Assembly: GCA_001643675.2 (NCBI GenBank) | Contig: LSRY02000039.1 | Location: forward strand, 682,001-746,000 | Direction of reading: 5' to 3' | Source of the DNA: Monocercomonoides exilis PA203 | Taxonomy: Eukaryota; Protista; Preaxostyla | Length of the DNA stretch: 64,000 nt | Shown here: positions 1 through 64,000 of the stretch, one piece after another | Layout of the letters: each line of letters opens with the position of its first letter | Numbering within the stretch: position 1 is the first letter of the stretch | Made by a program: the position numbers and the translations under genes | Notes under the pieces: model-generated | What the model was told of the DNA's origin: nothing | Seen by the model: only the letters and a program-made list of their open reading frames with translations | Databases searched by the model: none

Positions 1-1168
1 AAGAGAAGGTGTAGGAAGCAAGTAAGATTGTTGAGAAGGTTGAGATGGCTGAGAAAGAAGAGCAGGAGAAGAGAGTTTTGGATTGGAAGAAGAAGAATAT
101 GGAATATAGGAGGAAGAGGAAGAGGAAGAGGAAGAAGAAAAGGGAGAAGGAGAAAAAGAAAAAGAAGAAGAAGAAGAAATTACATTAATATCATCCGTTG
201 ATGTCTTCTTTCTCTGTTCTTTTTGTATTTCCCACTGCTGATTTCTTTGAAATTTCTGTGTCAATTTATCGATTTCTATGTCTAATTGGTTTTGTTGGAT
301 AACATTTTCAGCACGGTTGAAAGGTGTTTGTGTGGAAGTGCTTTTGAGACTGTCATCAAGAAAAGGAGTGAAGTGAAGAGATTGGGGGAGTGAAGAAGAA
401 GAAGATATAGAAGAAGAAGAAGAAGATAAAAATAAAGAAGAAGAAGATGATGATGTCTGTGTCAATTCTTGTGGTATAAGAGAAGAATAGCTCTGATGCT
501 GTATTTGGTTACTGGGAGAAGGTCGAGTTTGGTTGAGTGTGAGCATTTGGCTGCTGGGTTGAAGGTGATTCTGTGAATTAGAGAAAGAAGAGAAAGAATC
601 AGATTGAGAAAGAGGTTGTGGATAGGAAGAATGCGTTTGGGATTGCATTGGCGATGGAGAAGATGATTGCTGCTGATGATGTGATGGCTTTGGTTGAGGT
701 TGAGGTTGTGGTTGAGGTTGAGGTTGGTATTGCATTTGTTCTTTTTGATGATCGTTGTGATGACGATTGTTATGACTACGATTACTATTCTGTTGAAGAA
801 GATGCATCTGTTGCTGAGGACTATGAGGTTCATGAGGAACATGTTGATCATGAGGATTATGAAGATCATAATGGTCATTATGATCTTCATAAAAATTAAG
901 GCCATAAAGTTGCTGTTGAATCTGTCGAACCAGTTGCAGTTGCTGTTGTTGCTGCGATTGTAGCTGCTGCTTCTGCTGCTGCTGATTCGGTCTGTTATGT
1001 TCTGTCACTTTGATAACAATGGAGCCAACTTCAAGCTTCTTTGCCTCAAGCAGCTTTCTTGCAGACTGGGAAAGGAGGAATTGAAGATTGGAAGAAAAAG
1101 TGTTAGTATTCAAGACATATATGAAATATTATTGAAAGTCAATTGGTATGAGAAGAAAATGAAGAAAT

Positions 1169-1209
<41 letters not shown>

Positions 1210-2368
1210 TGGAAAAAGAAAAGAAAAAACTTTATCAACATCGTCTTCTTCATCTTCTTATCTTCATTTTTATCCCCCACACCTTAATCCCCTTCGAGTT
1301 TGACTCAAAATGTATAAAACCAATCCCTCTGAATTTCTTCCCTTCCTCCATTGGCAGCTCCACCCTCACAACAGCCCCGTATTTTGATGCAGCCTTCATT
1401 ACAGCGTCTTCAAATTTCGAACTCGAAGAATTCACTTTCGTTCCATCGAAGCGGAGCATGACGCTCGACTTGAGGGTGACTGAATCTGCCCAGCCGATGG
1501 CGAGAGGCAAGGGCACTGGGGAGCGTAAGATCCAGGAGTTGGCTTCGTTGACCAAAAAGGAAAATGAATGGAATGTTCGATAGGGGGCAGGTAAGTTTTC
1601 GAAGAATTCTTTAGCTGCTTCAAGTGATGACAATGTTTTCTTTGCAACATAGGCATCAGCTCGCTTGGAGAAACAGACGTACACAGTATTATCATCACTC
1701 ACATCCACACTATCAACTTGACCAAAAAGACCAAACAAGTAACGAAGATGCTCTTCGCTCGTTCCTGACGGAACACCAGAAACTATAAGATTTGAATTTC
1801 TTTTGGCATGACGAACTTTTATTGGACGTGAATCGAGTGGCTAGACATATAATTAATAACAGAAATTAAAAAAAAAAAAAGTTAAAGAAAAAGGAACTTA
1901 ATTAAGGATGACACACATAACCATCGAATTTCAAAATCGCTTTATTTGGAGCTTCAAAATCTTCAAAATAAACAAAGCCATATCCCAAACTTTTCCTCTC
2001 TTTGCTCTCTTTGCTCTCTTTGCTCTCTTTGCTCTCTTTGCTCTCTTTGCTCGTCTTAATGGTTACTTTTTTAATTGGTCCGCACTGTTTAAAAAGAGCT
2101 TTCAGTATTTCTTCAGATACTTTATCTGAAATATTTCCAACGAAAATTCCTTCTAATATTTACGATAATAAAACATCAAAACAATAAGCATTTTCAAAAA
2201 ATATAAAAGTGGGTTAATTTTAGGATTTGAAAGTGACAAATCAATCAAACTTCCTTCATTTTGTTCTATCGTAAAAATTATTGTTTGAAACAATAAATTA
2301 AACCAAAAGTTGTCCAAACCTTCATCATCATTCTGGATATCCTGAGTAAGTTCTTGAATTTTTTGCAT
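1..2368 (-). CDS. Multi-RRM RNA-binding protein with Q/H/S-rich low-complexity C-terminus (spliced; 3' end outside window; start and exon limits approximate)
   Basis: Minus-strand translation gives RRM1 (GIFVGNISDKVSEEILKALFKQCGPIKKVTI...SLGYGFVYFEDFEAPNKAILKFDG, ~1915-2150), RRM2 (NLIVSGVPSGTSEEHLRYLFGLFGQVDSVDV...VYVCFS) and RRM3 (KYGAVVRVELPMEEGKKFRGIGFIHFE), separated by AT-rich intron-like stretches; a poly-Q/S tail lies at 1-1045. Confidence 0.85.
1996..2052. repeat. 9-bp tandem repeat (TTTGCTCTC)x~6, encoding (SKE)n inside RRM1
   Basis: Directly visible; in frame just before RNP1 of the first RRM. Confidence 0.9.
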
Positions 2369-3215
2369 ATTAATTTGATCCAATTCTTCTGTTGATATCA
2401 AAAATGCGAATTGAATATTTTCTCATGAAAAACAGCAATAATAAATGCGTTGGCTCAAAGTTTCTGCTAAACAATTTCATAAAGTTTATTTTGAATATAA
2501 AAGCATTACCGTATTTACTTTCTCAAAGCAAATAGTCGTGTTCTTTTTTTGTTGTTTTTTTGAGAAAACTAATTATATTTTTCTCGAATGGAAGTATGGT
2601 TAATGAACGAATCAATTAGAATAGCTTATTCAATTGCATGAAATCAAGTATCAGAACCATAAAACATCTAAAAATTTGAGTTCTGCATTTTGCCTACATT
2701 CAGTTTTTTTTTTTTTTTTTTTTTTTTAAACACAAAAAGAAATTCAATTTCGTTCGAAATAATTCAAATTCGAAATTTACAATTCGATTACGAAATAACA
2801 TTGTATCTGAATTTTCAAGCTTTTCTTGTTTGTTGATTTCAGATAATATCAAGTTTTCACATTACAAATGGGACAATATTTTGAGCTCAATGGTTTTTGT
2901 TCCACATTTCGTTAACAAATGGGTTTTATTTTTTTGAAATCATGTTTATTTATTCTAAAATTTCGGAACAAAATTATTTCTTAAATGGGAGAAAATTTTT
3001 GAAAAATCACCACAGATCAAAAAAAATACCATTATAATATTATTCAAAATGATTTCTTCCATTAAAATACTTGAAGTTCCATTTTTCGATTGATATATTT
3101 TCATTTGAACCCACCATGATTATGTTTGGAACCCTGTATTGAAATGAAATTTTTATTACATTTTTGATCAAAATAAATTCTGTTTTTATTGAAACAAACG
3201 AATGCAAGAAGATAT

Positions 3216-3469
3216 GTGTGATTATTTTTGAAATCATAACATTTTTCGGGATGTCTATTTTTCAAAAATTGTTTGTCAAAATGAAGAGAATTTGTTCTCA
3301 AATGCAAAATTCATCAAACATGTTGCAAAATCCAATGTCTAAGCTGAAATTAGATGAAGATGTTACAAACCGGCCTTATTCGTTTTCGGTGTTCATTTGT
3401 TGATATTAATGTGAAATATTCAAACCGAAAAATCTGAAAGAAAAAATATGATTTCAAAAATAATCACCC
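3216..3469 (+). mobile_element. MITE family A (254 bp)
   Basis: TIR G(T/G)GTGATTATTTTTGAAATCATA; TSD ATAT at 3212-3215 and 3470-3473; similar copy at 9064-9319. Confidence 0.8.
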
Positions 3470-3766
3470 ATATTAATTTTTGAAGAAAACCTGTTCATAG
3501 AATTTTCAAAGGACAGAGTGCTTTTCCAAAGAACGACAATTAAAGTGTGTTTCTATTGATTTAAATTACTTATTTTATGCATTTTGCGTGTTCCAGATGA
3601 ATTGTTTAATATAATGTGTGAACGTTTGTCTTCACTTTTGATGCTAAGTGCAACCAAATCAATGCTTATGAAAAATTCTTGTATATCCCACAACAAAACC
3701 GCATATACAATTCATTTTCAAAGTATGTTTATCTGCCAACAAACACGTGTTTTATCCTCTAAAAGC

Positions 3767-5480
3767 ATGATTGCTCTTCTGACCTTGTATTTTCTTCTCA
3801 TAATTCAAATTCAAACGTTTAAAAAGTATCCATCGTTACAGATCTGACTGTTTCATCATCATTCAATTTTCTGTTGACTGGAAAGAGCAAAAGTGAACAA
3901 ATTTTTGACTGTGCTTTCAGGAATATTTCTGTAAAACAAGTAAAGAACAGTTATTACCAAATGGAGCATTTGTGCTTGTTAAGTTCAATCGAAAATTGCG
4001 TCATTTATTCGTGTGTGAATGCCTTTGAAGGAGAGGCCTCGAGCAGATCTTATTCTATGCTAGAATTTGCCTACAAAAACACAACAACATTCTTTGGGAA
4101 AAGAGAAACAAATGCACTTTATAGAAAAGAACATACGGATGCAACAGAGAGTCAATCCTTTTCATTGTGTGAATGGGAAGATTGCACAGCCGAACAAGGA
4201 GGTGCTCATTATGTTCATGACAATGAAAAAACAATTTTTACTGGGGAAAATTCTTCATTCACAAGATGCAATGCTTCATCCGCAAGGTGAAGAGGGATTT
4301 TCTCTTTGAAAATTGCTGAATGCATTGTGTTTCATTCAACATTTGTCCAGTGCTTTGCAGCAGGAACAACAAATTATAGTGGAGGAGGAATTCAATTCGA
4401 ACATGTTAATGTACAATCAATGGTTGATGAGTGCTCCTTTTATAACTTCTCTGCTGCGAATGATGGAGGAGGAATTGGTTTTTTTCAAGAAACTGCTCTA
4501 AAACAAAAAGATTGCGTTATAAACTCATTCTTCAAATCATGTCGAGCGTCAAAATTTTCAACTTCTAACGATGGCGTTGTTATAAATTGGGATGGCACAA
4601 TTCAAATTATTTTCTCAAATTGTCTCTTCAGCAATTTCTTTTCCAAGTGTGGAGCAGGTGCAATGTGCCAATATGTGGATGCAAATAATAATGGAATTTT
4701 GTTTTATTACTGTTTTTTCCACAATAACACATGCAAGATGTGAGGCAACGATATGTTGCTTCATGGTTCAACATCTTATAATATTCATTTAAGTTGCTAT
4801 TCTACAAGGAAATCAACAAACAGAATTTGTTCAAGTTACAGTTCACTTGTTGATCGTAGCGATTGGCTTCGAAACGATTTCGGAGTGATCAGATTTGTTT
4901 CTTCAACCACAATAAAACCCAATGCCAAAGACACATTTGCCTGTGGACTGGATGAAAGTCATCCATGCCGCGTGATCAGCCGTTGCATCACACAACTCAT
5001 TCCAGACTTAGTTCCCAAAGTCGAAGTCTTTTCAGGAACGATTACAGAGACGAAAAATGTGAATTGTGGAACAAACGCTTTCACAATATATGGCCAAAGT
5101 GATATGAGCATAGAAACACAAATAGTATTTGAAGAATCCTGCTTATCTCTATTTTCGTTTTCTACAGGCTTATTGACTGTCAGCGATCTTATTCTTTTGT
5201 GCGACTCACCAAATGCTTATATTCAAAGAGAAAAACTATTTGAAATAACTGGAACAGGAGAGATGAGGATAAGTGCGCCAAACATATCTTTTGGAAGTGG
5301 ATACTTGGCACAAACAGCATTCACCACAGAGCTGATAAATATTCACGGTGGTATCTTTCAGATGAATAACGTGAACTGGGCACAGACTATCTCTTCAACT
5401 TTGTTGTTTTCGCTTTCTTCAGTAAATGGAATTTCATTGACACTTTCTGAGTGTTCCTTTGAGGGGATTGAAAGAACAGC
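3767..5480 (+). pseudogene. Cys-rich beta-helix-like (GGG/GGAI-repeat) surface protein family pseudogene, 3'-truncated
   Basis: Signal-peptide-like MIALLTLYFLLII; ORFs 3874-4290, 4306-4743 and 4753-5523 are in one frame, broken by two TGA stops; motifs FSLCEWEDC, YSGGGIQF, NDGGGIGF, FYYCFFHNN and CGLDESHPC are shared in pattern with 26560-27980. Confidence 0.75.
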
Positions 5481-5529
5481 TATGAATTATTTAATAGTTA
5501 TTGAAATAGAAAGAAAAAGATAAATTTAC

Positions 5530-7600
5530 AGAATCAGAAAATGAAGTTTTAGAATGTGAAGCGGCTGGTCCAGGGCAGCGCAGAAGGAAATTGTTTCGAT
5601 AGAAACCTCAATTCCTTCAAACAGTAAATACAAAACTCATTGGAACGCAGGCAAAGACACTGAAGAAGAAACACAAAATTCCACTGCATTCATCCACAGA
5701 GAATCCTCCTCATCCACAACACACAATGCTAAACTGAAAACATTCCAATAGTCTTTTTCCAGTTGCGTGACCTCATCAATTTCTGCATAATTTTATATTG
5801 CCTCTGCCAACATGCGTGTTCAAAAATGCATTAATTCCACATCTGACTTCAAACATCCTTTCCATATTCTCAATAATTTTCGCTCCATGTTTTCTTCTCA
5901 CAACCATCTTCCAGGATCGTATTGGTTTCCATTTGATTTTTCTCTTTCAGATGAATAATTCGCCTTCTGATGAGGGGAAAAATATGAAGGAATCGCAAAC
6001 TATTCCTCCTCCTTCCTCTTCCTCTTCTTTCTCCTTCAGCACTGCAAGCTCCATCAGCTTCCGCACCATTTGCAGCAGCTCTAACCGCTCTAAATTCTTT
6101 GCCACAACCAATTGCATTGCCTCCACCAGCCGTTTCAACCAGACTTCAACCCTTGCATCCGCCTACGCCTACGAAAGCACAGGCATCCTGTAATCCAGCT
6201 CCGGTTCAGCAGCGCAAAGATATGACTCACCTTCTTCACAACCGCTCTGTTCTTTGACGCCGTCAGAAGAGCTCACAGGTCAACAACATCGCACACATTT
6301 GGCAACTGCAGGCACAACGCGAAGAAGTCAATACAATGGTGCACCTCATGAACAGATTCAAATGATGGTAACGGCACACAAACAACTGAAACGCTTCCCG
6401 AAAGATCAGAAGCAACAGCTCTGGCAATATCTGCAGATGAAACAAACAGAAGAGACTCCATTTCATCTTGTGCGAATCCTATTCTAGCTGTCTTTGAAGA
6501 AAAAGAAGAAGAAGAACTTGATACATCACCACAACATATGGGATTCAACGGAGCCTTCTTCGTCTTTTTCGCATTTCTTTCTCTGCCTTGAAGTAATTCA
6601 GCAAAAACATCAGAAATAAGGATGCTTTCGATTTCATCTTATCCGACTGTAATTCCTCAAACTTTCCGAAATTCATCTTTTTCTTCTTTTCCTTTTCAAT
6701 CCCCACATTTATCAGCTACGCCTTCATCTTTGTCTTCGCCAGCACCTCCTGAGGCTCCTTTGCCTCCTTCACCTCTGAGTTGTGCTTCTTGCTCAGCTCC
6801 AGAATCTTACTCTGATTCATCCGAATGATCTCGTCCTTCTCCTGTAGCTGCTCCGTCAGCGCGCTCAATAACTTCGATATACACATGTCTTCCCAGATCA
6901 TTCATAACAGCAAATTGAAATATATACACCTCTTCAACATCTCACGTTTCGCCTCCTCATGCTTTTCATCTTCATTCCACAGCTTCTTATTGATCCCCCA
7001 GCAATTGTGGAGCAATCGCTGCTGACGATAGAACTTCTTCCTCCATCCTCTTTCCTCAGCCCTGTTGACACAAACCTTTTCTCCACAATCTTCCTCTCTA
7101 TGCACGCTGCAATACCTCACCGCATCACTTCATCGAACAGCTTCACTGCCGCACGCCTCAACCTTGGAGATTGTAAAAACAGTAGAGCTATCACCGACTG
7201 TAGCAGCAACAGGTCAAGCAGATCGTTGATCAACGTGTACGCATTTTCATCTTCCTCAGAAAAGAGCCGCTTGCGCATCGACTTTGGAATCACCAAAGCT
7301 ACAAGAGAATTAAGAAGCTGAAACATTGCACAGATAGCATCACCAAAAGCGCCACATCGTTGGCACGCACAACGCTCCCGTGCAGCAACGCACGCCGCGC
7401 CACAGCATAACCCATGAAGCACACAAGGAGATAGAGGAGACAGAATCAGCGTTTGCTACAGCTGCATAAGCTGTTGCTGTGGCATGTTCCGCTCAAACAC
7501 CACCCTTCTCTCCATATAATCCATTGCTACCTCCGACAGGTTTTGTGCAACCACAGACGATATATTAAACGAGTCAATAACATGCACCAATCATAATGAA
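5530..7600 (-). pseudogene. Degenerate copy of an unknown multicopy coiled-coil gene family ('family X')
   Basis: Fragments EQLQEKDEIIRMNQSKILELSKKHNSEVKE, SLVALVIPKSMRKRLF...LQSPRLRRAAVKLFDEVM and ICCGDVSS..DEMESLLF..VVCVPLPSFESV have diverged homologues at 11600-12560, 15226-15350 and 40270-40760; many stops and frameshifts. Confidence 0.6.
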
Positions 7601-8526
7601 TACTAACTTCTTTTTCCTTTCTTAGGATATCGAAAATGGAAGAATGCAAAAATTATTTGCGTGCTGCTCCAATTAAAGATAACGATGAAAGTTAATACAT
7701 TCTAAGCAAGTTGCAGTTTTATATATGATAACAGTTTAAAATACACTTCGTATTCATTATCATTCTTATGTTGTCGCATTTTCAAAGATAAATAAGAACT
7801 CAACATGTCGATCATTAATTGTGAAATTTTTTGAATGAATATACAACAATCAAATTGCTTTTAAGTCATTATACAAACAAGTTTTTAACTATTTATTTTT
7901 GTGCACTTTTTGTTTCATTGAAAGCGTAAATATTGAAAAATAGAAAAAAAAACTATTTCAAAAACAAATATATGAAGCTAACATATAATCTATTCATTTG
8001 CTCAATGAAGTTACATTGATAAATATTGTTGATATTCAAATAAAAGATAAGTAAAAATCATTGCATTGAAAAAGACAAATAAAAAAACTTGAAATTAACG
8101 TGTTTCAGTTAAACAACAATAATAAACGATAAAATTCTTTAAGTATTGTGTACGTCAGTTTGTGCCAACAGAGAATATTATTTATAATAAAACATCAAAC
8201 TCTTCTATAAAGAAAAAAAGAGTTCATTAATTATTTATTAAATTATTACTGTTAACAAATATGTGTTTCTGATTTTTTGTGGGACAGATCAGGCTAAAAA
8301 AATGTGATTTTTCAAAAATTTTCACCCAAATATCAATTAAATAATAAATCGAAAAGTGATAAGGTTTAATAAAAACATTTTATTATTTTATAATACTAAA
8401 ACGTTTGCTTATAAAAACAATTATTATGCTTTTTCTCTTTTGTATTAAAATTTTCTTTCAAACAATCAACAATCTTTGAGAAATCAACACCCCCAAAAAA
8501 ATAGTTGATTTCAAAAATAATCACTT

Positions 8527-8930
8527 GGGACAAAATATTTTACTTCAGGCATTTTCATTAAAAAAATATGCACTTTTCATTGTCTTTTTGAGATAAAAAA
8601 ATTCTATAAAAATGAGTCCATTTTTTGGTATTCGTGAAATATTGGAAAACTTTATGTTTCTATTTCAACGATGTGTGTTTAAGGATATGAAAATCAAATC
8701 TTTTTTGAAATTTGAGAAAGTCAAATAAAATTATGAGTGAAGCAATATTTTTGTGTTTTGTGCAAAAAAAGCTTGAAAGTCCGTATTTTCTCCCACTTAA
8801 ATATAATTCTCATTTTAGTAATGATAATGTATTTTTAAGCATTGAAATGGAAGATTGATGATAATTGATGCGAAAAAATAGTTTCGAACAAATCTCATTA
8901 TTTTTATCAAATTGATAAAAATTTTGCCCC
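8527..8930 (+). mobile_element. MITE family B (~400 bp, GGG(G/A)CAAAAT ends)
   Basis: Starts GGGACAAAATATTT and ends AAAATTTTGCCCC followed by AAAT; the first ~265 bp are clearly similar to 45171-45437. Confidence 0.65.
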
Positions 8931-9063
8931 AAATGGGGCCAATTTCTTGCATTTATGAAAAAATCAAAGATTTGCACCGGACTATTTCTGCTATCGAATA
9001 AATGCAATTTTGACATTCAAGTCCACAATAACATAAAGAAATATTCTAAGATGAGAAACATAT

Positions 9064-9319
9064 GTGTGATGATTTTTGAAATCATAACTTTTTTCGGGGT
9101 GTTGATTTTTCAAAGGTTGTTTGTCACTGAATAAAGATTTCAGATATTGATAAAAAAATTAATAAAAACAATTTTTATAACAAATGTTGAGGCTGAAATG
9201 AAGATGATGATGTCATTTGTTTGTGTTTTCATTTTTCAGCAGCCTTTTTTTAATGTTCAAGTGAAATTTTTGAACCGAAAATTTTGAAAGAATAAATATG
9301 CTTTCAAAAATAATCATCC
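9064..9319 (+). mobile_element. MITE family A (256 bp)
   Basis: Same termini as 3216-3469; TSD ATAT at 9060-9063 and 9320-9323. Confidence 0.8.
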
Positions 9320-9754
9320 ATATTTTAATGTTAAATGTGGAATAAAATCCTTAAGGCAAAAATATTTCAACCAAAATCACAAATTATCACTCAAAAAAAA
9401 TGGTTTCTGTGATAAAATTTTTTTCTATTGTTTTTTTAAAGTTTATTGTGATATCAAAAGTAATCTCTGAATATGAAAAATATTTTGGAATAACAAAAAC
9501 TGGTGTTTTGTGAAATTTTTTTTTTTTGAAAAGTGTGAGAGAAATGGAATGTCAGCTATAAATCCATCTCGATTGGGTCAATCAATATTATCTATTAAAT
9601 GCATATTTGATGGTTGTTGTCATTTTGTATAATAAGTTGGCTTTTTATGTCATCGTATTATTTCAAATCCATCATTCTCATCCATAGAAACAAAAAAATA
9701 TTAAAAAATCAGTAAAATTATTGAAAGTGAAGAATAGAACAAAACTCATTAACC

Positions 9755-9853
9755 ATTAAAGTTCAGAGAACCTTTATTCTCCAGAACAAACGAAAACAAC
9801 AACACCTCTTGTTATGAGAGTGAAGCCTGTATTAAGGGCTCAGTCGCTTATCA
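9755..9853 (+). repeat. DIRS left terminus / left ITR
   Basis: GAACAAAC..AACACCTCTTGTTATG..CCTGTATTAAGGGCTCAGTCGCTTATCA is the inverted repeat of 45980-46049; 9755-9816 is complementary to 45701-45763. Confidence 0.85.
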
Positions 9854-9935
9854 GATCATAATTATTGAAAACACTGCAACAGATCCTGCATCGGGACTGG
9901 GAAGTATTTTTACACTCAGCGGATCAATAGGCAGA

Positions 9936-10240
9936 GTGGAATTAGCTCAGACCACCTCCTCAGGCAGTGTCCCACCTCTGCAACCAGAACAATATTCATT
10001 AGGAGATACCTCTTCCGCTTCATCCCCGAATGGAAAGGATAGTTTTGAGACATCATGCAGAGAATTATTTGGGTTAGAAATCTTAGAATCCATTTTTGAT
10101 CTGATTATCGACTTTCAAGATACAGCTGACTCAGTTTCTTTTTTTGAATTAATATCCTTCCCCCCATTCATCCCATCCAAGGTTCACGAGTTTGCAAGAT
10201 CATCCAACTGTGACAAAATTGCACAAAATTCAAACAACTT
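9936..10240 (+). pseudogene. DIRS gag-like ORF, 5' part
   Basis: ORF directly after the left ITR; ...AQNSNN|L continues in frame at 23661 once the 10241-23656 element and one ACTT copy are removed. Confidence 0.65.
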
Positions 10241-11329
10241 GGGTGATTTTTTTTGATATCATAAAAAATTCCGAAGTTTGATCATAAAAAATTTTCATTA
10301 AGGGTTGGATTAATTAGAAAAACGAAAGTGATGATCATGCAAATATATTGATTAATAAATAATTATTATTAATTGCTTATTGATGTTTATTTGAAATACA
10401 TAGTTTTTTTTTCATATTTTGAGAAATTGATATTATTTCTTCAAAAAATTTTCGATAATATGATAAACAGAACAAAACATAAGTTATCTTGTTTGAAAAG
10501 CATGAAAACAATAATTAATAACACTCAACCAATCAATATGGGTATTTTTTTTTGAAAAGTCACAAAATATTAATTGATCTGAAAATCAGATCACGAGTGA
10601 TCAAAAATGTTGATCATTCCGTTACCATCATTTATTGCTGAGTATTATTCAATTGAGTTTTGTCACACTTATCCCCTAATATTACGTTTTTATAAAACAG
10701 ATTTCAAATACACATTTAACTATTGAATCACTTTTATGATTTAAATTTTTTTTTTCTTGTTTTTTGAAGTTACAGAAAAATTTGTTTATATTTCTTTGTT
10801 TTCATTTCAACTGTTCAAGTCTACGTTTTGATTTTGCGAATCGAGACTTCTTTTTCAGTATTTTCCTATATTGAAAGATAAATAGATTTTAACTTGCTTT
10901 AATTTGAATATTTTATCAGAAATTATTAAAAAAGAACATTTCATCGATACTGTCCTCATTGAATTGAAAGAAATTCAAAAAGTTGTTAATACAGAGCAGT
11001 TATTAATGTTATTGTAAAAAATTGAAGTTAGATATGTTAATTTTCAAAATAAATCACCATTTATAACAAACTATAAAAAACAATCTTTTCTCTTATTTTG
11101 ATTCATACAGTTTGTATCATCAAATTTCTTTCACCTCAGAATGTGCCTTTTCCTTCTCCCTTCCATTTTATATTGACAAATTATATAAAAATATCTTGCC
11201 ACTATCTTTTCAAATAGCATAAAATAAGTAGGTTTTTTCTGCTGGTCGACAATTCTGATGCAAATGTGAATGCTATCAGCTCTTCGGGTGGAACTTCTGG
11301 CTGACATTATAGGAAATGTCTCATCAAAC

Positions 11330-12900
11330 TTCTTGTTGCGCAGCCAGTTAAGCAGTCGTCTCATCGCTCAGCGCCTTCGTCTTCTTCAATTTCATAAATT
11401 GGATCAGCACTCCGATCAACTTCGCAATTCCGGAGGAGGAGAAGCACAGAGAAAAAAGCGGCAGGAGATGATCAGCCATCATCTTCGTCATCAGCACATT
11501 TGATTGACCCTTCGGATGCATCGGAGGTGGCGGCATCATACACGTCGGCAGCTGGGGTGTATGAAAATCACAAGAAGTCGTTGCTGAGAGAGCATCAGAC
11601 TCCTTGAGGGATATGCTGTTATGTGTCAGGCGGTGTTGCGTGGGGGTGTTGTGTGTGCGTACGATGTCGCGCTTTTGGAGATGCTTTCGGTTCCGCTGAT
11701 AGCGCTACTTCCATCGCTTGCAGCTTCGGTGAACACGAAGTCGGGGAGCAAGCGGATCTTTGCGGCAGCAGATGTGATTGCGTTCCCGTCGATCTACGAT
11801 CTGTTTGACCCGTCGTTGCTTCCGTCGGCGATAGCGCGTCTGGTGTCGCGATCGCCGCAGTTGAGGCGTGTGGAGATGAAGTTTGAAAACAAAGTAATAA
11901 ATGTGCAAAGTTGGAGAAATTGCGGAGAAGGAATTGGAGGAAGAGGGAGGATGAGAATGGAAGATGTGTTCTGTCACCTGCAGCGATTGAGCTAGCGGTG
12001 CTGGAGGAGCACGAAGAGGCGAGGAAGGAGAAAGGGGGACAAAGAGGGAGAAGAAAAGGGAGAAGACGATGGAGGGAGAGATGTGTTGAAGAATAAAATA
12101 AGCAAAAAGAGACCAAGATGTAGATGGAGAAGATGCATGCAGAGTTCTTCATGCTTCTGTATAAGATCCGAGACACGAGACTATTTCGAATCCGATGATG
12201 GAAACGCAGATGCAATAATGTTTCCAGTGTTTCAACTGAACAATTGAAGCGGAGGAGCAGCTTATCGGAAAAAGACGATGAAGATGGAATCTGATGTGAT
12301 ATGCTGGGGAGATCCATCGATTTCATCACAGAAACATTCTCATCATCATTTTGTGGGGCTTGTTGAAGCGATGCGAATGATGAAATGGAACCTTTTTTCT
12401 TTCTGAACTTTTAGCTGCCAATGCAGCCATAGCTGTAGCTGCGGATCTTTTTAGATGTATTCTAGTTGTCTGTGTTCCGTCTTCCATCATTTGATTCGGT
12501 GCTGGGGATGTGAGGCATCGTTACCACTTTCACACGATGCGCTTGAGCCAACCGGATGAATACAATGTGGCTGACTGGAAAGTGCTTCAGATGCAGTTTG
12601 ATTTCAGAGCGATTTGATTAGGCAAAGAGTTAAAGCTCGATGAAACGGTCTGAAAGAAATTTTCGAAGGAATCGTAGGTGAAGTCGTACAGGTAAAATTG
12701 AGGTTGGACTGAAGCTGAGAGTGAAGGTTTTGAGAAATAGGACGTGGAGAATAAAAGATGTGTTGTAGGCATTGTTTCGGATGAAGTGTATGCTGGCATA
12801 TCTGGTGGAGCTGTTAGGGCTGCAGATGAATTGAAATTAAGTGGAAGATGCGATATGATTTTGGCTGCCACTTGAGGACGGCAGCGCGCGATGCAATTCG
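11330..12900 (+). pseudogene. Family X degenerate copy (part 1)
   Basis: 11355-11550 is visibly similar at DNA level to 39936-40125; ORF 11621-11995 (LPSLAASVNTKSGSKRIF..SRSPQLRRVEMKFENKV) is homologous to 7117-7422 (-) and 40279-40551 (+). Confidence 0.6.
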
Positions 12901-15099
12901 CAAAGCGATAAATTGACAGATGAAGATGTTGAAAAAGCATACGTCTTGTCATGCTTCATCAACATCTTCTGCTTCTGCTTCTTCAGCACAACACAAACAG
13001 GTTCCGAGTGAGAAAGCCTTTAAGTGTGCATTTGAAGAGATAGATCATTCAATTTATCTATCCACATTTTCATCAGCTTTGCCATTTTCATCACATAAAT
13101 CTTCTTTTTCTTATTCTTCCTCTTCTTCCAATCTTATCGATTCTGATTTTTGCTTATTCTTTGAGAAATAAATTGTATTTTTTTCTGCATTTCCTTCCGT
13201 TCCGTCAATTATCCTTTTTTCATCTTCCATTTCCTGTTTATTATCACCTTCATTTTCTTTCATAGTACTTATCGCTCTAAGCAAGCATTTCAATAATCTT
13301 GATACGTGTTGTCTTCTTTTAACATATTTCATTTCAAATGAAGGAAAAAGAGAATAAGAAGAGGAAGAATTAATAAAAGAAGAAGAAGAAGAAGCTCTTA
13401 GCGATGAAGCAACATTTCCTGTGTTCAACATGCAAGACGAGCGTCTGACAATCGACTGAATTTCTTCAAACAGCTTGTTCCCTCTGGGAACTATTCATTT
13501 GGAAAAATAATACACAGTATTCGTCTTCTCTTTTGGCTTTCTTCTTCGATTTCTTCTTTTTGTCAGGCATTTTTTTGTGGAAGATATTCAAAAAGAGCAT
13601 TTGAAGTACCTTCAGAGCAGTTTGACCAAAAGATCACGTTAATTGAGATTGAAAGATATTTCATTCTGTGCAAAATTGAATCCTTCTGATGCGATGTGTC
13701 TTGCAGCTTGCAATTAGACAATTTCCAGTTTGTGTGAATTCTTTCGATCAACGAACACATTCAAAATTATTTCCTCTTTCATCATCTGCTGCTCGATCCA
13801 TACAAGCATACTCTCCATCCATCTCTCACCTTTTCCTCCATGTGTGCCTCCTTTAGTGATGCTAGTGAAGCGGAGCAGCCAGTTGCGAATCGAGAGAAAG
13901 AGTTCAACAAGATAAAATTCCAGTGAGTGAATTATTTAAGGTTGCTGTGTAGATCTTATGGTAAATGAAAGTGTGCTGATCGACAGGCTCGAGCTCAATC
14001 ATCATGTTGCTATGCATGAAACCGGATTGATGTGACCTTGTTCTTTAGCTTGTCAAATAAACAGATGAATGCTTCTGAATGGACATCTGCATTCGTGCTG
14101 GTTGCTGAGCGAGTAAAGGCTTTCTTACCCTTCACCATCTTCTCCACAGCTTGTAACAACTGTTGATTTTGATTTTGCATCAGTCTTTGTCTTTTGTTCT
14201 GATTCGTAACCATCTTCTGCGTAAGCTTTTGCTTTTTCTTCTTCTTTTTTGTTTGCTTGTTAATCAGTTTCTGTTATTACTCAATTTTTATTCTCTCCTT
14301 TTTGAGTGTAGAGCACTTTGAAGAAGAGGGGATTGTTGACAGGCTGAGGCATGGAGTTCAAAAGAGGTCACGAATGAGAAAAAAGGAAGAAGCTGGTAGA
14401 TTAGAGAGAAGATGTCAGAGAAGAGGAAGAGGAAGGACAGATTTTGGATGATGAATTTTTGCATAGAGTACATGCTCATCCAAGGAGTGTGACGCTTGTT
14501 TTTGTTATTCGTTTGGAAGCAAGCGGGACAATCATATTATGATAAAAGTGATTGGAGAGAAGAAGGAGATGCGTGTAGAGTGGGAGGGGTTTGTAGGGAA
14601 GACAATTGTAAAGAGGATAATACAATAGGACGGTGAGATGTGTGTCACGTTTATTGGGGAGAGGCTGTTTTGGAGGAGAGAGTTGAAGAGAAGTGGGAGA
14701 AAAAGAGAGATGAGATTGTTTATTGAAGAGAGATGAGTGAAAAGTGAAAAGTCTGGTGCAGAATTTGCGTTTGACATTTGATGGGAAAATGTTTATTTTC
14801 AATTCGGACACAGAGAGAGAGACGATAGACGAGTTTGCTGCAATTGAAGATGCTGTGATTCATTAAAGTTTTCCGTTGATATTGAAATGAAAATGAAGTG
14901 TGTAATCTGCCGAGTCTACAACAAGGAATGGACGATTTGGTTGTTAACTCTGGCATATTCGATGATTGCCAAGAAGAGAATTAAATATCGGATCTGTCCA
15001 AGGAATCGTTCTGGGTATCAAATAGTTGCATCATCTGCATTCCGTAAGATGTTAAGTCTTCTTCGGGTTGATTTAGATGTTTTCTTTTCTATTTTTCTT

Positions 15100-17000
15100 C
15101 TTCTGCGCAATGATGGAACTGCTGGTTCTGTCGCCTACAGCGATTGCGCTGAATTTGCCGGAAGAAAGATAAGAAGAAGAAGACGTTGGAAAGGAAAAGG
15201 AGGCGAAGTGGATGAGTGGGCTGGCAGAGCAGCTGTAGGAGAAGGATAAGATCATCTGGATGAATCAGAGGAAGATTCCGGAGCTGAGCGAGAAGCACAA
15301 CAAAGAGGTGAAAGAAGTGAAGCAGGTGAAGGAGAAGAAGTGCTGGGCTCAGCAAAGAGGAGTGGTGAGCGTGGATGGCAAGCGGAAACTTGTGGGTTGG
15401 GGTGTTACAATTTCCATATCTTCTTCATTAATTTATGCGTATGGCTGGCGGTTCCATCTTTGATTTCCTTAATTCTGTTGTTGGGGCTGTGTGAAAAGTG
15501 CATGTGCTGACGACAAGCAAGCAGAAGATGCTGTTCAAGGAGTCAATTGAGAAGCAGAAGTCAGAGATTGAGCAAAAGAAGCATGAGATAATCAAAATGA
15601 AGGCGTTGTATGAAGAGACAATGGAATATCTGGCTGGGCAGGTGAAGGTGCTGGAAGAGAAGACGGGGAGTGGAAAATTTGTTAGTGGAAGGGAAGGTGT
15701 GACAGAGGAGAAATGGGTCAGTGCGAAGGATGGGTCGAGGATAAAAAGGAGGAGGAACAGAAACTGAGGCGGAGAACATTTGGAAGCGGAGGAGGGTGAA
15801 AATGAAGAAGAAAGAGATGCATGTACGCTGTGTGAGATTCTGGTGTTGCCGTGAAAAGAACCGAAGAGAAAGGACGAAGATTGGATGTCAACAGAAGTAC
15901 CAATAGAAGTAAATAAAAAGGAAGGGAAGACGAGTGTTGTGCAGCGGCTGCATACGCTTCTTAAGCAGAAGACTAACCGCAGAGACTGTGAAGAGTCGGA
16001 GTGGATTGTGAAGTTGTTGAGTGTAACGGGGTTGAGAAATCTGATACAGGTGGTGAATCATTACTGGAAGTACAGATGATGATGGAGCATCCGATAAAAA
16101 CGGTCTCTGTTCCGATGGTGCATGTGGAATACGAAGCGATGCATGCGTTTCGGTTGCCACAAACGCGGAGGTCGTCAGTTCCGATGCAGATGCTGCTGAT
16201 GCCGCTAAAGACAGGGCTGCGACAGAAGTTGGCGTGGACGCTGTCGATGATCCAGGGAATATTTAGAGACAAGATAGCGGCAGACCTGGGCAATGGCAGC
16301 GCTGGGTGGGAAGGTGTGGTGCTTCCAAGGCAGGTCCATGTGGACTTTATTCATATACGACTGGGGGAGAAATTCTCGGAGAAATTGAAGAAAGAGGTAG
16401 TGCAGTTGGCAAGGATGCATGGGGAAGAACTGTTCCGGAAGGACTTGCTGAGATGGAGCAGTTTGGGGAATTTGTGCAGAAGGAGTAAACTGGAGGTGAA
16501 ATGCAGTTTTCCTAACAACTTGACGGTGCTTGAAGTTGTATCGAGAAAAAATTGAAGTGTCTTTTGGTTGCTTGAGGAGATACAGTCGGGGAAGAGATTT
16601 GCTGAAATATCTGTGTTTCCGGCGTTTTTACTGAACTTCAGGATAGAAGCAGCTTCTATATGTTTGTGACGAAGCTGATCTGCGAAATCCTCATCTGCGG
16701 TCTTTGAATAATGAGATTATGAAGACAGAAAGATGCACTGGACAACTTAAAGCAGGAGCTTTATGCAGTATCGAAGGTGACTGGGGAATGGATTGGGCTG
16801 AAGCTACCAGTGGAGATTATACAATCGATGGTGGAGAAGAAAGAATGGCGGTAGGCGTTGTTCCAGATGGTGCGGCTGCTGCGAGGGCTGTTGCGGCTGA
16901 AGCTGTGGAGGAACGACTCAAAAAAAAGCGATCTGCTTTGAGTTTCCTTTGGAGGATGGGCAGCGAGTGGTGCGGTTTCTGCAGACGGTGGCATGAGGAG
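15100..17000 (+). pseudogene. Family X degenerate copy (part 2, coiled-coil region)
   Basis: EQL*EKDKIIWMNQRKIPELSEKHNKEVKE matches 6770-6860 (-) and 40670-40760; VVQRLHTLLKQKT..MMEHPIKT resembles 41640-41860. Confidence 0.55.
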
Positions 17001-17339
17001 GGAGTTAATAGCAAGGCCTTGCCATGTTCTTCATTGGCATTGACATCCTCCTTTTCGTATTCTTTTTCTAATTATTCTTCCTCTTCCTCCTACTCCTCTT
17101 TCTCTTTTTTCTCTTCTATTCTTCACTTATCGATTTTTATGTTTTCAATTTTTCTTCAAATTTTTATTATGTTTCATCAATTAAGGTCATTCTCCTTCCA
17201 TCACTTGTTTCTTTTCACATTCATTTTCTTTCAAAGAATTTTTTGAAAGTGTCAAATATATAGTTAACATTGAGAATGTTTTGTCTTCTTTTTGCTTATT
17301 TCTGAGTAAATAACAGAAAATAAGAAGGTGAAGAAGGTG

Positions 17340-17900
17340 AAGAAGAATAAGACAAATATTGTTTTGAACAAATTGGAATGAAATGTTGTGAAATTGGAGT
17401 GTTAAATGAATCAGGAGAAGAAAGAGGAGAAGAAGAAGGAGAATAAGATGATAATGAAAAAGATAAGGAGGAAGAGGAAGATGAAAAGGAAGAAGAAGAA
17501 GAAGAAGAAGAAGAAGAAAAAGAAGGAGAAGAAGAAGAAGAAGGAGAAGGAGAAGGAGAAGAAGAAGAAGAAGAAGAAGAAGAAGAAGAAGAGAAAAGGA
17601 GTGGAGAGGGAAGAAGCAGATGTGATTGGAGAAGCGATGGGGTCAACAGAAGAGAGAGGAGAAGGAGAAGAAGGTTGAGAACGAGGAGAGAATGAAGAAG
17701 AATCAGAAGAGGAGGAGAGGAGAGAATAGCTGGTTGATAGGGATTGAGGAGAAGAAGAGAAAGAAGAGGAGGAGGAAGAAGAAGAAGATAATGGCGAAGA
17801 GGAAGAAGAAGAAGAAGAAGAAGAAGAAGAAGAAGATAATGGCGAAGAGGAAGAAGAATAAGAATAAGAAGAAGAAGAAGAAGAAGAAGAAGAAACACTT
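17340..17900. repeat. GAA/GGA-rich microsatellite tract (poly-Ser coding remnant on minus strand)
   Basis: Long (GAA)n runs, same texture as the Ser-rich host gene at 49981-64000. Confidence 0.85.
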
Positions 17901-17916
17901 TAAGAACAGAAGCTCC

Positions 17917-18760
17917 TTACGAATTTCTCGAGCAGTTCTTGAATGAGGAGCTTCCAACTGAAACACTTCCCGAAGTCGAACTGTCAATCGAAATGATGCA
18001 ACCTTCAGACAATTTCACTCCATCGGCATCAATTCCATTCAGCACAGCATTTCCACATTGCCCAATCTCAACAACATTTCTTGTTGATTCAACATGTTCC
18101 AGCTTCACATTTATCAATGATATTTCATCTCCACAAAACAGAAACAATGATTTCTTGAATGATAGCATTGTTATTGAGCAGTTGTCAACATGCACAATTC
18201 CATTTTCGATGCTCAGCAATGATGAATCGATAACAACAGCTTCAATGTTTTCTGATGCAAATGTCGAAGAAAAATCAACAAATGAAAGAGAAAGTTGGCC
18301 ATTTGCTTCAAGAATAATTGAATTGCCTGAAGAGGATAATGACTGATCAAAGTTGAATTTCAATCTTTCAATCCGAACAATCCCTGTTGTTGTGATGATG
18401 CTTCCCTCGTCACTAACAATTGTTGAGTTCAGATGAACCAAAGCAGATGAAATAGATTCAAGGGAGCGCACAATAACATTCAACGCACTGCTTTCTCCAT
18501 TGATGATCATTTCCCCTAATATCAACAGCTACGAATTGCGCGAAGGGATGATGTGTTGCACTCCAACATCTAATGACTCACAAGTAAAACGAAATTCTCC
18601 GCATTGCTTGCTGTCTTCCTAGTTTTTATCAGCAGAAGATACAAATAGCGTCTCACTCTGGTATTTCACATCATTCAGCTGAATATCCATTTCTTCTTCT
18701 AAAGAGTCTGTTTCGCAGTCCCATATTGTAGGATATTTCACAAAATGTGCTCTGAAATAT
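17917..18760 (-). pseudogene. Internal fragment of Cys-rich surface protein family
   Basis: IWDCETDSLEEEMDIQLNDVKYQSETLFVSSADKN*EDSKQCGEFRFTCESLDVGVQHIIPS followed by beta-helix-like ORF 17917-18525; truncated at both ends and fused to the GAA tract. Confidence 0.6.
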
Positions 18761-21700
18761 GCAGCAAACTTTCTAAGCTTAAAAAAAGAAAGTTTATATT
18801 TTAATGAATAAATAATGCATTCATATAAAACCAAAACGAAAACTGTTTGACTTACTTGTTTTATATCTTTATCAAACTTGTGGGAGGATTCTTTGCATTT
18901 ATTAAAATTCCAGGCGCATTCTGCGCAATGAAAAAATATAATCAAATAAAATATTGATTTATCAACGAATCTCAATTTGTTTATGAAAAGCAATCAAAAC
19001 AAACTTTGAAGATTTCATGAGTCAACAATTATAAAATAGTCCAAGCTTGAAAAAACCTTTTCACATTGAAATACTGAAATTTTTATTTTGATCAAAATAT
19101 TGGATACATAATATTTTGATCCAAAATGTTTATTATCGAAAAAAGTTAGTTGTGAATCGACAAACATTACTGTGAAAGTTTGAATTTTTCATTGAAATAA
19201 TGGAAACGGAATGTTTTTTAATTAACTTCCATGGGTCAGATTTCTGATCTGTGGTGACTTTTCAAAAAAAATTACCCATATCTTAAGCAAAAAATCGTAA
19301 AACAATGTTATAAAAAAAGAATAGAATAAGAAAAGTTGAAATCGATAAATATTAAATGAAACCAATTAATTTTCAAGTGTTTCATCATCTGAATCGCTAA
19401 CCTTCATCTTCAATAGCCTTTTTTCCTTCTAATGCGTCGATTTCTAAATCTTCCGAAAATTTTGAGATTTGTGTTTTCTTTTTTATTCCTTCTTTCAAAT
19501 TTTAAGCGTCCTGGTTTTCGTCAGAAATTATCATCTCCAATTCCCTTCACAATCCATTCACCCTGGGCATTTTCCATACGAATTCGCTCTCCCAACTCCA
19601 TAGCCACCTTGTACAATGATATATCCCGCTTTTATTCATTTTCATTCTTTTCCGCCTCCTGCCCTGAAAGAAGCACAAAAAACATCAACAAAGAAATGTT
19701 CGTATAAAGAAAAATAAAATAATGACCAAACTGCGCTTCAACTTCTTTTTGCCAAGCACACTAATTTCCATATCCATCATCATTCAAAAACTCAATTTCA
19801 TCATTTCAGTCTCAGAATGGTGAAATTGCAGCAAGGAAAGAATCTCTAAAAAATACATCTTGCATCTCACTGGAGGATCTTTTCAACCTGTCCACATTGT
19901 GTTGCCTGTTAGGATATGTTTTTCTGTTTTTTGCATGATCATCTCCTTTAATAATATTCTCAAATACCAAAAGAAGTATTTGATGTCTATCTCATCAACA
20001 CCTTGCACATGAGGGATATGGGGTAGAGAAGAGATGGAAGAATATTTTTTGTGGCAGGGGGCGAGAGTTGGGTATTTTATGGAATGTTAATCTTTCGAGA
20101 GGGGTTTTTGAAAGGAAGAAATTCTGAGACAAAAAGATGGGGAAGGAACAGGCGGAGATTTGTCGAGGAAAATGTAGAAAATATATAGGGAAGTTGCTGA
20201 GGATGATAAAGAAGGTGATTATTGTTGATTGGAGAAATAGATTTTGAAAAAAAGGAAAAGAGGGTGAAAGCCGATGAGAAGAGGGAAAATGAGAAATGTT
20301 GAAAGACTTGAAAGAAGGGTATTTTTTTGAGAGGAGAAGAATGTTTTATGGAAGAGGATGGGAAAGATGAAGAAAAGGAGGGGATTGATATTTTTTGAGA
20401 AGTTTGGAAGCCAAATTGAAAAGGAAAACAACAAAGAAAAAAACTGTAAGAATTTTTCATTTTCTATTTTTTGAGGGGAAAGGAAAGGAAATTGCAAAAA
20501 GAAAGTGAATTGACTTTGGAAAAATACAGCTTTATTGATTTCCGCAATCTATTCGTCATATATTTTGTGACTGAATTTTTCAAACAAATCAGAAGTTTAT
20601 ACATCAAGCGAGACGTTTTGACCAATCAACAACATCACGTAAAGCGTCCTCGTCATCTATTTCAGGAATGATAGTTAACCGATTAATTTCTCTGCTACCA
20701 CGTCATTTCCTTCTTTTTCGTCTTCTTCTTCTTCTGTTAATCCCCTTTCATTCAATCAATCATCTTCCTCATTTCTCAGTTTGCAAATATAAAATTCGCC
20801 TTCTCACAATTCACTTGCTTGTTCAGCAACAAGCACGCCTGTTATGAATTTCATGGCCAAAAATTTACAAAATTTTCTTCAGTCAAATATTGCTTTTTCT
20901 TCTTCTTCTTCGTCGTCGTCTCATCTTCGTCTTTGTCTTCGTCTTCATCTTCGCGTTTTTCTTGACCTTCTTCACATTTTTTGCTATTAACCTCATCAGA
21001 TGTTTTGTACACTTATATTTTTCATACAAATAGGCCAGAATCATTTTCTGTATATGGAAAGAATTGTAAGATAATCACTCAAAAGCTGCCAAAGATTCGA
21101 GGATATCCGATTTTATTGATAAGCTTGAAACTGCCTGATAAAAAAATTTTGTTTACAATTAACTGCTCCTTCGAAGTTTTCTAAACAGACACAATATATT
21201 GTCCAATCAATGAAATCATATGAAACCATATCAGCATCTTCTTCGAAAATATTTAAAGATAATAAATGGATTTCTCTGTAACGGCATGCATTCACATTCC
21301 TCCTCTTTTTCAATGATATTTCCTACAACTTCGTATTGGATCATTCCATTTTCCTTGGAATGAATATGAGCTGTTCAATCAGCAGCCAGATAATTCGCCC
21401 AAATAAATATTTCATTCAATTTTCCCACTCTCAACAGTATCATCATCGATATCAAAGCCTTCTGTTGGATTGCAGGATGCTCATCTGAACCTCTCTTCTC
21501 TTCTGCAGCACACATCCTGCTATGTTTTGGAGCTTCGAATAGAATTGATGCGCAAGCTGCGCTGAATGGAGTGAATGGGCATCGAATGAAAAATGGCAGT
21601 GGAAGAGGGAAGGAGCTTCAAGGCACATTACATTCGTCCCCTCGCTTTATCACATAGCCAAGAAACGAAGAAAGAGGAGAGTGGGTTCAAATGGAAAAGG

Positions 21701-23660
21701 CAAAGAAGGCGGATTTCAGAAGCAAATTGATCTCAGAGCAGAGGAAAGGGAGACAGCAGGAAGAGCCAAAGGCGAAGACGAAGAAGAAGGAGAAAGACGA
21801 GTTTTGCTCGTTGCAAATTGACGATTTCGACACAAAACTTGCACATGCAGCAACAGAAAGGAGGAGGAGGGACATGGGAAGAGAAGTAGGAGATGACGAT
21901 GAAGATGAACAGCAGCAGACATTTTGCTTGTTCAACAGCGCCTCTCATCTGCCCAGCTGCACACTCAAAACATCATAGCCTCTTCAACATTTTAGACTCC
22001 TCCTTTTTCTCCCTTTCCACACACACAATTGTCTGCTCCTTCTGCTCTTGTTGGAACTCCGCTGAAGCCACTCACTCCTTCTTCTCCTGCCACATACTCA
22101 TTTTCTCTCGCACAGAAATCTCTTGACATTCCTTACCCAAGCACTGCCTCTTTTTCGAACATTTCTTCTTCCTCTCCTTCCTCTCCTTTGAATTCCTCTT
22201 CCACATCACAGCCTTCTTCCCGCTTGCATTCTTCATCTGCCATACACACAAATGATTCACAACTTTCTTCCTCTAACAATATTTCAAATGCAGTTTCTCA
22301 TTCTCCTCCTTCTCTTCTTCTTCCTTTGCTTTTCCTTCTTCTTCTGTCTTCTCCTCTGCTTTCTCCTCTGCTGTCTCCTCTTCTTCCTCTTCATCTTCTC
22401 CTTCTCCAACAATCTCCACTTCTTCCTCTTTTTCTTCATTATCTTCATTATCTTCATTATCTTCATTATCTTCATTATCTTCATTCATTTCTTTTTATTC
22501 CTCCTCCTCCTTATTCTCTTTTGCCTTTATTGCAACTCGAGTACTGACGGAGCAATCGCTGCTGGTGACAGAACCGCATCCGTCATCCTCAACCGCTCCT
22601 TCTCCATTGCCTTCTCCCTCTTCTTCTCCCTCTTCTTCTGACTCTTCTTCTGACTCTTCTTCTGGCTCTTCTTCTGGCTCTTCTTCTTTTTTCGCTCACC
22701 TCTTCAATAATACTGAACCAGCTGATTTTAATGTCAAGGAAAAAGTTCGCGTGCGGAAGTTTGTTGATTTCTGTGTGCCAGGTTGACGTTGATCATGAAA
22801 CAGTTTTTTTTAAAGGAGTTGAAGGAGAAGGTGTTTGCGAGAAAGGTGAGGTGGAATATGTTGTGGTTGTGAAAAGTGAGACCGGCGATGAAGGCGTGGT
22901 TGAGGAAGAGGGAGATGGCTGAGAGGAGAAGAAAATTAAGAAAATGAATGATGCAAATTCGCAGAAAAAGCTTGACAAGTTCTTTTTACGTGCAAGAAGC
23001 GACAAAGCAATGTAATGAAAGATTAATTAGGTAAATATTGGAAATTAAAAATAACAACATGAGTTGTATTTTCAAAAGGGGGATTCAGATGAAGTGAAGC
23101 AGAAATAGAAGAAAGATGGGTGGTGGATGGAGAATAAGTTAAAGTATCATTTCATAAGAAGAATGAGTAAAGAAAAGAAGAGATTGACTCTATTGTGGTC
23201 ATCTCTTGTTGCTTCCCCTCCATTTTTTTTCATTGTTATAATAAGTCGTTGAACGACTCAGCTGGAGCAGGAATTTGGCGATGATGTTCCAGATCAATAA
23301 ATATGAAACACATTTTATAAAATTTTGAACTAACCAATTTTATTTATTTATTTCTATCTATATCATTTTATGTATATTATTTTGTTTTGCAAGTTATGAA
23401 ATTTGTCATTTGCTTTTTTATAAGTTTGTTTCCTATTTTTGAAACTTTTTCAGAAACTTGATCGATATAATATGTATTATATTTTAAAAAAAGGTATGAT
23501 TTTTTGTATTCATGAATAAAACAAACATAAAAAATTATTTTAAATGGTAAATATTCAAAAAAAAAATCATTTTAGGTTGAAAGATCAAAAAATACCACAA
23601 TAGTTATTATTTTTTCGATTTTTGATCTTTTTTTATGATGTCAAAAAAAATCACCCACTT

Positions 23661-24072
23661 GAGAGTTGAATTCTTTTTGATTCATGCAGTGAATGTGTCA
23701 ATACAAACACATGTAGATGCACTAGAGAAATAGGAAATACTATCTGACACGATGATGCTTGTGATCTCGGGTCTCCAAGAAGCAAGGCACTCAAGGATCC
23801 AAGCAGAATATGGATTTGCTGCAGCCAAAACTCTTCGAGTGGAAACAAAGGACCCAATTGTCTCAAGTTAAAAATTGTCCAAGATCAAACCATTTCTCGA
23901 GGCAAGGAGAGCTCGATTGCAACCATCGCAGCACCAACTCCACTATAGAAGAAGATTTCTTCGGCTTCCGGCCCGAAGCATCGGGCCTGCCCAGTTCCGT
24001 CCGAGAACATCAGCCAGACAACAGCGACAAACAGGGAAATGGTTCAGAAGCCAGAAGACATCCAAAATTTAA
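23661..24072 (+). pseudogene. DIRS gag-like ORF, 3' part
   Basis: RVEFFLIHAVNVSIQTHVDALEK*EILSDTMMLVISGLQEARHSRIQAEYGFAAAKTLRVETKDPIVSS*KLSKIKPFLEARR..., ending in an Arg-rich tail just before RT. Confidence 0.65.
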
Positions 24073-24074
24073 TA

Positions 24075-25140
24075 TGAGGCAGGACTCAGATGTTTGCACA
24101 GGAATTGAGGAGCATTGGAGTAAAGAATACAACAACGTTTAACGTTCGCCCAGTTAGGAAAGGGAAATCCGTGAAAGAAAAGTTAATGAAGGAGGAATAT
24201 TTGCGAAGAGGCTTCATTGGCACCAGAAAGGAAGAAGAAGAGTGTGCCAAATGGATACAGGAGAGTTTGTCCAACAACATCATATGCGAAATCAAAGAAG
24301 GAGAGAAAAAATGTTTAAACACTCTGTTCATTAGAAAGAAAAAGACGAGAAATATCAACAGATCCTCGATTGTTGCCCCTTGAACAAAGAAATAAAGGAC
24401 ATTCGCTTCAAATCCGAGGAACACAAAACACTTGAGAAGCTCCTCCGCAAGGACTATTATGCGGTTTCAATAGACCTCTCACAAGCCTATTTCCTTGTCC
24501 CCGTACACAAAGATTTCACTCCCTTCCTTGCTTTCGGCTTCGGAGAGAGGACATCCGCATTCAAAGGTCTCCCATTCAGTCACAAAGATGCTCCACGAAT
24601 ATTAACAAAGCTGATGAGGAAGGTTGTGCAGCAGGTTCGGAAAAGATGGAGGGTCAGATGCATGAATTATTTCTACGATATAATCATTTTGCACGAGGAC
24701 AAAGACGCCTTGCAGAAAGCAACAACAGAAATCGAAGACTGGTTCAACAATCTCGGACTTGTTGTAAACGAAGAGAAGAGCAGGTTGACTCCAAGAAAAA
24801 CGTTCTCCTTCCTTGGTTGGACATGGAACACGCGTGTGATGAAGGTCGCATTGGAGACGAAGCGCAGGTTATCGTTGCAGAAGAAGATAAAACGGTGGAT
24901 GAACTTTGTGTCGAAAAAAACATCGATCAATCCAAAAAAGTTAACATTATATGTTGGTATTATCAGCTTAACTCGATTCGTCTACGCAGACGCCTCTCTA
25001 CACATGAACAGACTATACAAGGAACTCAACAATGCAGTCAGGGAAACCGGATGGACTGGTGCGATGAATCTGAATCTCTCAATCAGGAAACAGATTCAAT
25101 ATTGGTAAACGAGACTGAGAGAGAAGGAGGAAAGACCTTG
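24075..25140 (+). pseudogene. DIRS reverse transcriptase (frameshifted, catalytic YxDD altered)
   Basis: GRTQMFAQELRSIG; KKDEKYQQILDCCPLNK; SIDLSQAYFLVPV; FKGLPFSHKDAPRILTK; NYFYDIII in place of YxDD; GLVVNEEKSRLTPRKTFSFLGWTW; frameshift near 24340. Confidence 0.92.
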
Positions 25141-28100
25141 GGCATATGTGTAAATTGTACCACTTTCAGTTTGCATTTTTTCAAAATTTGAATATTATAG
25201 CGTTAATCTACTCAATTTAACTAAGCGATTCAAGGAGGGAAATTTCGAAATTCGATTAAAAATTTTCTCTCTGAAATTCAAAAATTTCGACACCCATAAT
25301 ATTTTTATTTTGATCATATTTTATTGAAATTTCTTTTTCTTGCTTTACATAGTTCGAATGAATTAATCAATTCAATCGAACAAGATAAAATATAGTTTTT
25401 ATTGTTTGTCTCGATGAATATTTACCTATATTACTTTTTTCGTTGCTTATTTTAATTGATTTGATTATTTAATTATTCGTAAGTATTCGCGCAATTAAGG
25501 TTTTCACATTCAAGATATAATATATATCAACTTATATGAAAGGAATTAACATGATTGGCTAGAAAAATATTTATAATAATAAGATTTTTATATGTATTTC
25601 ATAATTATTGATTTATATTCTATTTTTGGTAATGTATTCGTTGGAACTGGGTGAATTTCTGTTTATGAAAGGATGAAGGAAAAGCTGGATTGGGGCAGAT
25701 GTATTTGTTGAGTGAGGTAAAGGAGCAGTTGGCATTTGGAAAGGAGAGGAAAGAAGAGGGAGATGGAGAACATTGGGATGGTATGGAGCTTGTTGCAACA
25801 AGAGAGGGAAGATAAAGGAAGGAGAGCATTTGAATGATATTATGCAATGATTGGGATGTCGCGGGATGTCTTCGAAAATTCACAAAAAATACTTTATTTT
25901 TTGTGGATAACCTTCAAATGCTGTATTTTATTTTTTTAATAATCCACATTGTTATTTTCTTTTACATTCCATCTTCTTTTTCGTTCATTGCTGTTTGCGG
26001 TTTGTTATTGTTTAAACAATTTTTCATCACTGTTTTTAACAAAGCATTCACAACAAGCTCAATAATAACAATGCACACATGTTTTATTTTTTCTTTGGAA
26101 AGCTGCTGACGTAAGCCGATACAATTATTAAAGATGAAAGTGCGAATTAGTGAAAACTTGCACAAATAAAAAACAATCAATTCAATTATTCTAAATTTTT
26201 AAAGAATTTATAAAAAAAAGATAAAAAAATAGCAATGAATAAATTGGAATTTCAAATAATTTGGAAAAAAAATTGCAAAACTGGTTCTAAAAATTGTTTC
26301 TGCCTGGATCAGGAATTATGTACCACTCTATCTACGGTGTGTGATTAGATATTTGGGTGCAGAGCTCAAATCTATTTTTTTTTTCTTTAATAGCTATTAT
26401 TAGAAACTGTGGTGGAGTGGGTACAAATAGCATATCCAAGATTGGATCCACTCCTTAAGACCTGAAATCAACCGTTATTTTAGCCAATATAATTATTTTG
26501 ACTCCAATAGACATCACAAACACATTCTGTGATGAATTTCTTGCAGCATAGTTAAAGATTTAAAAAGCGAACTTGTTCCAATCATACTCAATTCCTTCCC
26601 TCTTCCTGTTATTATCATCTATTTTTCACCAATATTGATCTTCGTCCCTTCGCTCACTTGCCTCTCCCTCAGCAACGTTATTGTTGAGCTCAGCTGCGCC
26701 AGACTCACTCCCACTGCATGCCCTACTGTCTTGCAAGGTGCTGACTCGCTCATCCCACAAAGATTGTTTGCGTCATCCCCACTCACCCCAACATACCGAT
26801 CTTTCATCCCTTTCTTCAGCCAGACCCTTTTTTCTGTGTTCTGATAATTCCAACTACCAGAATAATATCCGTGGCATACTCTCGTATCATTGCTGTTCGT
26901 TGTATATGATTCATAGAATGGGTTATTCGAGGAAAAGAGATTGTTATTGTATTGAAAACAAACATCGTGGCCAAATGGAGTGGAAGCGTTGCAACTGCAA
27001 TCGTGGAAGAAGAAGAAATAGCAATAAATATTGTAACTTGGGGCTGTTGATTGATATGGATCAAATCTCATTCCTCCACCATATGACACTGCTGAGCACG
27101 AAATAAACTGGAGGCTCCTCATTTTGAATGCTGCTGGAACATTGTAACAATACATCCCTCCGCCATAAGAATTTGTAAGAGAACACGAAGTGAATGAGCA
27201 CTCAAACACACAAGCGCTCTCCCCTTTACCACTTTCTGTTCCAATGCAGTTAGATCCGGAAGTATTAAAAGTGTGAAGATAAAGTCCTCCTCCTTAGCCA
27301 TAAGAAGAACATTTTTGAAATTCACATCCGCTGATCCGAACACATGATGAAATCACATAAATACACATCCCTCCGCCACATTGATTTTGCGCGGTGCATG
27401 AGTTGAACGAATTGTTTTCAATTTCAACAGATTTGATTTTTGCACACATAACTCCCCCTCCATCGTAATGGGCATAACAATCATTAAATGAGCAGTGCTT
27501 AATAGAAACTGATGCGTTTGATTGACTGTGCATGCAGATAGCCCCGCCATTTGAAGCAATGTCTTCCCATTTATTTTCTGTTGCTGTTGTCCTCGATCCG
27601 TTCCACTCGCACCAAATGAATGAATTAGCTCCATTGGTTGTTGTGTTTTGTCTCACTGGCTTTAATGGTACCTCTGCAGTTCCTTTACATTCAACATTTC
27701 TTGTCCGACAACATTTAATAAATGAGGTGTTTGAGGCAGTCAGAAAGGCAAAGGGGTTGTTGAGGGAAGGGACAATTCCGCCATCATACACATCACATAC
27801 TGATGAAAATGAGCAACTATTCATAAAACTTGATGTTTGGGTCGACGTTGTTGTTGGAGATGGGCAATCTGAAGATGCTGTTGAGATATTGAAAAATGAT
27901 AATTTGGAGAGTGAAACAAAGGAAATGGAGGGCGATAAGAAGAATGGGGAAGAAGATGAGATACGCGATTCTCTCACTGAAATTCTTCATTTTTTGCCTC
28001 CTTCTCTTCCCCATGCCTCTTAGTGCTATATCGTATAATATCCCAATGTAGCTGTATCCATTTTCCTGCTTCTTCTTCTGCTGCTTCCGAAAAGATTTTT

Positions 28101-29139
28101 GTTAGAAAAATTCCACAAAAATTTCTTTCCCCATTCACTCCATTTTTTTCTGTTCCCTCATTCTGCCAAACACTCTTCGGCTGCTGATTTCTCATAATTT
28201 TTCCCAGGAATGCTCATAAAAAAGGCAGTGCTTCCACATCCCATGTTTCATGCTCCCCCAGCGCTTCTCATAACACCTGATCGCATCACACATCAATCAA
28301 ATAAAAAAAATACAAATACAAATAAAAATAAAAAATGATATATGAAGAATATGAACAAACAAGAATAAAATACCTCCACAAATCTTCATTTCCCTTCACT
28401 CCCCTCATCCCCTGTTTGCTTCTCTCCAATTAACTCTCACCCCAACATCATCCACTTCAAATACCACACACACCACGCCTTCGCCTTTCAAATCCAATTC
28501 CAAATAAAAAAATAATATGTTGTTTTCACTCGCTCTTCAATTGCCCATTCAACCTCACTCTCACCATTCTTCTCTTCCCTTCTTCCTCCATCCAGTCATC
28601 AATCCAAATAAATGCAGTTGACACACGATCTTCATTTTGTTTCAAACCTTTCAAATGTAGTTCAAATAAAATAAGAGATAAAACAGCATGAAAAAAAGTC
28701 AACAAGCAATTAAAATTTATTTGCATTCTTGCACACGTTTATTTCCATTATTGCTTCGAAGGTGTGACAGCGATATTATACATTATTTTATTAAAACGGT
28801 AGCATCCTGAATTTATTGAATTTTTATAAATAAGCAACGAAAAAAGTAATATAGGTAAATATTCATCGAGACAAACAATAAAAACTATATTTTATCTTGT
28901 TCGATTGAATTGATTAATTCATTCGAACTATGTAAAGCAAGAAAAAGAAATTTCAATAAAATATGATCAAAATAAAAATATTATGGGTGTCGAAATTTTT
29001 GAATTTCAGAGAGAAAATTTTTAATCGAATTTCGAAATTTCCCTCCTTGAATCGCTTAGTTAAATTGAGTAGATTAACGCTATAATATTCAAATTTTGAA
29101 AAAATGCAAACTGAAAGTGGTACAATTTACACCTATGCC
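25141..29139. mobile_element. 4.0-kb non-autonomous DNA transposon with 312-bp TIRs and 8-bp TSD, carrying a surface-protein gene fragment
   Basis: 25141-25452 is the near-perfect reverse complement of 28828-29139 (GGCATA(T/G)GTGTAAATTGTACC..., one mismatch seen); TSD AGACCTTG at 25133-25140 and 29140-29147. Confidence 0.95.
26560..27980 (-). pseudogene. Cys-rich beta-helix-like surface protein family fragment
   Basis: ORFs 27294-27977 and 26619-27209 are in one frame with a single TAA between them; motifs SVCDVYDGGIVPSLNN, FIWCEWNGS, SNGGAICM, YGGGMYC, YCYFFFFHDC, LCGMSESAPCKTVGHAV. Confidence 0.8.
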
Positions 29140-29147
29140 AGACCTTG

Positions 29148-29960
29148 GGTGAAGTTTGCAATTCCAGACGCGATGTTGACAACCGATGCTGCACCCCGGG
29201 CCTGCGGTGAAACCCTTTGAATAGGCAGCTCTCTGTACCACTTCCATCAAGCTTTCAATCGAGTATTCTTCAACGAGTCATCCAATTTCAAGGAGATGTT
29301 GGTTGTCCTTTTGGCTCTCAAACATTTTCGCTATCTCATAGGCAAACACAACGCCCGAAGGATCCTTCTGAGATCTGACAACATTGCTGTTGCATACGAC
29401 ATCAATCGTTGGACAGCGGGAAAGAATCTCCTGTCTCTTCTGATGAAGATCAGACAAACGACAACTGAACGGAACATTCAACTGAAAGCAATTTATCTCC
29501 CAGGAGCAAAGAACACGACAGCGGATGCCTTTTCAAGAATTCAACGTACAGGAGATTACGAGATCATAGACGAAGCATTAAGAGAGCTAGAAAAACGACT
29601 GAGTCTCACAATCGAACAGTACGCTTTCACCAACGGATGAAACTACAAGGCTGCAATCTGGTTTGGGTTAGGAAGCACGATGTTGGAAGACGTGCTTCAA
29701 GCGGATTGGATCACAGCGATCATTCTGGTTCACTCTCCCGTTCCTCTGATTCTTCTATTCTTCAAGAAGATTTAGGAAGAACAAGCGAGAGCAGTGATTC
29801 TGCCTCCAGCATGGAGGAACCAGATTTGGATCTAGCTGCTAGTGGAGATGTCAACACTTTGCGTAAAACAAAACAATTCTAACAAGGTTTTGAAAGCGGG
29901 ACCGGGCCTAAAGAAGACAGGAGCCTCACTTCTCCCGGGTGATCGCTTGGCTGTAAGACT
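29148..29960 (+). pseudogene. DIRS RNase H followed by methyltransferase-like domain
   Basis: LTTDAAPRACG, SSNFKEMLVV, LRSDNIAVAYDINR, YLPGAKNTTADAFSR (RNase H); then DVLQADW..LVHSPVPLILLFFKKI*EEQARAVILPPAWRNQIW (DIRS MT-like); same frame as RT once the insertion is removed. Confidence 0.88.
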
Positions 29961-29984
29961 CAACCGGTTGCGCAGAAAGGAAAG

Positions 29985-31161
29985 CAATGGTGGAACAGCG
30001 GACTTCGGAGATGCAATGTTCCCGAAGCAATTATCAATGAAGCTAAAAATAGTGAATCGACTTCAACTTGGACAGCCTACACATTTGGATTCGCTCATTT
30101 TGCCCAGGCCTGGACTGAGGAAAATTGTGGAGAATTTCCACAAGACTTCGTGGAGTGATGTCGAATGTGTGCCATGCTTTTTGTCAAACAAAAGGAAAAG
30201 GGATTTCCCTACACATGCTTGTGCGAAACGAGATTCGCAATTTCTCTATTCTCAATAATTATTTGTGGAGAAGACATTGAACAAGTCCCAATTATGAAGA
30301 CAATCTTCCTCTCCTTCCACCGTTCTCATGTTCCATTAAAACCAGACACAGATATGTGTTCGCCCACGTTGGTCTTCGATTTCTGCAATTCACGGCCTTA
30401 CAATATTGATCTATCCTTCTATGAACTTACAGTGAAGTGTAAAATGTTTTGCGTGTAATTCACAGCATGCCGCTTCCACGAACTTGAACAACTATCGATG
30501 AGCAAATTTATATTCTACAACGATGCCATCCACCTCCGCACTCACTTGAAAACATCAATTCCCCGAGTTATCGAATAATTCATTTCATAGGAGATGACGA
30601 TGAAAAAATCTTCCAGCAAGAACCGTCAACTGCCTTTGGGAAAGAGTTTAAAGAACACACGAATCGAGAGACACCTTTCTTCTGAACACGACGAATCACA
30701 CACCGCTGAAGACTTCAGGAATTAAAAAACTGGCAAAACTCGGAATGACACAAGTGGGGATTTCACAGGAGTTCAGACCTACACAATCAAGCATGCAGCC
30801 ATTCCCGCCTTAATCTTGAAGGGAGTACCGGAAGTGCTGATAGCGAGACATGCTCGCCTATCCCCGACAGCTCACACTCCACCGCGCTCCTACGTTTGAG
30901 CCCACTTTTCATCAGACATGGTCCACGTACTGGTCACTTTTCGACAGGAAGATCAAACCGCATGTGTTTCTTTCAACTGCCTATCCACTGCCCAAATGCC
31001 ATTTCTCCCAGCCTCCGCCTCGCTGGAAACAACAAACCTCTATTCAAGAACAACTATGTTCCCACGAACACCCATTACTGAACTTAACAACGAACTCAAC
31101 TCTCAAATTCCAAGCTCACAGACAGTGAAACCTGCAAGTGATCGCAGCAGAATTGAATATA
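29985..31161 (+). pseudogene. DIRS tyrosine recombinase (frameshifted)
   Basis: FTACRFHEL (box I Arg), LKTS, GISQEFRP/YTIKHAA (box II-like), ARHARLSPTAHTPPRSY (catalytic Tyr region); the C-terminal tail plausibly continues at 45622-45677. Confidence 0.8.
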
Positions 31162-31301
31162 CAGTGAAGTACGGTAATAATCACTTGTTCTGGGTGACGT
31201 GAAGAAAAAAATTCGTCACGTCCGTCACAAATTTTCCACTTCAAAAAAAAAAGTCGAGAAAGATACAATCAATTTTTATCACTTTATTTGAATGAAAGAT
31301 T

Positions 31302-34300
31302 TAGACCTGTGCGACAAGTGGCAAAATTTGCCACTTAGTGACAAAGGTGACCGACAGGACATTTTATTCTGATCAGCGCCATAAATAATTTTCATATCTC
31401 ATATTTTGGATTTCTTTTAAAGAAAACTTTAAACAGTGTATAACTTTTCATATAATTTCAACTTTATTGAAAAGAAAAAAAAAATCCATTTTTTCGAAAA
31501 GTCAATCAAAAAAATGATAAAATTCGAATAAAGAGAAAAATGGTTTGTGACATGATCAGTGAACAAAGGAATTAAAAAGCCACTGGAAGTCACTTCTGTC
31601 ACTGGATAATAATTTTGTCAATGAAATGAATGAGTTGGAAAATGGAACAGAACTTAAAAATAACATTCTTTGCTTTTGAAATATTACTGATTTTACTTTT
31701 TAGTGAGTTATTACCATAACTTTTCTTTTTATATTTATTGAACTTTCATTTTTCAGTGAAAGTAACAAATGCAAATTAAAAAAGGATCTGAAGTATGTAC
31801 ATTTAAAGACTGTTTTGTTTAATTACAGTTTGAAAATGTTCATATTGGTTGTTATCATGATTTCTTATTTTTTTGTTTGTTTTACTCATTTTTTTATTTA
31901 CAACAAGGAGTGTGTATTTATCACTTGGAAAAATAAAACAATTTTGTTCATGCGGAAAAATGCGTCGAAGAATTTAAGTGCTTATCACTATTTTTCACAA
32001 AATAATTGATATGCTTTGTTTTTTATAAAAATTGAAGTTACAAGACATTTAAATGCCTCAATGAGAAGTATTTGAATATTTGGTGATGAGAATAGAAAAT
32101 ACAGTTGCTCTGTCAGATGAATTAATCCTTTTTACTCAAAGACAACAAGCCGGACAAGTTTATCTTGCGAGCTGAACAGTAATTGCTGAATTTCTACATA
32201 AACATGTGGATCATCTTCTGAAATTGATAAAATAATAATCTTTCAATATTTATCAGGGGTATGATGACTGAATTTTTTATTATTGCTGGTAAGTTGATAT
32301 TTTAACAGAACTATCATTCGATCTCCAGAATTATTTTTTTCTGTTGAATGTTTCACGAGAGCTTCAACTTTTTCTTCTTATTCAAAAACATTTTCTAATG
32401 CAAGTCTTATTTCTTTTTTTCTCACCATCCTCATATTTTTTGAAAATACAGTTATTTTCAGATAATCGATAAAAATGCCTGAAAAGAGCAAAACAATTGT
32501 TATTAGAAGGTGTTTTGCATAAACATGGAAATATAAAATCCTTGGATAAATGGGAAATATCTGGAAACGATGAAAGAAAGCCTGAAGGATTTGGAATTTT
32601 CAATATCAAAATATTGTAGCCACAAATTTCTTCTAGAAGTTTTCTTAAGAAAGAAGGAGGAATATGCAAAATGATTTTCAATTTTTTATTTTATACAAGG
32701 TTTCACTTCATTTTTTGAAATTTGAAAAACCAGGATTTCAAAAAAGCTTAATTGCATTGTTTTTATTTTGATCAATGATTGAGAAAAGAGAAAGAAAAAT
32801 TCTTTGAAAAGAAAAATACAGTTTCACTGATTTCTCACGCATTTTTGAACTTATCTGAAAATCAAATCAAATATTATTATTGCAATATTTACAAAAAAAA
32901 GGAAGCATTTCATGAAAGACAGAGATGAAATCTTTGAATCCTTTTTCTTCCATCTATTCAAGCATCTTCATTTTCAAGTTTTCACTATTCGATTCTTCTA
33001 TTTCGCTTTTATTCAGTTCATCCTTATCTTCATCCTTATCTTCATCATCCTCTTCATCCCTCTCATCAAACTCCTCTTCATCATCCTCTTTTCATTTTCA
33101 TTTTCTTTAAACATTCATAAAAAAATTCATGGTCGCATATGCCATCTTATCAATCATCGTTGGCCACTGAATCGCTTCCGATACTGCATAAATTACTCCA
33201 TCTCTCAACAATTCTTCAATTTTAACAGCAATATTCTTTGTTATTGTATTCAATAAATAAATGCACCAGTTGCAAATCCTCCCATAATTCCACTTTATTG
33301 GTTGAAATACATGAACAATTACCTCGATAAGAAGGATTGATTATTTATTCCAGATTTTGCAATCGGAAAAGATGCAGTACGATTCATGAAGCCATCCCAA
33401 AAAAGAAACTCTTTTTTCGACTTTTCTCTTCTTTATTCTTCTTTATTCTACAAATCCACATTTCCTTTCAACTCTTCAAATTCTCGTCTTGCTTCTCTCG
33501 AAAAATGTCGCTCATTTTCGATTGCATCTTCAACGTTTTTTCACTGACAAATCTGTCTTTCAAAAATTTTCAATTTGATTGAGATTCAAGACGTATCAGA
33601 TTGTGATGTTCATGATAATATTGCATAATTTTTGTCAGTCACTTTTAATTTATTTCTTCTGGAACTTTATATTCAAAAATAAGAAACAAAAAAGTTTTCA
33701 AAAAGAAAACGAAAATGATCACACCTTGTTACGGATAGTATTTTTCAAAGCAATCAAAGTTATTTCAAGGTTTTTTTGTTCCTCTTTTCTTCACTCATAA
33801 ATCATTGTTGCTTTCAAAAGAAAAAACACATACGCTGAAAACAATCCTGATTGAGTCCTGTCTTTTTGCAAAAGGCAGCGCATCAAAACATTTTTTGAAG
33901 CATTTCGATCACTTTTTCTATCCAATTTTCATCTATTATTATCTTTTGAAAAATTATGGAAAAAGGTGAGTTGCTAAAGCATTGAATACATAAAATATAA
34001 GCATTTTGGAGCATCTAACGTATTTAAACAGCACTGTTATATTGTTCAATGATAACTTCTTTTCTTCAATCATTCTGTGGATTTCACTTGACTGTTTTCT
34101 TGTGAGAACCGATTCCAGTCCTTTTCAAAACATTTCCTTCATCACTTCTTTCAATTCTCCAATTTCAACTATTTGCTGTCTCTCATCGCAATTTTTCAGA
34201 ACATTCAATAACTCTTTGATAAAAGCAAAGAACAGAAATAAATACAGTCATCATGAATTCAAATGCAACAATGATAGCAAACCTCTAACTCTTTTGGATA

Positions 34301-34708
34301 AGATGAAATCAACATTTCCTTGAATGAATTTATACTAGAAAACCACACAATATTTCTATTTTAAATAGAACTTTCAAAAGCTCGGATGGAATGAATAATC
34401 TTGAAATTGTAATTCAAATTGTTCATGAAAATACTAGTGTTCGTTCTATTCATTTTTGCACTGAAATGATAAACGAAGAATTTCGAAAATTTTTTTGTTT
34501 CATTAATCCATGAACAAAAAAAATGGATTTCCAGATCAAATGTAAGACTCAATGAAAAAGAAAATAAAATTTAAAATTAATTTTTTAAAAAAAACACAAC
34601 GAATTTACTAATTTAATAAACAGAGGAAGTGTTGTCATTTTTTTTTTTTTTTTTTGTATGAGGTGACCGACAGCAATAAAAAATAGCATGTCGTGTCGCA
34701 CAGGTCAA
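31302..34708. mobile_element. 3.4-kb hAT-like non-autonomous element nested in 31185-37790
   Basis: TIR TAGACCTGTGCGACA / TTGACCTGTGCGACA (14/15); 8-bp TSD GAAAGATT at 31294-31301 and 34709-34716; subterminal GGTGACCGACAG at both ends. Confidence 0.85.
32100..34480 (-). pseudogene. Degenerate member of a helical lineage-specific multigene family (limits approximate)
   Basis: Minus-strand remnants KELLNVLKNCDERQQIVEIGELKEVMKEMF*KGLESVL..EIHRMIEEKKLSLNNITVLFKYV and SGLFSAYVFFLLKAT..EEQKNLEITLIALKN resemble the plus-strand copy at 35180-36300; many stops. Confidence 0.55.
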
Positions 34709-35179
34709 GAAAGATTATTCAAATTGCATTCATTTTGATATTTTTTTCTATTTTTATGTGAGATCACAAAATCCCATTTTCTCGTAATTGAAAATGAAAC
34801 AATTAATCTCTTTGAGATGACAAGTGTTTGCTCCAATTCATAAAGGCAGGGGCTGAATACTCATTGTTGAGAAAAATGTTTATCGTCCTTATTGATAGAC
34901 AATTTCTTTTCTTCACACATAAGCTCATTCAAAAAGAATGATAAAAATTATGCTCTTTTTTGGATTCAATTTTTCCAAATTGCGAGAAACGGGCAACACG
35001 AAAATTCTCTCAGGTTGTGAAAATGTTATTGAATTCCTCATCATAATGATTTATTCTAAAGAAAAAATTTTTCGAATTTGATTTTGCAGATGGAAGATTT
35101 TGATGAGGATGAACAAAAACAGAAAACCCTTGAAAGTTTTCCATTTAATGAATGAGGATAAATTTTTGTCAGTTTTCGA

Positions 35180-36300
35180 AAGTTGCTCAACAGAATGAAG
35201 AAAAAGATGAAAAAAAAGCAAATATTCACCAGAAAATTCAGTTTTCATATTGAAGCATGATGGATATTGCAAAATAATGAAGAGTTCACCGAATGGTTGC
35301 AATTATTATTAAAAGTTGAACGGAAGAGTTAAAAAGATGATTGCTGATGAAACTGAGAAGAAAGAAGAAAAAGGAAATGCAGGTGACTGATCTTTGCGAA
35401 TGTCATGTTTCTCTGAGTCAAAACTACTCGCCTGGATTGCTTTCGATTTGTGTGCATTGCCTTGTGAAAGCTTTGCCGAAGAGAGAAGACAACGAGGAGA
35501 CACAAACAGAAGTGAATATGGCTTTGCTGAGTTTGAGGCGTGTCAATGATATCCGGGTTTGAAACATTTTTTTGATTGTTATTTTTGTTATTTTTTTGAA
35601 AATAGAGAAAATATGGAATAGACGACAAAAAAAAAAAGGATCCTTGAAGGAGCTGATGGAAATCATTGAGAATCATCCAGAGCACAACAATCTGGCTGGG
35701 CTTGTGAGTTTCGATCAGCTTTGGAGTTTTTGATTTGCCATATTTATCTGCGATGGATCATTGGAAACAGTCACCGCGAATGAGCCTGATTTTTGGAAGG
35801 AAGCAGCAAAGGAATTGGAAATGAGAGAGAAAGAGAGAGAGAAGAAGAAGAAGAAGTAGAAGAAAGAAGATGAGAAAAAGAGATTCTATAGAAGAGATGG
35901 CTGCAAACATTGGAGTCTTTTTTGCGCTCATGCTCATTGTGGAGCAAAGAATATTCAAGTCCTATCAACAGAGTTGCTGGGGCAATTGGAGCAGCGAAGG
36001 ATAACAAGAGAGGAATGGGGAAGGAATGGATTTGTTTTATTCTATGGAGCAACGGATGGCAGATTGATAGAAATTGAAGGGTTAATTAAAGGCAGAGCCA
36101 TCGATGGCAGCTTGGAAGGAGTCGTTCGATCAGAAGTTGGATGCCCTCAGATTGAGGTTTGTTTATTGATTTTCGAAAGTCGTTGCGATATATTGAGGAA
36201 CAAGAAAGAATCAGACAACAGCGAAATTATATGAAAAGCGATGAAGAGACAAGTTTGGCTGAACAAAAAGAGGAAAAAGGATGAGAAGATGTCATGATGA
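35180..36300 (+). pseudogene. Degenerate member of the same helical multigene family
   Basis: KMIADETEKKEEK..VTDLCECHVSLSQNYSPGLLSICVHCLVKALPKREDNEETQTEVNMALLSL; LKELMEIIENHPEHNNLAGLVSFDQLWSFLI; frameshifts. Confidence 0.65.
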
Positions 36301-38124
36301 GTCTTCATGAAATATTTAATTATAACCTCAGGATTATTATTATTCTCGTGAATTATCGTTGAATATTTCTGATCAATATATGAATAATGGAGGAAATGAA
36401 ATGATATTTATTTCATGTCTCAAAATTTCAGTTTTTCTTTTTGTTGTATCATTGTACCAAACAGAAAATAATATGACTTGAAGACTTTTGTCATAGTTAT
36501 ATCAATTCTCATTTTTTTCAAAATAAAATAAAAGAAGAACAGAACGAGAAAACTTCTTTTGACTTTTCTTTTCCTTCTTATCAATTTCAGAAGTTTTCCT
36601 CTTACGATTTGCATCACATCATTCTGAAAAAAAATGCAATTATCCATTCATTAATTCGATTGCTCCAGCAGGCTCTTTTCAGCACTTTTCTTAAATTTTT
36701 TGCAGCTCAAACAACTTTATTTCATTCGCTTTCAACATGAAAACCTTGAACAATGCCAGAAGAGTGCATGGGTCAGAATATTAAAAATTTCCAAGGTTTA
36801 TAAAAGATATTGAAAAGCTTTAACAGCATTTAATAATCAAAATGCAAATTATTAAACAAGCAAAACAATCAAATTTCAAATTTTGACATTTCAAACTGCG
36901 TCTCTTTTATGTAACAAGTGAAAATCATCACAAAAGTTCAAAAAAAGAAAATTTGCTTTTAAATTACTTGATAATTCCAAATTTCACACATTTAATTATC
37001 TTATCAATGTTACACAAATCACAATTTGACAAAACATTCTTGTTTTTGTGTCAATCAATTTCAAAATCTTCTATAAGCGAAGGTGCTTTATTGTTGATTA
37101 TTTCCGTTAAAAATATCCATCAATGGCATTTGTAAATAAGTCGTATCTGTATAAATCCTTTAACGAGTTCAATTCACATAAACTTTATTCATTGAACTTA
37201 TATTGTTGATGCTGCATTTCATCATAAATAGTGGAATGAGTTTGTTATTCTCTCTTGACTTTATCATTTACAACCTTATTATTAAAGTCAAACAAAAAAA
37301 TCATGAAAGTTATAAACTTGGAAAACTTTGTTCACATTTATTCCATATTCAGTTTTTCACAATTAACTTAGTTGTGGAGGGGAGGAATGTGCTTTCTTTT
37401 GTTTCAATTTTGTATTTTTATGTTTCTTTCATCAAAATAGAAGAATAACTAAAATGCAATGAAATGTCATGGTTGTTTGATTCTGAAAAATTAAAAAAAT
37501 TCAAGAGATTTGGCTAACATGTTTTGCTATTCTTCAACTTCTTTTGTACTTTTCGAATAAAAAACATGAAGTGACGTCAGTGACGTCTGTGAAGTCAGTG
37601 TCTTGTCTAAATTCCTATTCTGCCTTTCACGTCAGTGAAAAGCACATATTGGGATATTTGAATTCGAAAATTTTATAATTGTGAAACTTACAAATATATA
37701 TATTGGTTTTTCTTGTGACGTGGAAATTTTTGTCACTTCCGTCAAAAATAGAAAATGTGACGTAAGAAGTCACCACTTCACCCAGGGCCAATAATCACAT
37801 TCGATTTTGAACAATTTTTTGTGATTATAACCGAACTTGATTACAACCGATTTTTTGATCAAAACGCACCCATTATATTTTTGTTGAGATATTTTAATGA
37901 TTCTATAATTATATAAGTTGCTTGAAAATCAAACAGAATGTGATTCAATTGTGTGTTAATATTTTTATGTTTTGTCCATGATTAATTTTTTGCATTATCT
38001 TTTGTCTATAACAGAAACAGAGAAAATACATTTCTTTCAATTATTTGGGTGAAACATTGAATTGTTGGAAGAAATATTAATGAAATCTGATCATTTGTAA
38101 AACTCCACAGACATGAATCCATAT

Positions 38125-38364
38125 GGGTAATTCTTTTTGAAAAGTCGCAAATGTTTAATTTTCAAACAAATCAAAAATCTCACTTCTTGATCAAATTTCG
38201 GTCCCCTCTCATGGAACTTCACCAAAGTGGAGGATATAATTTGACAATGCTATTTATCACATTCCTGTAAAGTTGCATAGACGGGATTTGAAATTTGATC
38301 AAGAATAGAGATTTTTGATTTGTTTGAAAATTAAACATTTGCGACTTTTCAAAAAGAATTACCC
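38125..38364. mobile_element. 240-bp MITE with 75-bp TIRs
   Basis: 38125-38199 vs 38290-38364 inverted (2 mismatches); GGGTAATTCTTTTTGAAAAGTC ends resemble those of 10540-19277; TSD ATAT. Confidence 0.9.
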
Positions 38365-39849
38365 ATATGGAATGCTTGACATTTCTGTATCTATCGAAAT
38401 CAACCGTTTGATTCATGAAAGACAACTCAATTATTGGAACAAGATAAAAGTTACAGCAAAACAGTCGCAAAAATACGAAAAGAGGAAACGAAGGATAGCT
38501 GGGCTATCATGAAAAACAAACAATAATAATTTTTAATATCAACTACAATCAGAAAACGAAGAAGATATAAGAAAGTCTAAAACATTTATTGCTGTAAGTT
38601 TATTTCATAAAGAAGATGTACACAACAACGATTTAAATGAAGAAATAACAAACGAAAATATAAAGAAGTTTTCTTCAACATCATCCACTGATTTTTATCA
38701 TCCTGAAGTTTCATCATAATTTGTTTCATATGAAAATTCACATTATTATTAAGGAACTGAAAGTGAAGTTTCCATAAGATGATGAATGAACAAAGAGTGA
38801 AGAAGAGCCATCTCCAACAGAGAAAGAACCTTCTCAGAAAGAGTAGTCATTTGGCTCTTGTGGATGAATTCTTTTGGAATTTCATTGCAATGAAAAAGAT
38901 TTGAATTGTCGTTAACACCCCAGAATTCGAGTCATTTGCTCGCACATACTCAAATATTGCTTGACGAGAATAAAGAAAGAGCTTATCTAATTCGAAAACT
39001 GTGCAAAAAGACAAGGGTTTGAACATTCTGTTTGTTGATGGAAAGAAGCTTTCTGAATTAACTTTCAGCGAATTGGATGTGACTTCATCGCCAAATGCCT
39101 TGACTTCTTCTTCTTCTTCTTCCATACAGTCACTTCATCTGCTTCCTCACTCTCATCTGATTCCTCTCCTTCATCTGCTTCTTCTCAACATCAATCGTCT
39201 CGTGCAACATATCGTTCCACTTTCGTTGAATATGCACATCTGAAAGAAGAGCAAATGTTGAGCTGCCTTGTGAACATCAAGATGATGATGGAGTGTCTGA
39301 GGCAGCCTGGGCAGCACTTGAAACAAGAAAAGAGAGAAGACAAAGCATACACTGCCATCCGGTCAGCGGTACTGATGTGGCTGGCAAGGTGCCGATATCA
39401 TCGAGAATCACCGAAAGGAAAAGGAGCGAAAGTCATTCAAAGAAGATAAAAGACGTTTCAAACAAAACATTGGTTCCGACAAATGCTGGAAAAGATTCAA
39501 GCAGAGCGTAAGGAGAAATGTCTTGAGTTGCAGAGAAATCAATGCGAAGAATGGGACAATGTCAAGCAAAGCAAGAATGTTCACTTTTATCAGTCATCAC
39601 TCAGCTGGAACGAATGAATCAGACGTTCAATAGACACGCACAAGTCTGTTGATCTTAAGCTTGTAAAGAATATTGATATTTCACCAAAGTTAATGCATTA
39701 TCCAGATTCAACTTAGCCATTGAATTAATCTCCAAATTCTTCTTCCACTTCTCATTTCAACGTCTAACCTTAAGTGATCTTGTTACATCTTTTTCAACAA
39801 TTAGAAAACTTCGAGCTTTCGCGGTTAGTCGATCTTTCTATCCGAATGT

Positions 39850-42065
39850 GAATGTTGTGCTTGTTTCTCCTGTAGGACTTGAGGCAGACGTGGTGTTGTA
39901 TCCGAAAAAGCTTCTTGTTGCTGTTGAAGTGCAGTAGTCGTCTCTTCACTCAGCACCTTCATTTTCTTCGTCATCTTCAATTGGAGCAGCACTCCAATCA
40001 AATTCACCATTCCGGAGTCGGAGAAGTGAAGAGAAGAAAGCAGCAGGAGATGATAAGCCATCATCAGCTCCTGCGATTGACCCTTCGGATGCATCTGCGG
40101 TGGCAGCACCATACACATCAGCAGGAGCAACAGACAACATCGAGAGGTTGCTGGAGTGCATGAAAATCACAGATATTCGTAACTGAGGGAGCACCAGACG
40201 CTGCGGGGATATGTTGTGGCTCGGCGGGAGGTGCTGTGTGAGAATGCTGCTTGAGCCTGCATTGTCGCACTTTCGGCTATGCTTTTGGTTCAGCTGGTAG
40301 CGCAGCTTCCGTCGCTTGCAGCGTCGAGGCGTGTGATGGTGAAGTTGGACGACAAAGTGATGGTGCGAGGGGTTGCAGGGCACGAAGTGGGGGAAATTGT
40401 GGTTAAAGGGCTGTGGATGGTAGGAATGAGAATGGAGGATGTAGTTCTGCCTCCAGCAGCGATTGTGCTTGCGGTGCTGGAAGAGCGAGAAGAGGCAGAG
40501 GAAGGAAAAAGAAGAAGAAAAAGAAGGAAAATATGGCGGATGATGAATTGAAGTTCAGAAAAACCATGAAGAAGCAAAGTCGTACTTGAATAAGAGGTAT
40601 TTGGAGTTAAATATGCTGCTTCAGAAGATTTGTAATAATAAACGGATAATAAAGCATACGAACGAGCTGGCGGAGCGGCTGCAGGAGAAGAACAAGATCA
40701 TCCGGATGCTGGAGTGGAAGATTCTGACGATGAGATAAAAGGACACCGAAGAAGTGAAGGAGCTGAATGACAAACTTGTGACAATAAAGGAGAAGGTCGA
40801 TTTTATTGATGTTGAGATTGAGAAGGAGAAGAAGTGGAAGACGCAATTGTGTGTGTTGGTGAGTGTGAACACCGAGAGTTCGCTGGAGGGTTGGGAACGA
40901 AGCTTCCCAAGCTTTCTTTGTTTGCATATTAGGGTTTAGGAAAGGTTTTGTCTTCGACTTTGTTGATTGCGCCTTCTGGGCTATGAAAAATGTGTGATGA
41001 ATGATTTGCAGCAAGCAGTGGAGATGGCTGCGTTGCGATGTTTTGGTCCAACCCCATGGAAAAGGATTTATTGCGAAAGTAAGGAACATTGTGTGTGTTG
41101 TTAGAGAAGCTAACAGCTGTTGGAGAGAGTGTTCCAGTGGTTAAGAAGGAGGAGACATAACATGAGGCAGAAGAGAAACAAGATGTTGAAGAAAACGAAG
41201 ATGCTGATGGTGCTGTCGAAAGAACAGTTGCAGACGAAAAGCCAGAAGATGGAGATGTTCAATGAGGAAATTGTGAAATAGCAAATGATTATTGCGCAAA
41301 AAAGCTGGAGCAGAAGAAAATGTAAGAGACATTTGAAGTGCAGGTGAAGGAGCTGGAAAAGAAGATGTGGAGTGGAAAATCTGAAAGGGGATGTGAATAA
41401 CGGACAGAGGAGAAAGGAGCGATATGGAGATATGGAGAAAGGATAAAGAGGAGGAGGAACAGCAGTTGAGGCGGAGTATTGGAGGATGCAGAGGAGTGTG
41501 AAAAGGCAGAAGAAAGAATTGAAAGAGCGCTGTATGGGATTCCGCTGTTTCAGCACAACGATCAGAAGAGAGAGCATGAGGACTGTATGTCTCCGGGAAT
41601 TCAAACAGGATGAAAGAAAAAGGAAGAAGAAGTGAAGGTGATTGTTGCTCAGCTGTTGTGCATACATCTTAAGCAGACGACAGACAGCGTAGACTGAGAA
41701 GGGTCGAAGTGGCTTGAGAAGATACCAGGAGAAAGGGGGAAGTGTTATCTGGATCTGTGGGTTTGCCTTTGCCACTGTAATCTCCAGTGATGGAGAGGTT
41801 GATGAGCACATCGACTAAGTTTCTGGAACAAGAGGATTACGAAATAGAACACATGCTTTTAAATAAAGCTCACATTGAAGCCATCAATGAAGATGCAGCG
41901 ATTTCTAAAGCCACAAAAGAAAGGTTTTCACTCGCAGCTGGTGTGATCGCAATCGAAGATCTGAGTGATATTCTGAGATTAGATCGCAACAGGCACAGGA
42001 CGGATCATTTCTTGTTAGCTGCTGTCAGATTTATCTGGAACTTGTGTTATTTCAAGTTGATTTAA
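39850..42065 (+). pseudogene. Family X degenerate copy
   Basis: Homologous blocks to 11330-12050 and 15200-16150, in the same order. Confidence 0.6.
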
Positions 42066-42208
42066 CAAAGCTCATTCCATGTTTGCAAAAAGGAGAAAAA
42101 TGCAATATTCATTTTTTAATTTATCATATTGAAAGTATTGTGAAAAAGATATTCATATACTGAGTGAAAAAAATGTAACATTGAAAGATTCATAATCTCA
42201 AATTGTAG

Positions 42209-42601
42209 TATACCTCTGTGACATGACAAGAAAAAAATGAAAAAATGAAAAAATGACTGACAAAATATTTATGATTTGTCAAAAAGGGTTATTTTTAACG
42301 ATTTTTCAATTTTTAATTTCAACAATAATCAATTTGAAAACCAACACACAACAAATTTTATTATTTTGAAAAAATCAAAATTTTTGTAAACTTGATCAAG
42401 TTCCCAATATTTAATTTTTTTGACATGAAATGTCAGTTGAGGGATTTTTTGTAACAATTTGTCATTGACCGTCACTGACAAAATACGAAAAAAACAATCA
42501 GATATTGCAGATTCTATCAACAAATCTTTTCCAAAGTGCTTTGCAAAATCTTTTGAAGTTGTCGCAATTGTTAATTTAATTGTCATTTTAAACAAAAATA
42601 A

Positions 42602-42642
<41 letters not shown>

Positions 42643-42688
42643 TGTGACAGACGAGGCTTCAAGTGATTTGTCAGGTCACAGAGGTGTG
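42209..42688. mobile_element. ~480-bp hAT-like MITE
   Basis: TIR TATACCTCTGTGACATGACAA / CACACCTCTGTGACCTGACAA; diverged 8-bp flanks AATTGTAG / ATTTGAAG; many internal TGACA/TGTCA motifs. Confidence 0.6.
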
Positions 42689-42723
42689 ATTTGAAGCAAC
42701 AAATAAACATGAAGTTTTTAACA

Positions 42724-43473
42724 GTGTCAAAATTTTTTTTGAAAAGTTCCTTTTGTTTAATTTTCAAATAAAGAAAAAATTTTATATTTCGATCAAATTT
42801 CTATTCACATTCACCAAATTTTGCTGTCATGAAAACACAATCTTGACAATATTATTATTTCCATTTTTGTGAATTTACGTGATTCGGAATAGAAATTTGA
42901 TCGAAATATAAATTTTTTCTTAGGACACTTTCTCAGCAGCTAATGAACGGAGAATTTTGACACATCAATCGTAAGGTGAATATGAGTATGAAGCATTCTG
43001 AGAATACATCATTCTTGGTCTTTCATTTTTTAAAAACAAATTTTGTTTTTCGGAGAAATTCGGAAAAACTAATTACTCCGTGTTTCTCCGAAAAACAAAA
43101 TTTGTTTTTAAAAAATGAAAGACCAAGAATGAAGTATTCTCAGAATGCTTCATATACTCATATTCACCTTACGATTGATGTGGGAAAAAATCAAAATTCT
43201 CCGTTCATTAGCTGCTGAGAAAAGGCTACTGTCCGGCCATTAGGAAAGTGTCCCCCTATAAGGAAAGTGACTATAAAGAAAAAATTTTATATTTCGATCA
43301 AATTTCTATTCCGAATCACGTAAATTCACAAAAATGGAAATAATAATATTGTCAAGATTGTGTTTTCATGACAGCAAAATTTGGTGAATGTGAATAGAAA
43401 TTTGATCGAAATATAAAATTTTTTCTTTATTTGAAAATTAAACAAAAGGAACTTTTCAAAAAAAATTTGGCAC
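42724..43473. repeat. ~750-bp compound palindrome (foldback)
   Basis: Arms 42724-43058 and 43083-43473 are reverse complements apart from short deletions in the left arm; axis near 43070; each outer ~200-bp part is itself a hairpin related to the 38125 MITE. Confidence 0.92.
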
Positions 43474-43559
43474 ATATTGAAGTGTTTTGATTTTTTTCTC
43501 CTTTAACAAATGTGTAATCTTCTTCGCAATCTGTTCTTTTTCTTTTCTCTGTGCACGGC

Positions 43560-45052
43560 TGAAGGCATGGATATTTTGTTATCGTTGTTTGAATCAAATG
43601 TTTTGTTGCAATTTTGTCCATAAAGGAATCAATTTCTTCATATGCAGATAAAGTTTTTGGTGATTCAATGTTTTCTTAGAAATAAAATTTCAAATTTTTC
43701 CATTGATGAAACGCTTCAGTTGTGCTGATAACCTTTTCTTAAGGATTTTCAAGTTTTTCTTTTAAAGGCTTTGGAATGTCATCTTAAACTTCTTTTCTTA
43801 TTTTTACTTCAACAAAGTTTCCAATTTCAGTGTCTGAATGAGATTCTCTCGTTGTTGTATTATCATCATTTGTATGATAATCTTCAAGTGTTTCATTTTC
43901 AAAGCTATTGTCTTGACTTTTTACTCTTTCAAACAGATCGGTGTATCCACTCATTTCACTTTCTTTCATAATTGATAATTCTTTCTTTGGTTCCTTTATA
44001 TTCTTCCATCCTGCATGTTCGAAACAATGCTCAATTGTTTCCTTTTTTTACGTCATTCCAAGCTTTTGAAATCATGTTCATCGTTTCAAATAAATCAATT
44101 CTTGTATCATCTTTCATTTCAATCTTCGCTAATTTCTTTCGAAGAAGAGAGGTTTTGAAATAATGTTTGAATGTTTTTGTTATTCCATCGTCAAGAGGTT
44201 GAATAATTGAAGTGACGTTGTGTGGAAGATAAAGCAAGGAAATATGTAAAAAAATCTGTTGAAATCAAACTTTGTGCCGTGTAATTATCCACAACCAATG
44301 CTGTTTTTCTGTTCATTGAAGCCATTTTCGAATTAAGCAATTCAAAGCAATAATTATACAAAATCACATTCATCCTTGCATTTTTGGAATGGGTGTGATT
44401 GACTGGAAAATATTTTCGTATGAAACACCTCGGATTTTTCGATTTTCCAATCACAAAAGGTAAATTTTCTCTCCTGTCATGTTAACGCACATAAATACTG
44501 TGACTTTGTCTTTAGGTGTTTTCATTCCAACTGCTTTTTCAGAACCTTCTGAGAATGTTCTGTCAATAAATTCGTGAATATGCAAACCCAATTCACCTCC
44601 GTTAAAAACATTTTCTTCGCCAAATTCGCTAATAATTGTCGGAAGAGTCTGTTTAATCCAAGTTTCTGCTGATGATACATCGGCTGAAAGAACCTCTTCA
44701 GATATCTTTTTCGATTAAATGATTGCTATTTATTGGCAACGATGGATTTGTTGATCTAATTTGCCTAAACCAGATAATCAATGCTTTGTCAATTTCAGGA
44801 TAAGTTGAAGTTCGAATTTTTTTTTTTTTTGGTTTTTACATTTTCAGAAGCCTTTTGAATAATATTATCTCTCGATTTCCATGTTTTTGTAATTGTTGAA
44901 GGATCAACATGATAATCAGAGCAGATGCTGTTTCGTGGAGTGGGATGTGTTTTCTTCAGATGGTTGATAATATCCAATTTTTGTATTGAAGATAGCTGAG
45001 TTCTTTTCTGTTGCTTTATTGATTTTTCCATCATTTTGATATTTTTTGCCAC
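43560..45052 (-). pseudogene. pogo/Tigger (CENP-B-like HTH + DDE_1) transposase, frameshifted
   Basis: KRTQLSSIQKLDII..YHVDPSTITKTWK (psq-type HTH); ENVFNGGELGL; KDKVTVFMCVNMTG; VIGKSKNPRCF; LVVDNYTAQ; LPHNVTSIIQPLDDGITKTFK; C-terminal IQTTITKY (PIP-box-like). Confidence 0.92.
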
Positions 45053-45170
45053 AATTTTGGGTTCAAAATGTCAATCATTTTTAAATCACTATATATTTTA
45101 GTTTGAAAACATTCACTTTAATTGAGAATTAATGTAATCTTTATTTATACATTTTTATTGATCAACAAAT

Positions 45171-45437
45171 GGGGCAAAATATTTCACTTCAGGCATTTTC
45201 ATTGAAAAATTATGCATTTTTCATTAACTTTTTGAGTTAAAAAAACACAATTAAAATTGGTCAATTTTTTTGACATTCGTGAAATGTTAAAAAACTTTAT
45301 GTTTTGATTTCAACGATGCTTGTTTGCGGATATGAAAATTAAAGTTTTTTTTAAAACCTGAGAAAAGGAAATAAAGTTATGAGTGAAACAATTTTTAAAT
45401 GCCTTGTGCAAAAAAAGCTTGAAAGTCCGTATTTTCC
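45171..45437 (+). mobile_element. MITE family B, partial copy upstream of the transposase
   Basis: AAAT|GGGGCAAAATATTTCACTTCAGGCATTTTC ... GCTTGAAAGTCCGTATTTTC, similar to 8527-8790. Confidence 0.7.
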
Positions 45438-45698
45438 TTCAAATGAACAAAATTTCAAAAATCCCATTTCAAATGAAAATTTTTTATTATTAGCAATTTT
45501 GGCTTGATTACAACCGATGAAAATACACACGAAAATTTGCCAAAATAAATGATTCACGAAAAAATGTGATTACTCGCTGTCTTGATAATAACCGAGGTGA
45601 TTATAACCGAACTTTACTGCACGACAATTAGAACAGTTCAGACAAGCGAGGCGAGTCACATTCATGTAGATATATAACAATTCCCAACTATTATTATT

Positions 45699-45795
45699 CC
45701 CATAACAAGAGGTGTTCTAGTTGATCGTTTGTTCTGGAGAATAAAGGTGCTCTGTGCTTTAATTCGTAAAGAACAAACAAAACTTCAACACCTCT
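45699..45795 (+). other. DIRS internal complementary region (ICR)
   Basis: 45699-45763 is complementary to the left terminus (9755-9818) and 45764-45795 to the right terminus (46024-46055), joined at GCTTTAAT|TCGTAAAG. Confidence 0.85.
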
Positions 45796-45979
45796 ATTTC
45801 TTGCCACGAGTTTAACTCTTCCCACTCTTCGAGTTTATGTTATCTCACAGTTGACATTCATGTTCGTTTTGTTTCACAACAGCCTCTGTGCACTTTGTTT
45901 TTGGCACAATTTCCTTATTTTCTTTATTATTCGTTCAATATTTCTATTCTTTCTCATATCCACCGTATTTCACTTCAAT

Positions 45980-46055
45980 TGATAAGCGACTGAGCCCTTA
46001 ATACAGGGTCTGCTCCCATAACAAGAGGTGTTGTAATTTTGTTTGTTCTTCACGA
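45980..46055 (+). repeat. DIRS right ITR / terminus
   Basis: TGATAAGCGACTGAGCCCTTAATACAGG..CATAACAAGAGGTGTT..GTTTGTTCT, inverted to 9783-9853. Confidence 0.85.
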
Positions 46056-46234
46056 AAAAAATTTAGGCCCATATTATTCTCAAATTTTATAATTTTTCAG
46101 TAATTATTTGTATTATTACAGTTGATTTATAATGAAATGATTATTGAAAAAGTTTGGAACAAATCTCAGTGTTTTTCTCAGTTAAAAATACTTTTTCCCC
46201 CAAATACATGCGATATATAATATTATTTATGTGA

Positions 46235-47705
46235 ATGTGGATTTACACGTTGTTGGAATGGATTGCAGCTACGTTTGTGGTTGTCATGCTTGGTCTGAGA
46301 TGGTGTTATCATGAAAGATTTTGCTATTTTCCAACAAAGCAAAAAGGGAGATATTCGACCACTCCAGCAACATATGGATGTAAATTTTCCTTTTTCCTTT
46401 TTCCTTTTTCTTTTCAATTATATTTTCATCTTTCAAACATACGTTTTTATTCATTGTTTGTAAAGTTCATTATGAAGATGTAAGCATGGTAACGAAAGAT
46501 GGAATCACTCTTGTTTGAAATTTTGGCTTTTTATTTGAAATCATTCTTTGTATTTTCTAATTGTTAAAAATAATTATGCTGAAAAAAAAAAATCAGCACG
46601 GATGGTGGGTTCCATATGAAAGAAATTCACCAGTACTTGTATATTCTCATGGAAATGCAGGAAGTTTGCTTAACATTTACAACAACAGCGGAAACTTTTT
46701 TCACGTTCTAATATATTTGATAATTTATAAAGATATTGAAAGCAGAGCATATGAAATAACGTGCATGAGCCGTGTGTTGCATTGCAATGTTTTGGGATAT
46801 GATTATCGTGGATTCGGATTATCATCGCCGGAGCAACAACCTACACATTCTGGATTACGAATCGACTGCGAAACAGCTGTTAAATTTGCAAAAGCTAAAA
46901 TAGAAAATGGAGAAGGAACAAGTTTGTGGATGTATGGACACTCGATTGGAGGAGGAGTAGCAGTTGATTTCGTTTCAACTCATCAATCTGAAGTTAGCAA
47001 CATATATTTTAGCTTTTTAGCTCATTTTTTCTCATTGCCGTAACTTAATCAAAATTTCTTATTTTAAGGTTTCTGCTCTTATTCTCGAGAACACATTTAT
47101 CTCTCTTCAGAAGATGGCGATGCGTATTCTTCCTTCTTACATTCGATTTATTACTCCGTTTGCTGTTCAGAACACTTGGAGAAACTCATCTTTGATTAAA
47201 AACATTAAAACGCCAACAGTGATTATCAGCGGTACGTTTCCGCCATTTTTTTCATGGGCGCATAATGGATCAAACGAGATATCACGTTTTGTTAGTCTTT
47301 GAAGAAAAATCCAAAATTATTTATTTTTTATTCCTTTTCGGATTTGAGATCTTTTTTCACCTCAATATTATATCAATATTTTTTCCCCTGCCATTCTCAC
47401 GCTTTAAAATTTCATGCTTTATCTTTTTTTTCATTCCTTTTCCTTTTCTTTTCTTTCTTTTTTCTTTTTTCTTTCTTTTTCTTAATCTTTTCTATGATTT
47501 AATGGATTATGGTAACACAGGGCAAGTTGATGACCTTATTCCGAAAAGTGACTCAGAAGAGTTGTATGCCAAAAGCGGAGCAGAACGAAAGGAGATTATT
47601 GCTGTGCCGAACGGAAACCATATAATTGATTGGATGACAGACGGAAATTGGGTTTTGGAAAAGGTGAGACAATTCATTGAGAACTCTGCTCATAATCCAG
47701 GATAA
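46235..47705 (+). CDS. ABHD13/Bem46-like alpha/beta hydrolase; exons 46235-46379, 46466-46512, 46597-46663, 46733-46992, 47069-47231, 47521-47705
   Basis: Five GT-AG introns give a continuous frame: N-terminal hydrophobic segment, TPATYGFHYEDVSMVTKDGITLHGWW, HGNAGNI, YDYRGFG, GHSIGG nucleophile elbow, LILENTF, SGQVDDLIP, PNGNH, stop TAA. Confidence 0.92.
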
Positions 47706-48169
47706 ACAAATGAACAAGTCACTTGGCTTATCAAAGAATGTTTGATCTTCAAATCTTTTGGTTATATGTAGTTTTTGGGAAAAAAAATAATTTCATTTTC
47801 AAAATGAAATCAGTTTATGTTCGCTCATAACGCGAAATCTAGCAATTTGATGTTTTGGTTCCTAGTCAATTTATATTAATTTATTTCGTTTTTATTTCAA
47901 GCATATATATTTCTGTTTGGACTTTTCTATTCTCTTCTCTCTCTTTTTTACAAATAATGATTATTACATCAACAACAAAAACTTCTATTTGAGCAATTTT
48001 ATTTGTAAAAATGGGGAAAAATGCGCGCTTTATATTTTAAAGAAAAATTAAGACAAATATCAAAGCTAATCATTTTATAACATATAGCAAAATATTTTCA
48101 TTTTGATCAGTAATCCAATTATAAAATATTCATCAATTTTAAAGTGAAATATTGCTTTTCATTATATTA

Positions 48170-48784
48170 ATGGAGGAAAACACGTTTCAAAGCTTAATTC
48201 ATATAAATAGAAAAAAATCAAGCTCAAAAAGTGAAGACGAAGATCAGCATATTCCTGATAATCTTGAAAAGGATAAATGCGATGAAAGCTTTTCAAAGAA
48301 ACATGAAGATCTACAAGAATTACCAACTCCACTCACCTGCTTGAAAGATGATGAATGCTCAAACATCTCACAGGAAAAAGACATAATTGAGGATGAAATT
48401 ATTCCTACATTATCTTTATCAACAGCTCTTGCGCAACACGAAGCTTTACTGTCTTCTGAAGATGAACAAAAAAGAGATTTAATTAGAACGACTTCTGATG
48501 CGCTACAAGTTGCGTCTAGCACTCTTTTACAAATGAAAGAACGGAATAATAAAACGAAAAAAGCATTATTAGAATTAACAAGCCTTGTTGAGCAAGCGCA
48601 ACAACGATGGAATCAACGAATGGAAGAAGAAAAAATTCTGTTGAAGCACGCAGAAGAAGAAGCAAATTCTCATCTGTCATTGTGTTCAGATCTGTCCATT
48701 TTGAGTGAGATTTCATCTGAAAAGGAAAATTTCATATCGGAGCAGAATAATAATTCCAAAGATTTCGAAATTCAACCGCCATGA
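48170..48784 (+). CDS. Hypothetical protein, acidic N-terminus plus coiled coil (3' end may extend to ~48886)
   Basis: ~204-codon ORF in AT-rich context with a heptad-like region (ALAQHEALL..LLELTSLVEQAQQRWNQRMEEEK); no recognisable motif. Confidence 0.55.
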   Translation: MEENTFQSLIHINRKKSSSKSEDEDQHIPDNLEKDKCDESFSKKHEDLQELPTPLTCLKDDECSNISQEKDIIEDEIIPTLSLSTALAQHEALLSSEDEQKRDLIRTTSDALQVASSTLLQMKERNNKTKKALLELTSLVEQAQQRWNQRMEEEKILLKHAEEEANSHLSLCSDLSILSEISSEKENFISEQNNNSKDFEIQPP

Positions 48785-49980
48785 AAAATTTAAGCATTGC
48801 TAATTATTGAAATAGAAAGTCAGTACTCAAAAAGATTTGATGACTTAATTCAACTTTTGCACTTGCCAGATGAAAAGGGGAATTAAAGTTACTAATTCGC
48901 GTTGTGCATAAAGTTCAGATTTAGAAGACATGATGAATTTCTTTTTGGTTAAAGGAATTGTGACTTCTTTTTTTCTTTATTTAAATATATATTTCCATTA
49001 ATTTGAGCTGAGAATTTTTTTTTGATGAATTTTTTCTCTTGATTTCGCCAGAAAGCTATCGATTCTTTGTGCAAATTTTAGTGCTAAAGATTCTCATATT
49101 TCATCAAACAAACTCTTGTGCATCAAAAAGAATGCACACATTATTTATGTTTCGTTTCGTTTCCTATTCAATACTTAAAAAATTAAAATTAAAAACAAAA
49201 AAAGAAAAGGATTACGATTAATTTTTTCATTAAACAATTGTTTTTTCATCTTCCATGAGAAATGTTTTGAAAAAGAAATGCTAAACGTTTTGCAGTGCCA
49301 TCTGATTATGAAGTTTGTGATATAAAACATGTTGTGACAAAGTGTATTTGGAGAATACCCTAAAAAACATAATCACAAGTGAAAATTTCATCTTGAAGAA
49401 ATAAGAACAAGAAATATAATCAACATCAAAGGAAACAATTTAAAAACAAACAAACAAACAAATCAATCAATCAGTCAATAATTAATCAAAAGGATAACTC
49501 TGTAACAGCAAAAAAATGAATACACCAAACAAAAGAAGAATGAAAAGGAATAGAGCGAATAAGTCAAATGTCAATAAAAGCCGCTAAAAAGTTGGGGAAA
49601 ATAAAAATTAAAATGAAAAAAATTTAAAAAATAGCAAGTCATAAATATGAACTACACTGTGTATGCAGAAGATAACTACTCAATATCAAACAAAAAGAAA
49701 CTATCTTGGAAACAGGCTAAACAAATAATAATAATAACCATTAATAATCAAAAAAGAAGAAGCATAATTTAATCTGTATGAATATTGAATCAAATAAGAG
49801 TAAAACAAAGCGTGTACACAAATAATCGTTGCTTTGACTAGAATAGTGAAATAAAAAAATAAAAAGTTGAAAAAACAAAATTAAACAAAATTAAACAAAA
49901 CAAAACAAATTAATAATATTTTCACTCAAGAATAATATCTCCTCCCCTCTTCCTCTTCCTCTTTCTTTTTTCATTCCCGC

Positions 49981-52900
49981 TCACAAGAAAAGAACAATAA
50001 CACTCAAGTTGTCTGTCGTGTCCAGCGCATCCGCCGCTGCTCTGAGTCTCGTCGCTGCCAGCTCAGCCAGCTTCCCCTTCGAAATCTTCGCACACTTGCA
50101 ACCATAAGAGCTGGAGATAAGCTTCACATACCGTGGCACTGCTTTTCTGTCTCTCCTTCTCTTCTTCTCTTCAGGTGCTGCTCCAAAAGCATCGTCTTTG
50201 AACTCGTCATCATCTCCTTCACCATCACTTTCTCCTTCTCCACACTCATCTTCCATCTCCATTCTTCTCCTCCTCTCTTCCTCTTTCTCCTTCTCTGCTC
50301 TCTCGTACTCCTCATCCTCCTCTTCTTCTTTATCCTCCCTCGAAAACACTGCATCATTGAACACATCATGCACCCCATCAGCCATCCACGGACAGCAAAG
50401 CTCTGCAATCAGCTGCTCATCCAGCACATCATACAGGCCATCACAGCCAATCACCACTGCCACATCTTCTCTTCTCCACCGCGGATTCGATTGGCGAGAG
50501 AGGGGAGTGCTCAGAGGATGAGGTGAAAGAGAAGGAGGAAGCGAGATAGGGGGAGGAGGAGTGAGACAATAAGGGCATAATGAAGAGGGGAGAGATGAAG
50601 GAGGTGGAAGTGCGTTGGTTGAGCATAGAGAAGAGGAAGAAGAGGTTGTTGAATCCTGCAAATGCATCTGTTGCTGATGGAAAGAGCAAACAGAATTGTG
50701 CCTATTATTATTATTATTAGCAGTACTGTTTATGTTTTTGTTATTAAAATTCATTCTGTACTGATCGTGTGTTGGCGAAGGGAAAGGCCACGAACGAGCG
50801 AGGAAAGCATCCACCAGAGGTGCCAGCGACGGGATGATGTGTGGAAGTGGGAAGATTGTTGAAGGAAGCGCATAATTCATCAGAGGCCGTTGTGGAACAG
50901 ACAGAGCGGTTTGGCTGCTGAAACTGGCGATGGAAGAAGTGTCAGAGAGAGAGGCAGCAGAAGAGGAGGAAGCTAAGCCAGTGCCCAAAATAGGAGAGCC
51001 ACCAGCAAAAGAAGAAGCTACCACAGACGAAAAGACACCAGCGCCGTCTTCTTTCCGGCTGAATGAATTAGTTCTTGCAGGTGTGGCAGCGTCTGTGCTG
51101 AGATTGCTGCCGTAATAAACAGAATGTGCCAAAGAGGAAGGAGAAGAGGAAGGAGAAGAAGATGAATATGAACGAGAAAAGGATGATTGAGATGACGAAC
51201 CAGCATCAATAGCTGTTGAGCGAGCACAAAGCTCCATCATCTTCTCCTTGTCCACACTCAACCCCTTTATTGGGGGCATTCCATTTCTCCTGTTCTCATT
51301 CACCCCGTTCTCCGTCAGAGGCACCTGACATGCCAACGGGAAGCAGTTCTTCTTCGCTGCACAGCCCAAATGCATCCCCTTCCACCTGCTGATTTCATAC
51401 TGATACACATCCGGCTCTGAACTCAGCCCGTTTCCAGCATCAAAATCGCCCATTGTCCGCGCCACTGCCAACGTGCAGTTCAGCCTGTGGTCTCCATTCA
51501 CACACCCTTCTTTGCTCTGGATGTACTCCATCTCCCTCAGATGATGCGGCTTGTGGTCAATTGTCAATGCTTTACCAGTTATAAGCACACCACTTGAAGA
51601 AGGGAAGATTGGCTCACGCAGAAGAGAAGAGGGAGGAGGAGGAGCAGAAGTAGCGCTGTCTGAATAGAGAGGAGTCTGTTTAGAGGCAGAGGGATCAGAA
51701 GATGGATTTGCAGAGGTCTCTTCAGAATCAGAGGTGAATGTGGTGAAAGAGGCAGGGGCGATGGAGGAAGAGGGGTCGGATATGGCGTTGGTGGTTGAAA
51801 GAGAAGAGGAAGTATTTGAAGAAGAAGAGGTGGAAGGAGAAGAAGTGGGAGAATTAGAGATTTGCAGAGAGCTCCTAAGAACAGAGGCAGATCTTGCTCT
51901 GAGGAATGGGAAAGGCACAGGATGAGGGGAAGAGGCAGGGGAAGAGATGGCAGAAACAGCAGAAACAGCAGGAGTGGAAGGAGGAGGGAGAGAAAGCGAT
52001 TGATTGAGAGGAGGAAGTTCGGATGGTGCGAGGGGAGAAGAGGAGGAAGAGGTGGCATCAGAGAATGCGTTGCTCTTTCTTTTGTCAGAAGAAGACGACG
52101 ACGAAGAAGATGATGACGAAGACGATGAAGAAGAAGAAGATGATGACGAAGAGGAAGAAGAAGACGAAGAAGCAGAATTTGACGACGAATGGATCGGAGC
52201 CTTCAGCATCATTGCAGCCAAGCGGTATTGTTCCAATTCGATGAGAGATTTGCTGTTGATTGGGATGGCAGCAGGAGCAGAAGGGTCGAGGTGATAAAAT
52301 GTTGGACACACAAAAGTGGTGGCTGGATCGAGAACTAAGTCATATCCTTTTGAAGAGGAAGAGGAAGAAGATGGAGAAGAGAATGAAGAAGGAGAAGAAG
52401 AGACGGTGGAGAGAGAAGAAGGAGCAAGAAGATGGGGGTGTGCAGGAGTTAAGGAAGAAGACATGGAAGAGGAAACAGAAGAAGGAGAAAACGGAGGTGA
52501 ATGGAGAGAAGGCGAGAGAGAAAGAGAAGGATCCTCTGAAAGTGTGGCTTGTGTTGAGGAAACTGACAGATGCGATGGATGATGTGCTCTTTTCGAAGGA
52601 GAAAGAGGAGTATTAATTGGATTCAGTACATTCTGATTGGAAGATTCCTGATAATTGCTTCCTCTTTCTTTCTCTCTCAAATTTTCTCTTTCTCTTTCTC
52701 TTTCTCTTTCCCCATCTCTTTCTCTCTCGTTCCTCACCAATGGAACAAGTGCTGCTTCAGATCCAGCATTTTCACTATTTGAATAAGAAAGCCCTCTTTC
52801 CTTCACAGACACAGAAACACTGCATTGAGAGTTAAGCATTGTGATGGAGTGAGCAAGAGGAGTTTGAACATCGTCATCATCATCTTCTTCTTCTTCGCTA

Positions 52901-53449
52901 TTGCCTTCACAGTTATCATTGCCATCGTTATTGTTATCACTTTCTCTTCTTTCTCCTTTCCTCTTTCTCATTCTCCTCTCCTCTCTTCTCTTTCTCCTCC
53001 TCTCCTTCTCTCTCTCTTTCACATCCTCCTCTGACACCAAAACGCTTGAATCATACCATCTTGACACAAGAACTGCCCTGCAATCGCCGCAATTCGCGAT
53101 AAACAGACGGGAAGGGGTGACAATCACAACAAGAGCACAGCTTCCGTCTCCCACTTTCAGTCTTCGCATGTCGTCGATGAGGGCTTCGAAGGTGCGGCGC
53201 AGGATGAGAACGAGAAGGGGTTCAGAGGAAGAGGAGGAGGAAGAAGAAGAGGAAGGCGATGATGAATTGGAAGAAGAAGGCAGAAGAGAAGATAACTCTT
53301 GTGATTGAGAAGAAGAAGATGATGACTTCTGGGTGTTAATTTGTTGTTGAGGGTGTTGTTGGTGTTGTTGAGGAGAATCATTATTTTTGAAGAGAGAAGG
53401 AAGATTATCAGAAACCTGTGGGGAAGATAAGGCATTATGAGATGAATGA

Positions 53450-53481
<32 letters not shown>

Positions 53482-55109
53482 ATAAGGAGATAGTGAATTA
53501 TTATTAGTATTATTAGTATTATTATTATTGTTGTTGTTGTTACTAACATAAGCAGAGTCTTGAGGAGGAATCAGAAGAGGAGCAGCAGAAGAAGAAGCCT
53601 TCATTGGAAGAGGAGAAGACAACGAAGAAGAAGAAGAGGAAGAAGAAGATAAAGGAGAAGTAGGAGGAGGTGGGGTTGGTGGAAGCTTTGAAGGGGAAAG
53701 CGGAGAAATCGGAGAAATCGGAGAAACAGGAGGAGGTGTGGGAAGAGGAAGAGAAGGAGGAGAAGGAAGTTCATAGAGAGGAGAAGGAGGAGGGGAAGAA
53801 TCAGAAGAAGAAGCTGATTTCCTTACAGAACGATGTTCATTTGTTTGTGATTGATCAGGAAGAGAGCGAGGAGAGAGAGGAGAAGAATTAGAACGAGAAG
53901 ATGAATGAGAAGAATGCGAAGAGCGAGAAGAAGAGGAAGAGGAAGAAGAAGAAGGATCAATAGAAGGAGAGTAAACAGGAGTGGTGTCTAAGTCAACCAT
54001 TTCATCAGCATCGTCTTCGCTTTCTTCGTCATCATATCCCTCATGCAGAACAACTGTAGCTATTTCACTGCCTTCATATTCATCTTCTTCTTCATTCTCT
54101 TCTTCTTCTTTTTCTTCTTCTTCCTCTTCCTTCTGCTTCTGCTTCATCATCTCTTGCTCATGTATTTGCTGCTCCCACATCCTTCTCCTCTTCTCTTCCT
54201 CTCTTCTCTTCTCCTTCTCCTTCTCTTCTTTCTCTTTCTCTTTCTCCTTCCTCACTTCCTCTGCTGTCTTCACAAATGTATCGACAAAATGTGTGGAAAG
54301 GAACAAAGCAGCTTGTGGGCCATGATGTCCATCAAAAACAGCATAAAGACCACATCCTTTGACTCCTCTGGTGCGATACGGTGGGAATGGAGGGATGGGG
54401 CAAAGGAGAGGAGGATGAAGGCGAGGGCGAGGGTTTTTGGGGGAAGATGAAGAGGAAGAAGATGTTGATAATCTAGAAGCAAAAGTTGAAGATGAAGTTG
54501 TGGCTAACTGTTTTCTATTAAATTGTTGAGGAGGCGGAGAAAGCTCAGAAGCAGAAGCAGAAGAGGAAGAAAAAGCAGAAGAAGAAAGAGTGGAAGAGCG
54601 AGAAAGATGAGAAGTTGGTGTCTGAGGTGGAGATTCGAAAGATTCGTTGATGAAATCAGCAGCAGTGGAAGAGAAGGAGAGAGGAGAAGGAGAACGAAGG
54701 GTGGCAAAGGAAGGAGTTGTGGTTAAGCCAATGGAAGAAGAGGAAGAAGAAGAAGAGGAGGAGGAGGAGGAGGAAAAAGAAGAAGAGGAAGAAGAAGAAG
54801 AAGGAGCAACAGGGAAGAATTGAGAGAAAGAGGAAGGAGCATTGGTGTTATTAGAGGAACGAGGAGAAAGTGGAGAAGAATAAGAAGAAGAAGCAGAATA
54901 AGAAGAATTTCCAGTTATTTCATAGTCCTTCAGTTCTGTTTGCATATACACTCCGTTTTCATCTGTCACATCCACTTTCTTTCTTGTCTCTTCTCTTTCT
55001 CTTTCTCTTTCTCCTCTTTCATCAACAAATCTATTGTTATTTTCTTCTTCATTGTCATCCCCTTCTCTATCTTCACGCAAACTTTGCTTAGAACGCTCAA
55101 ATCCTTTAA

Positions 55110-55148
<39 letters not shown>

Positions 55149-58100
55149 TGCTATCAACTTCTTCTTCATTCATCACTTCATACAAATGAGTCTTTCCTTG
55201 CATCTTCCTCTCCTTCTCCTCTTTCTCTCTTTCTCTTTCTCTTTCTCTTTCTCTTTCTCTTTCTCTTTCTCTTTCTTTCTCCTTCTCCTTCTCTCTTTCC
55301 ATCCATCTTCTCCTTCTCTTCTCCCACAGTCTATCTTCTCTTTCCTCCATCATCCTCCTCCCCTTTGCAGTAAACCTCAATTCCTGCGGGTATTTCAGCA
55401 ACCGCTTCAAAATTCCGAATTCTCCGCTCTCCACCAGCTTCTCCACATCCCAGCCGCCAATGGGGAGAAGAATAACTGTGTCTTCCATTGCCATTCGCAT
55501 TCCATTTGTTTCGGCGCATCCGACGTTGTGCATGGCGAGAGAAGGGAGAGGAGGCGGTGGGGAGAGGGAGGAGGAGCGGGAAGGAGGAGAGGAGGAAGGA
55601 GGAGAAGAAGAGGAGGAAGAGGAGGAAGAGGAAGAGGAGGATGATGATGATGAAGCATGAGCAGATGAAGATGAAATGGAGAGAGGAGAACGAGAACGAT
55701 ATTTAGCTGGGTCGTTTTCTTGGAAAGGAGAAGAAAGAGGAGAGGAAAAGGAAGAAGAAGAAGAAGCAGAAGAAGAGGAAGGAGAAAGTGGAGGTGAAGA
55801 AGAAGAAGAAGAAGAAGCAAGCAAATTGGATTTTGGAGAGGACAAAGAAAGAGAGTGACGAGAAGAAGGGACAGAAGAGACAGAAATTGAGTGGCGAGAA
55901 CGCGAATGTCCGGTTAAAAGACGAGCCGCAAAATTGGCAGGCAAATGAGAGACAAATTCGGCTTCTTCTTCTTTCTCGTTTTCTTTGTTGGGTTCTTTCG
56001 AATTTTCGTTGTTTTTCTCAATTTCTGCTTTTTCTTTGGATTCTTCTCCTGATTCTTCTCTTTCTCTTTCTCCTTCTTTTCCCTTTTCTTTTCCTTCCAC
56101 CCCGACTTCTTCTTCTTCTTTTGCTTGTTGTCTCAACGCATCCAATGACATCACCCGCATCATCAGCATCTTCTTCTCTTTCTTCTTCTCTTTCTTCTCC
56201 TTTTTATCCTTTTTATCTTTTTTATCCTTCTTTTCTTTCTTCTCTTTTTTGTCTTTCTTCTCTTTCTTCTCTTTCTTTTCTGCTGATTCTTCATTCTTTG
56301 ACTCCATTCCATTCGTTTCTTCTGTTATTTCTTCCATTTTTTTGTCTTCTTCTCTTCCTTCCCCTTCTTTTTCTCCTTCTTCTTTTGCAATTTTTTCATT
56401 GTCTTCATCTTCTTCATCATCACTTCCTTTATCTTCTTCTCTTTCTTCGCCTTCTTCCTCTTCTCCTTCCAAAACATCATCATTTTCTTTGATTTCTTCA
56501 ACAGAAGAAGAAATCGAAAGAGGAGAAAGAGGAGGAACGGGAGAAAGCGGAGAAAGCGGAGAAGGAGAAGACAAAGGAGAAGAAAGGGGCATAGGAGAAG
56601 GAGAAAGAGGAGAAGGAGAAGGAGAAGAAGAAGAATTGAGATTAGCAAGAGAAAGAGGAGAAGGAGAAGGGAATGGAGAGTGGGCATATGAATAAGGTGT
56701 TCTCATTGACTGATGGAGAGAAGAGTTGCGGCGGGTGAGACGAGGAATGGAGCGGGAGATGAAGGATTGGGTGGATGAGGGAGAGGGAGAGGGAGAAGGA
56801 GAAGAAGAAGAAGAGGAAGAAGGAGAGGAAGAAGAAGATGATGATGATAATGTTTCGGACTCTATTGAAGATTCTTTCAATACAGTTGGAGCAGAATCAT
56901 CTTCTTGATTATTTTCTGATGAGATTTCTTTCTTTACGTGAACTTCTTTTTCTTTTTCTTTCTCTTTTTCCTTTTCTTCTTCTTCTTCTCCTTTTTCTAT
57001 TTTTTTATCATCATTATTAACAACCTCCTCCAATGCTCTTGAAGGAGGAGGAACAGGAGGTTGCTTCTTAGCAGCTTCAGCTATTCGGCTGCTAAGCTCA
57101 GCTTCACTCACAATCGATGAGTGAGGAGAAGAAGGGAAGGAAGGAGAAGGTGTAGAAGAAGGAGAAGATGATGATGAGGAGGAGGACGGAGAAATCGGAG
57201 AAATCGGAGAAATTGGAGGAGGTGGGGGAGGGGAGAAGGGGGAGGTGCGAGAAGGAGAAGGAGAAGGAGAAGGAGAGGTAGAATGAGAAGAAGATGAGGA
57301 AGAAGTTGGAGAAGACAAAGATTTCTTTGGAGTAATTGAAAAAGCAGCAGCAGCAGAAGAAGAAGAAGAAGAAGACATAAATTGTTGCTGAGGAGTATGA
57401 AACTGAATATCTCTTTCATTTCTCATTTCTCTCTCTCTTCCTGGTGTAGATACAGACAATGCTCTTTTCAATGGAGATTTAGTTTGAGAAGAAGAAGAAG
57501 AGGAAGAAGAAGATGATGATGATAAAGGAAGAGGAGGAGGGGGAGGTGGTGGAGGAGGAGCAGGGGAAGAGGAAGGAGAAGAGGAAGGAGAAAGTGGAGA
57601 AGGAAGAGGAAGAGGTTGAGTGTGAGGGGCTGTTGTGGAGTTATGAGCAGATAATGAACGAGAAGAAGAAGGAGAAAGGGAAAGAGAATGAGAAGAAGAA
57701 GAAGATGATGATGATGAAGACGATGAAAGAGGAGGAGGAGGAGGAGGAGAAACAAACCTCTTTCCATTATTTTCATTACTGGCAACTGTAAACAAAGTGG
57801 AAGAAGGAATAACTCCACTTCCAGAAGAGGAAGAAGAAGAGGAAGAAGAAGGAAAAGAAGAAGAATTTGAAGAAAAAGAAGAGAGAGGAGAAAGAAGAGG
57901 AGAAGTTGGAGGGGTTTTTCTGGTGCTGACAGACAAACTGCGACGAAGACGAGAAAAATTGCCGATGGAAAGAGAACGATGCTTTTCACTTTGAAGAAGT
58001 CGATTGGTCTTTGGAGAGGAAGAGGAGAAGGAAGAAGAAGAAGAAGAAGAAGATGATGATGATGATGAGGATGAGGATGTTGTGGAAGGAGAAGAAGGAG

Positions 58101-58162
58101 TGGAGAGAGAAGTGGAGGATAAAGTGGATGAAGGAGGAGTGAATGACTCAATTTGAGAAGAA

Positions 58163-58248
<86 letters not shown>

Positions 58249-61200
58249 AGAAGAAGAAGAAGAAGAAGAAGAAGAAGAAGAAGAGGAAGAGGAAGAATAA
58301 GTAGCAACTCCAATTGGATATCTAGTTTTTCTGTTGGAAGGCGAAAGAGGACGGAAAGTGGAGAAGATTTCGTCATTTGCTGCAGAAGCGCTGGGACTTT
58401 TAGGACGATTGAGAGAATTCATTGAGAAAGGGGTAGAAGGAGGAGAAAGAAGAGAAGAAGAAGGAGAAGGAGAGGAAGAAGAGAAAGAGGAAGAAGAAGA
58501 AGGAAGATAAGGCGATCTGTGTTCATCTTCGGGTGTGTGGCATTCTCTGATTGAAGGAGAAGGTTCCTGATTGTTCTGTTGAAGCTGCTGCTGCTGTTTG
58601 TAGACTTCAGGGAAGCAGAGAGGGCATAAGGAAGTTAAGAGAGAAGAAGAGGAAGAAGAGGAAGAAGAGGAAGGATTAATGGAGGAAGAAGAAGAAGGAG
58701 AAGGGGAAAAGGGAACCTGTAAGGAGGGTTCAGAGTTGAGAGAAAGAGAAAGAGAGGAAGAAGAAGGAACACTCAAAGAAGGAGAAAGAGGATTTTGTTT
58801 GGAAGAAGAAGAAGAAGAAGAAGGAAGAGAAGAAGGAGGAAGAGGAGGAGTCGAGAAAGAAGAAGCAATGCTGGAGCTGCTGATTGAATTGAGATAAGGA
58901 GAAGAAGAAGGAGAAGAAGCGGGAGAATGAGAAGGAGAGAGAGAAGAAGAAGAAGAGGAAAGAGAAGAAGGTGTGCTGTTGATACGAGGAGAATATGGAA
59001 CAGAATAAGAAGAAGAGGAAGAAGAGGAAGAAGGAGAGGAAGAAGGAGAAGAAGCAGGAGAAGAAGAAGAAATTGCAAGAGAAGGAAGCTGAAACTGCTG
59101 ATATGGAAGAGGAGATGAATAAGGAGTGGCAATTTGTGTGTTTGCTGTTGAATGCGATGTTAAATTTCCATTTTCTTTTTGTTCTGATTGAATTTCTCTT
59201 ATTTGATTGGCATAAATCTCATTAAAAGCATCACTTTTTCTCACAGAAAACAGATTTCTTCCTTCTCTTTCTCTTTCTCTTTCTCTTTCTCTTTCTCCTT
59301 CTTCTCCTCTTCCATATTTATCTTCTCTATTAGAATTAACATCATAATCATAGAAATCTTCATCATTTTCTGACCCACAATCCAAAGACGCTGGTATATG
59401 TGGCATGTTTTCCTCTGCTTCTTCCATCTCTTTCTCTTTCCTTCTGATTTCTTCCTCTTCTTCTCTCTCTTTCTCTTTCTCTTTCTCCTTTTCCTCTTCT
59501 TCTTTATTAAGACTAAGATTGGTATTAGCATTTCCTTTACCAACAGTTGCAATATTTTCTTTCTCTTCTCCAATCGAAGGAGAGGAGGAAGAAGAAGCAA
59601 TAGAAGAAGAAATAGAAGAAGAAGAAGAAGAAGAAGAAGAAGAAGGAGAAGAAGAAGAAGAAGAAGAAGGTGAAGGTGAAGAAGAAGAAGAAGTTGTTAC
59701 ATTTTTATTTTCATTGGAATTTAACTCCATTCTCTTATCTGCTGGCTGTGGAGTTAACAGCTTATCAGCATCAACAAGCATTGAAGATACAGAAGAAGAA
59801 GAAGAAGAAATAGAAGGAGAAGCCAAAGAAGAAGAAGTATTTGAAGAAGAAGGAGAAGAAACAACAGAAGCCAACGAAGACAACGAAGCAACCGAAGCAG
59901 AATGCAAATGTTTCAGTCTGCTGTTCATAAGCACATCATTTCCCAATCTTATGCTTCCTCTCCTCTTCCCCCCTTTCTTCTTCTGCTCCTCTTCCATATC
60001 TCCGCTCGGCCACACCCCTTTCTTCTTCAACCTCTCCATCTCCCTCTCTCTCTCCCTCATTCTCCTCTCTTTTCTCCTCTTCCTCATCTTCAAACACTCT
60101 TCATCAAATAGAGCTGCTCCTCCAAGTGTCCAGAACGGCCAGCGATCTAATGGAAGAGCAGAGGAAGAAGAGCAACGAAGGAGAAGAGGCTGAGAAGAAG
60201 AAGCATCAGACAGGAAAGAAAGAGATTTGTATGTGAGAGAGGAAGAGAAGTGGGAATATAAACGAGGGGCGAAGGGGGAGCGGAGGGGGAAGCGATGAGC
60301 TGAGGCTGCTTCGAAGATTAAGGATTCATAGGTTTTGAGGGGAGGAGGAGGAGGAAGGGGGAGAGAGGAAGAGGAAGAATTTGAAGAATTTGAAGAAGAA
60401 GAAAGAGATTTTGGAGTGGAAAAGAGGGAGATTTGAGGAGATGAGATGGATGAAGGATCAGGAGAGGAGAAGAGAGAAGGAGAAGGAGAAGAAGAAGAGG
60501 AGGAGGAGGAGGTTGATGATGATGATGATGATGATGAATTGGGTTGTTGAGAAGGAGAAAGAGGAGTAGAAATTGTGGAAGAAGAAGGGGAGGAAGAGGA
60601 GGAAGAAGAAGAGAAATTAGATGAAGAAGATGAAGAAGAAGCATTATTGCTATTACTATTGTTATTATTCTGTTGAGCCTGGAGTGTGTCAATGATATGC
60701 TGCAGAGGAGGAAGAAGAGATAACCTCAGATCTCTCTCATGATGGCTGACTTCTCTATCTGGAACAAGAGAATCCAAAATGTCTTCCTCTTTCTCCTCTT
60801 TCCCCGCTGTTTCGAACCATTTCGCTAGTTTTCTGTTCGATTTTAGCAGTTTTTTGTTATCTTTTTCGTTTGCTTCGTCTTCTCTTTTGTTGTTTTGTTC
60901 TTGAGAAATGGTATTAATCTTATTAATGTTCATTATAGATAGAGAATTTGCATTTTGTGGAGTGGAGATAGGGGTAGAAAGAGAAGAGGAAAGAGAAGAG
61001 GAAGAAGAGGAAGAAGAGGAAGAAGAGGAAGAAGAGGAAGAAGAGGAAGAAGAGGAAGAAGAGGAAGAAGGCGAAGAAGTGAGAGAAAGAGAAAGAGAAG
61101 AATGAACAGAAGGAACAGAAGAAGAAGAAGAAGAAATCGAAGAAGAAGAAGAAGAAGCAACAGAAGCACCAGCTTGTGATTCCAAAGTTGCGCACAGCTC

Positions 61201-64000
61201 TTTCCACGCCATAACCTCCATCTTCACATCCTCCTCTTCTTCCAGCTGTTCCACATATCTCTCCATTGCCTTTCCCACCGGCACACTTCCAATGTAGTTG
61301 AATGAGATGTCTATGAATGTTGCCCATGTGCTGATGAAGTCGGTTCCAAACTGAATCCCACTAACTGCATAGTCTTCCCTCAATTTTCTGTCTCTTTTGG
61401 AAGAATGCGAATGTTTTGATGATGTTTTCCTTTCTCTCTCCTTCTCCTTTTCTCTTTCTCTTTCTCTCTCCTTCTCCTTCTCTATCATCTCTTCCCCTTC
61501 ATAGAATATATCGTGTCCGCTCTCCAGCCCATCCAAATACCCCACATCCCCTTCCTCTTCATCATCATCGCAGAACAAGTCATTCGCTATCAGATTCTTC
61601 TGCGATGCTGCCACATCCAGCCCTCCTTGTGGCGCTGTAATTCTCCGCGGGAGAAACCCTTCGGGAAGCCAGCTGCGGAATTCTCGCAGAATTTCCTCGT
61701 TTATTTGAGGGCGGTGCGGATGAGGGTAAGTTATCCAGGGGGTTTGAGTTTCATTTTCTGTGCTGTTATTGTTATTATTGTTTTCGCCTTCTTTCTTTTC
61801 TCCTTCGTTTTTCTTCTCTTGCGATGAAGAAGAAGAAGAGGAAGAAGAATTTATCGATTGCAACAGCTTCTTCATTACAAACTGCCCCAATCTCTTCCTC
61901 TTCGCATTCGCATTGTTTCCTCTTGTTCCCTGGACAGTGGAAGGCAAATTATTCGAGTAAATCAGAGGGCGAAAAGGGTATTTGGCATTGTCAGCATCGC
62001 TTCTTTCATAGAAGAGTAAGAACTGATGCTCCAATCTGATTGTTTTGCAGAGGGTGTCAAAGGAATGGCGAAGAGGGTATTCATATTGGAGATATGTGGG
62101 GGAGGAAGGACGAGGGGGAAGGGGAGAAGAAGAAGAAGAAGAAGAAAGTTTTGAGCGAGAAGAAGAAGAAGATAAGGATAAAGATGAAGAAGATTGCTGC
62201 CTCAGAAGAGAAGCAGAAGAGAATGAAGGAGCCAAACGAGAAGAACGATGACGTGATTTGGAAATGGCAGAAGCAATGTCGATTGTTTGTGGATGAACAG
62301 AAGAAGAAGAGGAAGAGGAAGAGGAATTAGAACTAGAAGAAGAAGGGGCATTGAAATACACCCCATCAATCAAAGTCCCCGTGACCATTCCAACATGCCC
62401 CGGGTATTTTGCATCGAGCATCACCTGCTCTTTCCTCCTCCTCTCTTTTCTCCACTTCTCCAGCTTCTGCCTCCTCTCCTGCCGCATCTTTTCCACTTTC
62501 ACCACTCTTTCTGACTGCAGCTGCGCTTCATACATCCTCTGCTTCTCTTGCTGCGTCCCCCTCTTCTCACTCATCGATACATTCGAACTGTTGTTGTTTA
62601 TTCCTCCTCCTCCTCCTTCTCTTCTCTCTCCTTCTCCTCTTCCTCCTCCTCCTTCTCTTCCCATCACACTTGCTCCTCCATTCACCCCCATCCCCATCCC
62701 CATCCCCATCCCCATCCCCATCTCTTTAGCTTTGCTCGTCCCTTTCTCTTCCTCTCTCTTCTCTCTTCTCTTCTCTTGTTTCCTTATACGCCTCTTCCAC
62801 GCCTCAAGTGCTCCCTTTCTCTGTTCATTGCCTTCTTCTTTTCCTTTTTCTCCTCCTCCTCCTCCCAAAATCTTCCCTTTATCCTCATCTCCTCCTTCCC
62901 CTTCCCTATCTCCTTCCCCTTCATCTCCATCACCTTCTCCATCACCATCAGCTTCCTCTTCTTTCCTCTCCTTCTCCCTCATCTCCTTCCTCTGATTATT
63001 CCTCCTCTCTGCCTCGATCGTTGCCAGCGTATATAAAGGCACCGAAGAAGCAACTCTTTGTGGAATAGTTCTCAGTCTGTTGTGTGATAAATCAGCATAT
63101 ACAATTCTTGCAGTGGAAGGGAAGAAGAAAGGCGAAAGCTCTTCTATTTGGTTGAAAGACACATCCAGACGCTTCAGAACAGGGAGAGCGGTGAATAATA
63201 TGGAAGGCAATGAAGAAAGCTTGTTGTCTGCTATGAGAAGAGATTCCAAGCAGCAGAACTGAAGAAGGAGAGGAGGGAATTCCTTGAGACGGTTGCAGGA
63301 TAAAGAGAGGGAGATGAGGGGGGACAAACCACTTTTTGAAGGGAGAAGAGGATGAGAAGCAAGAGAAGAAGAAGAGGAGGAAGAAGAAGAAGAATTAGTA
63401 TGAGCAGGAGAATTAACAGCTGAAGAAGACACACTTAGAGCATTGAGATTCGCAGTTGATGGCATTATCTTAGACGAGCCAGTGGCAGATGAAGCAACAG
63501 CCATTTGAGTTGGGAGAAGCTCTTTTTTAACAGGAATACGCTCAAAGAGAGAAGTGATGAAGTCATCAGAGCTGTGGAAGGGGCCTGTGAGAGGAAATTG
63601 ATACCCTGTGGGCTGGAGCATGGAGTGGGATGAGAGAGAGGAAGAGGAAGAAGAAGAGGAAAAGGAGGAGGAGGTATATGGAGATAAGGAGGATGAGGTT
63701 CTGCCAGAGAATGAAGAAGAGAGTTGTGATGGTGTTTTATTTGAAGCAGAAGCAGCAGAAGAAGAAGAAGATGAAGAATAATCATCACCTTCTGCCTCTC
63801 TAATTGCCTGCAAAATCTCCTGGAATGAAGGCAAAGACGTGATCTGATTGCCCGACAGGTTCAAAATCCTCAAGTTTGGCAAGAGGAAGATAAAAGCTGG
63901 CACAGAAGTGAGTCTGTTGAATGATAAGTTCAATCTGGTGAGCGCCCAGAGAGAAGAAAGAGAAGGCGAAACAGCTGAGAGGAGGTTGAACGACAAGTCA
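49981..64000 (-). CDS. Giant LRR + PP2C (PPM) protein phosphatase, PHLPP-like architecture, with very large Ser/Pro/Glu low-complexity inserts; 5' end outside window
   Basis: >4670 codons without a stop; LRRs (LTRLNLSFNRLTSVP, LRILNLSGNQITSLP, LKRLDVSFNQIEEL); PP2C motifs GMRMAMED, AVFDGHHG, GSCALVV..IANCGDCRAVL, LTIDHKP..LAVARTMGD, IGCDGLYD, DNLSVIVL. Confidence 0.9.

Follow-up and report, generated by a model that had tools for sequence, protein, structure and literature searches.

Nested Pack-type elements with receptor kinase fragments in Monocercomonoides exilis, very probably moved by Sola2-type transposases

The 64,000-nucleotide stretch of Monocercomonoides exilis DNA analysed in this study (the window) very probably contains nested, non-autonomous cut-and-paste transposons that belong to a Sola2-type group. 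In the model that we propose, a DDD transposase from larger copies elsewhere would recognise inverted ends of 24 to 28 bp beginning with GGG, excise all that lies between them, and insert it at ANNT, mostly ATAT, with duplication of the 4 bp. Each end type, of which there are at least three (A, B, and C), would be paired with a distinct transposase sequence, and interiors would be interchangeable, pieces of host genes and of other elements being copied in, moved as a unit once loaded, and later decayed. Cargo may have entered through template switching while gaps were being repaired, and interiors may have been swapped between elements through recombination. The window copies would have been mobilised in trans by these transposases.

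Nested elements, empty sites, and target duplications

When GGG...CCC pairs flanked by a 4-bp duplication were sought, the four end pairs with the best scores were 2987-8327, 10241-23656, 10540-19277, and 38125-38364. An earlier sequence-only reading had listed six elements with their ends and 4-bp target site duplications (TSDs), all of which were borne out by the scan and by inspection of the flanks of the miniature elements (MITEs). The GGG termini that it had considered common to all were present in the four best pairs, whereas the 254- and 256-bp MITEs have decayed ends.

Element A (positions 2987 to 8327; whole elements are given without strand) is classified as a non-autonomous Sola2-type element of 5,341 bp, or 5,083 bp without its nested 254-bp MITE, with 24-bp terminal inverted repeats (TIRs) and the TSD AAAT. 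It splits an older MITE of the 254/256-bp family (2921 to about 8526), whose halves (2921-2986 and 8332-8526) align end to end with both of those MITEs (score of 153 versus a shuffled maximum of 41.5). Full-length relatives of A, 70 to 81% identical, lie on C49, C80, C23, C34, and C15, each with its own TSD. The 254-bp MITE in A (3216 to 3469) has B-like ends, one decayed to GTGTGA.., and ATAT on both sides; the copy of A on C40 does not contain it and retains the empty site. The 256-bp MITE (9064 to 9319) is likewise flanked by ATAT and slightly decayed at both ends (including GGATGA..), and the 240-bp MITE (38125 to 38364, TSD ATAT) has C-like ends, long internal inverted arms, and an end motif found at many further loci. 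Over their first 11 bases, intact MITE ends show 1 mismatch to B or C ends, terminal bases being what the Repbase rule uses to link a MITE to an autonomous element (PMC4455052). All are short, non-coding, and multicopy, with TIRs, a duplication, and ends common to an autonomous element.

Element B (10241 to 23656; 28-bp TIRs, TSD ACTT), also non-autonomous, spans 13,416 bp including element C (10540 to 19277; 8,738 bp, 24-bp TIRs, TSD ATAT), a further non-autonomous element nested within it. The ends and TSD of the 13,416-bp element were thus upheld but not its description as a single cargo load, since B alone measures 4,674 bp. B interrupts the 5' part of a DIRS retroelement, the two halves of which are contiguous in the DIRS copies on C2 and C69; this target was judged by aligning each half to uninterrupted copies, not by reconstructing a frame. 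Element C is the youngest large element. Across 7 kb it shares 95 to 97% identity with copies on C32, C80, and C6, and across 5.3 kb with one on C23, the identity shifting in blocks (the C32 copy passes from 97% to 85%), and its insertion site is empty in the B copies on C69 and C10. Altogether, four empty sites were confirmed (those of the A, B, C, and 254-bp MITE insertions), including the two interrupted targets, a MITE and the DIRS element, that had already been restored in the sequence-only reading. Every large element is found again at further loci, where its duplications differ.

Across the genome, the terminal patterns gave 57, 264, and 63 matches, and reversed controls gave 0. The ends pair left with right and the duplications match, as the genome-wide check suggested in the earlier reading had it: outside the window, duplications agree in 13 of 13 B-type, 10 of 12 large C-type, and 9 of 12 A-type pairs, the large C-type tally excluding two C35 pairs situated in an inverted duplication. 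C35:1534-31884 and C12:1183627-1195398, which lie in inverted duplications, were kept out of this evidence. With the six from the window, all 38 matched duplications read ANNT and 33 of them AWWT. Because ATAT accounts for 22 of the 38, a lone ATAT match is weak (chance of ~0.38 by our own arithmetic); among the giants, rare duplications agree as well, namely AGAT in elements of 25.3 and 24.8 kb and ATGT in one of 28.7 kb. Kolobok, piggyBac, and Sola3 elements produce a fixed TTAA duplication, which was found in 0 of 38 cases and so counts against these identities. Intact ends all start with GGG; Sola2 reportedly has short TIRs beginning with G (5'-GRG), and Sola2_DFa-2 starts with GAG.

Transposases and giant relatives elsewhere in the genome

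No transposase was found within the window, none of its elements encoding one. The sequence-only reading had placed the enzyme elsewhere, and each of the three end types indeed brackets a DDD transposase outside the window (122 copies scored among 399 candidates): an 854-aa ORF within C-type ends on C32, a 796-aa frame within A-type ends on C40, and a 1,077-aa frame within B-type ends on C1. The copies of element C on C32, C6, and C23 run on into a transposase. D492, D576, and D619 are kept in 99 to 100% of 73 relatives, and the predicted structure (pLDDT 88.6) adopts an RNase H fold, its top hit being the IstA transposase; a profile of the transposase found no match among PDB sequences. Compared by eye, the motifs DxCxxC..H, DxKxN, WxDx(x)xHF, and HGKSxxDxxF also occur, identically ordered, in Sola2_DFa-2 and Sola2_PPa-1, with agreement at the zinc-finger-like motif and at each of the three acidic positions. 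Sola2 target duplications are 4 bp, AT-rich, and of the form AWWT (PMC3627910). By this by-eye motif comparison, the transposase group of the window elements is very probably Sola2; between Sola1 and Sola2, both proposed earlier, motifs and AWWT duplications favour the latter. RNA contigs on the C-type transposase cover its 3' third only, and the single B-type transposase that was read completely bears a USP deubiquitinase domain, USP/UCH (PF00443). The transposase gene set is, at least partly, annotated as uncharacterised host proteins.

The transposase-bearing relatives measure 10 to 29 kb, several times the usual size. Element B has the ends of transposase-bearing B-type giants of 17 to 29 kb, in which duplications matched in 11 of 11 tested. 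Ends and a few interiors of the giants were read, the C1 giant alone in full, and the sizes of the others may include nested insertions. The C1 giant is 19.8 kb long, with the transposase as its one frame above 210 aa; its left half and cargo are repeated at three loci (91 to 96%), and ~39 other scored loci share its transposase region only (88 to 92%). A non-autonomous Pack system, as first suggested, therefore describes the window elements but not the whole family: the giants combine transposase and cargo, so the system exceeds the non-autonomous Pack type.

Origin of the cargo and competing explanations

As Pfam scans of ORFs in the window cargo gave no domain match, the cargo was identified via the genome's own genes. 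In element A, positions 3778 to 5499 (plus strand) correspond to part of a receptor-like kinase gene of the host that encodes 2,581 aa (residues 161-733), 67% identical in one frame with 3 stops; the ORF of this gene encodes a transmembrane helix and, towards its C terminus, matches PF07714. In element C, positions 17893 to 18771 (minus strand) hold a piece of the same family, 61% identical with 3 stops, that differs from the A cargo in covering a more C-terminal part. More than 100 intact homologues of ~2,600 aa exist, with best identity to the A and C cargo of 61 to 73%. The cargo is a mosaic of gene-internal fragments. For the B cargo, the one homologue read, on C25, is also broken, and an argument from intron retention was consequently abandoned. 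The proposed host-gene origin is thus established for parts of A and C, as stop-broken kinase pieces, and is presumptive for B. The cargo is multicopy rather than single-copy and syntenic. Together with the left-right pairing of the ends and the recurrence of the large elements, this goes against all three outcomes that the earlier reading had named as refuting it. The window elements thus have TIRs and duplications, no transposase of their own, and recurrence with cargo, as Pack-type elements do, and some segments of A and C have intact host-gene counterparts outside.

It is extremely improbable that independent MITE halves paired by chance around ordinary genomic DNA. Short AT-rich ends, common MITEs, and the predominance of ATAT as a target would favour such pairing, but at many loci whole interiors reappear between both ends and next to new duplications, empty sites exist, and B ends join left with right in 11 of 11 giants. 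Composite transposition deserves more weight, although we consider it unlikely: the giants, notably C-type ones with two left ends, would be paired smaller elements moving the intervening host DNA, like bacterial composite transposons. Elements on C32, C6, C23, C24, and C18 do have a left end at both sides, a 122-bp palindrome lies where the C32 copy departs from the window's element C, and the distal half is also present on C12 and C17. However, A- and B-type elements combine a left end with a right end, and the cargo is a mosaic of fragments in either orientation rather than a contiguous gene neighbourhood; this route may supplement capture rather than substitute for it.

The two other readings concern the name and the cargo, and both appear improbable. 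Transposases outside Sola2, Sola1-like or of a new clade, would make the name wrong and leave the mechanism the same. Their nearest outside relatives are only 35 to 41% identical and unnamed, and their PF25273 scores are borderline (25 to 28 bits); against this stand the motif-for-motif agreement with both slime-mould proteins and the Sola2-like AWWT duplications. Alternatively, the elements could be vehicles spreading working receptor kinase genes or regulatory RNAs, given that one gene family supplies both A and C, that unclassified repeats overlap kinases according to the genome paper (PMC8767320), and that RNA contigs match kinase-like cargo in the C32 element at >=90% identity. Yet this RNA may stem from intact host genes, cargo copies hold stops and no gene ends, the C1 giant offers no long frame besides its transposase, and inspection found no scored long kinase frame inside 16 giant B pairs.

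Implications and closest known systems

Cut-and-paste efficiency is thought to drop beyond ~6 kb of cargo (PMC6431247), and despite this expectation many natural elements of 17 to 29 kb appear to have moved as units. A transposase tolerant of large cargo would, if active, be of interest for gene delivery. Unclassified repeats amount to 28.9 Mb in M. exilis, and the genome authors suspected expanded kinase families (PMC8767320); the Sola2 family gives an identity to part of these repeats, some kinase-like DNA being dead transposon cargo. We regard as speculative, and rather unlikely, that several megabases of the unclassified repeats consist of giant Pack-Sola2 elements and that these helped expand or shuffle receptor kinases, with the USP domain letting B-type transposases counter ubiquitin-dependent silencing or degradation. 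If true, the USP effect would explain why the B type is the most abundant and the largest.

Our verdict is a Pack-type Sola2 system, with slime-mould Fanzor-carrying Sola2 and Pack-MULE/Pack-TIR elements as precedents; a literature search on oxymonad transposons returned nothing relevant and no paper on this system in oxymonads. The Fanzor-carrying Sola2 elements DFa-1/2/3 of Dictyostelium fasciculatum and PPa-1/4/5 of Polysphondylium pallidum, 10 to 15 kb long (PMC3627910), have in common with ours short TIRs, a 4-bp AT-rich AWWT duplication (ATAT, AAAT, ATTT), transposase motifs, a large size, common modules attached to unrelated interiors, and transposase-less members. Their passenger is an intact Fanzor gene, whereas those of M. 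exilis are broken host-gene pieces, in elements reaching 17 to 29 kb, with more than 100 transposase copies and a USP domain on the B-type transposase read. Pack-MULE and Pack-CACTA elements of plants and Pack-TIRs of animals likewise combine TIRs, duplications, multiple copies, host-gene fragments, and movement in trans (PMC6431247, PMC8277862), but they belong to other superfamilies, and in M. exilis transposase-bearing copies are loaded with cargo as well. Cargo runs to kilobases here, compared with a median of 224 bp in Pack-TIRs and elements of 1 to 2 kb for most Pack-MULEs. Enlarged En/Spm elements of Chondrus crispus (16 to 20 kb) are similarly oversized DNA transposons of another superfamily, and Helitrons/Helentrons also bear a cysteine protease domain on their mobility protein, OTU-like rather than the USP/UCH domain found here (PMC6431247).

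Nested insertions in the window

The M. exilis genome was searched over 82.3 Mb in 101 contigs (PMC8767320), in which the window is positions 682,001 to 746,000 of contig 35. A window scan for GGG...CCC end pairs flanked by a 4-bp target-site duplication recovered, as its best pairs, the large elements A (2987-8327, AAAT), B (10241-23656, ACTT), and C (10540-19277, ATAT) and a 240-bp MITE (38125-38364, ATAT), all recognized in the sequence-only reading together with 254- and 256-bp MITEs, whose duplications are ATAT and whose ends are slightly decayed. The 13-kb giant proposed there keeps its ends and its duplication but is not a single element: B proper is 4,674 bp, with C nested inside. Without the 254-bp MITE inserted in it, A measures 5,083 bp.

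Four empty sites were checked. The site of the 254-bp MITE is empty in the copy of A on contig C40, and that of C in the copies of B on contigs C69 and C10. The two targets read earlier as interrupted, a MITE and a DIRS retroelement, both held up: the MITE interrupted by A aligns over its full length with its relatives (score of 153 versus a shuffled maximum of 41.5), and the DIRS halves that flank B are contiguous in copies on contigs C2 and C69. The insertion order is DIRS, B, and C in the first nest and MITE, A, and 254-bp MITE in the second.

Two more GGG...CCC pairs, at 2870-8930 and 8527-8794, have 4-bp duplications (AAAT and ACTT) with weaker, different ends; they may represent an outer MITE and one of 268 bp, which would bring the nest around A to a depth of four. 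The DIRS element runs from 9755 to ~46050, lengthened by several insertions, and pieces of its terminal repeat recur inverted at 45698-46049. A 739-bp element (42730-43468; 189-bp arms, 99% complementary) has subterminal sequence like that of the 240-bp MITE and ends that are not GGG. The window also holds an alpha/beta hydrolase fragment (PF12146; 46561-47043, forward strand) and a 4,671-amino-acid open reading frame (ORF) with leucine-rich repeats and a PP2C phosphatase domain (49981-63996, reverse strand), which extends to the window edge.

Recurrence and target duplications in the genome

Copies of C occur at 95 to 97% identity on contigs C32, C80, C6, and C23, copies of A at 70 to 81% on at least five contigs, and copies of B at 77 to 82% on many. 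Exact end-pattern matches numbered 57 for A, 264 for B, and 63 for C and its MITEs, with 0 in reversed controls. The duplications match in 13/13 B pairs, in 9 of the 12 A pairs (the remaining 3 being one base apart), and in 10 of the 12 large C pairs. Large elements at other loci with their own duplications, as well as empty sites, had been named earlier as what to look for, and both were found. All 38 matched duplications (the window's six included) fit ANNT, with ATAT accounting for 22; given how frequent ATAT is, the evidential weight lies on the rare matches, namely, AGAT at 25.3 and 24.8 kb, ATGT at 28.7 kb, ACAT, and AATT.

At C12:1183627-1195398 and C6:795385-795624, the two flanks of the element mirror each other, placing the element at the center of a larger inverted duplication.

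Transposases between the same ends

No transposase was found within the 64-kb window; as the sequence-only reading had supposed, it is encoded elsewhere, between A-, B-, and C-type ends on other contigs. A PF25273 match lies just past the end of the similarity to C in the C32 and C23 copies. The C32 element (14,934 bp) has an 854-amino-acid ORF and terminates in an inverted 93-bp copy of its left end, and the C23 element (25,265 bp, AGAT on both sides) has a transposase with one stop. An A-type element on contig C40 (10.4 kb, ATAT) has a 796-amino-acid frame with 51% identity to the C-type core. The fully read B-type giant on contig C1 (19,759 bp, ATTT duplication, 28-bp terminal inverted repeat) has one long frame, of 1,077 amino acids, and shares its ends alone with the window's B. 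The B and C cores share 34% identity; with transposases inside all three kinds of ends, each end type has its own transposase sequence. Among the first 100 B ends listed, 16 pairs are spaced 17 to 29 kb apart, and 12 of these enclose a scored transposase. Genome-wide, the core search gave 122 scored matches out of 399 candidates, many in frames of >1,000 amino acids; homologues are named as MONOS genes. Units bounded by these ends and duplications have been copied, interior included, to new sites, and transposases stand between the same ends elsewhere, from which the window elements would be mobilized in trans.

Three Asp residues are nearly invariant in 73 transposase relatives, with a CxxC..H motif upstream, and the predicted model has an RNase H fold whose best match, the IstA transposase, is weak (E value of 1e-4). 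By motif and duplication comparison, we call this predicted transposase family putative Sola2, because its motifs are present in identical order in the Sola2 proteins of the PMC3627910 supplement and Sola2 duplications are given there as 4-bp AWWT, in agreement with the Sola-type fit suggested earlier. The C1 B-type transposase also carries a USP domain (PF00443, E value of 3e-15), in which the Cys, His, and Asp motifs are present; the domain search gave no USP match in the C-type transposase.

Transposases of an additional group, sharing 70% identity with the C-type core, lie at C91:1532300, C91:904961, C48:626621, C27:39860, and C58:643590. On contig C32 (~25000-49404), the 14.9-kb C-type element lies ~700 bp inside a B-type right end, with a B-type transposase at C32:25056-27056; it is probably an insertion within a B giant, matching the arrangement of C and B in the window. 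In the C32 element, RNA contigs from a single study (three runs) map to the cargo and, within the transposase, to the 3' third, with almost no coverage of the 5' two-thirds.

Cargo and comparison with known systems

The host-like gene fragments attributed to the large elements hold for parts of A and C. A carries residues 161 to 733 of a 2,581-amino-acid host ORF (67% identity, 3 stops), and C a later portion of the same gene family (61%, 3 stops). This ORF includes a transmembrane helix and ends in a degenerate kinase tail, and its family has >100 copies with open frames of ~2,600 amino acids; they apparently correspond to the kinases reported to overlap unclassified repeats in the genome (PMC8767320). 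The B cargo matches a dispersed repeat, and the one copy read, on contig C25, lacks B ends and is likewise broken. Recurrence of cargo was also seen: the left half of the C1 giant, cargo included, is repeated at three loci (91 to 96%), and the fragment carried by A also lies inside two C-ended 4.9-kb elements, so that cargo crosses end types. At ~39 other scored loci, only the transposase region is common with the C1 giant.

Cargo may be captured through template switching during gap repair, the route proposed for Pack-TIRs (PMC8277862), and elements may also exchange interiors. Such exchange is suggested by identity that shifts in blocks along C copies, by C-type elements with two left ends, and by a palindrome at the C32 junction.

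A separate 4.0-kb element (25141-29139) has an apparent 8-bp duplication (AGACCTTG) and 312-bp arms reported to be 100% complementary. It is inserted in the DIRS element, directly past the reverse-transcriptase region, and holds a fragment from the receptor-like gene family represented in the A and C cargo; it is of a different superfamily and likewise captures cargo.

We found no paper on this element family or on any Pack-type Sola in oxymonads, Repbase Reports and most subscription journals lying outside the literature covered. The possibly undescribed Pack-type system is to that extent upheld, but its components are known elsewhere: slime-mold Sola2 includes large passenger-carrying elements (10 to 15 kb, Fanzor), and capture of host fragments is known from Pack-MULEs and Pack-TIRs. 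Against these, the unusual features are the scale, the size range from MITE to 29 kb, and the USP fusion; our analysis adds genome-wide counts, the association of each of the three end types with a transposase type of its own, and the placement of the window elements among them.

Follow-up and report, generated by a model that had tools for sequence, protein, structure and literature searches.

A retrotransposon of DIRS1 type, 4.4 kb in length, was found in four pieces across 36.3 kb of the window (the whole stretch of 64,000 nucleotides of Monocercomonoides exilis DNA that was analysed). Our reading, with a probability of about 0.93, is that this is a single, decayed DIRS copy split by three cut-and-paste transposons, two of which were hit again. 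Colinearity, element ends, target site duplications (TSDs), copy families, domain matches and the relative order of the nested layers were all observed directly. The locus is an ordinary nested-transposon cluster.

Four pieces and their uninterrupted relatives

The pieces of the DIRS copy are as follows.

9755..10240, + strand: DIRS piece 1; left terminus and left ITR (together 9755-9853), then the start of the 5' gag-like frame
23657..25140, + strand: DIRS piece 2; remaining gag-like frame and reverse transcriptase (RT); begins with the second TSD copy of element A (4 nt)
29140..31161, + strand: DIRS piece 3; putative RNase H and methyltransferase-like (MT) regions, and tyrosine recombinase (YR); begins with the second TSD copy of insertion 2 (8 nt)
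45620..46055, + strand: DIRS piece 4; last part of the YR frame, followed by the ICR (45698-45795) and the right ITR (45980-46055)

Colinearity was tested piece by piece, using BLAST of each piece against six uninterrupted genomic copies, amongst many DIRS copies and fragments in the genome. Three of the six are complete at 4.42 kb (L025 on contig C69, L028 on C2 and L029 on C80). On L025, window positions 9755-10210 of piece 1 match 1028-1482, and its frame runs on as in the L025 ORF; positions 23658-25142, 29140-31162 and 45621-46060, from pieces 2 to 4, match 1510-2997, 2988-5013 and 5012-5450, respectively. The overlaps of the pieces on this reference copy are the duplicated target sites. 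Piece order and spacing are identical in L028 and L029, whilst L026, L027 and L030 each have one terminal region altered (a shorter right end, or ~550 bp extra in the left part) and agree in the remainder. The four pieces total 4,414 bp, as against 4,421-4,427 bp in the complete copies. Because all four have the same six loci as best relatives, at 80-88% identity, with other DIRS subfamilies at 64-75%, we take the pieces to represent one DIRS copy. A preliminary description had proposed a single ~4.4-kb DIRS element spread over 36 kb, and had named an uninterrupted colinear copy elsewhere in the genome as the way to confirm it. Such copies exist on C69, C2 and C80, found piece by piece; the pieces are colinear with all three with no base gained or lost, and the coordinates and junctions given earlier proved exact. 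Neither of the contrary outcomes foreseen there, non-colinear family members or pieces from different subfamilies, was seen, the same six relatives being returned for all four pieces.

All three gaps are filled by transposons that have inverted ends and a TSD (ACTT, AGACCTTG and TA, respectively). Read directly, with slashes at the insertion boundaries, the first junction (J1) is ...CAAACA-ACTT/GGGTGATT...AATCACCC/ACTT-GAGAGTTG, J2 is ...GGAA-AGACCTTG/GGCATATG...CCTATGCC/AGACCTTG-GGTGAAG and J3 is ...GAATA-TA/CAGTGAAG...CTTTACTG/CA-CGACAATT. The second TA copy at J3 carries a T>C change and reads CA, so one substitution must be assumed in the pogo TSD. Uninterrupted copies have open frames that contain all three junction peptides quoted previously ('CSRIEYTTIRTVQTSE' in L028; '...NSSGWRVERYLIQ' in L025). 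Moreover, in P0010, the annotated protein of the C2 copy, residues 110/111 span J1 and 546/545 span J2. The claim that the element can be reconstructed in frame stands at the junctions but not overall, as the copy contains ~13-19 in-frame stops and several frameshifts. These stops and frame changes fall within pieces 2 and 3; piece 3 alone, aligned to residues 2-402 of the family YR protein (P0003), has 6 stops. The DIRS copy is dead, not just interrupted. Amongst the short unitigs from four runs of one sample, none bridged a junction with at least 31 nt on both sides. Unitig 'joints' from 25132 to 29140 were considered as an empty-site allele and were not counted; their shorter side is only 20 nt, and uninterrupted paralogous DIRS copies are their most likely source.

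The anatomy of the family is that of a DIRS1-type element, judging from its ITRs, an ICR complementary to the joined ends, an RT and a tyrosine recombinase. The left ITR (9783-9853) matches the inverted right ITR (45980-46049) at 63/71 positions. Within the ICR, 45698-45763 is the reverse complement of the left terminus at 9755-9819 (58/66) and 45764-45795 that of the right terminus at 46024-46055 (29/32), the two halves being contiguous. No TSD was found for the DIRS element itself; its flanks (...cattaacc/ and /aaaaaaattt) have no shared bases. The RT is recognised as RVT_1 (E=1.4e-21 at 24335-25105; 6.4e-24 in the C2 copy). The direct YR signal is below threshold (PF00589, E=3.6e-4, scoring 20.8 bits where 27.1 are required, in 3/7 family proteins), and it is at this E value that P0003 matches. 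A PDB search with the recombinase gave a sole match, an integrase at E=1.1, and its AlphaFold model, built on a 7-sequence alignment, has a mean pLDDT of 35, too low for use. Its phmmer relatives P0011 (8e-63), P0018, P0021, P0041, P0059, P0074 and P0108 pass the PF00589 threshold in the aligned region. Homologues of P0003 span E values from 1e-63 to 1e-9, and one of them combines RVT_1, Dam, SAM-like and integrase domains. This transitive homology points to a tyrosine recombinase rather than a DDE integrase. The complementarity counts, the RVT_1 match and these homologues bear out the ITRs, ICR, RT and YR assigned earlier. Signals for RNase H (RT_RNaseH_2, E=0.0076) and for Dam (E=0.021, in a 127-aa frame conserved in three copies) are below Pfam thresholds, and P0010 residues 560-800 gave no BLASTP match to the Dam region of P0074. 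In public annotation the family frames are 'Ty3-G Gag-Pol polyprotein' or 'uncharacterized'.

Layers of inserted elements

Instead of the three insertion events first supposed, at least ten mobile elements lie in the 32 kb that separates the pieces, with as many as four levels of nesting. They comprise two Sola2-like elements, a Pack-type element with long TIRs, a pogo element, a pair of hAT-like elements and several MITEs.

10241..23656, no strand: insertion 1, element A; outer non-autonomous Sola2-like element; TIR GGGTGATTTTTTTTGATATCAT; TSD ACTT at 10237-10240 and 23657-23660
10540..19277, no strand: element B, 8,738 bp, inside A; TIR GGGTATTTTTTTTTGAAAAGTCAC; TSD ATAT at 10536-10539 and 19278-19281; no transposase
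25141..29139, no strand: insertion 2; 3,999-bp non-autonomous Pack-type element; 8-bp TSD AGACCTTG at 25133-25140 and 29140-29147
31162..45619, - strand: insertion 3, element P; pogo-type; TIR CAGTGAAGTACGGTAATAATCAC; TSD TA at 31160-31161, second copy CA at 45620-45621
31185..37789, no strand: element H1, in the left TIR region of P; 8-9 bp TSD (A)ATAATCAC
31302..34708, no strand: element H2, hAT-like, inside H1; TIR T(A/T)GACCTGTGCGAC; 8-bp TSD GAAAGATT at 31294-31301 and 34709-34716
38125..38364, no strand: MITE M1, inside P; TIR GGGTAATTC..., with ends of the type seen in A and B; TSD ATAT
42202..43476, no strand: two short TIR elements in P, ~42213-42685 (ends CCTCTGTGAC...GTCACAGAGG) and ~42724-43473 (189-nt inverted arms); ends approximate
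44194..45070, - strand: pogo transposase remnants of P; DDE_1 E=5.7e-7 (44194-44481) and CENP-B_N E=2.7e-5 (44798-45070)
45170..45440, no strand: insertion M3, ~270 bp, inside P; flanks share CAAATG

All inserted elements with resolved ends have TIRs, a TSD and other genomic copies, and copies that lack the inner element supply an empty site for each nested layer. Element A has ~4.7 kb of its own sequence (10241-10539 and 19278-23656) and many genomic copies at 72-80% identity without the inner element (including L040-L043 and L048), one of which, L041, has the TSD ATTT. Element B has four other copies, on C32, C80, C6 and C23, at ~85-97% identity, and the readable ends of L031-L033 are flanked by ATAT; in an A copy without B (C12) the two flanks overlap by 4 bp. 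No ORF above 266 aa was found in the three B copies fetched, nor any above 205 aa in the A copies. The name 'Sola2-like' for A, B and M1 is a label only, the superfamily being suggested by TSD length and end sequence. The TIRs of insertion 2 are 312 nt long and 100% complementary (25141-25452 and 28828-29139). Five other full-length copies exist at 80-87% identity, and L044, L045 and L046 have 8-bp TSDs too.

Element P has grown from ~6.3 kb to 14.5 kb through nested elements. Uninterrupted copies on C45 (6,307 bp) and C55 (6,552 bp) are both TA-flanked, and the former has a 460-aa ORF (DDE_1 E=2.2e-38, with HTH_Tnp_Tc5), relative to which the transposase in the window is broken. Other P copies are unbroken at the H1 site, and both short TIR elements of 42202..43476 as well as M3 are missing from the C45 and C55 copies; a relative of M3 lies at 8510-8808, in the left flank of the DIRS copy. 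H1 copies without H2 occur on C53 and C62 (86-87%), and H2 copies on C1 and C32 (93-94%). H2 has the 8-bp TSD and short TIRs of hAT-type elements, and H1 a TSD of 8-9 bp; from TSD length and end sequence both may be classed as hAT-like. They are non-autonomous, with no ORF of at least 180 aa, and so no hAT transposase, in the four copies fetched, and they share no similarity by BLASTN or TBLASTX (E<=1e-3).

Everything between the pieces entered after the DIRS element, as had been argued, since all three gaps are taken up by TIR-bounded elements that have made their own TSDs. The nesting of the layers, in turn, gives their order of arrival. On the preferred reading, an old DIRS1-type tyrosine-recombinase retrotransposon copy inserted here and decayed. 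Its gag-like region later took in a Sola2-like non-autonomous element (4-bp TSD), a Pack-type element with long TIRs (8-bp TSD) landed where the RT meets the putative RNase H, and a pogo element (TA) came to lie close to where the recombinase frame ends. Element A was itself entered by the 8.7-kb Sola2-like element, and the pogo element by a hAT-like element containing another hAT-like element and by several MITEs. The outcome is a 4.4-kb element stretched across 36.3 kb.

Coding-like sequences between the pieces

What look like 'genes' in this pile are the remains of a transposase and gene fragments that were probably captured. Open frames in the 36 kb reach 263 aa at most, and the 'about eight gene-like sequences' reported between the pieces, where no open frame exceeds that length, are not genes. 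Two fragments could be traced to host gene families.

17920..18528, - strand: putative captured gene fragment in B; 203-aa open frame matching residues 1614-1817 in a receptor-type protein family of 2,545 aa
26622..27986, - strand: putative captured PMP/beta-helix-like surface-protein gene fragment in insertion 2; open frames of 224 and 230 aa with one stop between

The 203-aa frame shares 72% identity with residues 1614-1817 of the L049 ORF (E=1e-78). At least 150 genomic loci match it, mostly in open frames of ~2,500-3,100 aa; the L049 protein has only a C-terminal kinase C-lobe (PF07714 positions 162-257). Between B copies, dN/dS of the frame is 0.43-0.46, and it is open in 3/5 copies. The PMP-like fragment matches at least 150 loci at 59-82% identity, in open frames from ~220 to 4,494 aa. 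Its Beta_helix match is weak (E=0.0053), and its atlas neighbours are a Preaxostyla cluster followed by DUF1565/Chlam_PMP/Beta_helix clusters. Both pieces are 200-450 aa long, against parent open frames of a few hundred to ~4,500 aa (~2,500 aa in the receptor family). Both are probably gene fragments taken up by transposons and not old transposon parts. Direct scans of the ORFs between the pieces gave no Pfam families in most, the exceptions being pogo domains and weak beta-helix matches. An atlas search with the pogo 'cargo' ORF was uninformative (recognition 814, best score 0.84). Coding was rejected for the G-rich module at 15.0-17.5 kb, which has stops in all six frames and six equally conserved frames against a 75%-identical relative. 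A 209-aa frame at 15431-16057 has no match to the 2,545-aa receptor protein and so is no part of that gene.

The other compared copies of the carrier families contain the coding-like sequences too, which therefore moved with the transposons. The earlier view of them as cargo rather than ancestral genes is right in that they travel with multi-copy transposon families; they are however fragments, not genes, and the pogo transposase is the element's own gene.

That some of these sequences are functional host genes, such as expressed spliced genes overlooked by ORF scans, is improbable. M. exilis genes have introns, short exons could escape such scans, and the open state and dN/dS (~0.45) of the 203-aa frame would also fit; but this frame covers only a small internal part of a 2,545-aa protein, without start, signal or kinase part, and its dN/dS may be inherited from functional paralogues. 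Other modules are equally conserved in six frames and contain stops, and the pogo transposase is fragmented.

An artefact of the Nanopore assembly, in which repeats were stitched together and the pieces are not contiguous in the chromosome, is very unlikely. The region is almost all repeats, the read N50 of 8.9 kb (PMC8767320) is below the length of insertions 1 and 3, and short-read unitigs fail to bridge the junctions. A mis-join, however, would not put transposon termini at the break with the target site duplicated on each side, nor restore base-exact DIRS colinearity at three sites, and the same holds for the resolved nested layers. We give next to no weight to two or more separate DIRS copies, brought together by chance proximity or by insertion of DIRS into DIRS. 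DIRS elements are known to cluster and nest (PMC3266345) and have many copies and fragments in this genome, yet the pieces share orientation and order, show no gap or overlap against the uninterrupted copies, add up to one element (4,414 against 4,421-4,427 bp) and differ to about the same degree from the same six relatives; no junction with missing or duplicated DIRS sequence was found when tested. A single interrupted copy thus remains the preferred reading.

Meaning and comparison with known systems

The M. exilis genome contains 37.8 Mb of repetitive sequence, 28.9 Mb of it unclassified (PMC8767320). The locus offers a base-exact worked example for annotating this poorly classified repeat half: ends and TSDs are defined for a DIRS1-like, a pogo, two Sola2-like non-autonomous, two hAT-like and one long-TIR Pack-type family, and what looks like a gene in such regions proves to be part of a transposon or a probably captured fragment. 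The locus has no wider bearing on host biology; nested transposons are commonplace. Two broader readings are given rather low odds. In one, this would be a structurally complete DIRS1-like family in a metamonad (ITRs, two-part ICR, RT and YR). In the other, DNA transposons of three types in M. exilis would each carry pieces of the giant receptor and PMP-like gene families. Capture by transposons may then, as a general process, have given rise to the ~29 Mb of 'unclassified repeats' reported to overlap kinase genes in this genome, and may also drive fragment shuffling in those gene families.

The family resembles DIRS-1 of Dictyostelium discoideum (PMC3266345) in its ITRs, an ICR in which the reverse complements of the two termini adjoin, a gag-like frame, RT and tyrosine recombinase regions with putative RNase H-like and Dam-like regions, the lack of a TSD and a length of ~4.4 kb. 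It differs in its host, an oxymonad (Metamonada), and in that its RNase H, MT and YR domains are below Pfam thresholds.

Nested transposon clusters are layered insertions in repeat-rich, gene-poor regions, such as the intergenic retrotransposon nests of maize and the DIRS clusters of Dictyostelium. As there, younger elements lie inside older ones and each layer is known by its ends and TSD; here, in contrast, the layers, of which there are as many as four (DIRS > pogo > H1 > H2), are mainly DNA transposons within a YR retrotransposon. In Pack-MULE-type transduplication, non-autonomous TIR elements carry host gene fragments, and Mutator TSDs are 9-11 bp. Insertion 2 and B are likewise multi-copy elements with TIRs and TSDs, which lack a transposase and enclose a piece of a host gene family. 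However, their TSDs are 8 bp and 4 bp, B is Sola2-like, and the donors are genes of the giant receptor and PMP-like families found in M. exilis.

Elements A, B and M1 have 4-bp AT-rich TSDs (ACTT, ATTT and ATAT, in several copies) and common GGGT...TTTTTTTGA termini, in keeping with Sola2 of dictyostelids, whose 4-bp AT-rich TSDs are AWWT/ATAT/ATTT (PMC3627910), whereas a Sola2 transposase is absent from every A, B and M1 copy examined. Element P agrees with the pogo/Tigger elements (Tc1/mariner-related) in its TA target, CAGT... TIRs and a DDE_1 transposase with a CENP-B/Tc5-type HTH, and departs from them in that the family (~6.3 kb) has ~4 kb of extra, non-transposase sequence, common to B and other loci.

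Colinearity of the four DIRS pieces

The DIRS sequence of the window is divided into four pieces by three insertions, two of which contain further elements:

9755-10240, DIRS piece 1
10241-23656, insertion 1: two elements, B inside A
10540-19277, element B: TSD ATAT; four other copies at ~85-97% identity
23657-25140, DIRS piece 2
25141-29139, insertion 2: 312-nt TIRs, 100% complementary
29140-31161, DIRS piece 3
31162-45619, insertion 3: pogo
31185-37789, H1: inside pogo, contains H2
31302-34708, H2: inside H1, 8-bp TSD and hAT-like ends
38125-38364, 240-bp MITE: inside pogo, B-type ends, ATAT
42202-43476, two short TIR elements: inside pogo
45170-45440, ~270-bp insert (M3): inside pogo
45620-46055, DIRS piece 4

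The four pieces were searched one by one against the window's own genome, never as a joined sequence. Pieces 2 and 3 each recovered the same six near-full-length relatives (contigs C69, C48, C13, C2, C80 and C9) at 80-88% identity, and in 6/6 the end of the piece-2 match and the start of the piece-3 match overlap by 8 bases. When the four pieces, extended by extra flank, were aligned to these loci, three complete copies (L025 on C69, L028 on C2 and L029 on C80) kept the order and orientation of every piece over 4,421-4,427 bp. In each of the other three (L026, L027, L030) one terminal region differs and the remainder agrees with the pieces. Relative to the complete copies, spacing is conserved at junction 1, the overlap at junction 2 is ~10 bp (8 bp of TSD extended by flanking Gs that match) and that at junction 3 is 2 bp. 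The claimed breakpoints are the exact limits of homology to these references, and taking out the insert with one duplication copy at each site restores the reference spacing with 0 bases gained or lost. Read base by base (breakpoints marked by a slash), the junctions are:

Junction 1: ...ACTT/GGGTGATTTTTTTTGA......TCAAAAAAAATCACCC/ACTT...
Junction 2: ...AGACCTTG/GGCATATG......CCTATGCC/AGACCTTG...
Junction 3: ...TA/CAGTGAAGTACGG......CCGAACTTTACTG/CA...

In uninterrupted copies the junction 3 site reads GAATATAC(G/C/A)ACAAT; the second TA copy in the window has mutated to CA. The piecewise alignment to uninterrupted genomic copies agrees with the preliminary description, in which one DIRS copy is colinear across all three junctions, and the junction peptides proposed there were found in open frames of uninterrupted copies. 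The protein annotated for the C2 copy also aligns gaplessly over junctions 1 and 2. Taken piece by piece, this evidence is sufficient to support the split-element observation.

A unitig bridging a DIRS junction was sought in public runs (one sample, short unitigs) and none was found. That the window structure is a mis-assembly is very unlikely, because duplications and exact ends are present at every resolved layer and speak against it. The locus is an ordinary nested-transposon cluster. The preliminary interpretation, whilst right in direction and confirmed in its observation of a split element, was overstated. Following the frames through pieces 2 and 3 takes several frame changes, and ~13-19 stops lie in the aligned frames; therefore the element is reconstructable in frame, as had been claimed, only at the three junctions. 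The window copy is dead. The relatives examined are likewise broken into several frames.

Nested insertions

Element A has ~4.7 kb of its own sequence and many genomic copies at 72-80% identity, in which its first 296 bp runs straight into the sequence after 19278 with a 4-bp overlap. Common to A and B are GGGT...TTTTTTTGA ends and 4-bp AT-rich duplications, of a kind described for Sola2 (PMC3627910). They resemble Sola2 in these respects, but a transposase was sought in the A and B copies and found in none. An A-family right end (...TATGATGTCAAAAAAAATCACCC) occupies positions 150-212 of L051, a locus on C35, the window's own contig (C35:660749-660811).

Besides the copy in the window, the family of insertion 2 has five full-length members, and 8-bp duplications flank four copies of the family. 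With its identical 312-nt TIRs, the insertion in the window is very young. In runs X1 and X2, Logan contigs connect 25132 directly with 29140, the site without insertion 2, with a shorter side of only 20 nt; the source of these joins is probably paralogous DIRS copies that are uninterrupted, and less probably an empty-site allele.

Uninterrupted pogo copies in C45 and C55 are 6.3-6.6 kb long with TA on both flanks, and the one in C45 has a frame for a DDE_1/Tc5-HTH transposase of 460 aa; the pogo transposase is fragmented in the window. Neither BLASTN nor TBLASTX detects similarity between H1 and H2 at E<=1e-3. An empty site for every nested layer is supplied by copies without the inner element.

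Gene-like sequences and flanks

No open frame of more than 263 aa was found between the DIRS pieces. A 203-aa frame (17920-18528, reverse strand), from a family of at least 150 loci, matches, at 72% identity, residues 1614-1817 in a protein of 2,545 aa with a kinase C-lobe at its end. Its counterpart in L031, the C32 copy of element B (positions 7455-8063), is still open and is identical to the window's frame at both ends with a strongly diverged middle (dS 0.30, dN/dS 0.46), a pattern suggestive of conversion by a receptor-family paralogue. Frames at 26622-27986 (reverse strand) belong to a PMP/beta-helix-like family of at least 150 loci. Most of the 52 genome-wide matches to a 209-aa frame (15431-16057, reverse strand), at 40-70% identity, have exactly one in-frame TGA; an intron, a conserved stop or common descent from a pseudogene might explain it.

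Strongly G-skewed modules in B (~14-17.3 kb) and pogo (~39.9-41.8 kb) form one related set with sequence at 6.0-7.6 kb in the left flank; compared with a 75%-identical relative, all six frames are equally conserved, with stops in each. Besides these module relatives (6000-7600), the left flank has another copy of M3 (8510-8808), and therefore the repeat pile continues past the DIRS finding. A single open frame on the reverse strand (49981-63996) is at least 4,671 aa long and extends to the final bases of the window; its C-terminal 1,000 aa include a PP2C phosphatase domain (E=5.6e-14).

The coding-like sequences are also present in the other copies of their carrier element that were compared. 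To that extent the earlier view of about eight gene-like sequences as transposed cargo stands, but what arrived with the transposons are fragments and remnants rather than genes. Two modest points are of wider value: the metamonad DIRS1-like family, and the receptor-gene pieces in DNA transposons, unrelated families of which carry bits of giant surface-receptor gene families in this window.

A DIRS1-like family in a metamonad

Public annotation of the M. exilis genome does not recognise DIRS elements as DIRS; their proteins are MONOS_ entries labelled 'Ty3-G Gag-Pol' or 'uncharacterized'. The uninterrupted copy L028 (C2:863520-867950) is annotated there as two entries, MONOS_5062 (931 aa, 'Ty3-G Gag-Pol polyprotein') and MONOS_5063 (258 aa, 'uncharacterized'), the second of which is the C-terminus of the recombinase. 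The reverse transcriptase is clear (RVT_1, 1.4e-21), and RNase H and Dam-like matches are weak. The tyrosine recombinase has diverged: P0003, the best protein of the family, scores only 3.6e-4 against PF00589. An exhaustive phmmer search returned 820 relatives, and in the aligned region those scanned exceed the PF00589 threshold; a protein from a springtail combines RVT_1, Dam, SAM-like and integrase domains.

A 2011 survey was unsure about DIRS1-like elements in metamonads (PMC3266345), and no mention of such a family was found in the literature searched. A DIRS1-like family with complete structure exists in a metamonad. In the split copy, 45698-45763 repeats the left terminus (9755-9819) as its reverse complement (58/66), and the block that directly follows, 45764-45795, does the same for the right terminus (46024-46055; 29/32). 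Further in from the termini, 9783-9853 at one end and 45980-46049 at the other form inverted repeats (63/71). This is the same layout of ITRs and a two-part ICR that is the defining trait of DIRS1-like elements (PMC3266345).

Follow-up and report, generated by a model that had tools for sequence, protein, structure and literature searches.

A non-autonomous Merlin transposon of Monocercomonoides exilis with a receptor-head cargo: evidence for patchwise cargo exchange and probable homogenisation of termini

Our analysis leads us to conclude, with a probability that we put at roughly 85%, that positions 25141-29139 of the window (the whole 64,000-nucleotide stretch of Monocercomonoides exilis PA203 DNA analysed here) hold a Merlin-type element without a transposase, which derives from an ancestral capture of a receptor head, the cargo of which has been converted in patches and the terminal inverted repeats (TIRs) of which have been homogenised. 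The element entered an old retroelement by cut-and-paste insertion, giving rise to an 8-bp target site duplication (TSD), and would depend entirely for its mobility on a transposase supplied in trans by a cognate autonomous element, L047. A single uptake of a host unit of ~2.9 kb took place in the family's ancestor, and the unit has since reached 20 or more sites. Patches of the cargo have been overwritten repeatedly since then, likely via ectopic gene conversion with hundreds of homologous cassettes that lie in palindromic arrays on other contigs; such exchange might accompany the repair of gaps left by excision. Homogenisation between the two 312-bp arms would keep them alike.

Element structure and superfamily assignment

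The element at 25141-29139 (3,999 bp) is confirmed as a real non-autonomous DNA transposon that is inserted into an old retroelement. Its 312-bp TIRs (25141-25452, plus strand; 28828-29139, minus strand) match at 311 of 312 positions (99.7% identity), in agreement with the single mismatch given in a preliminary description of this DNA. The mismatch lies at position 7 from the tip, with T on the left and G, the family consensus, on the right; both ends have GGCATA tips, i.e. a 5'-GG start. The perfect TSD that had been described also holds, as the 8-bp sequence AGACCTTG at 25133-25140 and 29140-29147. On contigs C69, C2, C13, C80 and C48 lie five paralogous empty sites, at each of which the match to the left flank and that to the right flank share exactly 8 bp, which rules out a 9-bp TSD. 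The insertion target, which lies outside the element, is an ORF with a reverse transcriptase domain (24380-25108, plus strand; RVT_1, E = 2e-21), itself part of a degenerate retroelement with ~10-17 copies. With up to three mismatches allowed, the genome holds 54 occurrences of the terminal 28-mer, compared with none of the same 28-mer read backwards, so a chance origin of the termini is excluded. Internal to the left TIR, 25453-25690 matches copies of the element family only; internal to the right TIR, beyond the end of cassette homology at 28612, the divergence of 28613-28827 follows that of the backbone.

At least 40 TIR matches are present in the genome, with at least 20 collinear copies of the element, most of which have 8-bp TSDs. 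Among 16 copies fetched, the TSD is a perfect 8-bp repeat in nine and has one mismatch in two more, and the interiors of the full-length copies are collinear at 71-87% identity. Relatives sharing the terminus only have perfect 8-bp TSDs (L047, L050, L051 and L053) or are one mismatch off (L052). Overall, perfect 8-bp TSDs flank 13 other elements with the same terminus, nine of them being collinear family copies.

The preliminary description had found no transposase in the element and had suggested looking for a TIR-matching element that encodes one. The best tblastn match of the cognate transposase within the element has E = 2.7, and no family copy gave a match at E <= 1e-3. The search for a transposase-encoding relative led to L047, the cognate autonomous element, which is 6.9 kb long, lies on another contig (G000:C40:833747-840620), and has a 207-bp TIR at 96% and the TSD CACAAGAA. 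The terminal 28-mer at the right end of the window copy is the family consensus and is identical to both ends of L047, that at the left end having one mismatch; the similarity to the L047 terminus extends over 124-126 bp at 93% (the outer ~126 bp in the left TIR). A 513-residue ORF of L047 (543-2084) matches PF12762 (DDE_Tnp_IS1595) with E = 4.1e-15 and 56.5 bits, compared with a cut-off of 27, and is the only intact cognate transposase frame that we found. Its sequence shows CxxC..CxxC and D/D/E motifs, the D, D and E residues being placed by what we take to be the Merlin blocks. By tblastn with full-length receptors, ORF2 and ORF3 of L047 correspond to a 4.4-kb receptor stalk fragment; a Pfam search with these two ORFs gave nothing credible, and a home-made head profile scored ~10 bits.

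Because the same termini flank a DDE_Tnp_IS1595 transposase in L047, the element is assigned on sequence grounds to the Merlin (IS1595-like) superfamily, as a non-autonomous member, rather than to the MULEs. Long TIRs with a GG start are also typical of MULEs, and an 8-bp TSD is compatible with hAT elements as well. Nevertheless, we regard derivation from a MULE or hAT element as exceedingly improbable: the sole transposase observed between these termini is of the DDE_Tnp_IS1595 type, all informative copies have TSDs of 8 bp rather than 9-11 bp, and Merlin families with 8-bp TSDs have been published for M. exilis (PMC8101967). Neither a Mutator-type transposase nor a 9-11-bp TSD, as expected of a MULE, was found, the cognate being IS1595-type and the TSD 8 bp. 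Thus, of the two superfamilies initially considered, Merlin is retained, on the basis of the IS1595 cognate, the 8-bp TSD and the GG start, and MULE is rejected. The shared termini suggest that the L047 transposase could act on the element in trans, and the existence of one intact cognate transposase supports the earlier suggestion that the element may still be mobilisable.

Nature and origin of the cargo

By its homology, the cargo is a head-only fragment of a giant, receptor-kinase-like family of M. exilis. Its coding sequence runs on the minus strand in a single frame from 28010 or 27926 to 26544, with one internal stop (TAA, complementary to 27294-27296) and with closure of the frame thereafter at 26619-26621, which is consistent with the surface-protein fragment with isolated stops that had been described. 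It aligns with residues 247-710 of P0127 at 51% identity (E = 5e-134). P0127, a protein of 2,728 residues encoded by a single open frame of 2,741 residues in the M. exilis genome, has a C-terminal kinase domain (PK_Tyr_Ser-Thr at 2564-2659), and no fewer than 1,850 candidate loci were found for the cargo. Within the family the cargo spans only residues ~130/247 to ~620/710; i.e. it lacks the family N-terminus, the stalk and the kinase domain and is truncated at both ends. A fold comparison matched the cargo, a truncated right-handed beta-helix head, to beta-helix proteins (Z 18.9, VIA-align); no PDB structure was matched significantly by Foldseek (best E = 0.016), and Pfam gave a weak, sub-threshold Beta_helix match only. 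The 64-kb window contains no further receptor-family member.

The host-derived unit covers ~25691-28612 (~2.9 kb) and comprises the head between its 5' flank and a portion of its 3' flank. The 5' flank (28020-28612, minus strand) has 85-89% identity to ~46 loci, these being array cassettes on contigs C80, C53 and C71 together with copies of the element. The 273-bp piece of the 3' flank (25691-25963, minus strand) also occurs beside ~20 non-element cassettes; its ~660-bp spacing recurs at C23:58621 and C34:626384, the spacing being ~1080 bp in the C42 arrays. What had been taken for other, unrelated fragments is therefore mostly the flanks of the same captured unit. Consistent with a Pack-type element carrying part of a surface-receptor gene, as had been proposed, this transposase-less TIR element holds part of a host gene that is found outside the element as well, and it has transposed since the capture, several copies being alike in cargo layout and each having a TSD of its own.

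The capture was an event of the family ancestor, since ~20 copies have the same collinear interior; the earlier account had tied it to the window copy. That account had also proposed that an interior identical in all copies and lacking a full-length host parent would point to element-specific DNA. The copies do have an identical interior layout, but full-length relatives exist. It is thus very improbable that the interior is a gene of the element's own rather than captured host DNA, even though all copies have the same kind of interior and the cargo frame is open in two of them, L033 (MONOS_11206, 100%) and L039 (MONOS_4821), both of which are annotated as genes. Against such a gene are its homology to an inner N-terminal stretch of receptor genes with single frames of some 2,700 residues, its homology to hundreds of cassettes with no such TIRs nearby, the flanks that it has in common with array cassettes, the absence from the fragment of the other family domains, and the stops or frameshifts in most copies (16 of 18 distinct copies examined, that in the window included).

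Cargo exchange, probable terminal homogenisation and possible function

A search for the closest full-length parent of the cargo, as suggested in the preliminary description, produced no single recent parent: the best whole-length DNA matches have 77-80% identity, with element copies intermingled with non-element genes. Divergence of the cargo does not follow that of the backbone: between the closest copies it is 25-40% in the cargo coding sequence, as against ~2.4-2.5% in the backbone, and the K2P distance of the window copy from L031 is 0.40 for the cargo coding sequence and 0.025 for the TIRs. In a tree from a 'quick' search, on an alignment anchored on one reference (L033) with insertions dropped, monophyly of 16 element cargoes was rejected (AU p = 3.9e-4 for the N part and 4.7e-67 for the C part), the outsiders being proteins from four array contigs only, with three proteins annotated from element copies left out; these 'non-element' proteins are defined by contig, and some could sit in other transposon families. 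Three copies with 97-98% identical backbones did not group by cargo (p = 0.018).

Within the cargo, a run of 80 residues (approximately 27318-27557, minus strand, as placed through the L033 reference frame) is 100% identical to the array gene P0066 on another contig (G000:C80:1277068-1278504), the candidate array donors being compared with the cargo as proteins; identity falls to 79% and 58% on either side. Similarly, 95% DNA identity to L045 is confined to one 150-bp window (27391-27540). These comparisons show, at the level of sequence, that the cargo and array cassettes have exchanged sequence, and the P0066 identity points to patchy gene conversion as the probable mechanism; the transfer may have run from array to element or from element to array. 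The initial reading as a captured surface gene missed the patchwise overwriting. One could instead imagine many independent acquisitions of whole cassettes by the same backbone during gap repair, which would account for the polyphyly of the cargoes and for the independence of cargo and backbone distances. We consider this unlikely, because the cargo boundaries and the order of parts are equal in all full-length copies and because identity shifts in short patches. Such patches inside the cargo imply short conversion tracts rather than replacement of the whole unit, which accords with one capture followed by patchy conversion.

The arms of the element behave differently from its cargo. Of 13 paired copies, 11 have TIR arms that are 97-100% identical to each other, and these 11 differ from every other copy by 2-24%. 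This pattern is clear, and a homogenisation process acting between the arms of a copy would explain it; the high arm identity could in part come from recent insertions of separate master lineages, in which case co-evolution of the arms would still be needed. Because arms of 97-100% identity occur whatever the divergence between copies, near-identity of the TIRs does not date the insertion, and the youth that had been deduced from it does not follow. With its perfect TSD and one nonsense codon, the insertion is recent-looking, which falls short of the most recent large insertion that it had been thought to be; the nearest sister backbones are ~2.4% diverged from that of the window copy.

No other part of the element is conserved as uniformly among the family copies as the 5' flank, the identity of which is 82-89% in eight of nine aligned copies and 78% in L042, whatever the backbone distance. 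With the two intact cargoes and the exchange with array cassettes, this would fit a cargo retained as useful, i.e. mobile head cassettes acting as dispersed donors that diversify the receptor family, with the 5' flank as a functional signal. We think this doubtful, given the damage in 16 of the 18 distinct copies, that in the window among them, and given that the exchange shown is with array cassettes rather than with a full-length gene; continual homogenisation against a large pool of cassettes would account equally well for the uniformity of the flank. Also speculative, with a small chance of being correct, is the broader proposal that a gene-conversion network spanning the genome, with the M. 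exilis Merlins as its mobile arm, disperses and reshuffles the variable ectodomain of the largest receptor family, the 5' flank serving as a homology anchor or functional signal. If so, head cassettes, or stalk fragments in the autonomous form, would keep swapping tracts with the palindromic arrays.

Comparison with known systems

Merlin elements are abundant in Monocercomonoides sp. PA203, where families F1-F7 have 8-bp TSDs (PMC8101967). The present family resembles these, and the Merlin superfamily generally (Feschotte 2004), in its 8-bp TSD, its cognate DDE_Tnp_IS1595 transposase and its TIRs starting with 5'-GG, a criterion for Merlin (PMC8101967). However, the published M. exilis families have TIRs of 23-29 bp and carry a transposase only (PMC8101967), whereas those here are 207-312 bp, host gene sequence makes up 2.9 kb of the non-autonomous form, and even the autonomous L047 carries a 4.4-kb receptor fragment. 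The terminus GGCATAGGTGTAAATTG has no match in the portion of the text of the supplement to PMC8101967 that was searched.

In lacking a transposase, in holding host gene fragments between TIRs, and in having transposed after capture to give multiple copies with TSDs, the element resembles plant Pack-MULE, Pack-CACTA and other Pack-TYPE elements (PMC8903248, PMC6379663, PMC5861414). It differs from them in belonging, by its sequence, to the Merlin superfamily and in its metamonad protist host. Plant elements mix fragments from several genes, whereas the cargo here is of one type per family, comes from a single huge gene family, and still exchanges sequence with its paralogues. The capture and shuffling of genes by cut-and-paste transposons is documented mainly for plant MULE, CACTA and hAT elements, with Helitrons also capturing genes, and our literature search found no paper linking Merlin to Pack-type capture. 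The present results provide a clear case for the Merlin superfamily and for a metamonad, including a cognate transposase and empty sites that prove insertion.

Long-TIR or foldback transposons, such as Galileo of Drosophila, undergo homogenisation of TIRs within elements, such that arms of the same copy are more alike than those of different copies. The same relation is seen here, although the M. exilis arms are only 312 bp long, are without repeats of their own and belong to another superfamily. Near-perfect long TIRs can persist by homogenisation and are therefore unusable for dating an insertion.

A captured fragment of a large gene family likewise continues to be overwritten, such that searches for a single parent will fail. 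The present findings also help explain the ~35% of the M. exilis assembly that is classed as 'unclassified repeat' and overlaps with the kinase family (PMC8767320). Programmed switching is not shown for the M. exilis cassettes. Their short identical tracts between paralogues of 60-80% identity, and their conserved flanks, are like those produced by ectopic conversion in surface-protein multigene families; what differs is that one partner lies inside a mobile element, which would make the converted cassettes portable to new chromosomal sites.

Boundaries and copies of the element

The stretch 24000-30500 holds, by repeat search, only one long inverted pair, whose 312-nt arms lie 3,375 nt apart (left, 25141-25452; right, 28828-29139) and form the terminal inverted repeats (TIRs) of the element. 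They match at 311 of 312 positions (99.7%), the lone mismatch being at position 7 from the tip (left T, right G), and the target-site duplication (TSD) AGACCTTG flanks both ends (25133-25140 and 29140-29147). The insertion sits inside a repeat with about 10-17 further copies of 67-87% identity, five of which, on contigs C69, C2, C13, C80 and C48, are paralogous empty sites where the left-flank and right-flank matches (24640-25140 and 29140-29640) overlap by exactly 8 bp; the TSD is thus of 8 bp and not of 9 bp, the other length that the preliminary description had allowed. An ORF reaching up to the insertion (24380-25108) encodes a reverse-transcriptase domain (RVT_1, E = 2e-21), the target being a degenerate retroelement. 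The arms, TSD and empty sites therefore confirm the element that had been proposed, which is not a chance feature; a genome search allowing three or fewer mismatches gave 54 occurrences of its terminal 28-mer, versus none of the backwards reading.

Genome searches covered assembly G000 (82.3 Mb in 101 contigs), in which the window is C35:682001-746000; its size and contig number equal those of the published ONT assembly of M. exilis (PMC8767320). The TIR copy count and cargo comparison that had been proposed gave at least 40 scored matches among 69 candidates. Paired up, these matches make about 20 elements with lengths of 3.7-4.8 kb, besides one of 6.35 kb and an internally deleted one of 1.17 kb. 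The interiors of the 16 copies compared with the window element are collinear with it, at 71-87% identity across the whole length. Perfect 8-bp TSDs flank nine copies (L031, L033, L037, L038, L040, L041, L042, L043/L053, a single locus counted once, and the window element); the TSDs of L032 and L034 contain a single mismatch, as does that of L052, an additional collinear copy beyond the 16, and those of L035, L036, L039 and L044 are decayed or unclear. No target consensus was apparent among these TSDs. The 6.35-kb copy, L039 (G000:C7:1247970-1254323), owes its length to ~2.2 kb of extra sequence in the left interior (L039:2168-4378), and its intact cargo ORF is MONOS_4821.

An autonomous Merlin partner

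Three longer elements resemble the family in nothing but the outermost ~126 bp of the TIR, where identity is 91-94%. The best of them, L047 (G000:C40:833747-840620; 6,874 bp), has TIRs of 207 bp at 96% identity, a perfect TSD CACAAGAA and a 513-aa ORF, beginning 243 bp from its left end, with a DDE_Tnp_IS1595 domain (PF12762; E = 4e-15, above the curated cut-off). The transposase sequence shows a CxxC..CxxC motif plus D, D and E residues, the contexts of which we take to be the Merlin blocks. Only in L047 is this transposase intact: its closest relatives (81-89%) carry stops, and the next class is at most 53% identical. Searches of the window element and its sister copies with this transposase and the other L047 ORFs gave no trace of either, in line with the preliminary description's report of no transposase. 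Because its termini are in common with L047 and no transposase trace lies between them, the window element is a non-autonomous Merlin. Merlin and MULE had both been entertained; a search for a TIR-matching element with either transposase, as suggested, led to L047, and the MULE identity is rejected since the cognate transposase of these termini is DDE_Tnp_IS1595 and the TSD is 8 bp.

Across the genome, candidate loci for DDE_Tnp_IS1595 number at least 575, many with open frames of 300-670 codons, and all of the 150 scored exceed the Pfam cut-off. Merlin elements of M. exilis have been described with 8-bp TSDs, as at least seven families with a total of more than 100 copies; our candidate loci far exceed this copy number, which came from an older assembly (PMC8101967). 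Two 3.3-kb elements, L050 (G000:C9:1028279-1031615) and L051 (G000:C40:559945-563277), end in the terminal motif of the family and are flanked by perfect 8-bp TSDs. With this common terminus and interiors that are unrelated to the family and without long ORF or receptor homology, they are a further non-autonomous offshoot of this Merlin lineage. At G000:C74:81348-81704, a transposase fragment from another Merlin family begins at the exact end base of an 11.5-kb autonomous-element copy, which suggests that one Merlin inserted into another.

The captured cassette and its exchange with host arrays

The cargo coding frame (about 28010 to 26544, minus strand) has one internal TAA at 27294-27296 and closes at 26619-26621. 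Its homologues form a very large protein family: the first 227 codons gave at least 1,850 candidate loci, and the 196 codons that follow gave at least 1,957. Members of full length each consist of one uninterrupted frame of 2,300-3,700 codons; one, P0127 (2,741 codons, C34:377408-385591), has a protein-kinase domain at residues 2564-2659. The kinase and the large single frames fit the published tyrosine-kinase-like proteins, the largest M. exilis family, which overlaps unclassified repeats (PMC6759080, PMC8767320). The cargo aligns to residues 133-631 of a second protein, P0121, and is limited to residues 247-710 of P0127, and so lacks the N-terminus, stalk and kinase. In the sister copy L033 the cargo ORF is intact and 100% identical to MONOS_11206 of M. 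exilis, the species of all 120 relatives among the matches listed. An AlphaFold model of the intact sister-copy ORF (mean pLDDT 72; >85 over most of residues 150-440) gave nothing significant with Foldseek alone; with VIA-align it matched proteins of the right-handed parallel beta-helix fold, with Z scores as high as 18.9 (rmsd 3.4 Å, 247 residues), and all of the top 50 matches have this fold.

Most cargo relatives are frames of 400-800 codons that form clusters on C80, C42, C53 and C71, where many are paired in inverted orientation. Hundreds of these head cassettes lie on C80 (1.15-1.96 Mb) and the other three contigs, many pairs having identical scores and lying 4-12 kb apart (e.g. C80:1286962(+)/1293448(-)); a genome-wide search for the TIRs of the window-element family found none among these clusters. 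The stretch 28020-28612 is 85-89% identical to that just upstream of about 46 cassettes, and a 273-bp piece (25691-25963) recurs downstream of about 20; its spacing is about 660 bp in the window, at C23:58621 and at C34:626384, whereas in the C42 arrays it is about 1,080 bp. Since both flanks recur beside cassettes, a single captured cassette unit makes up about 2.9 kb of the 3.4 kb of interior, and what had been described as other unrelated fragments is mostly its flanks. Behind its transposase gene, L047 also carries a receptor fragment, a 4.4-kb piece of giant-receptor stalk (L047:2362-6735, minus strand, numbered with flanks from G000:C40:833447-840920), which matches residues 719-2182 of the receptor protein P0129 at 49% identity, is broken up into two ORFs (808 and 537 aa) and is kept at 60-86% in two damaged sister copies of the autonomous element; carrying receptor pieces thus seems to be a habit of this Merlin lineage.

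The layout is common to all copies, so the capture dates to the family ancestor and was not an event of the window copy. Divergence of the cargo is uncoupled from that of the backbone: K2P distances of the window element to its closest copy, L031, and to the distant copies L035, L037 and L038 are, respectively, 0.025 and 0.25 for the TIRs, 0.07 and 0.36-0.42 for the left interior and 0.04 and 0.33-0.40 for the right, versus 0.40 and 0.35-0.41 for the cargo coding sequence and 0.165 and 0.135-0.205 for the cassette 5' flank. The flank distance is 0.12-0.2 in eight of nine aligned copies and 0.27 in L042, regardless of backbone distance. In protein trees (quick search; alignment anchored on the L033 ORF) of the 16 element cargoes and proteins encoded on the four array contigs, with cassette donors compared as proteins only, the element label changes 13 times per cargo half, versus a shuffled mean of 14.4-14.9. 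Monophyly of the element cargoes is rejected for the N half (delta lnL 263, AU p = 3.9e-4) and the C half (delta lnL 422, AU p = 4.7e-67), as is the grouping of the cargoes of the window element, L031 and L032 (p = 0.018), whose backbones are 97-98% identical.

The nearest relatives of the window cargo differ by half, lying at C80:1.27-1.33 Mb for the first and in the C42 arrays or at C80:1.93 Mb for the second. An unbroken run of 80 residues (about 27318-27557) is identical to its counterpart in P0066, which is encoded by an array gene at C80:1277068-1278504, with only 79% and 58% identity on the two sides; L031, L032 and L033 each differ from this run at about 20 positions, and the patch is also present in the copy L045. 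As the shared tracts are short, these patterns argue against replacement of the whole unit and indicate that element cargo and array cassettes exchanged sequence by ectopic gene conversion, with no direction implied.

Age, mechanism and known systems

The two arms are 97-100% identical to each other in 11 of the 13 paired copies, whose identity to other copies is 76-98% for the nearest one and 74-85% on average; the arms of L035 are 100% alike versus 84% to the nearest other copy, and those of L052 99.4% versus 76%. With within-copy identity so far above that between copies, the two arms must co-evolve, via within-copy arm-to-arm conversion or within master lineages, and near-perfect arms are uninformative on age. 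The TSD is perfect, the cargo has a single nonsense codon and the backbone has diverged by about 2.4% from that of the nearest relatives; these features mark the window copy as a fairly recent insertion, as had been claimed, though not demonstrably the youngest. Because L041 (G000:C80:880644-885297) and L042 (G000:C36:882093-886655) have arms only 74-77% alike, yet perfect 8-bp TSDs and conserved, matching 28-bp tips, only the tips may be needed for transposition; both appear to be recombinants that nonetheless transposed as whole units.

The element inserted with an 8-bp TSD and has its terminus in common with a Merlin bearing an intact transposase, that of L047, which may mobilise it in trans. 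Its cargo is common to host cassettes; the original capture could have come about in the way suggested for Pack-type elements, through template switching while an excision gap was being repaired. Cargo and array cassettes have exchanged sequence and the arms evolve in concert; the later conversion would be favoured by the 5' flank and conserved repeat blocks acting as homology anchors. A literature search found no paper linking Merlin with gene capture, and the family terminus is absent from the portion of the PMC8101967 supplement text searched. In every feature that could be tested, the window element agrees both with non-autonomous Merlin elements and with Pack-type elements.
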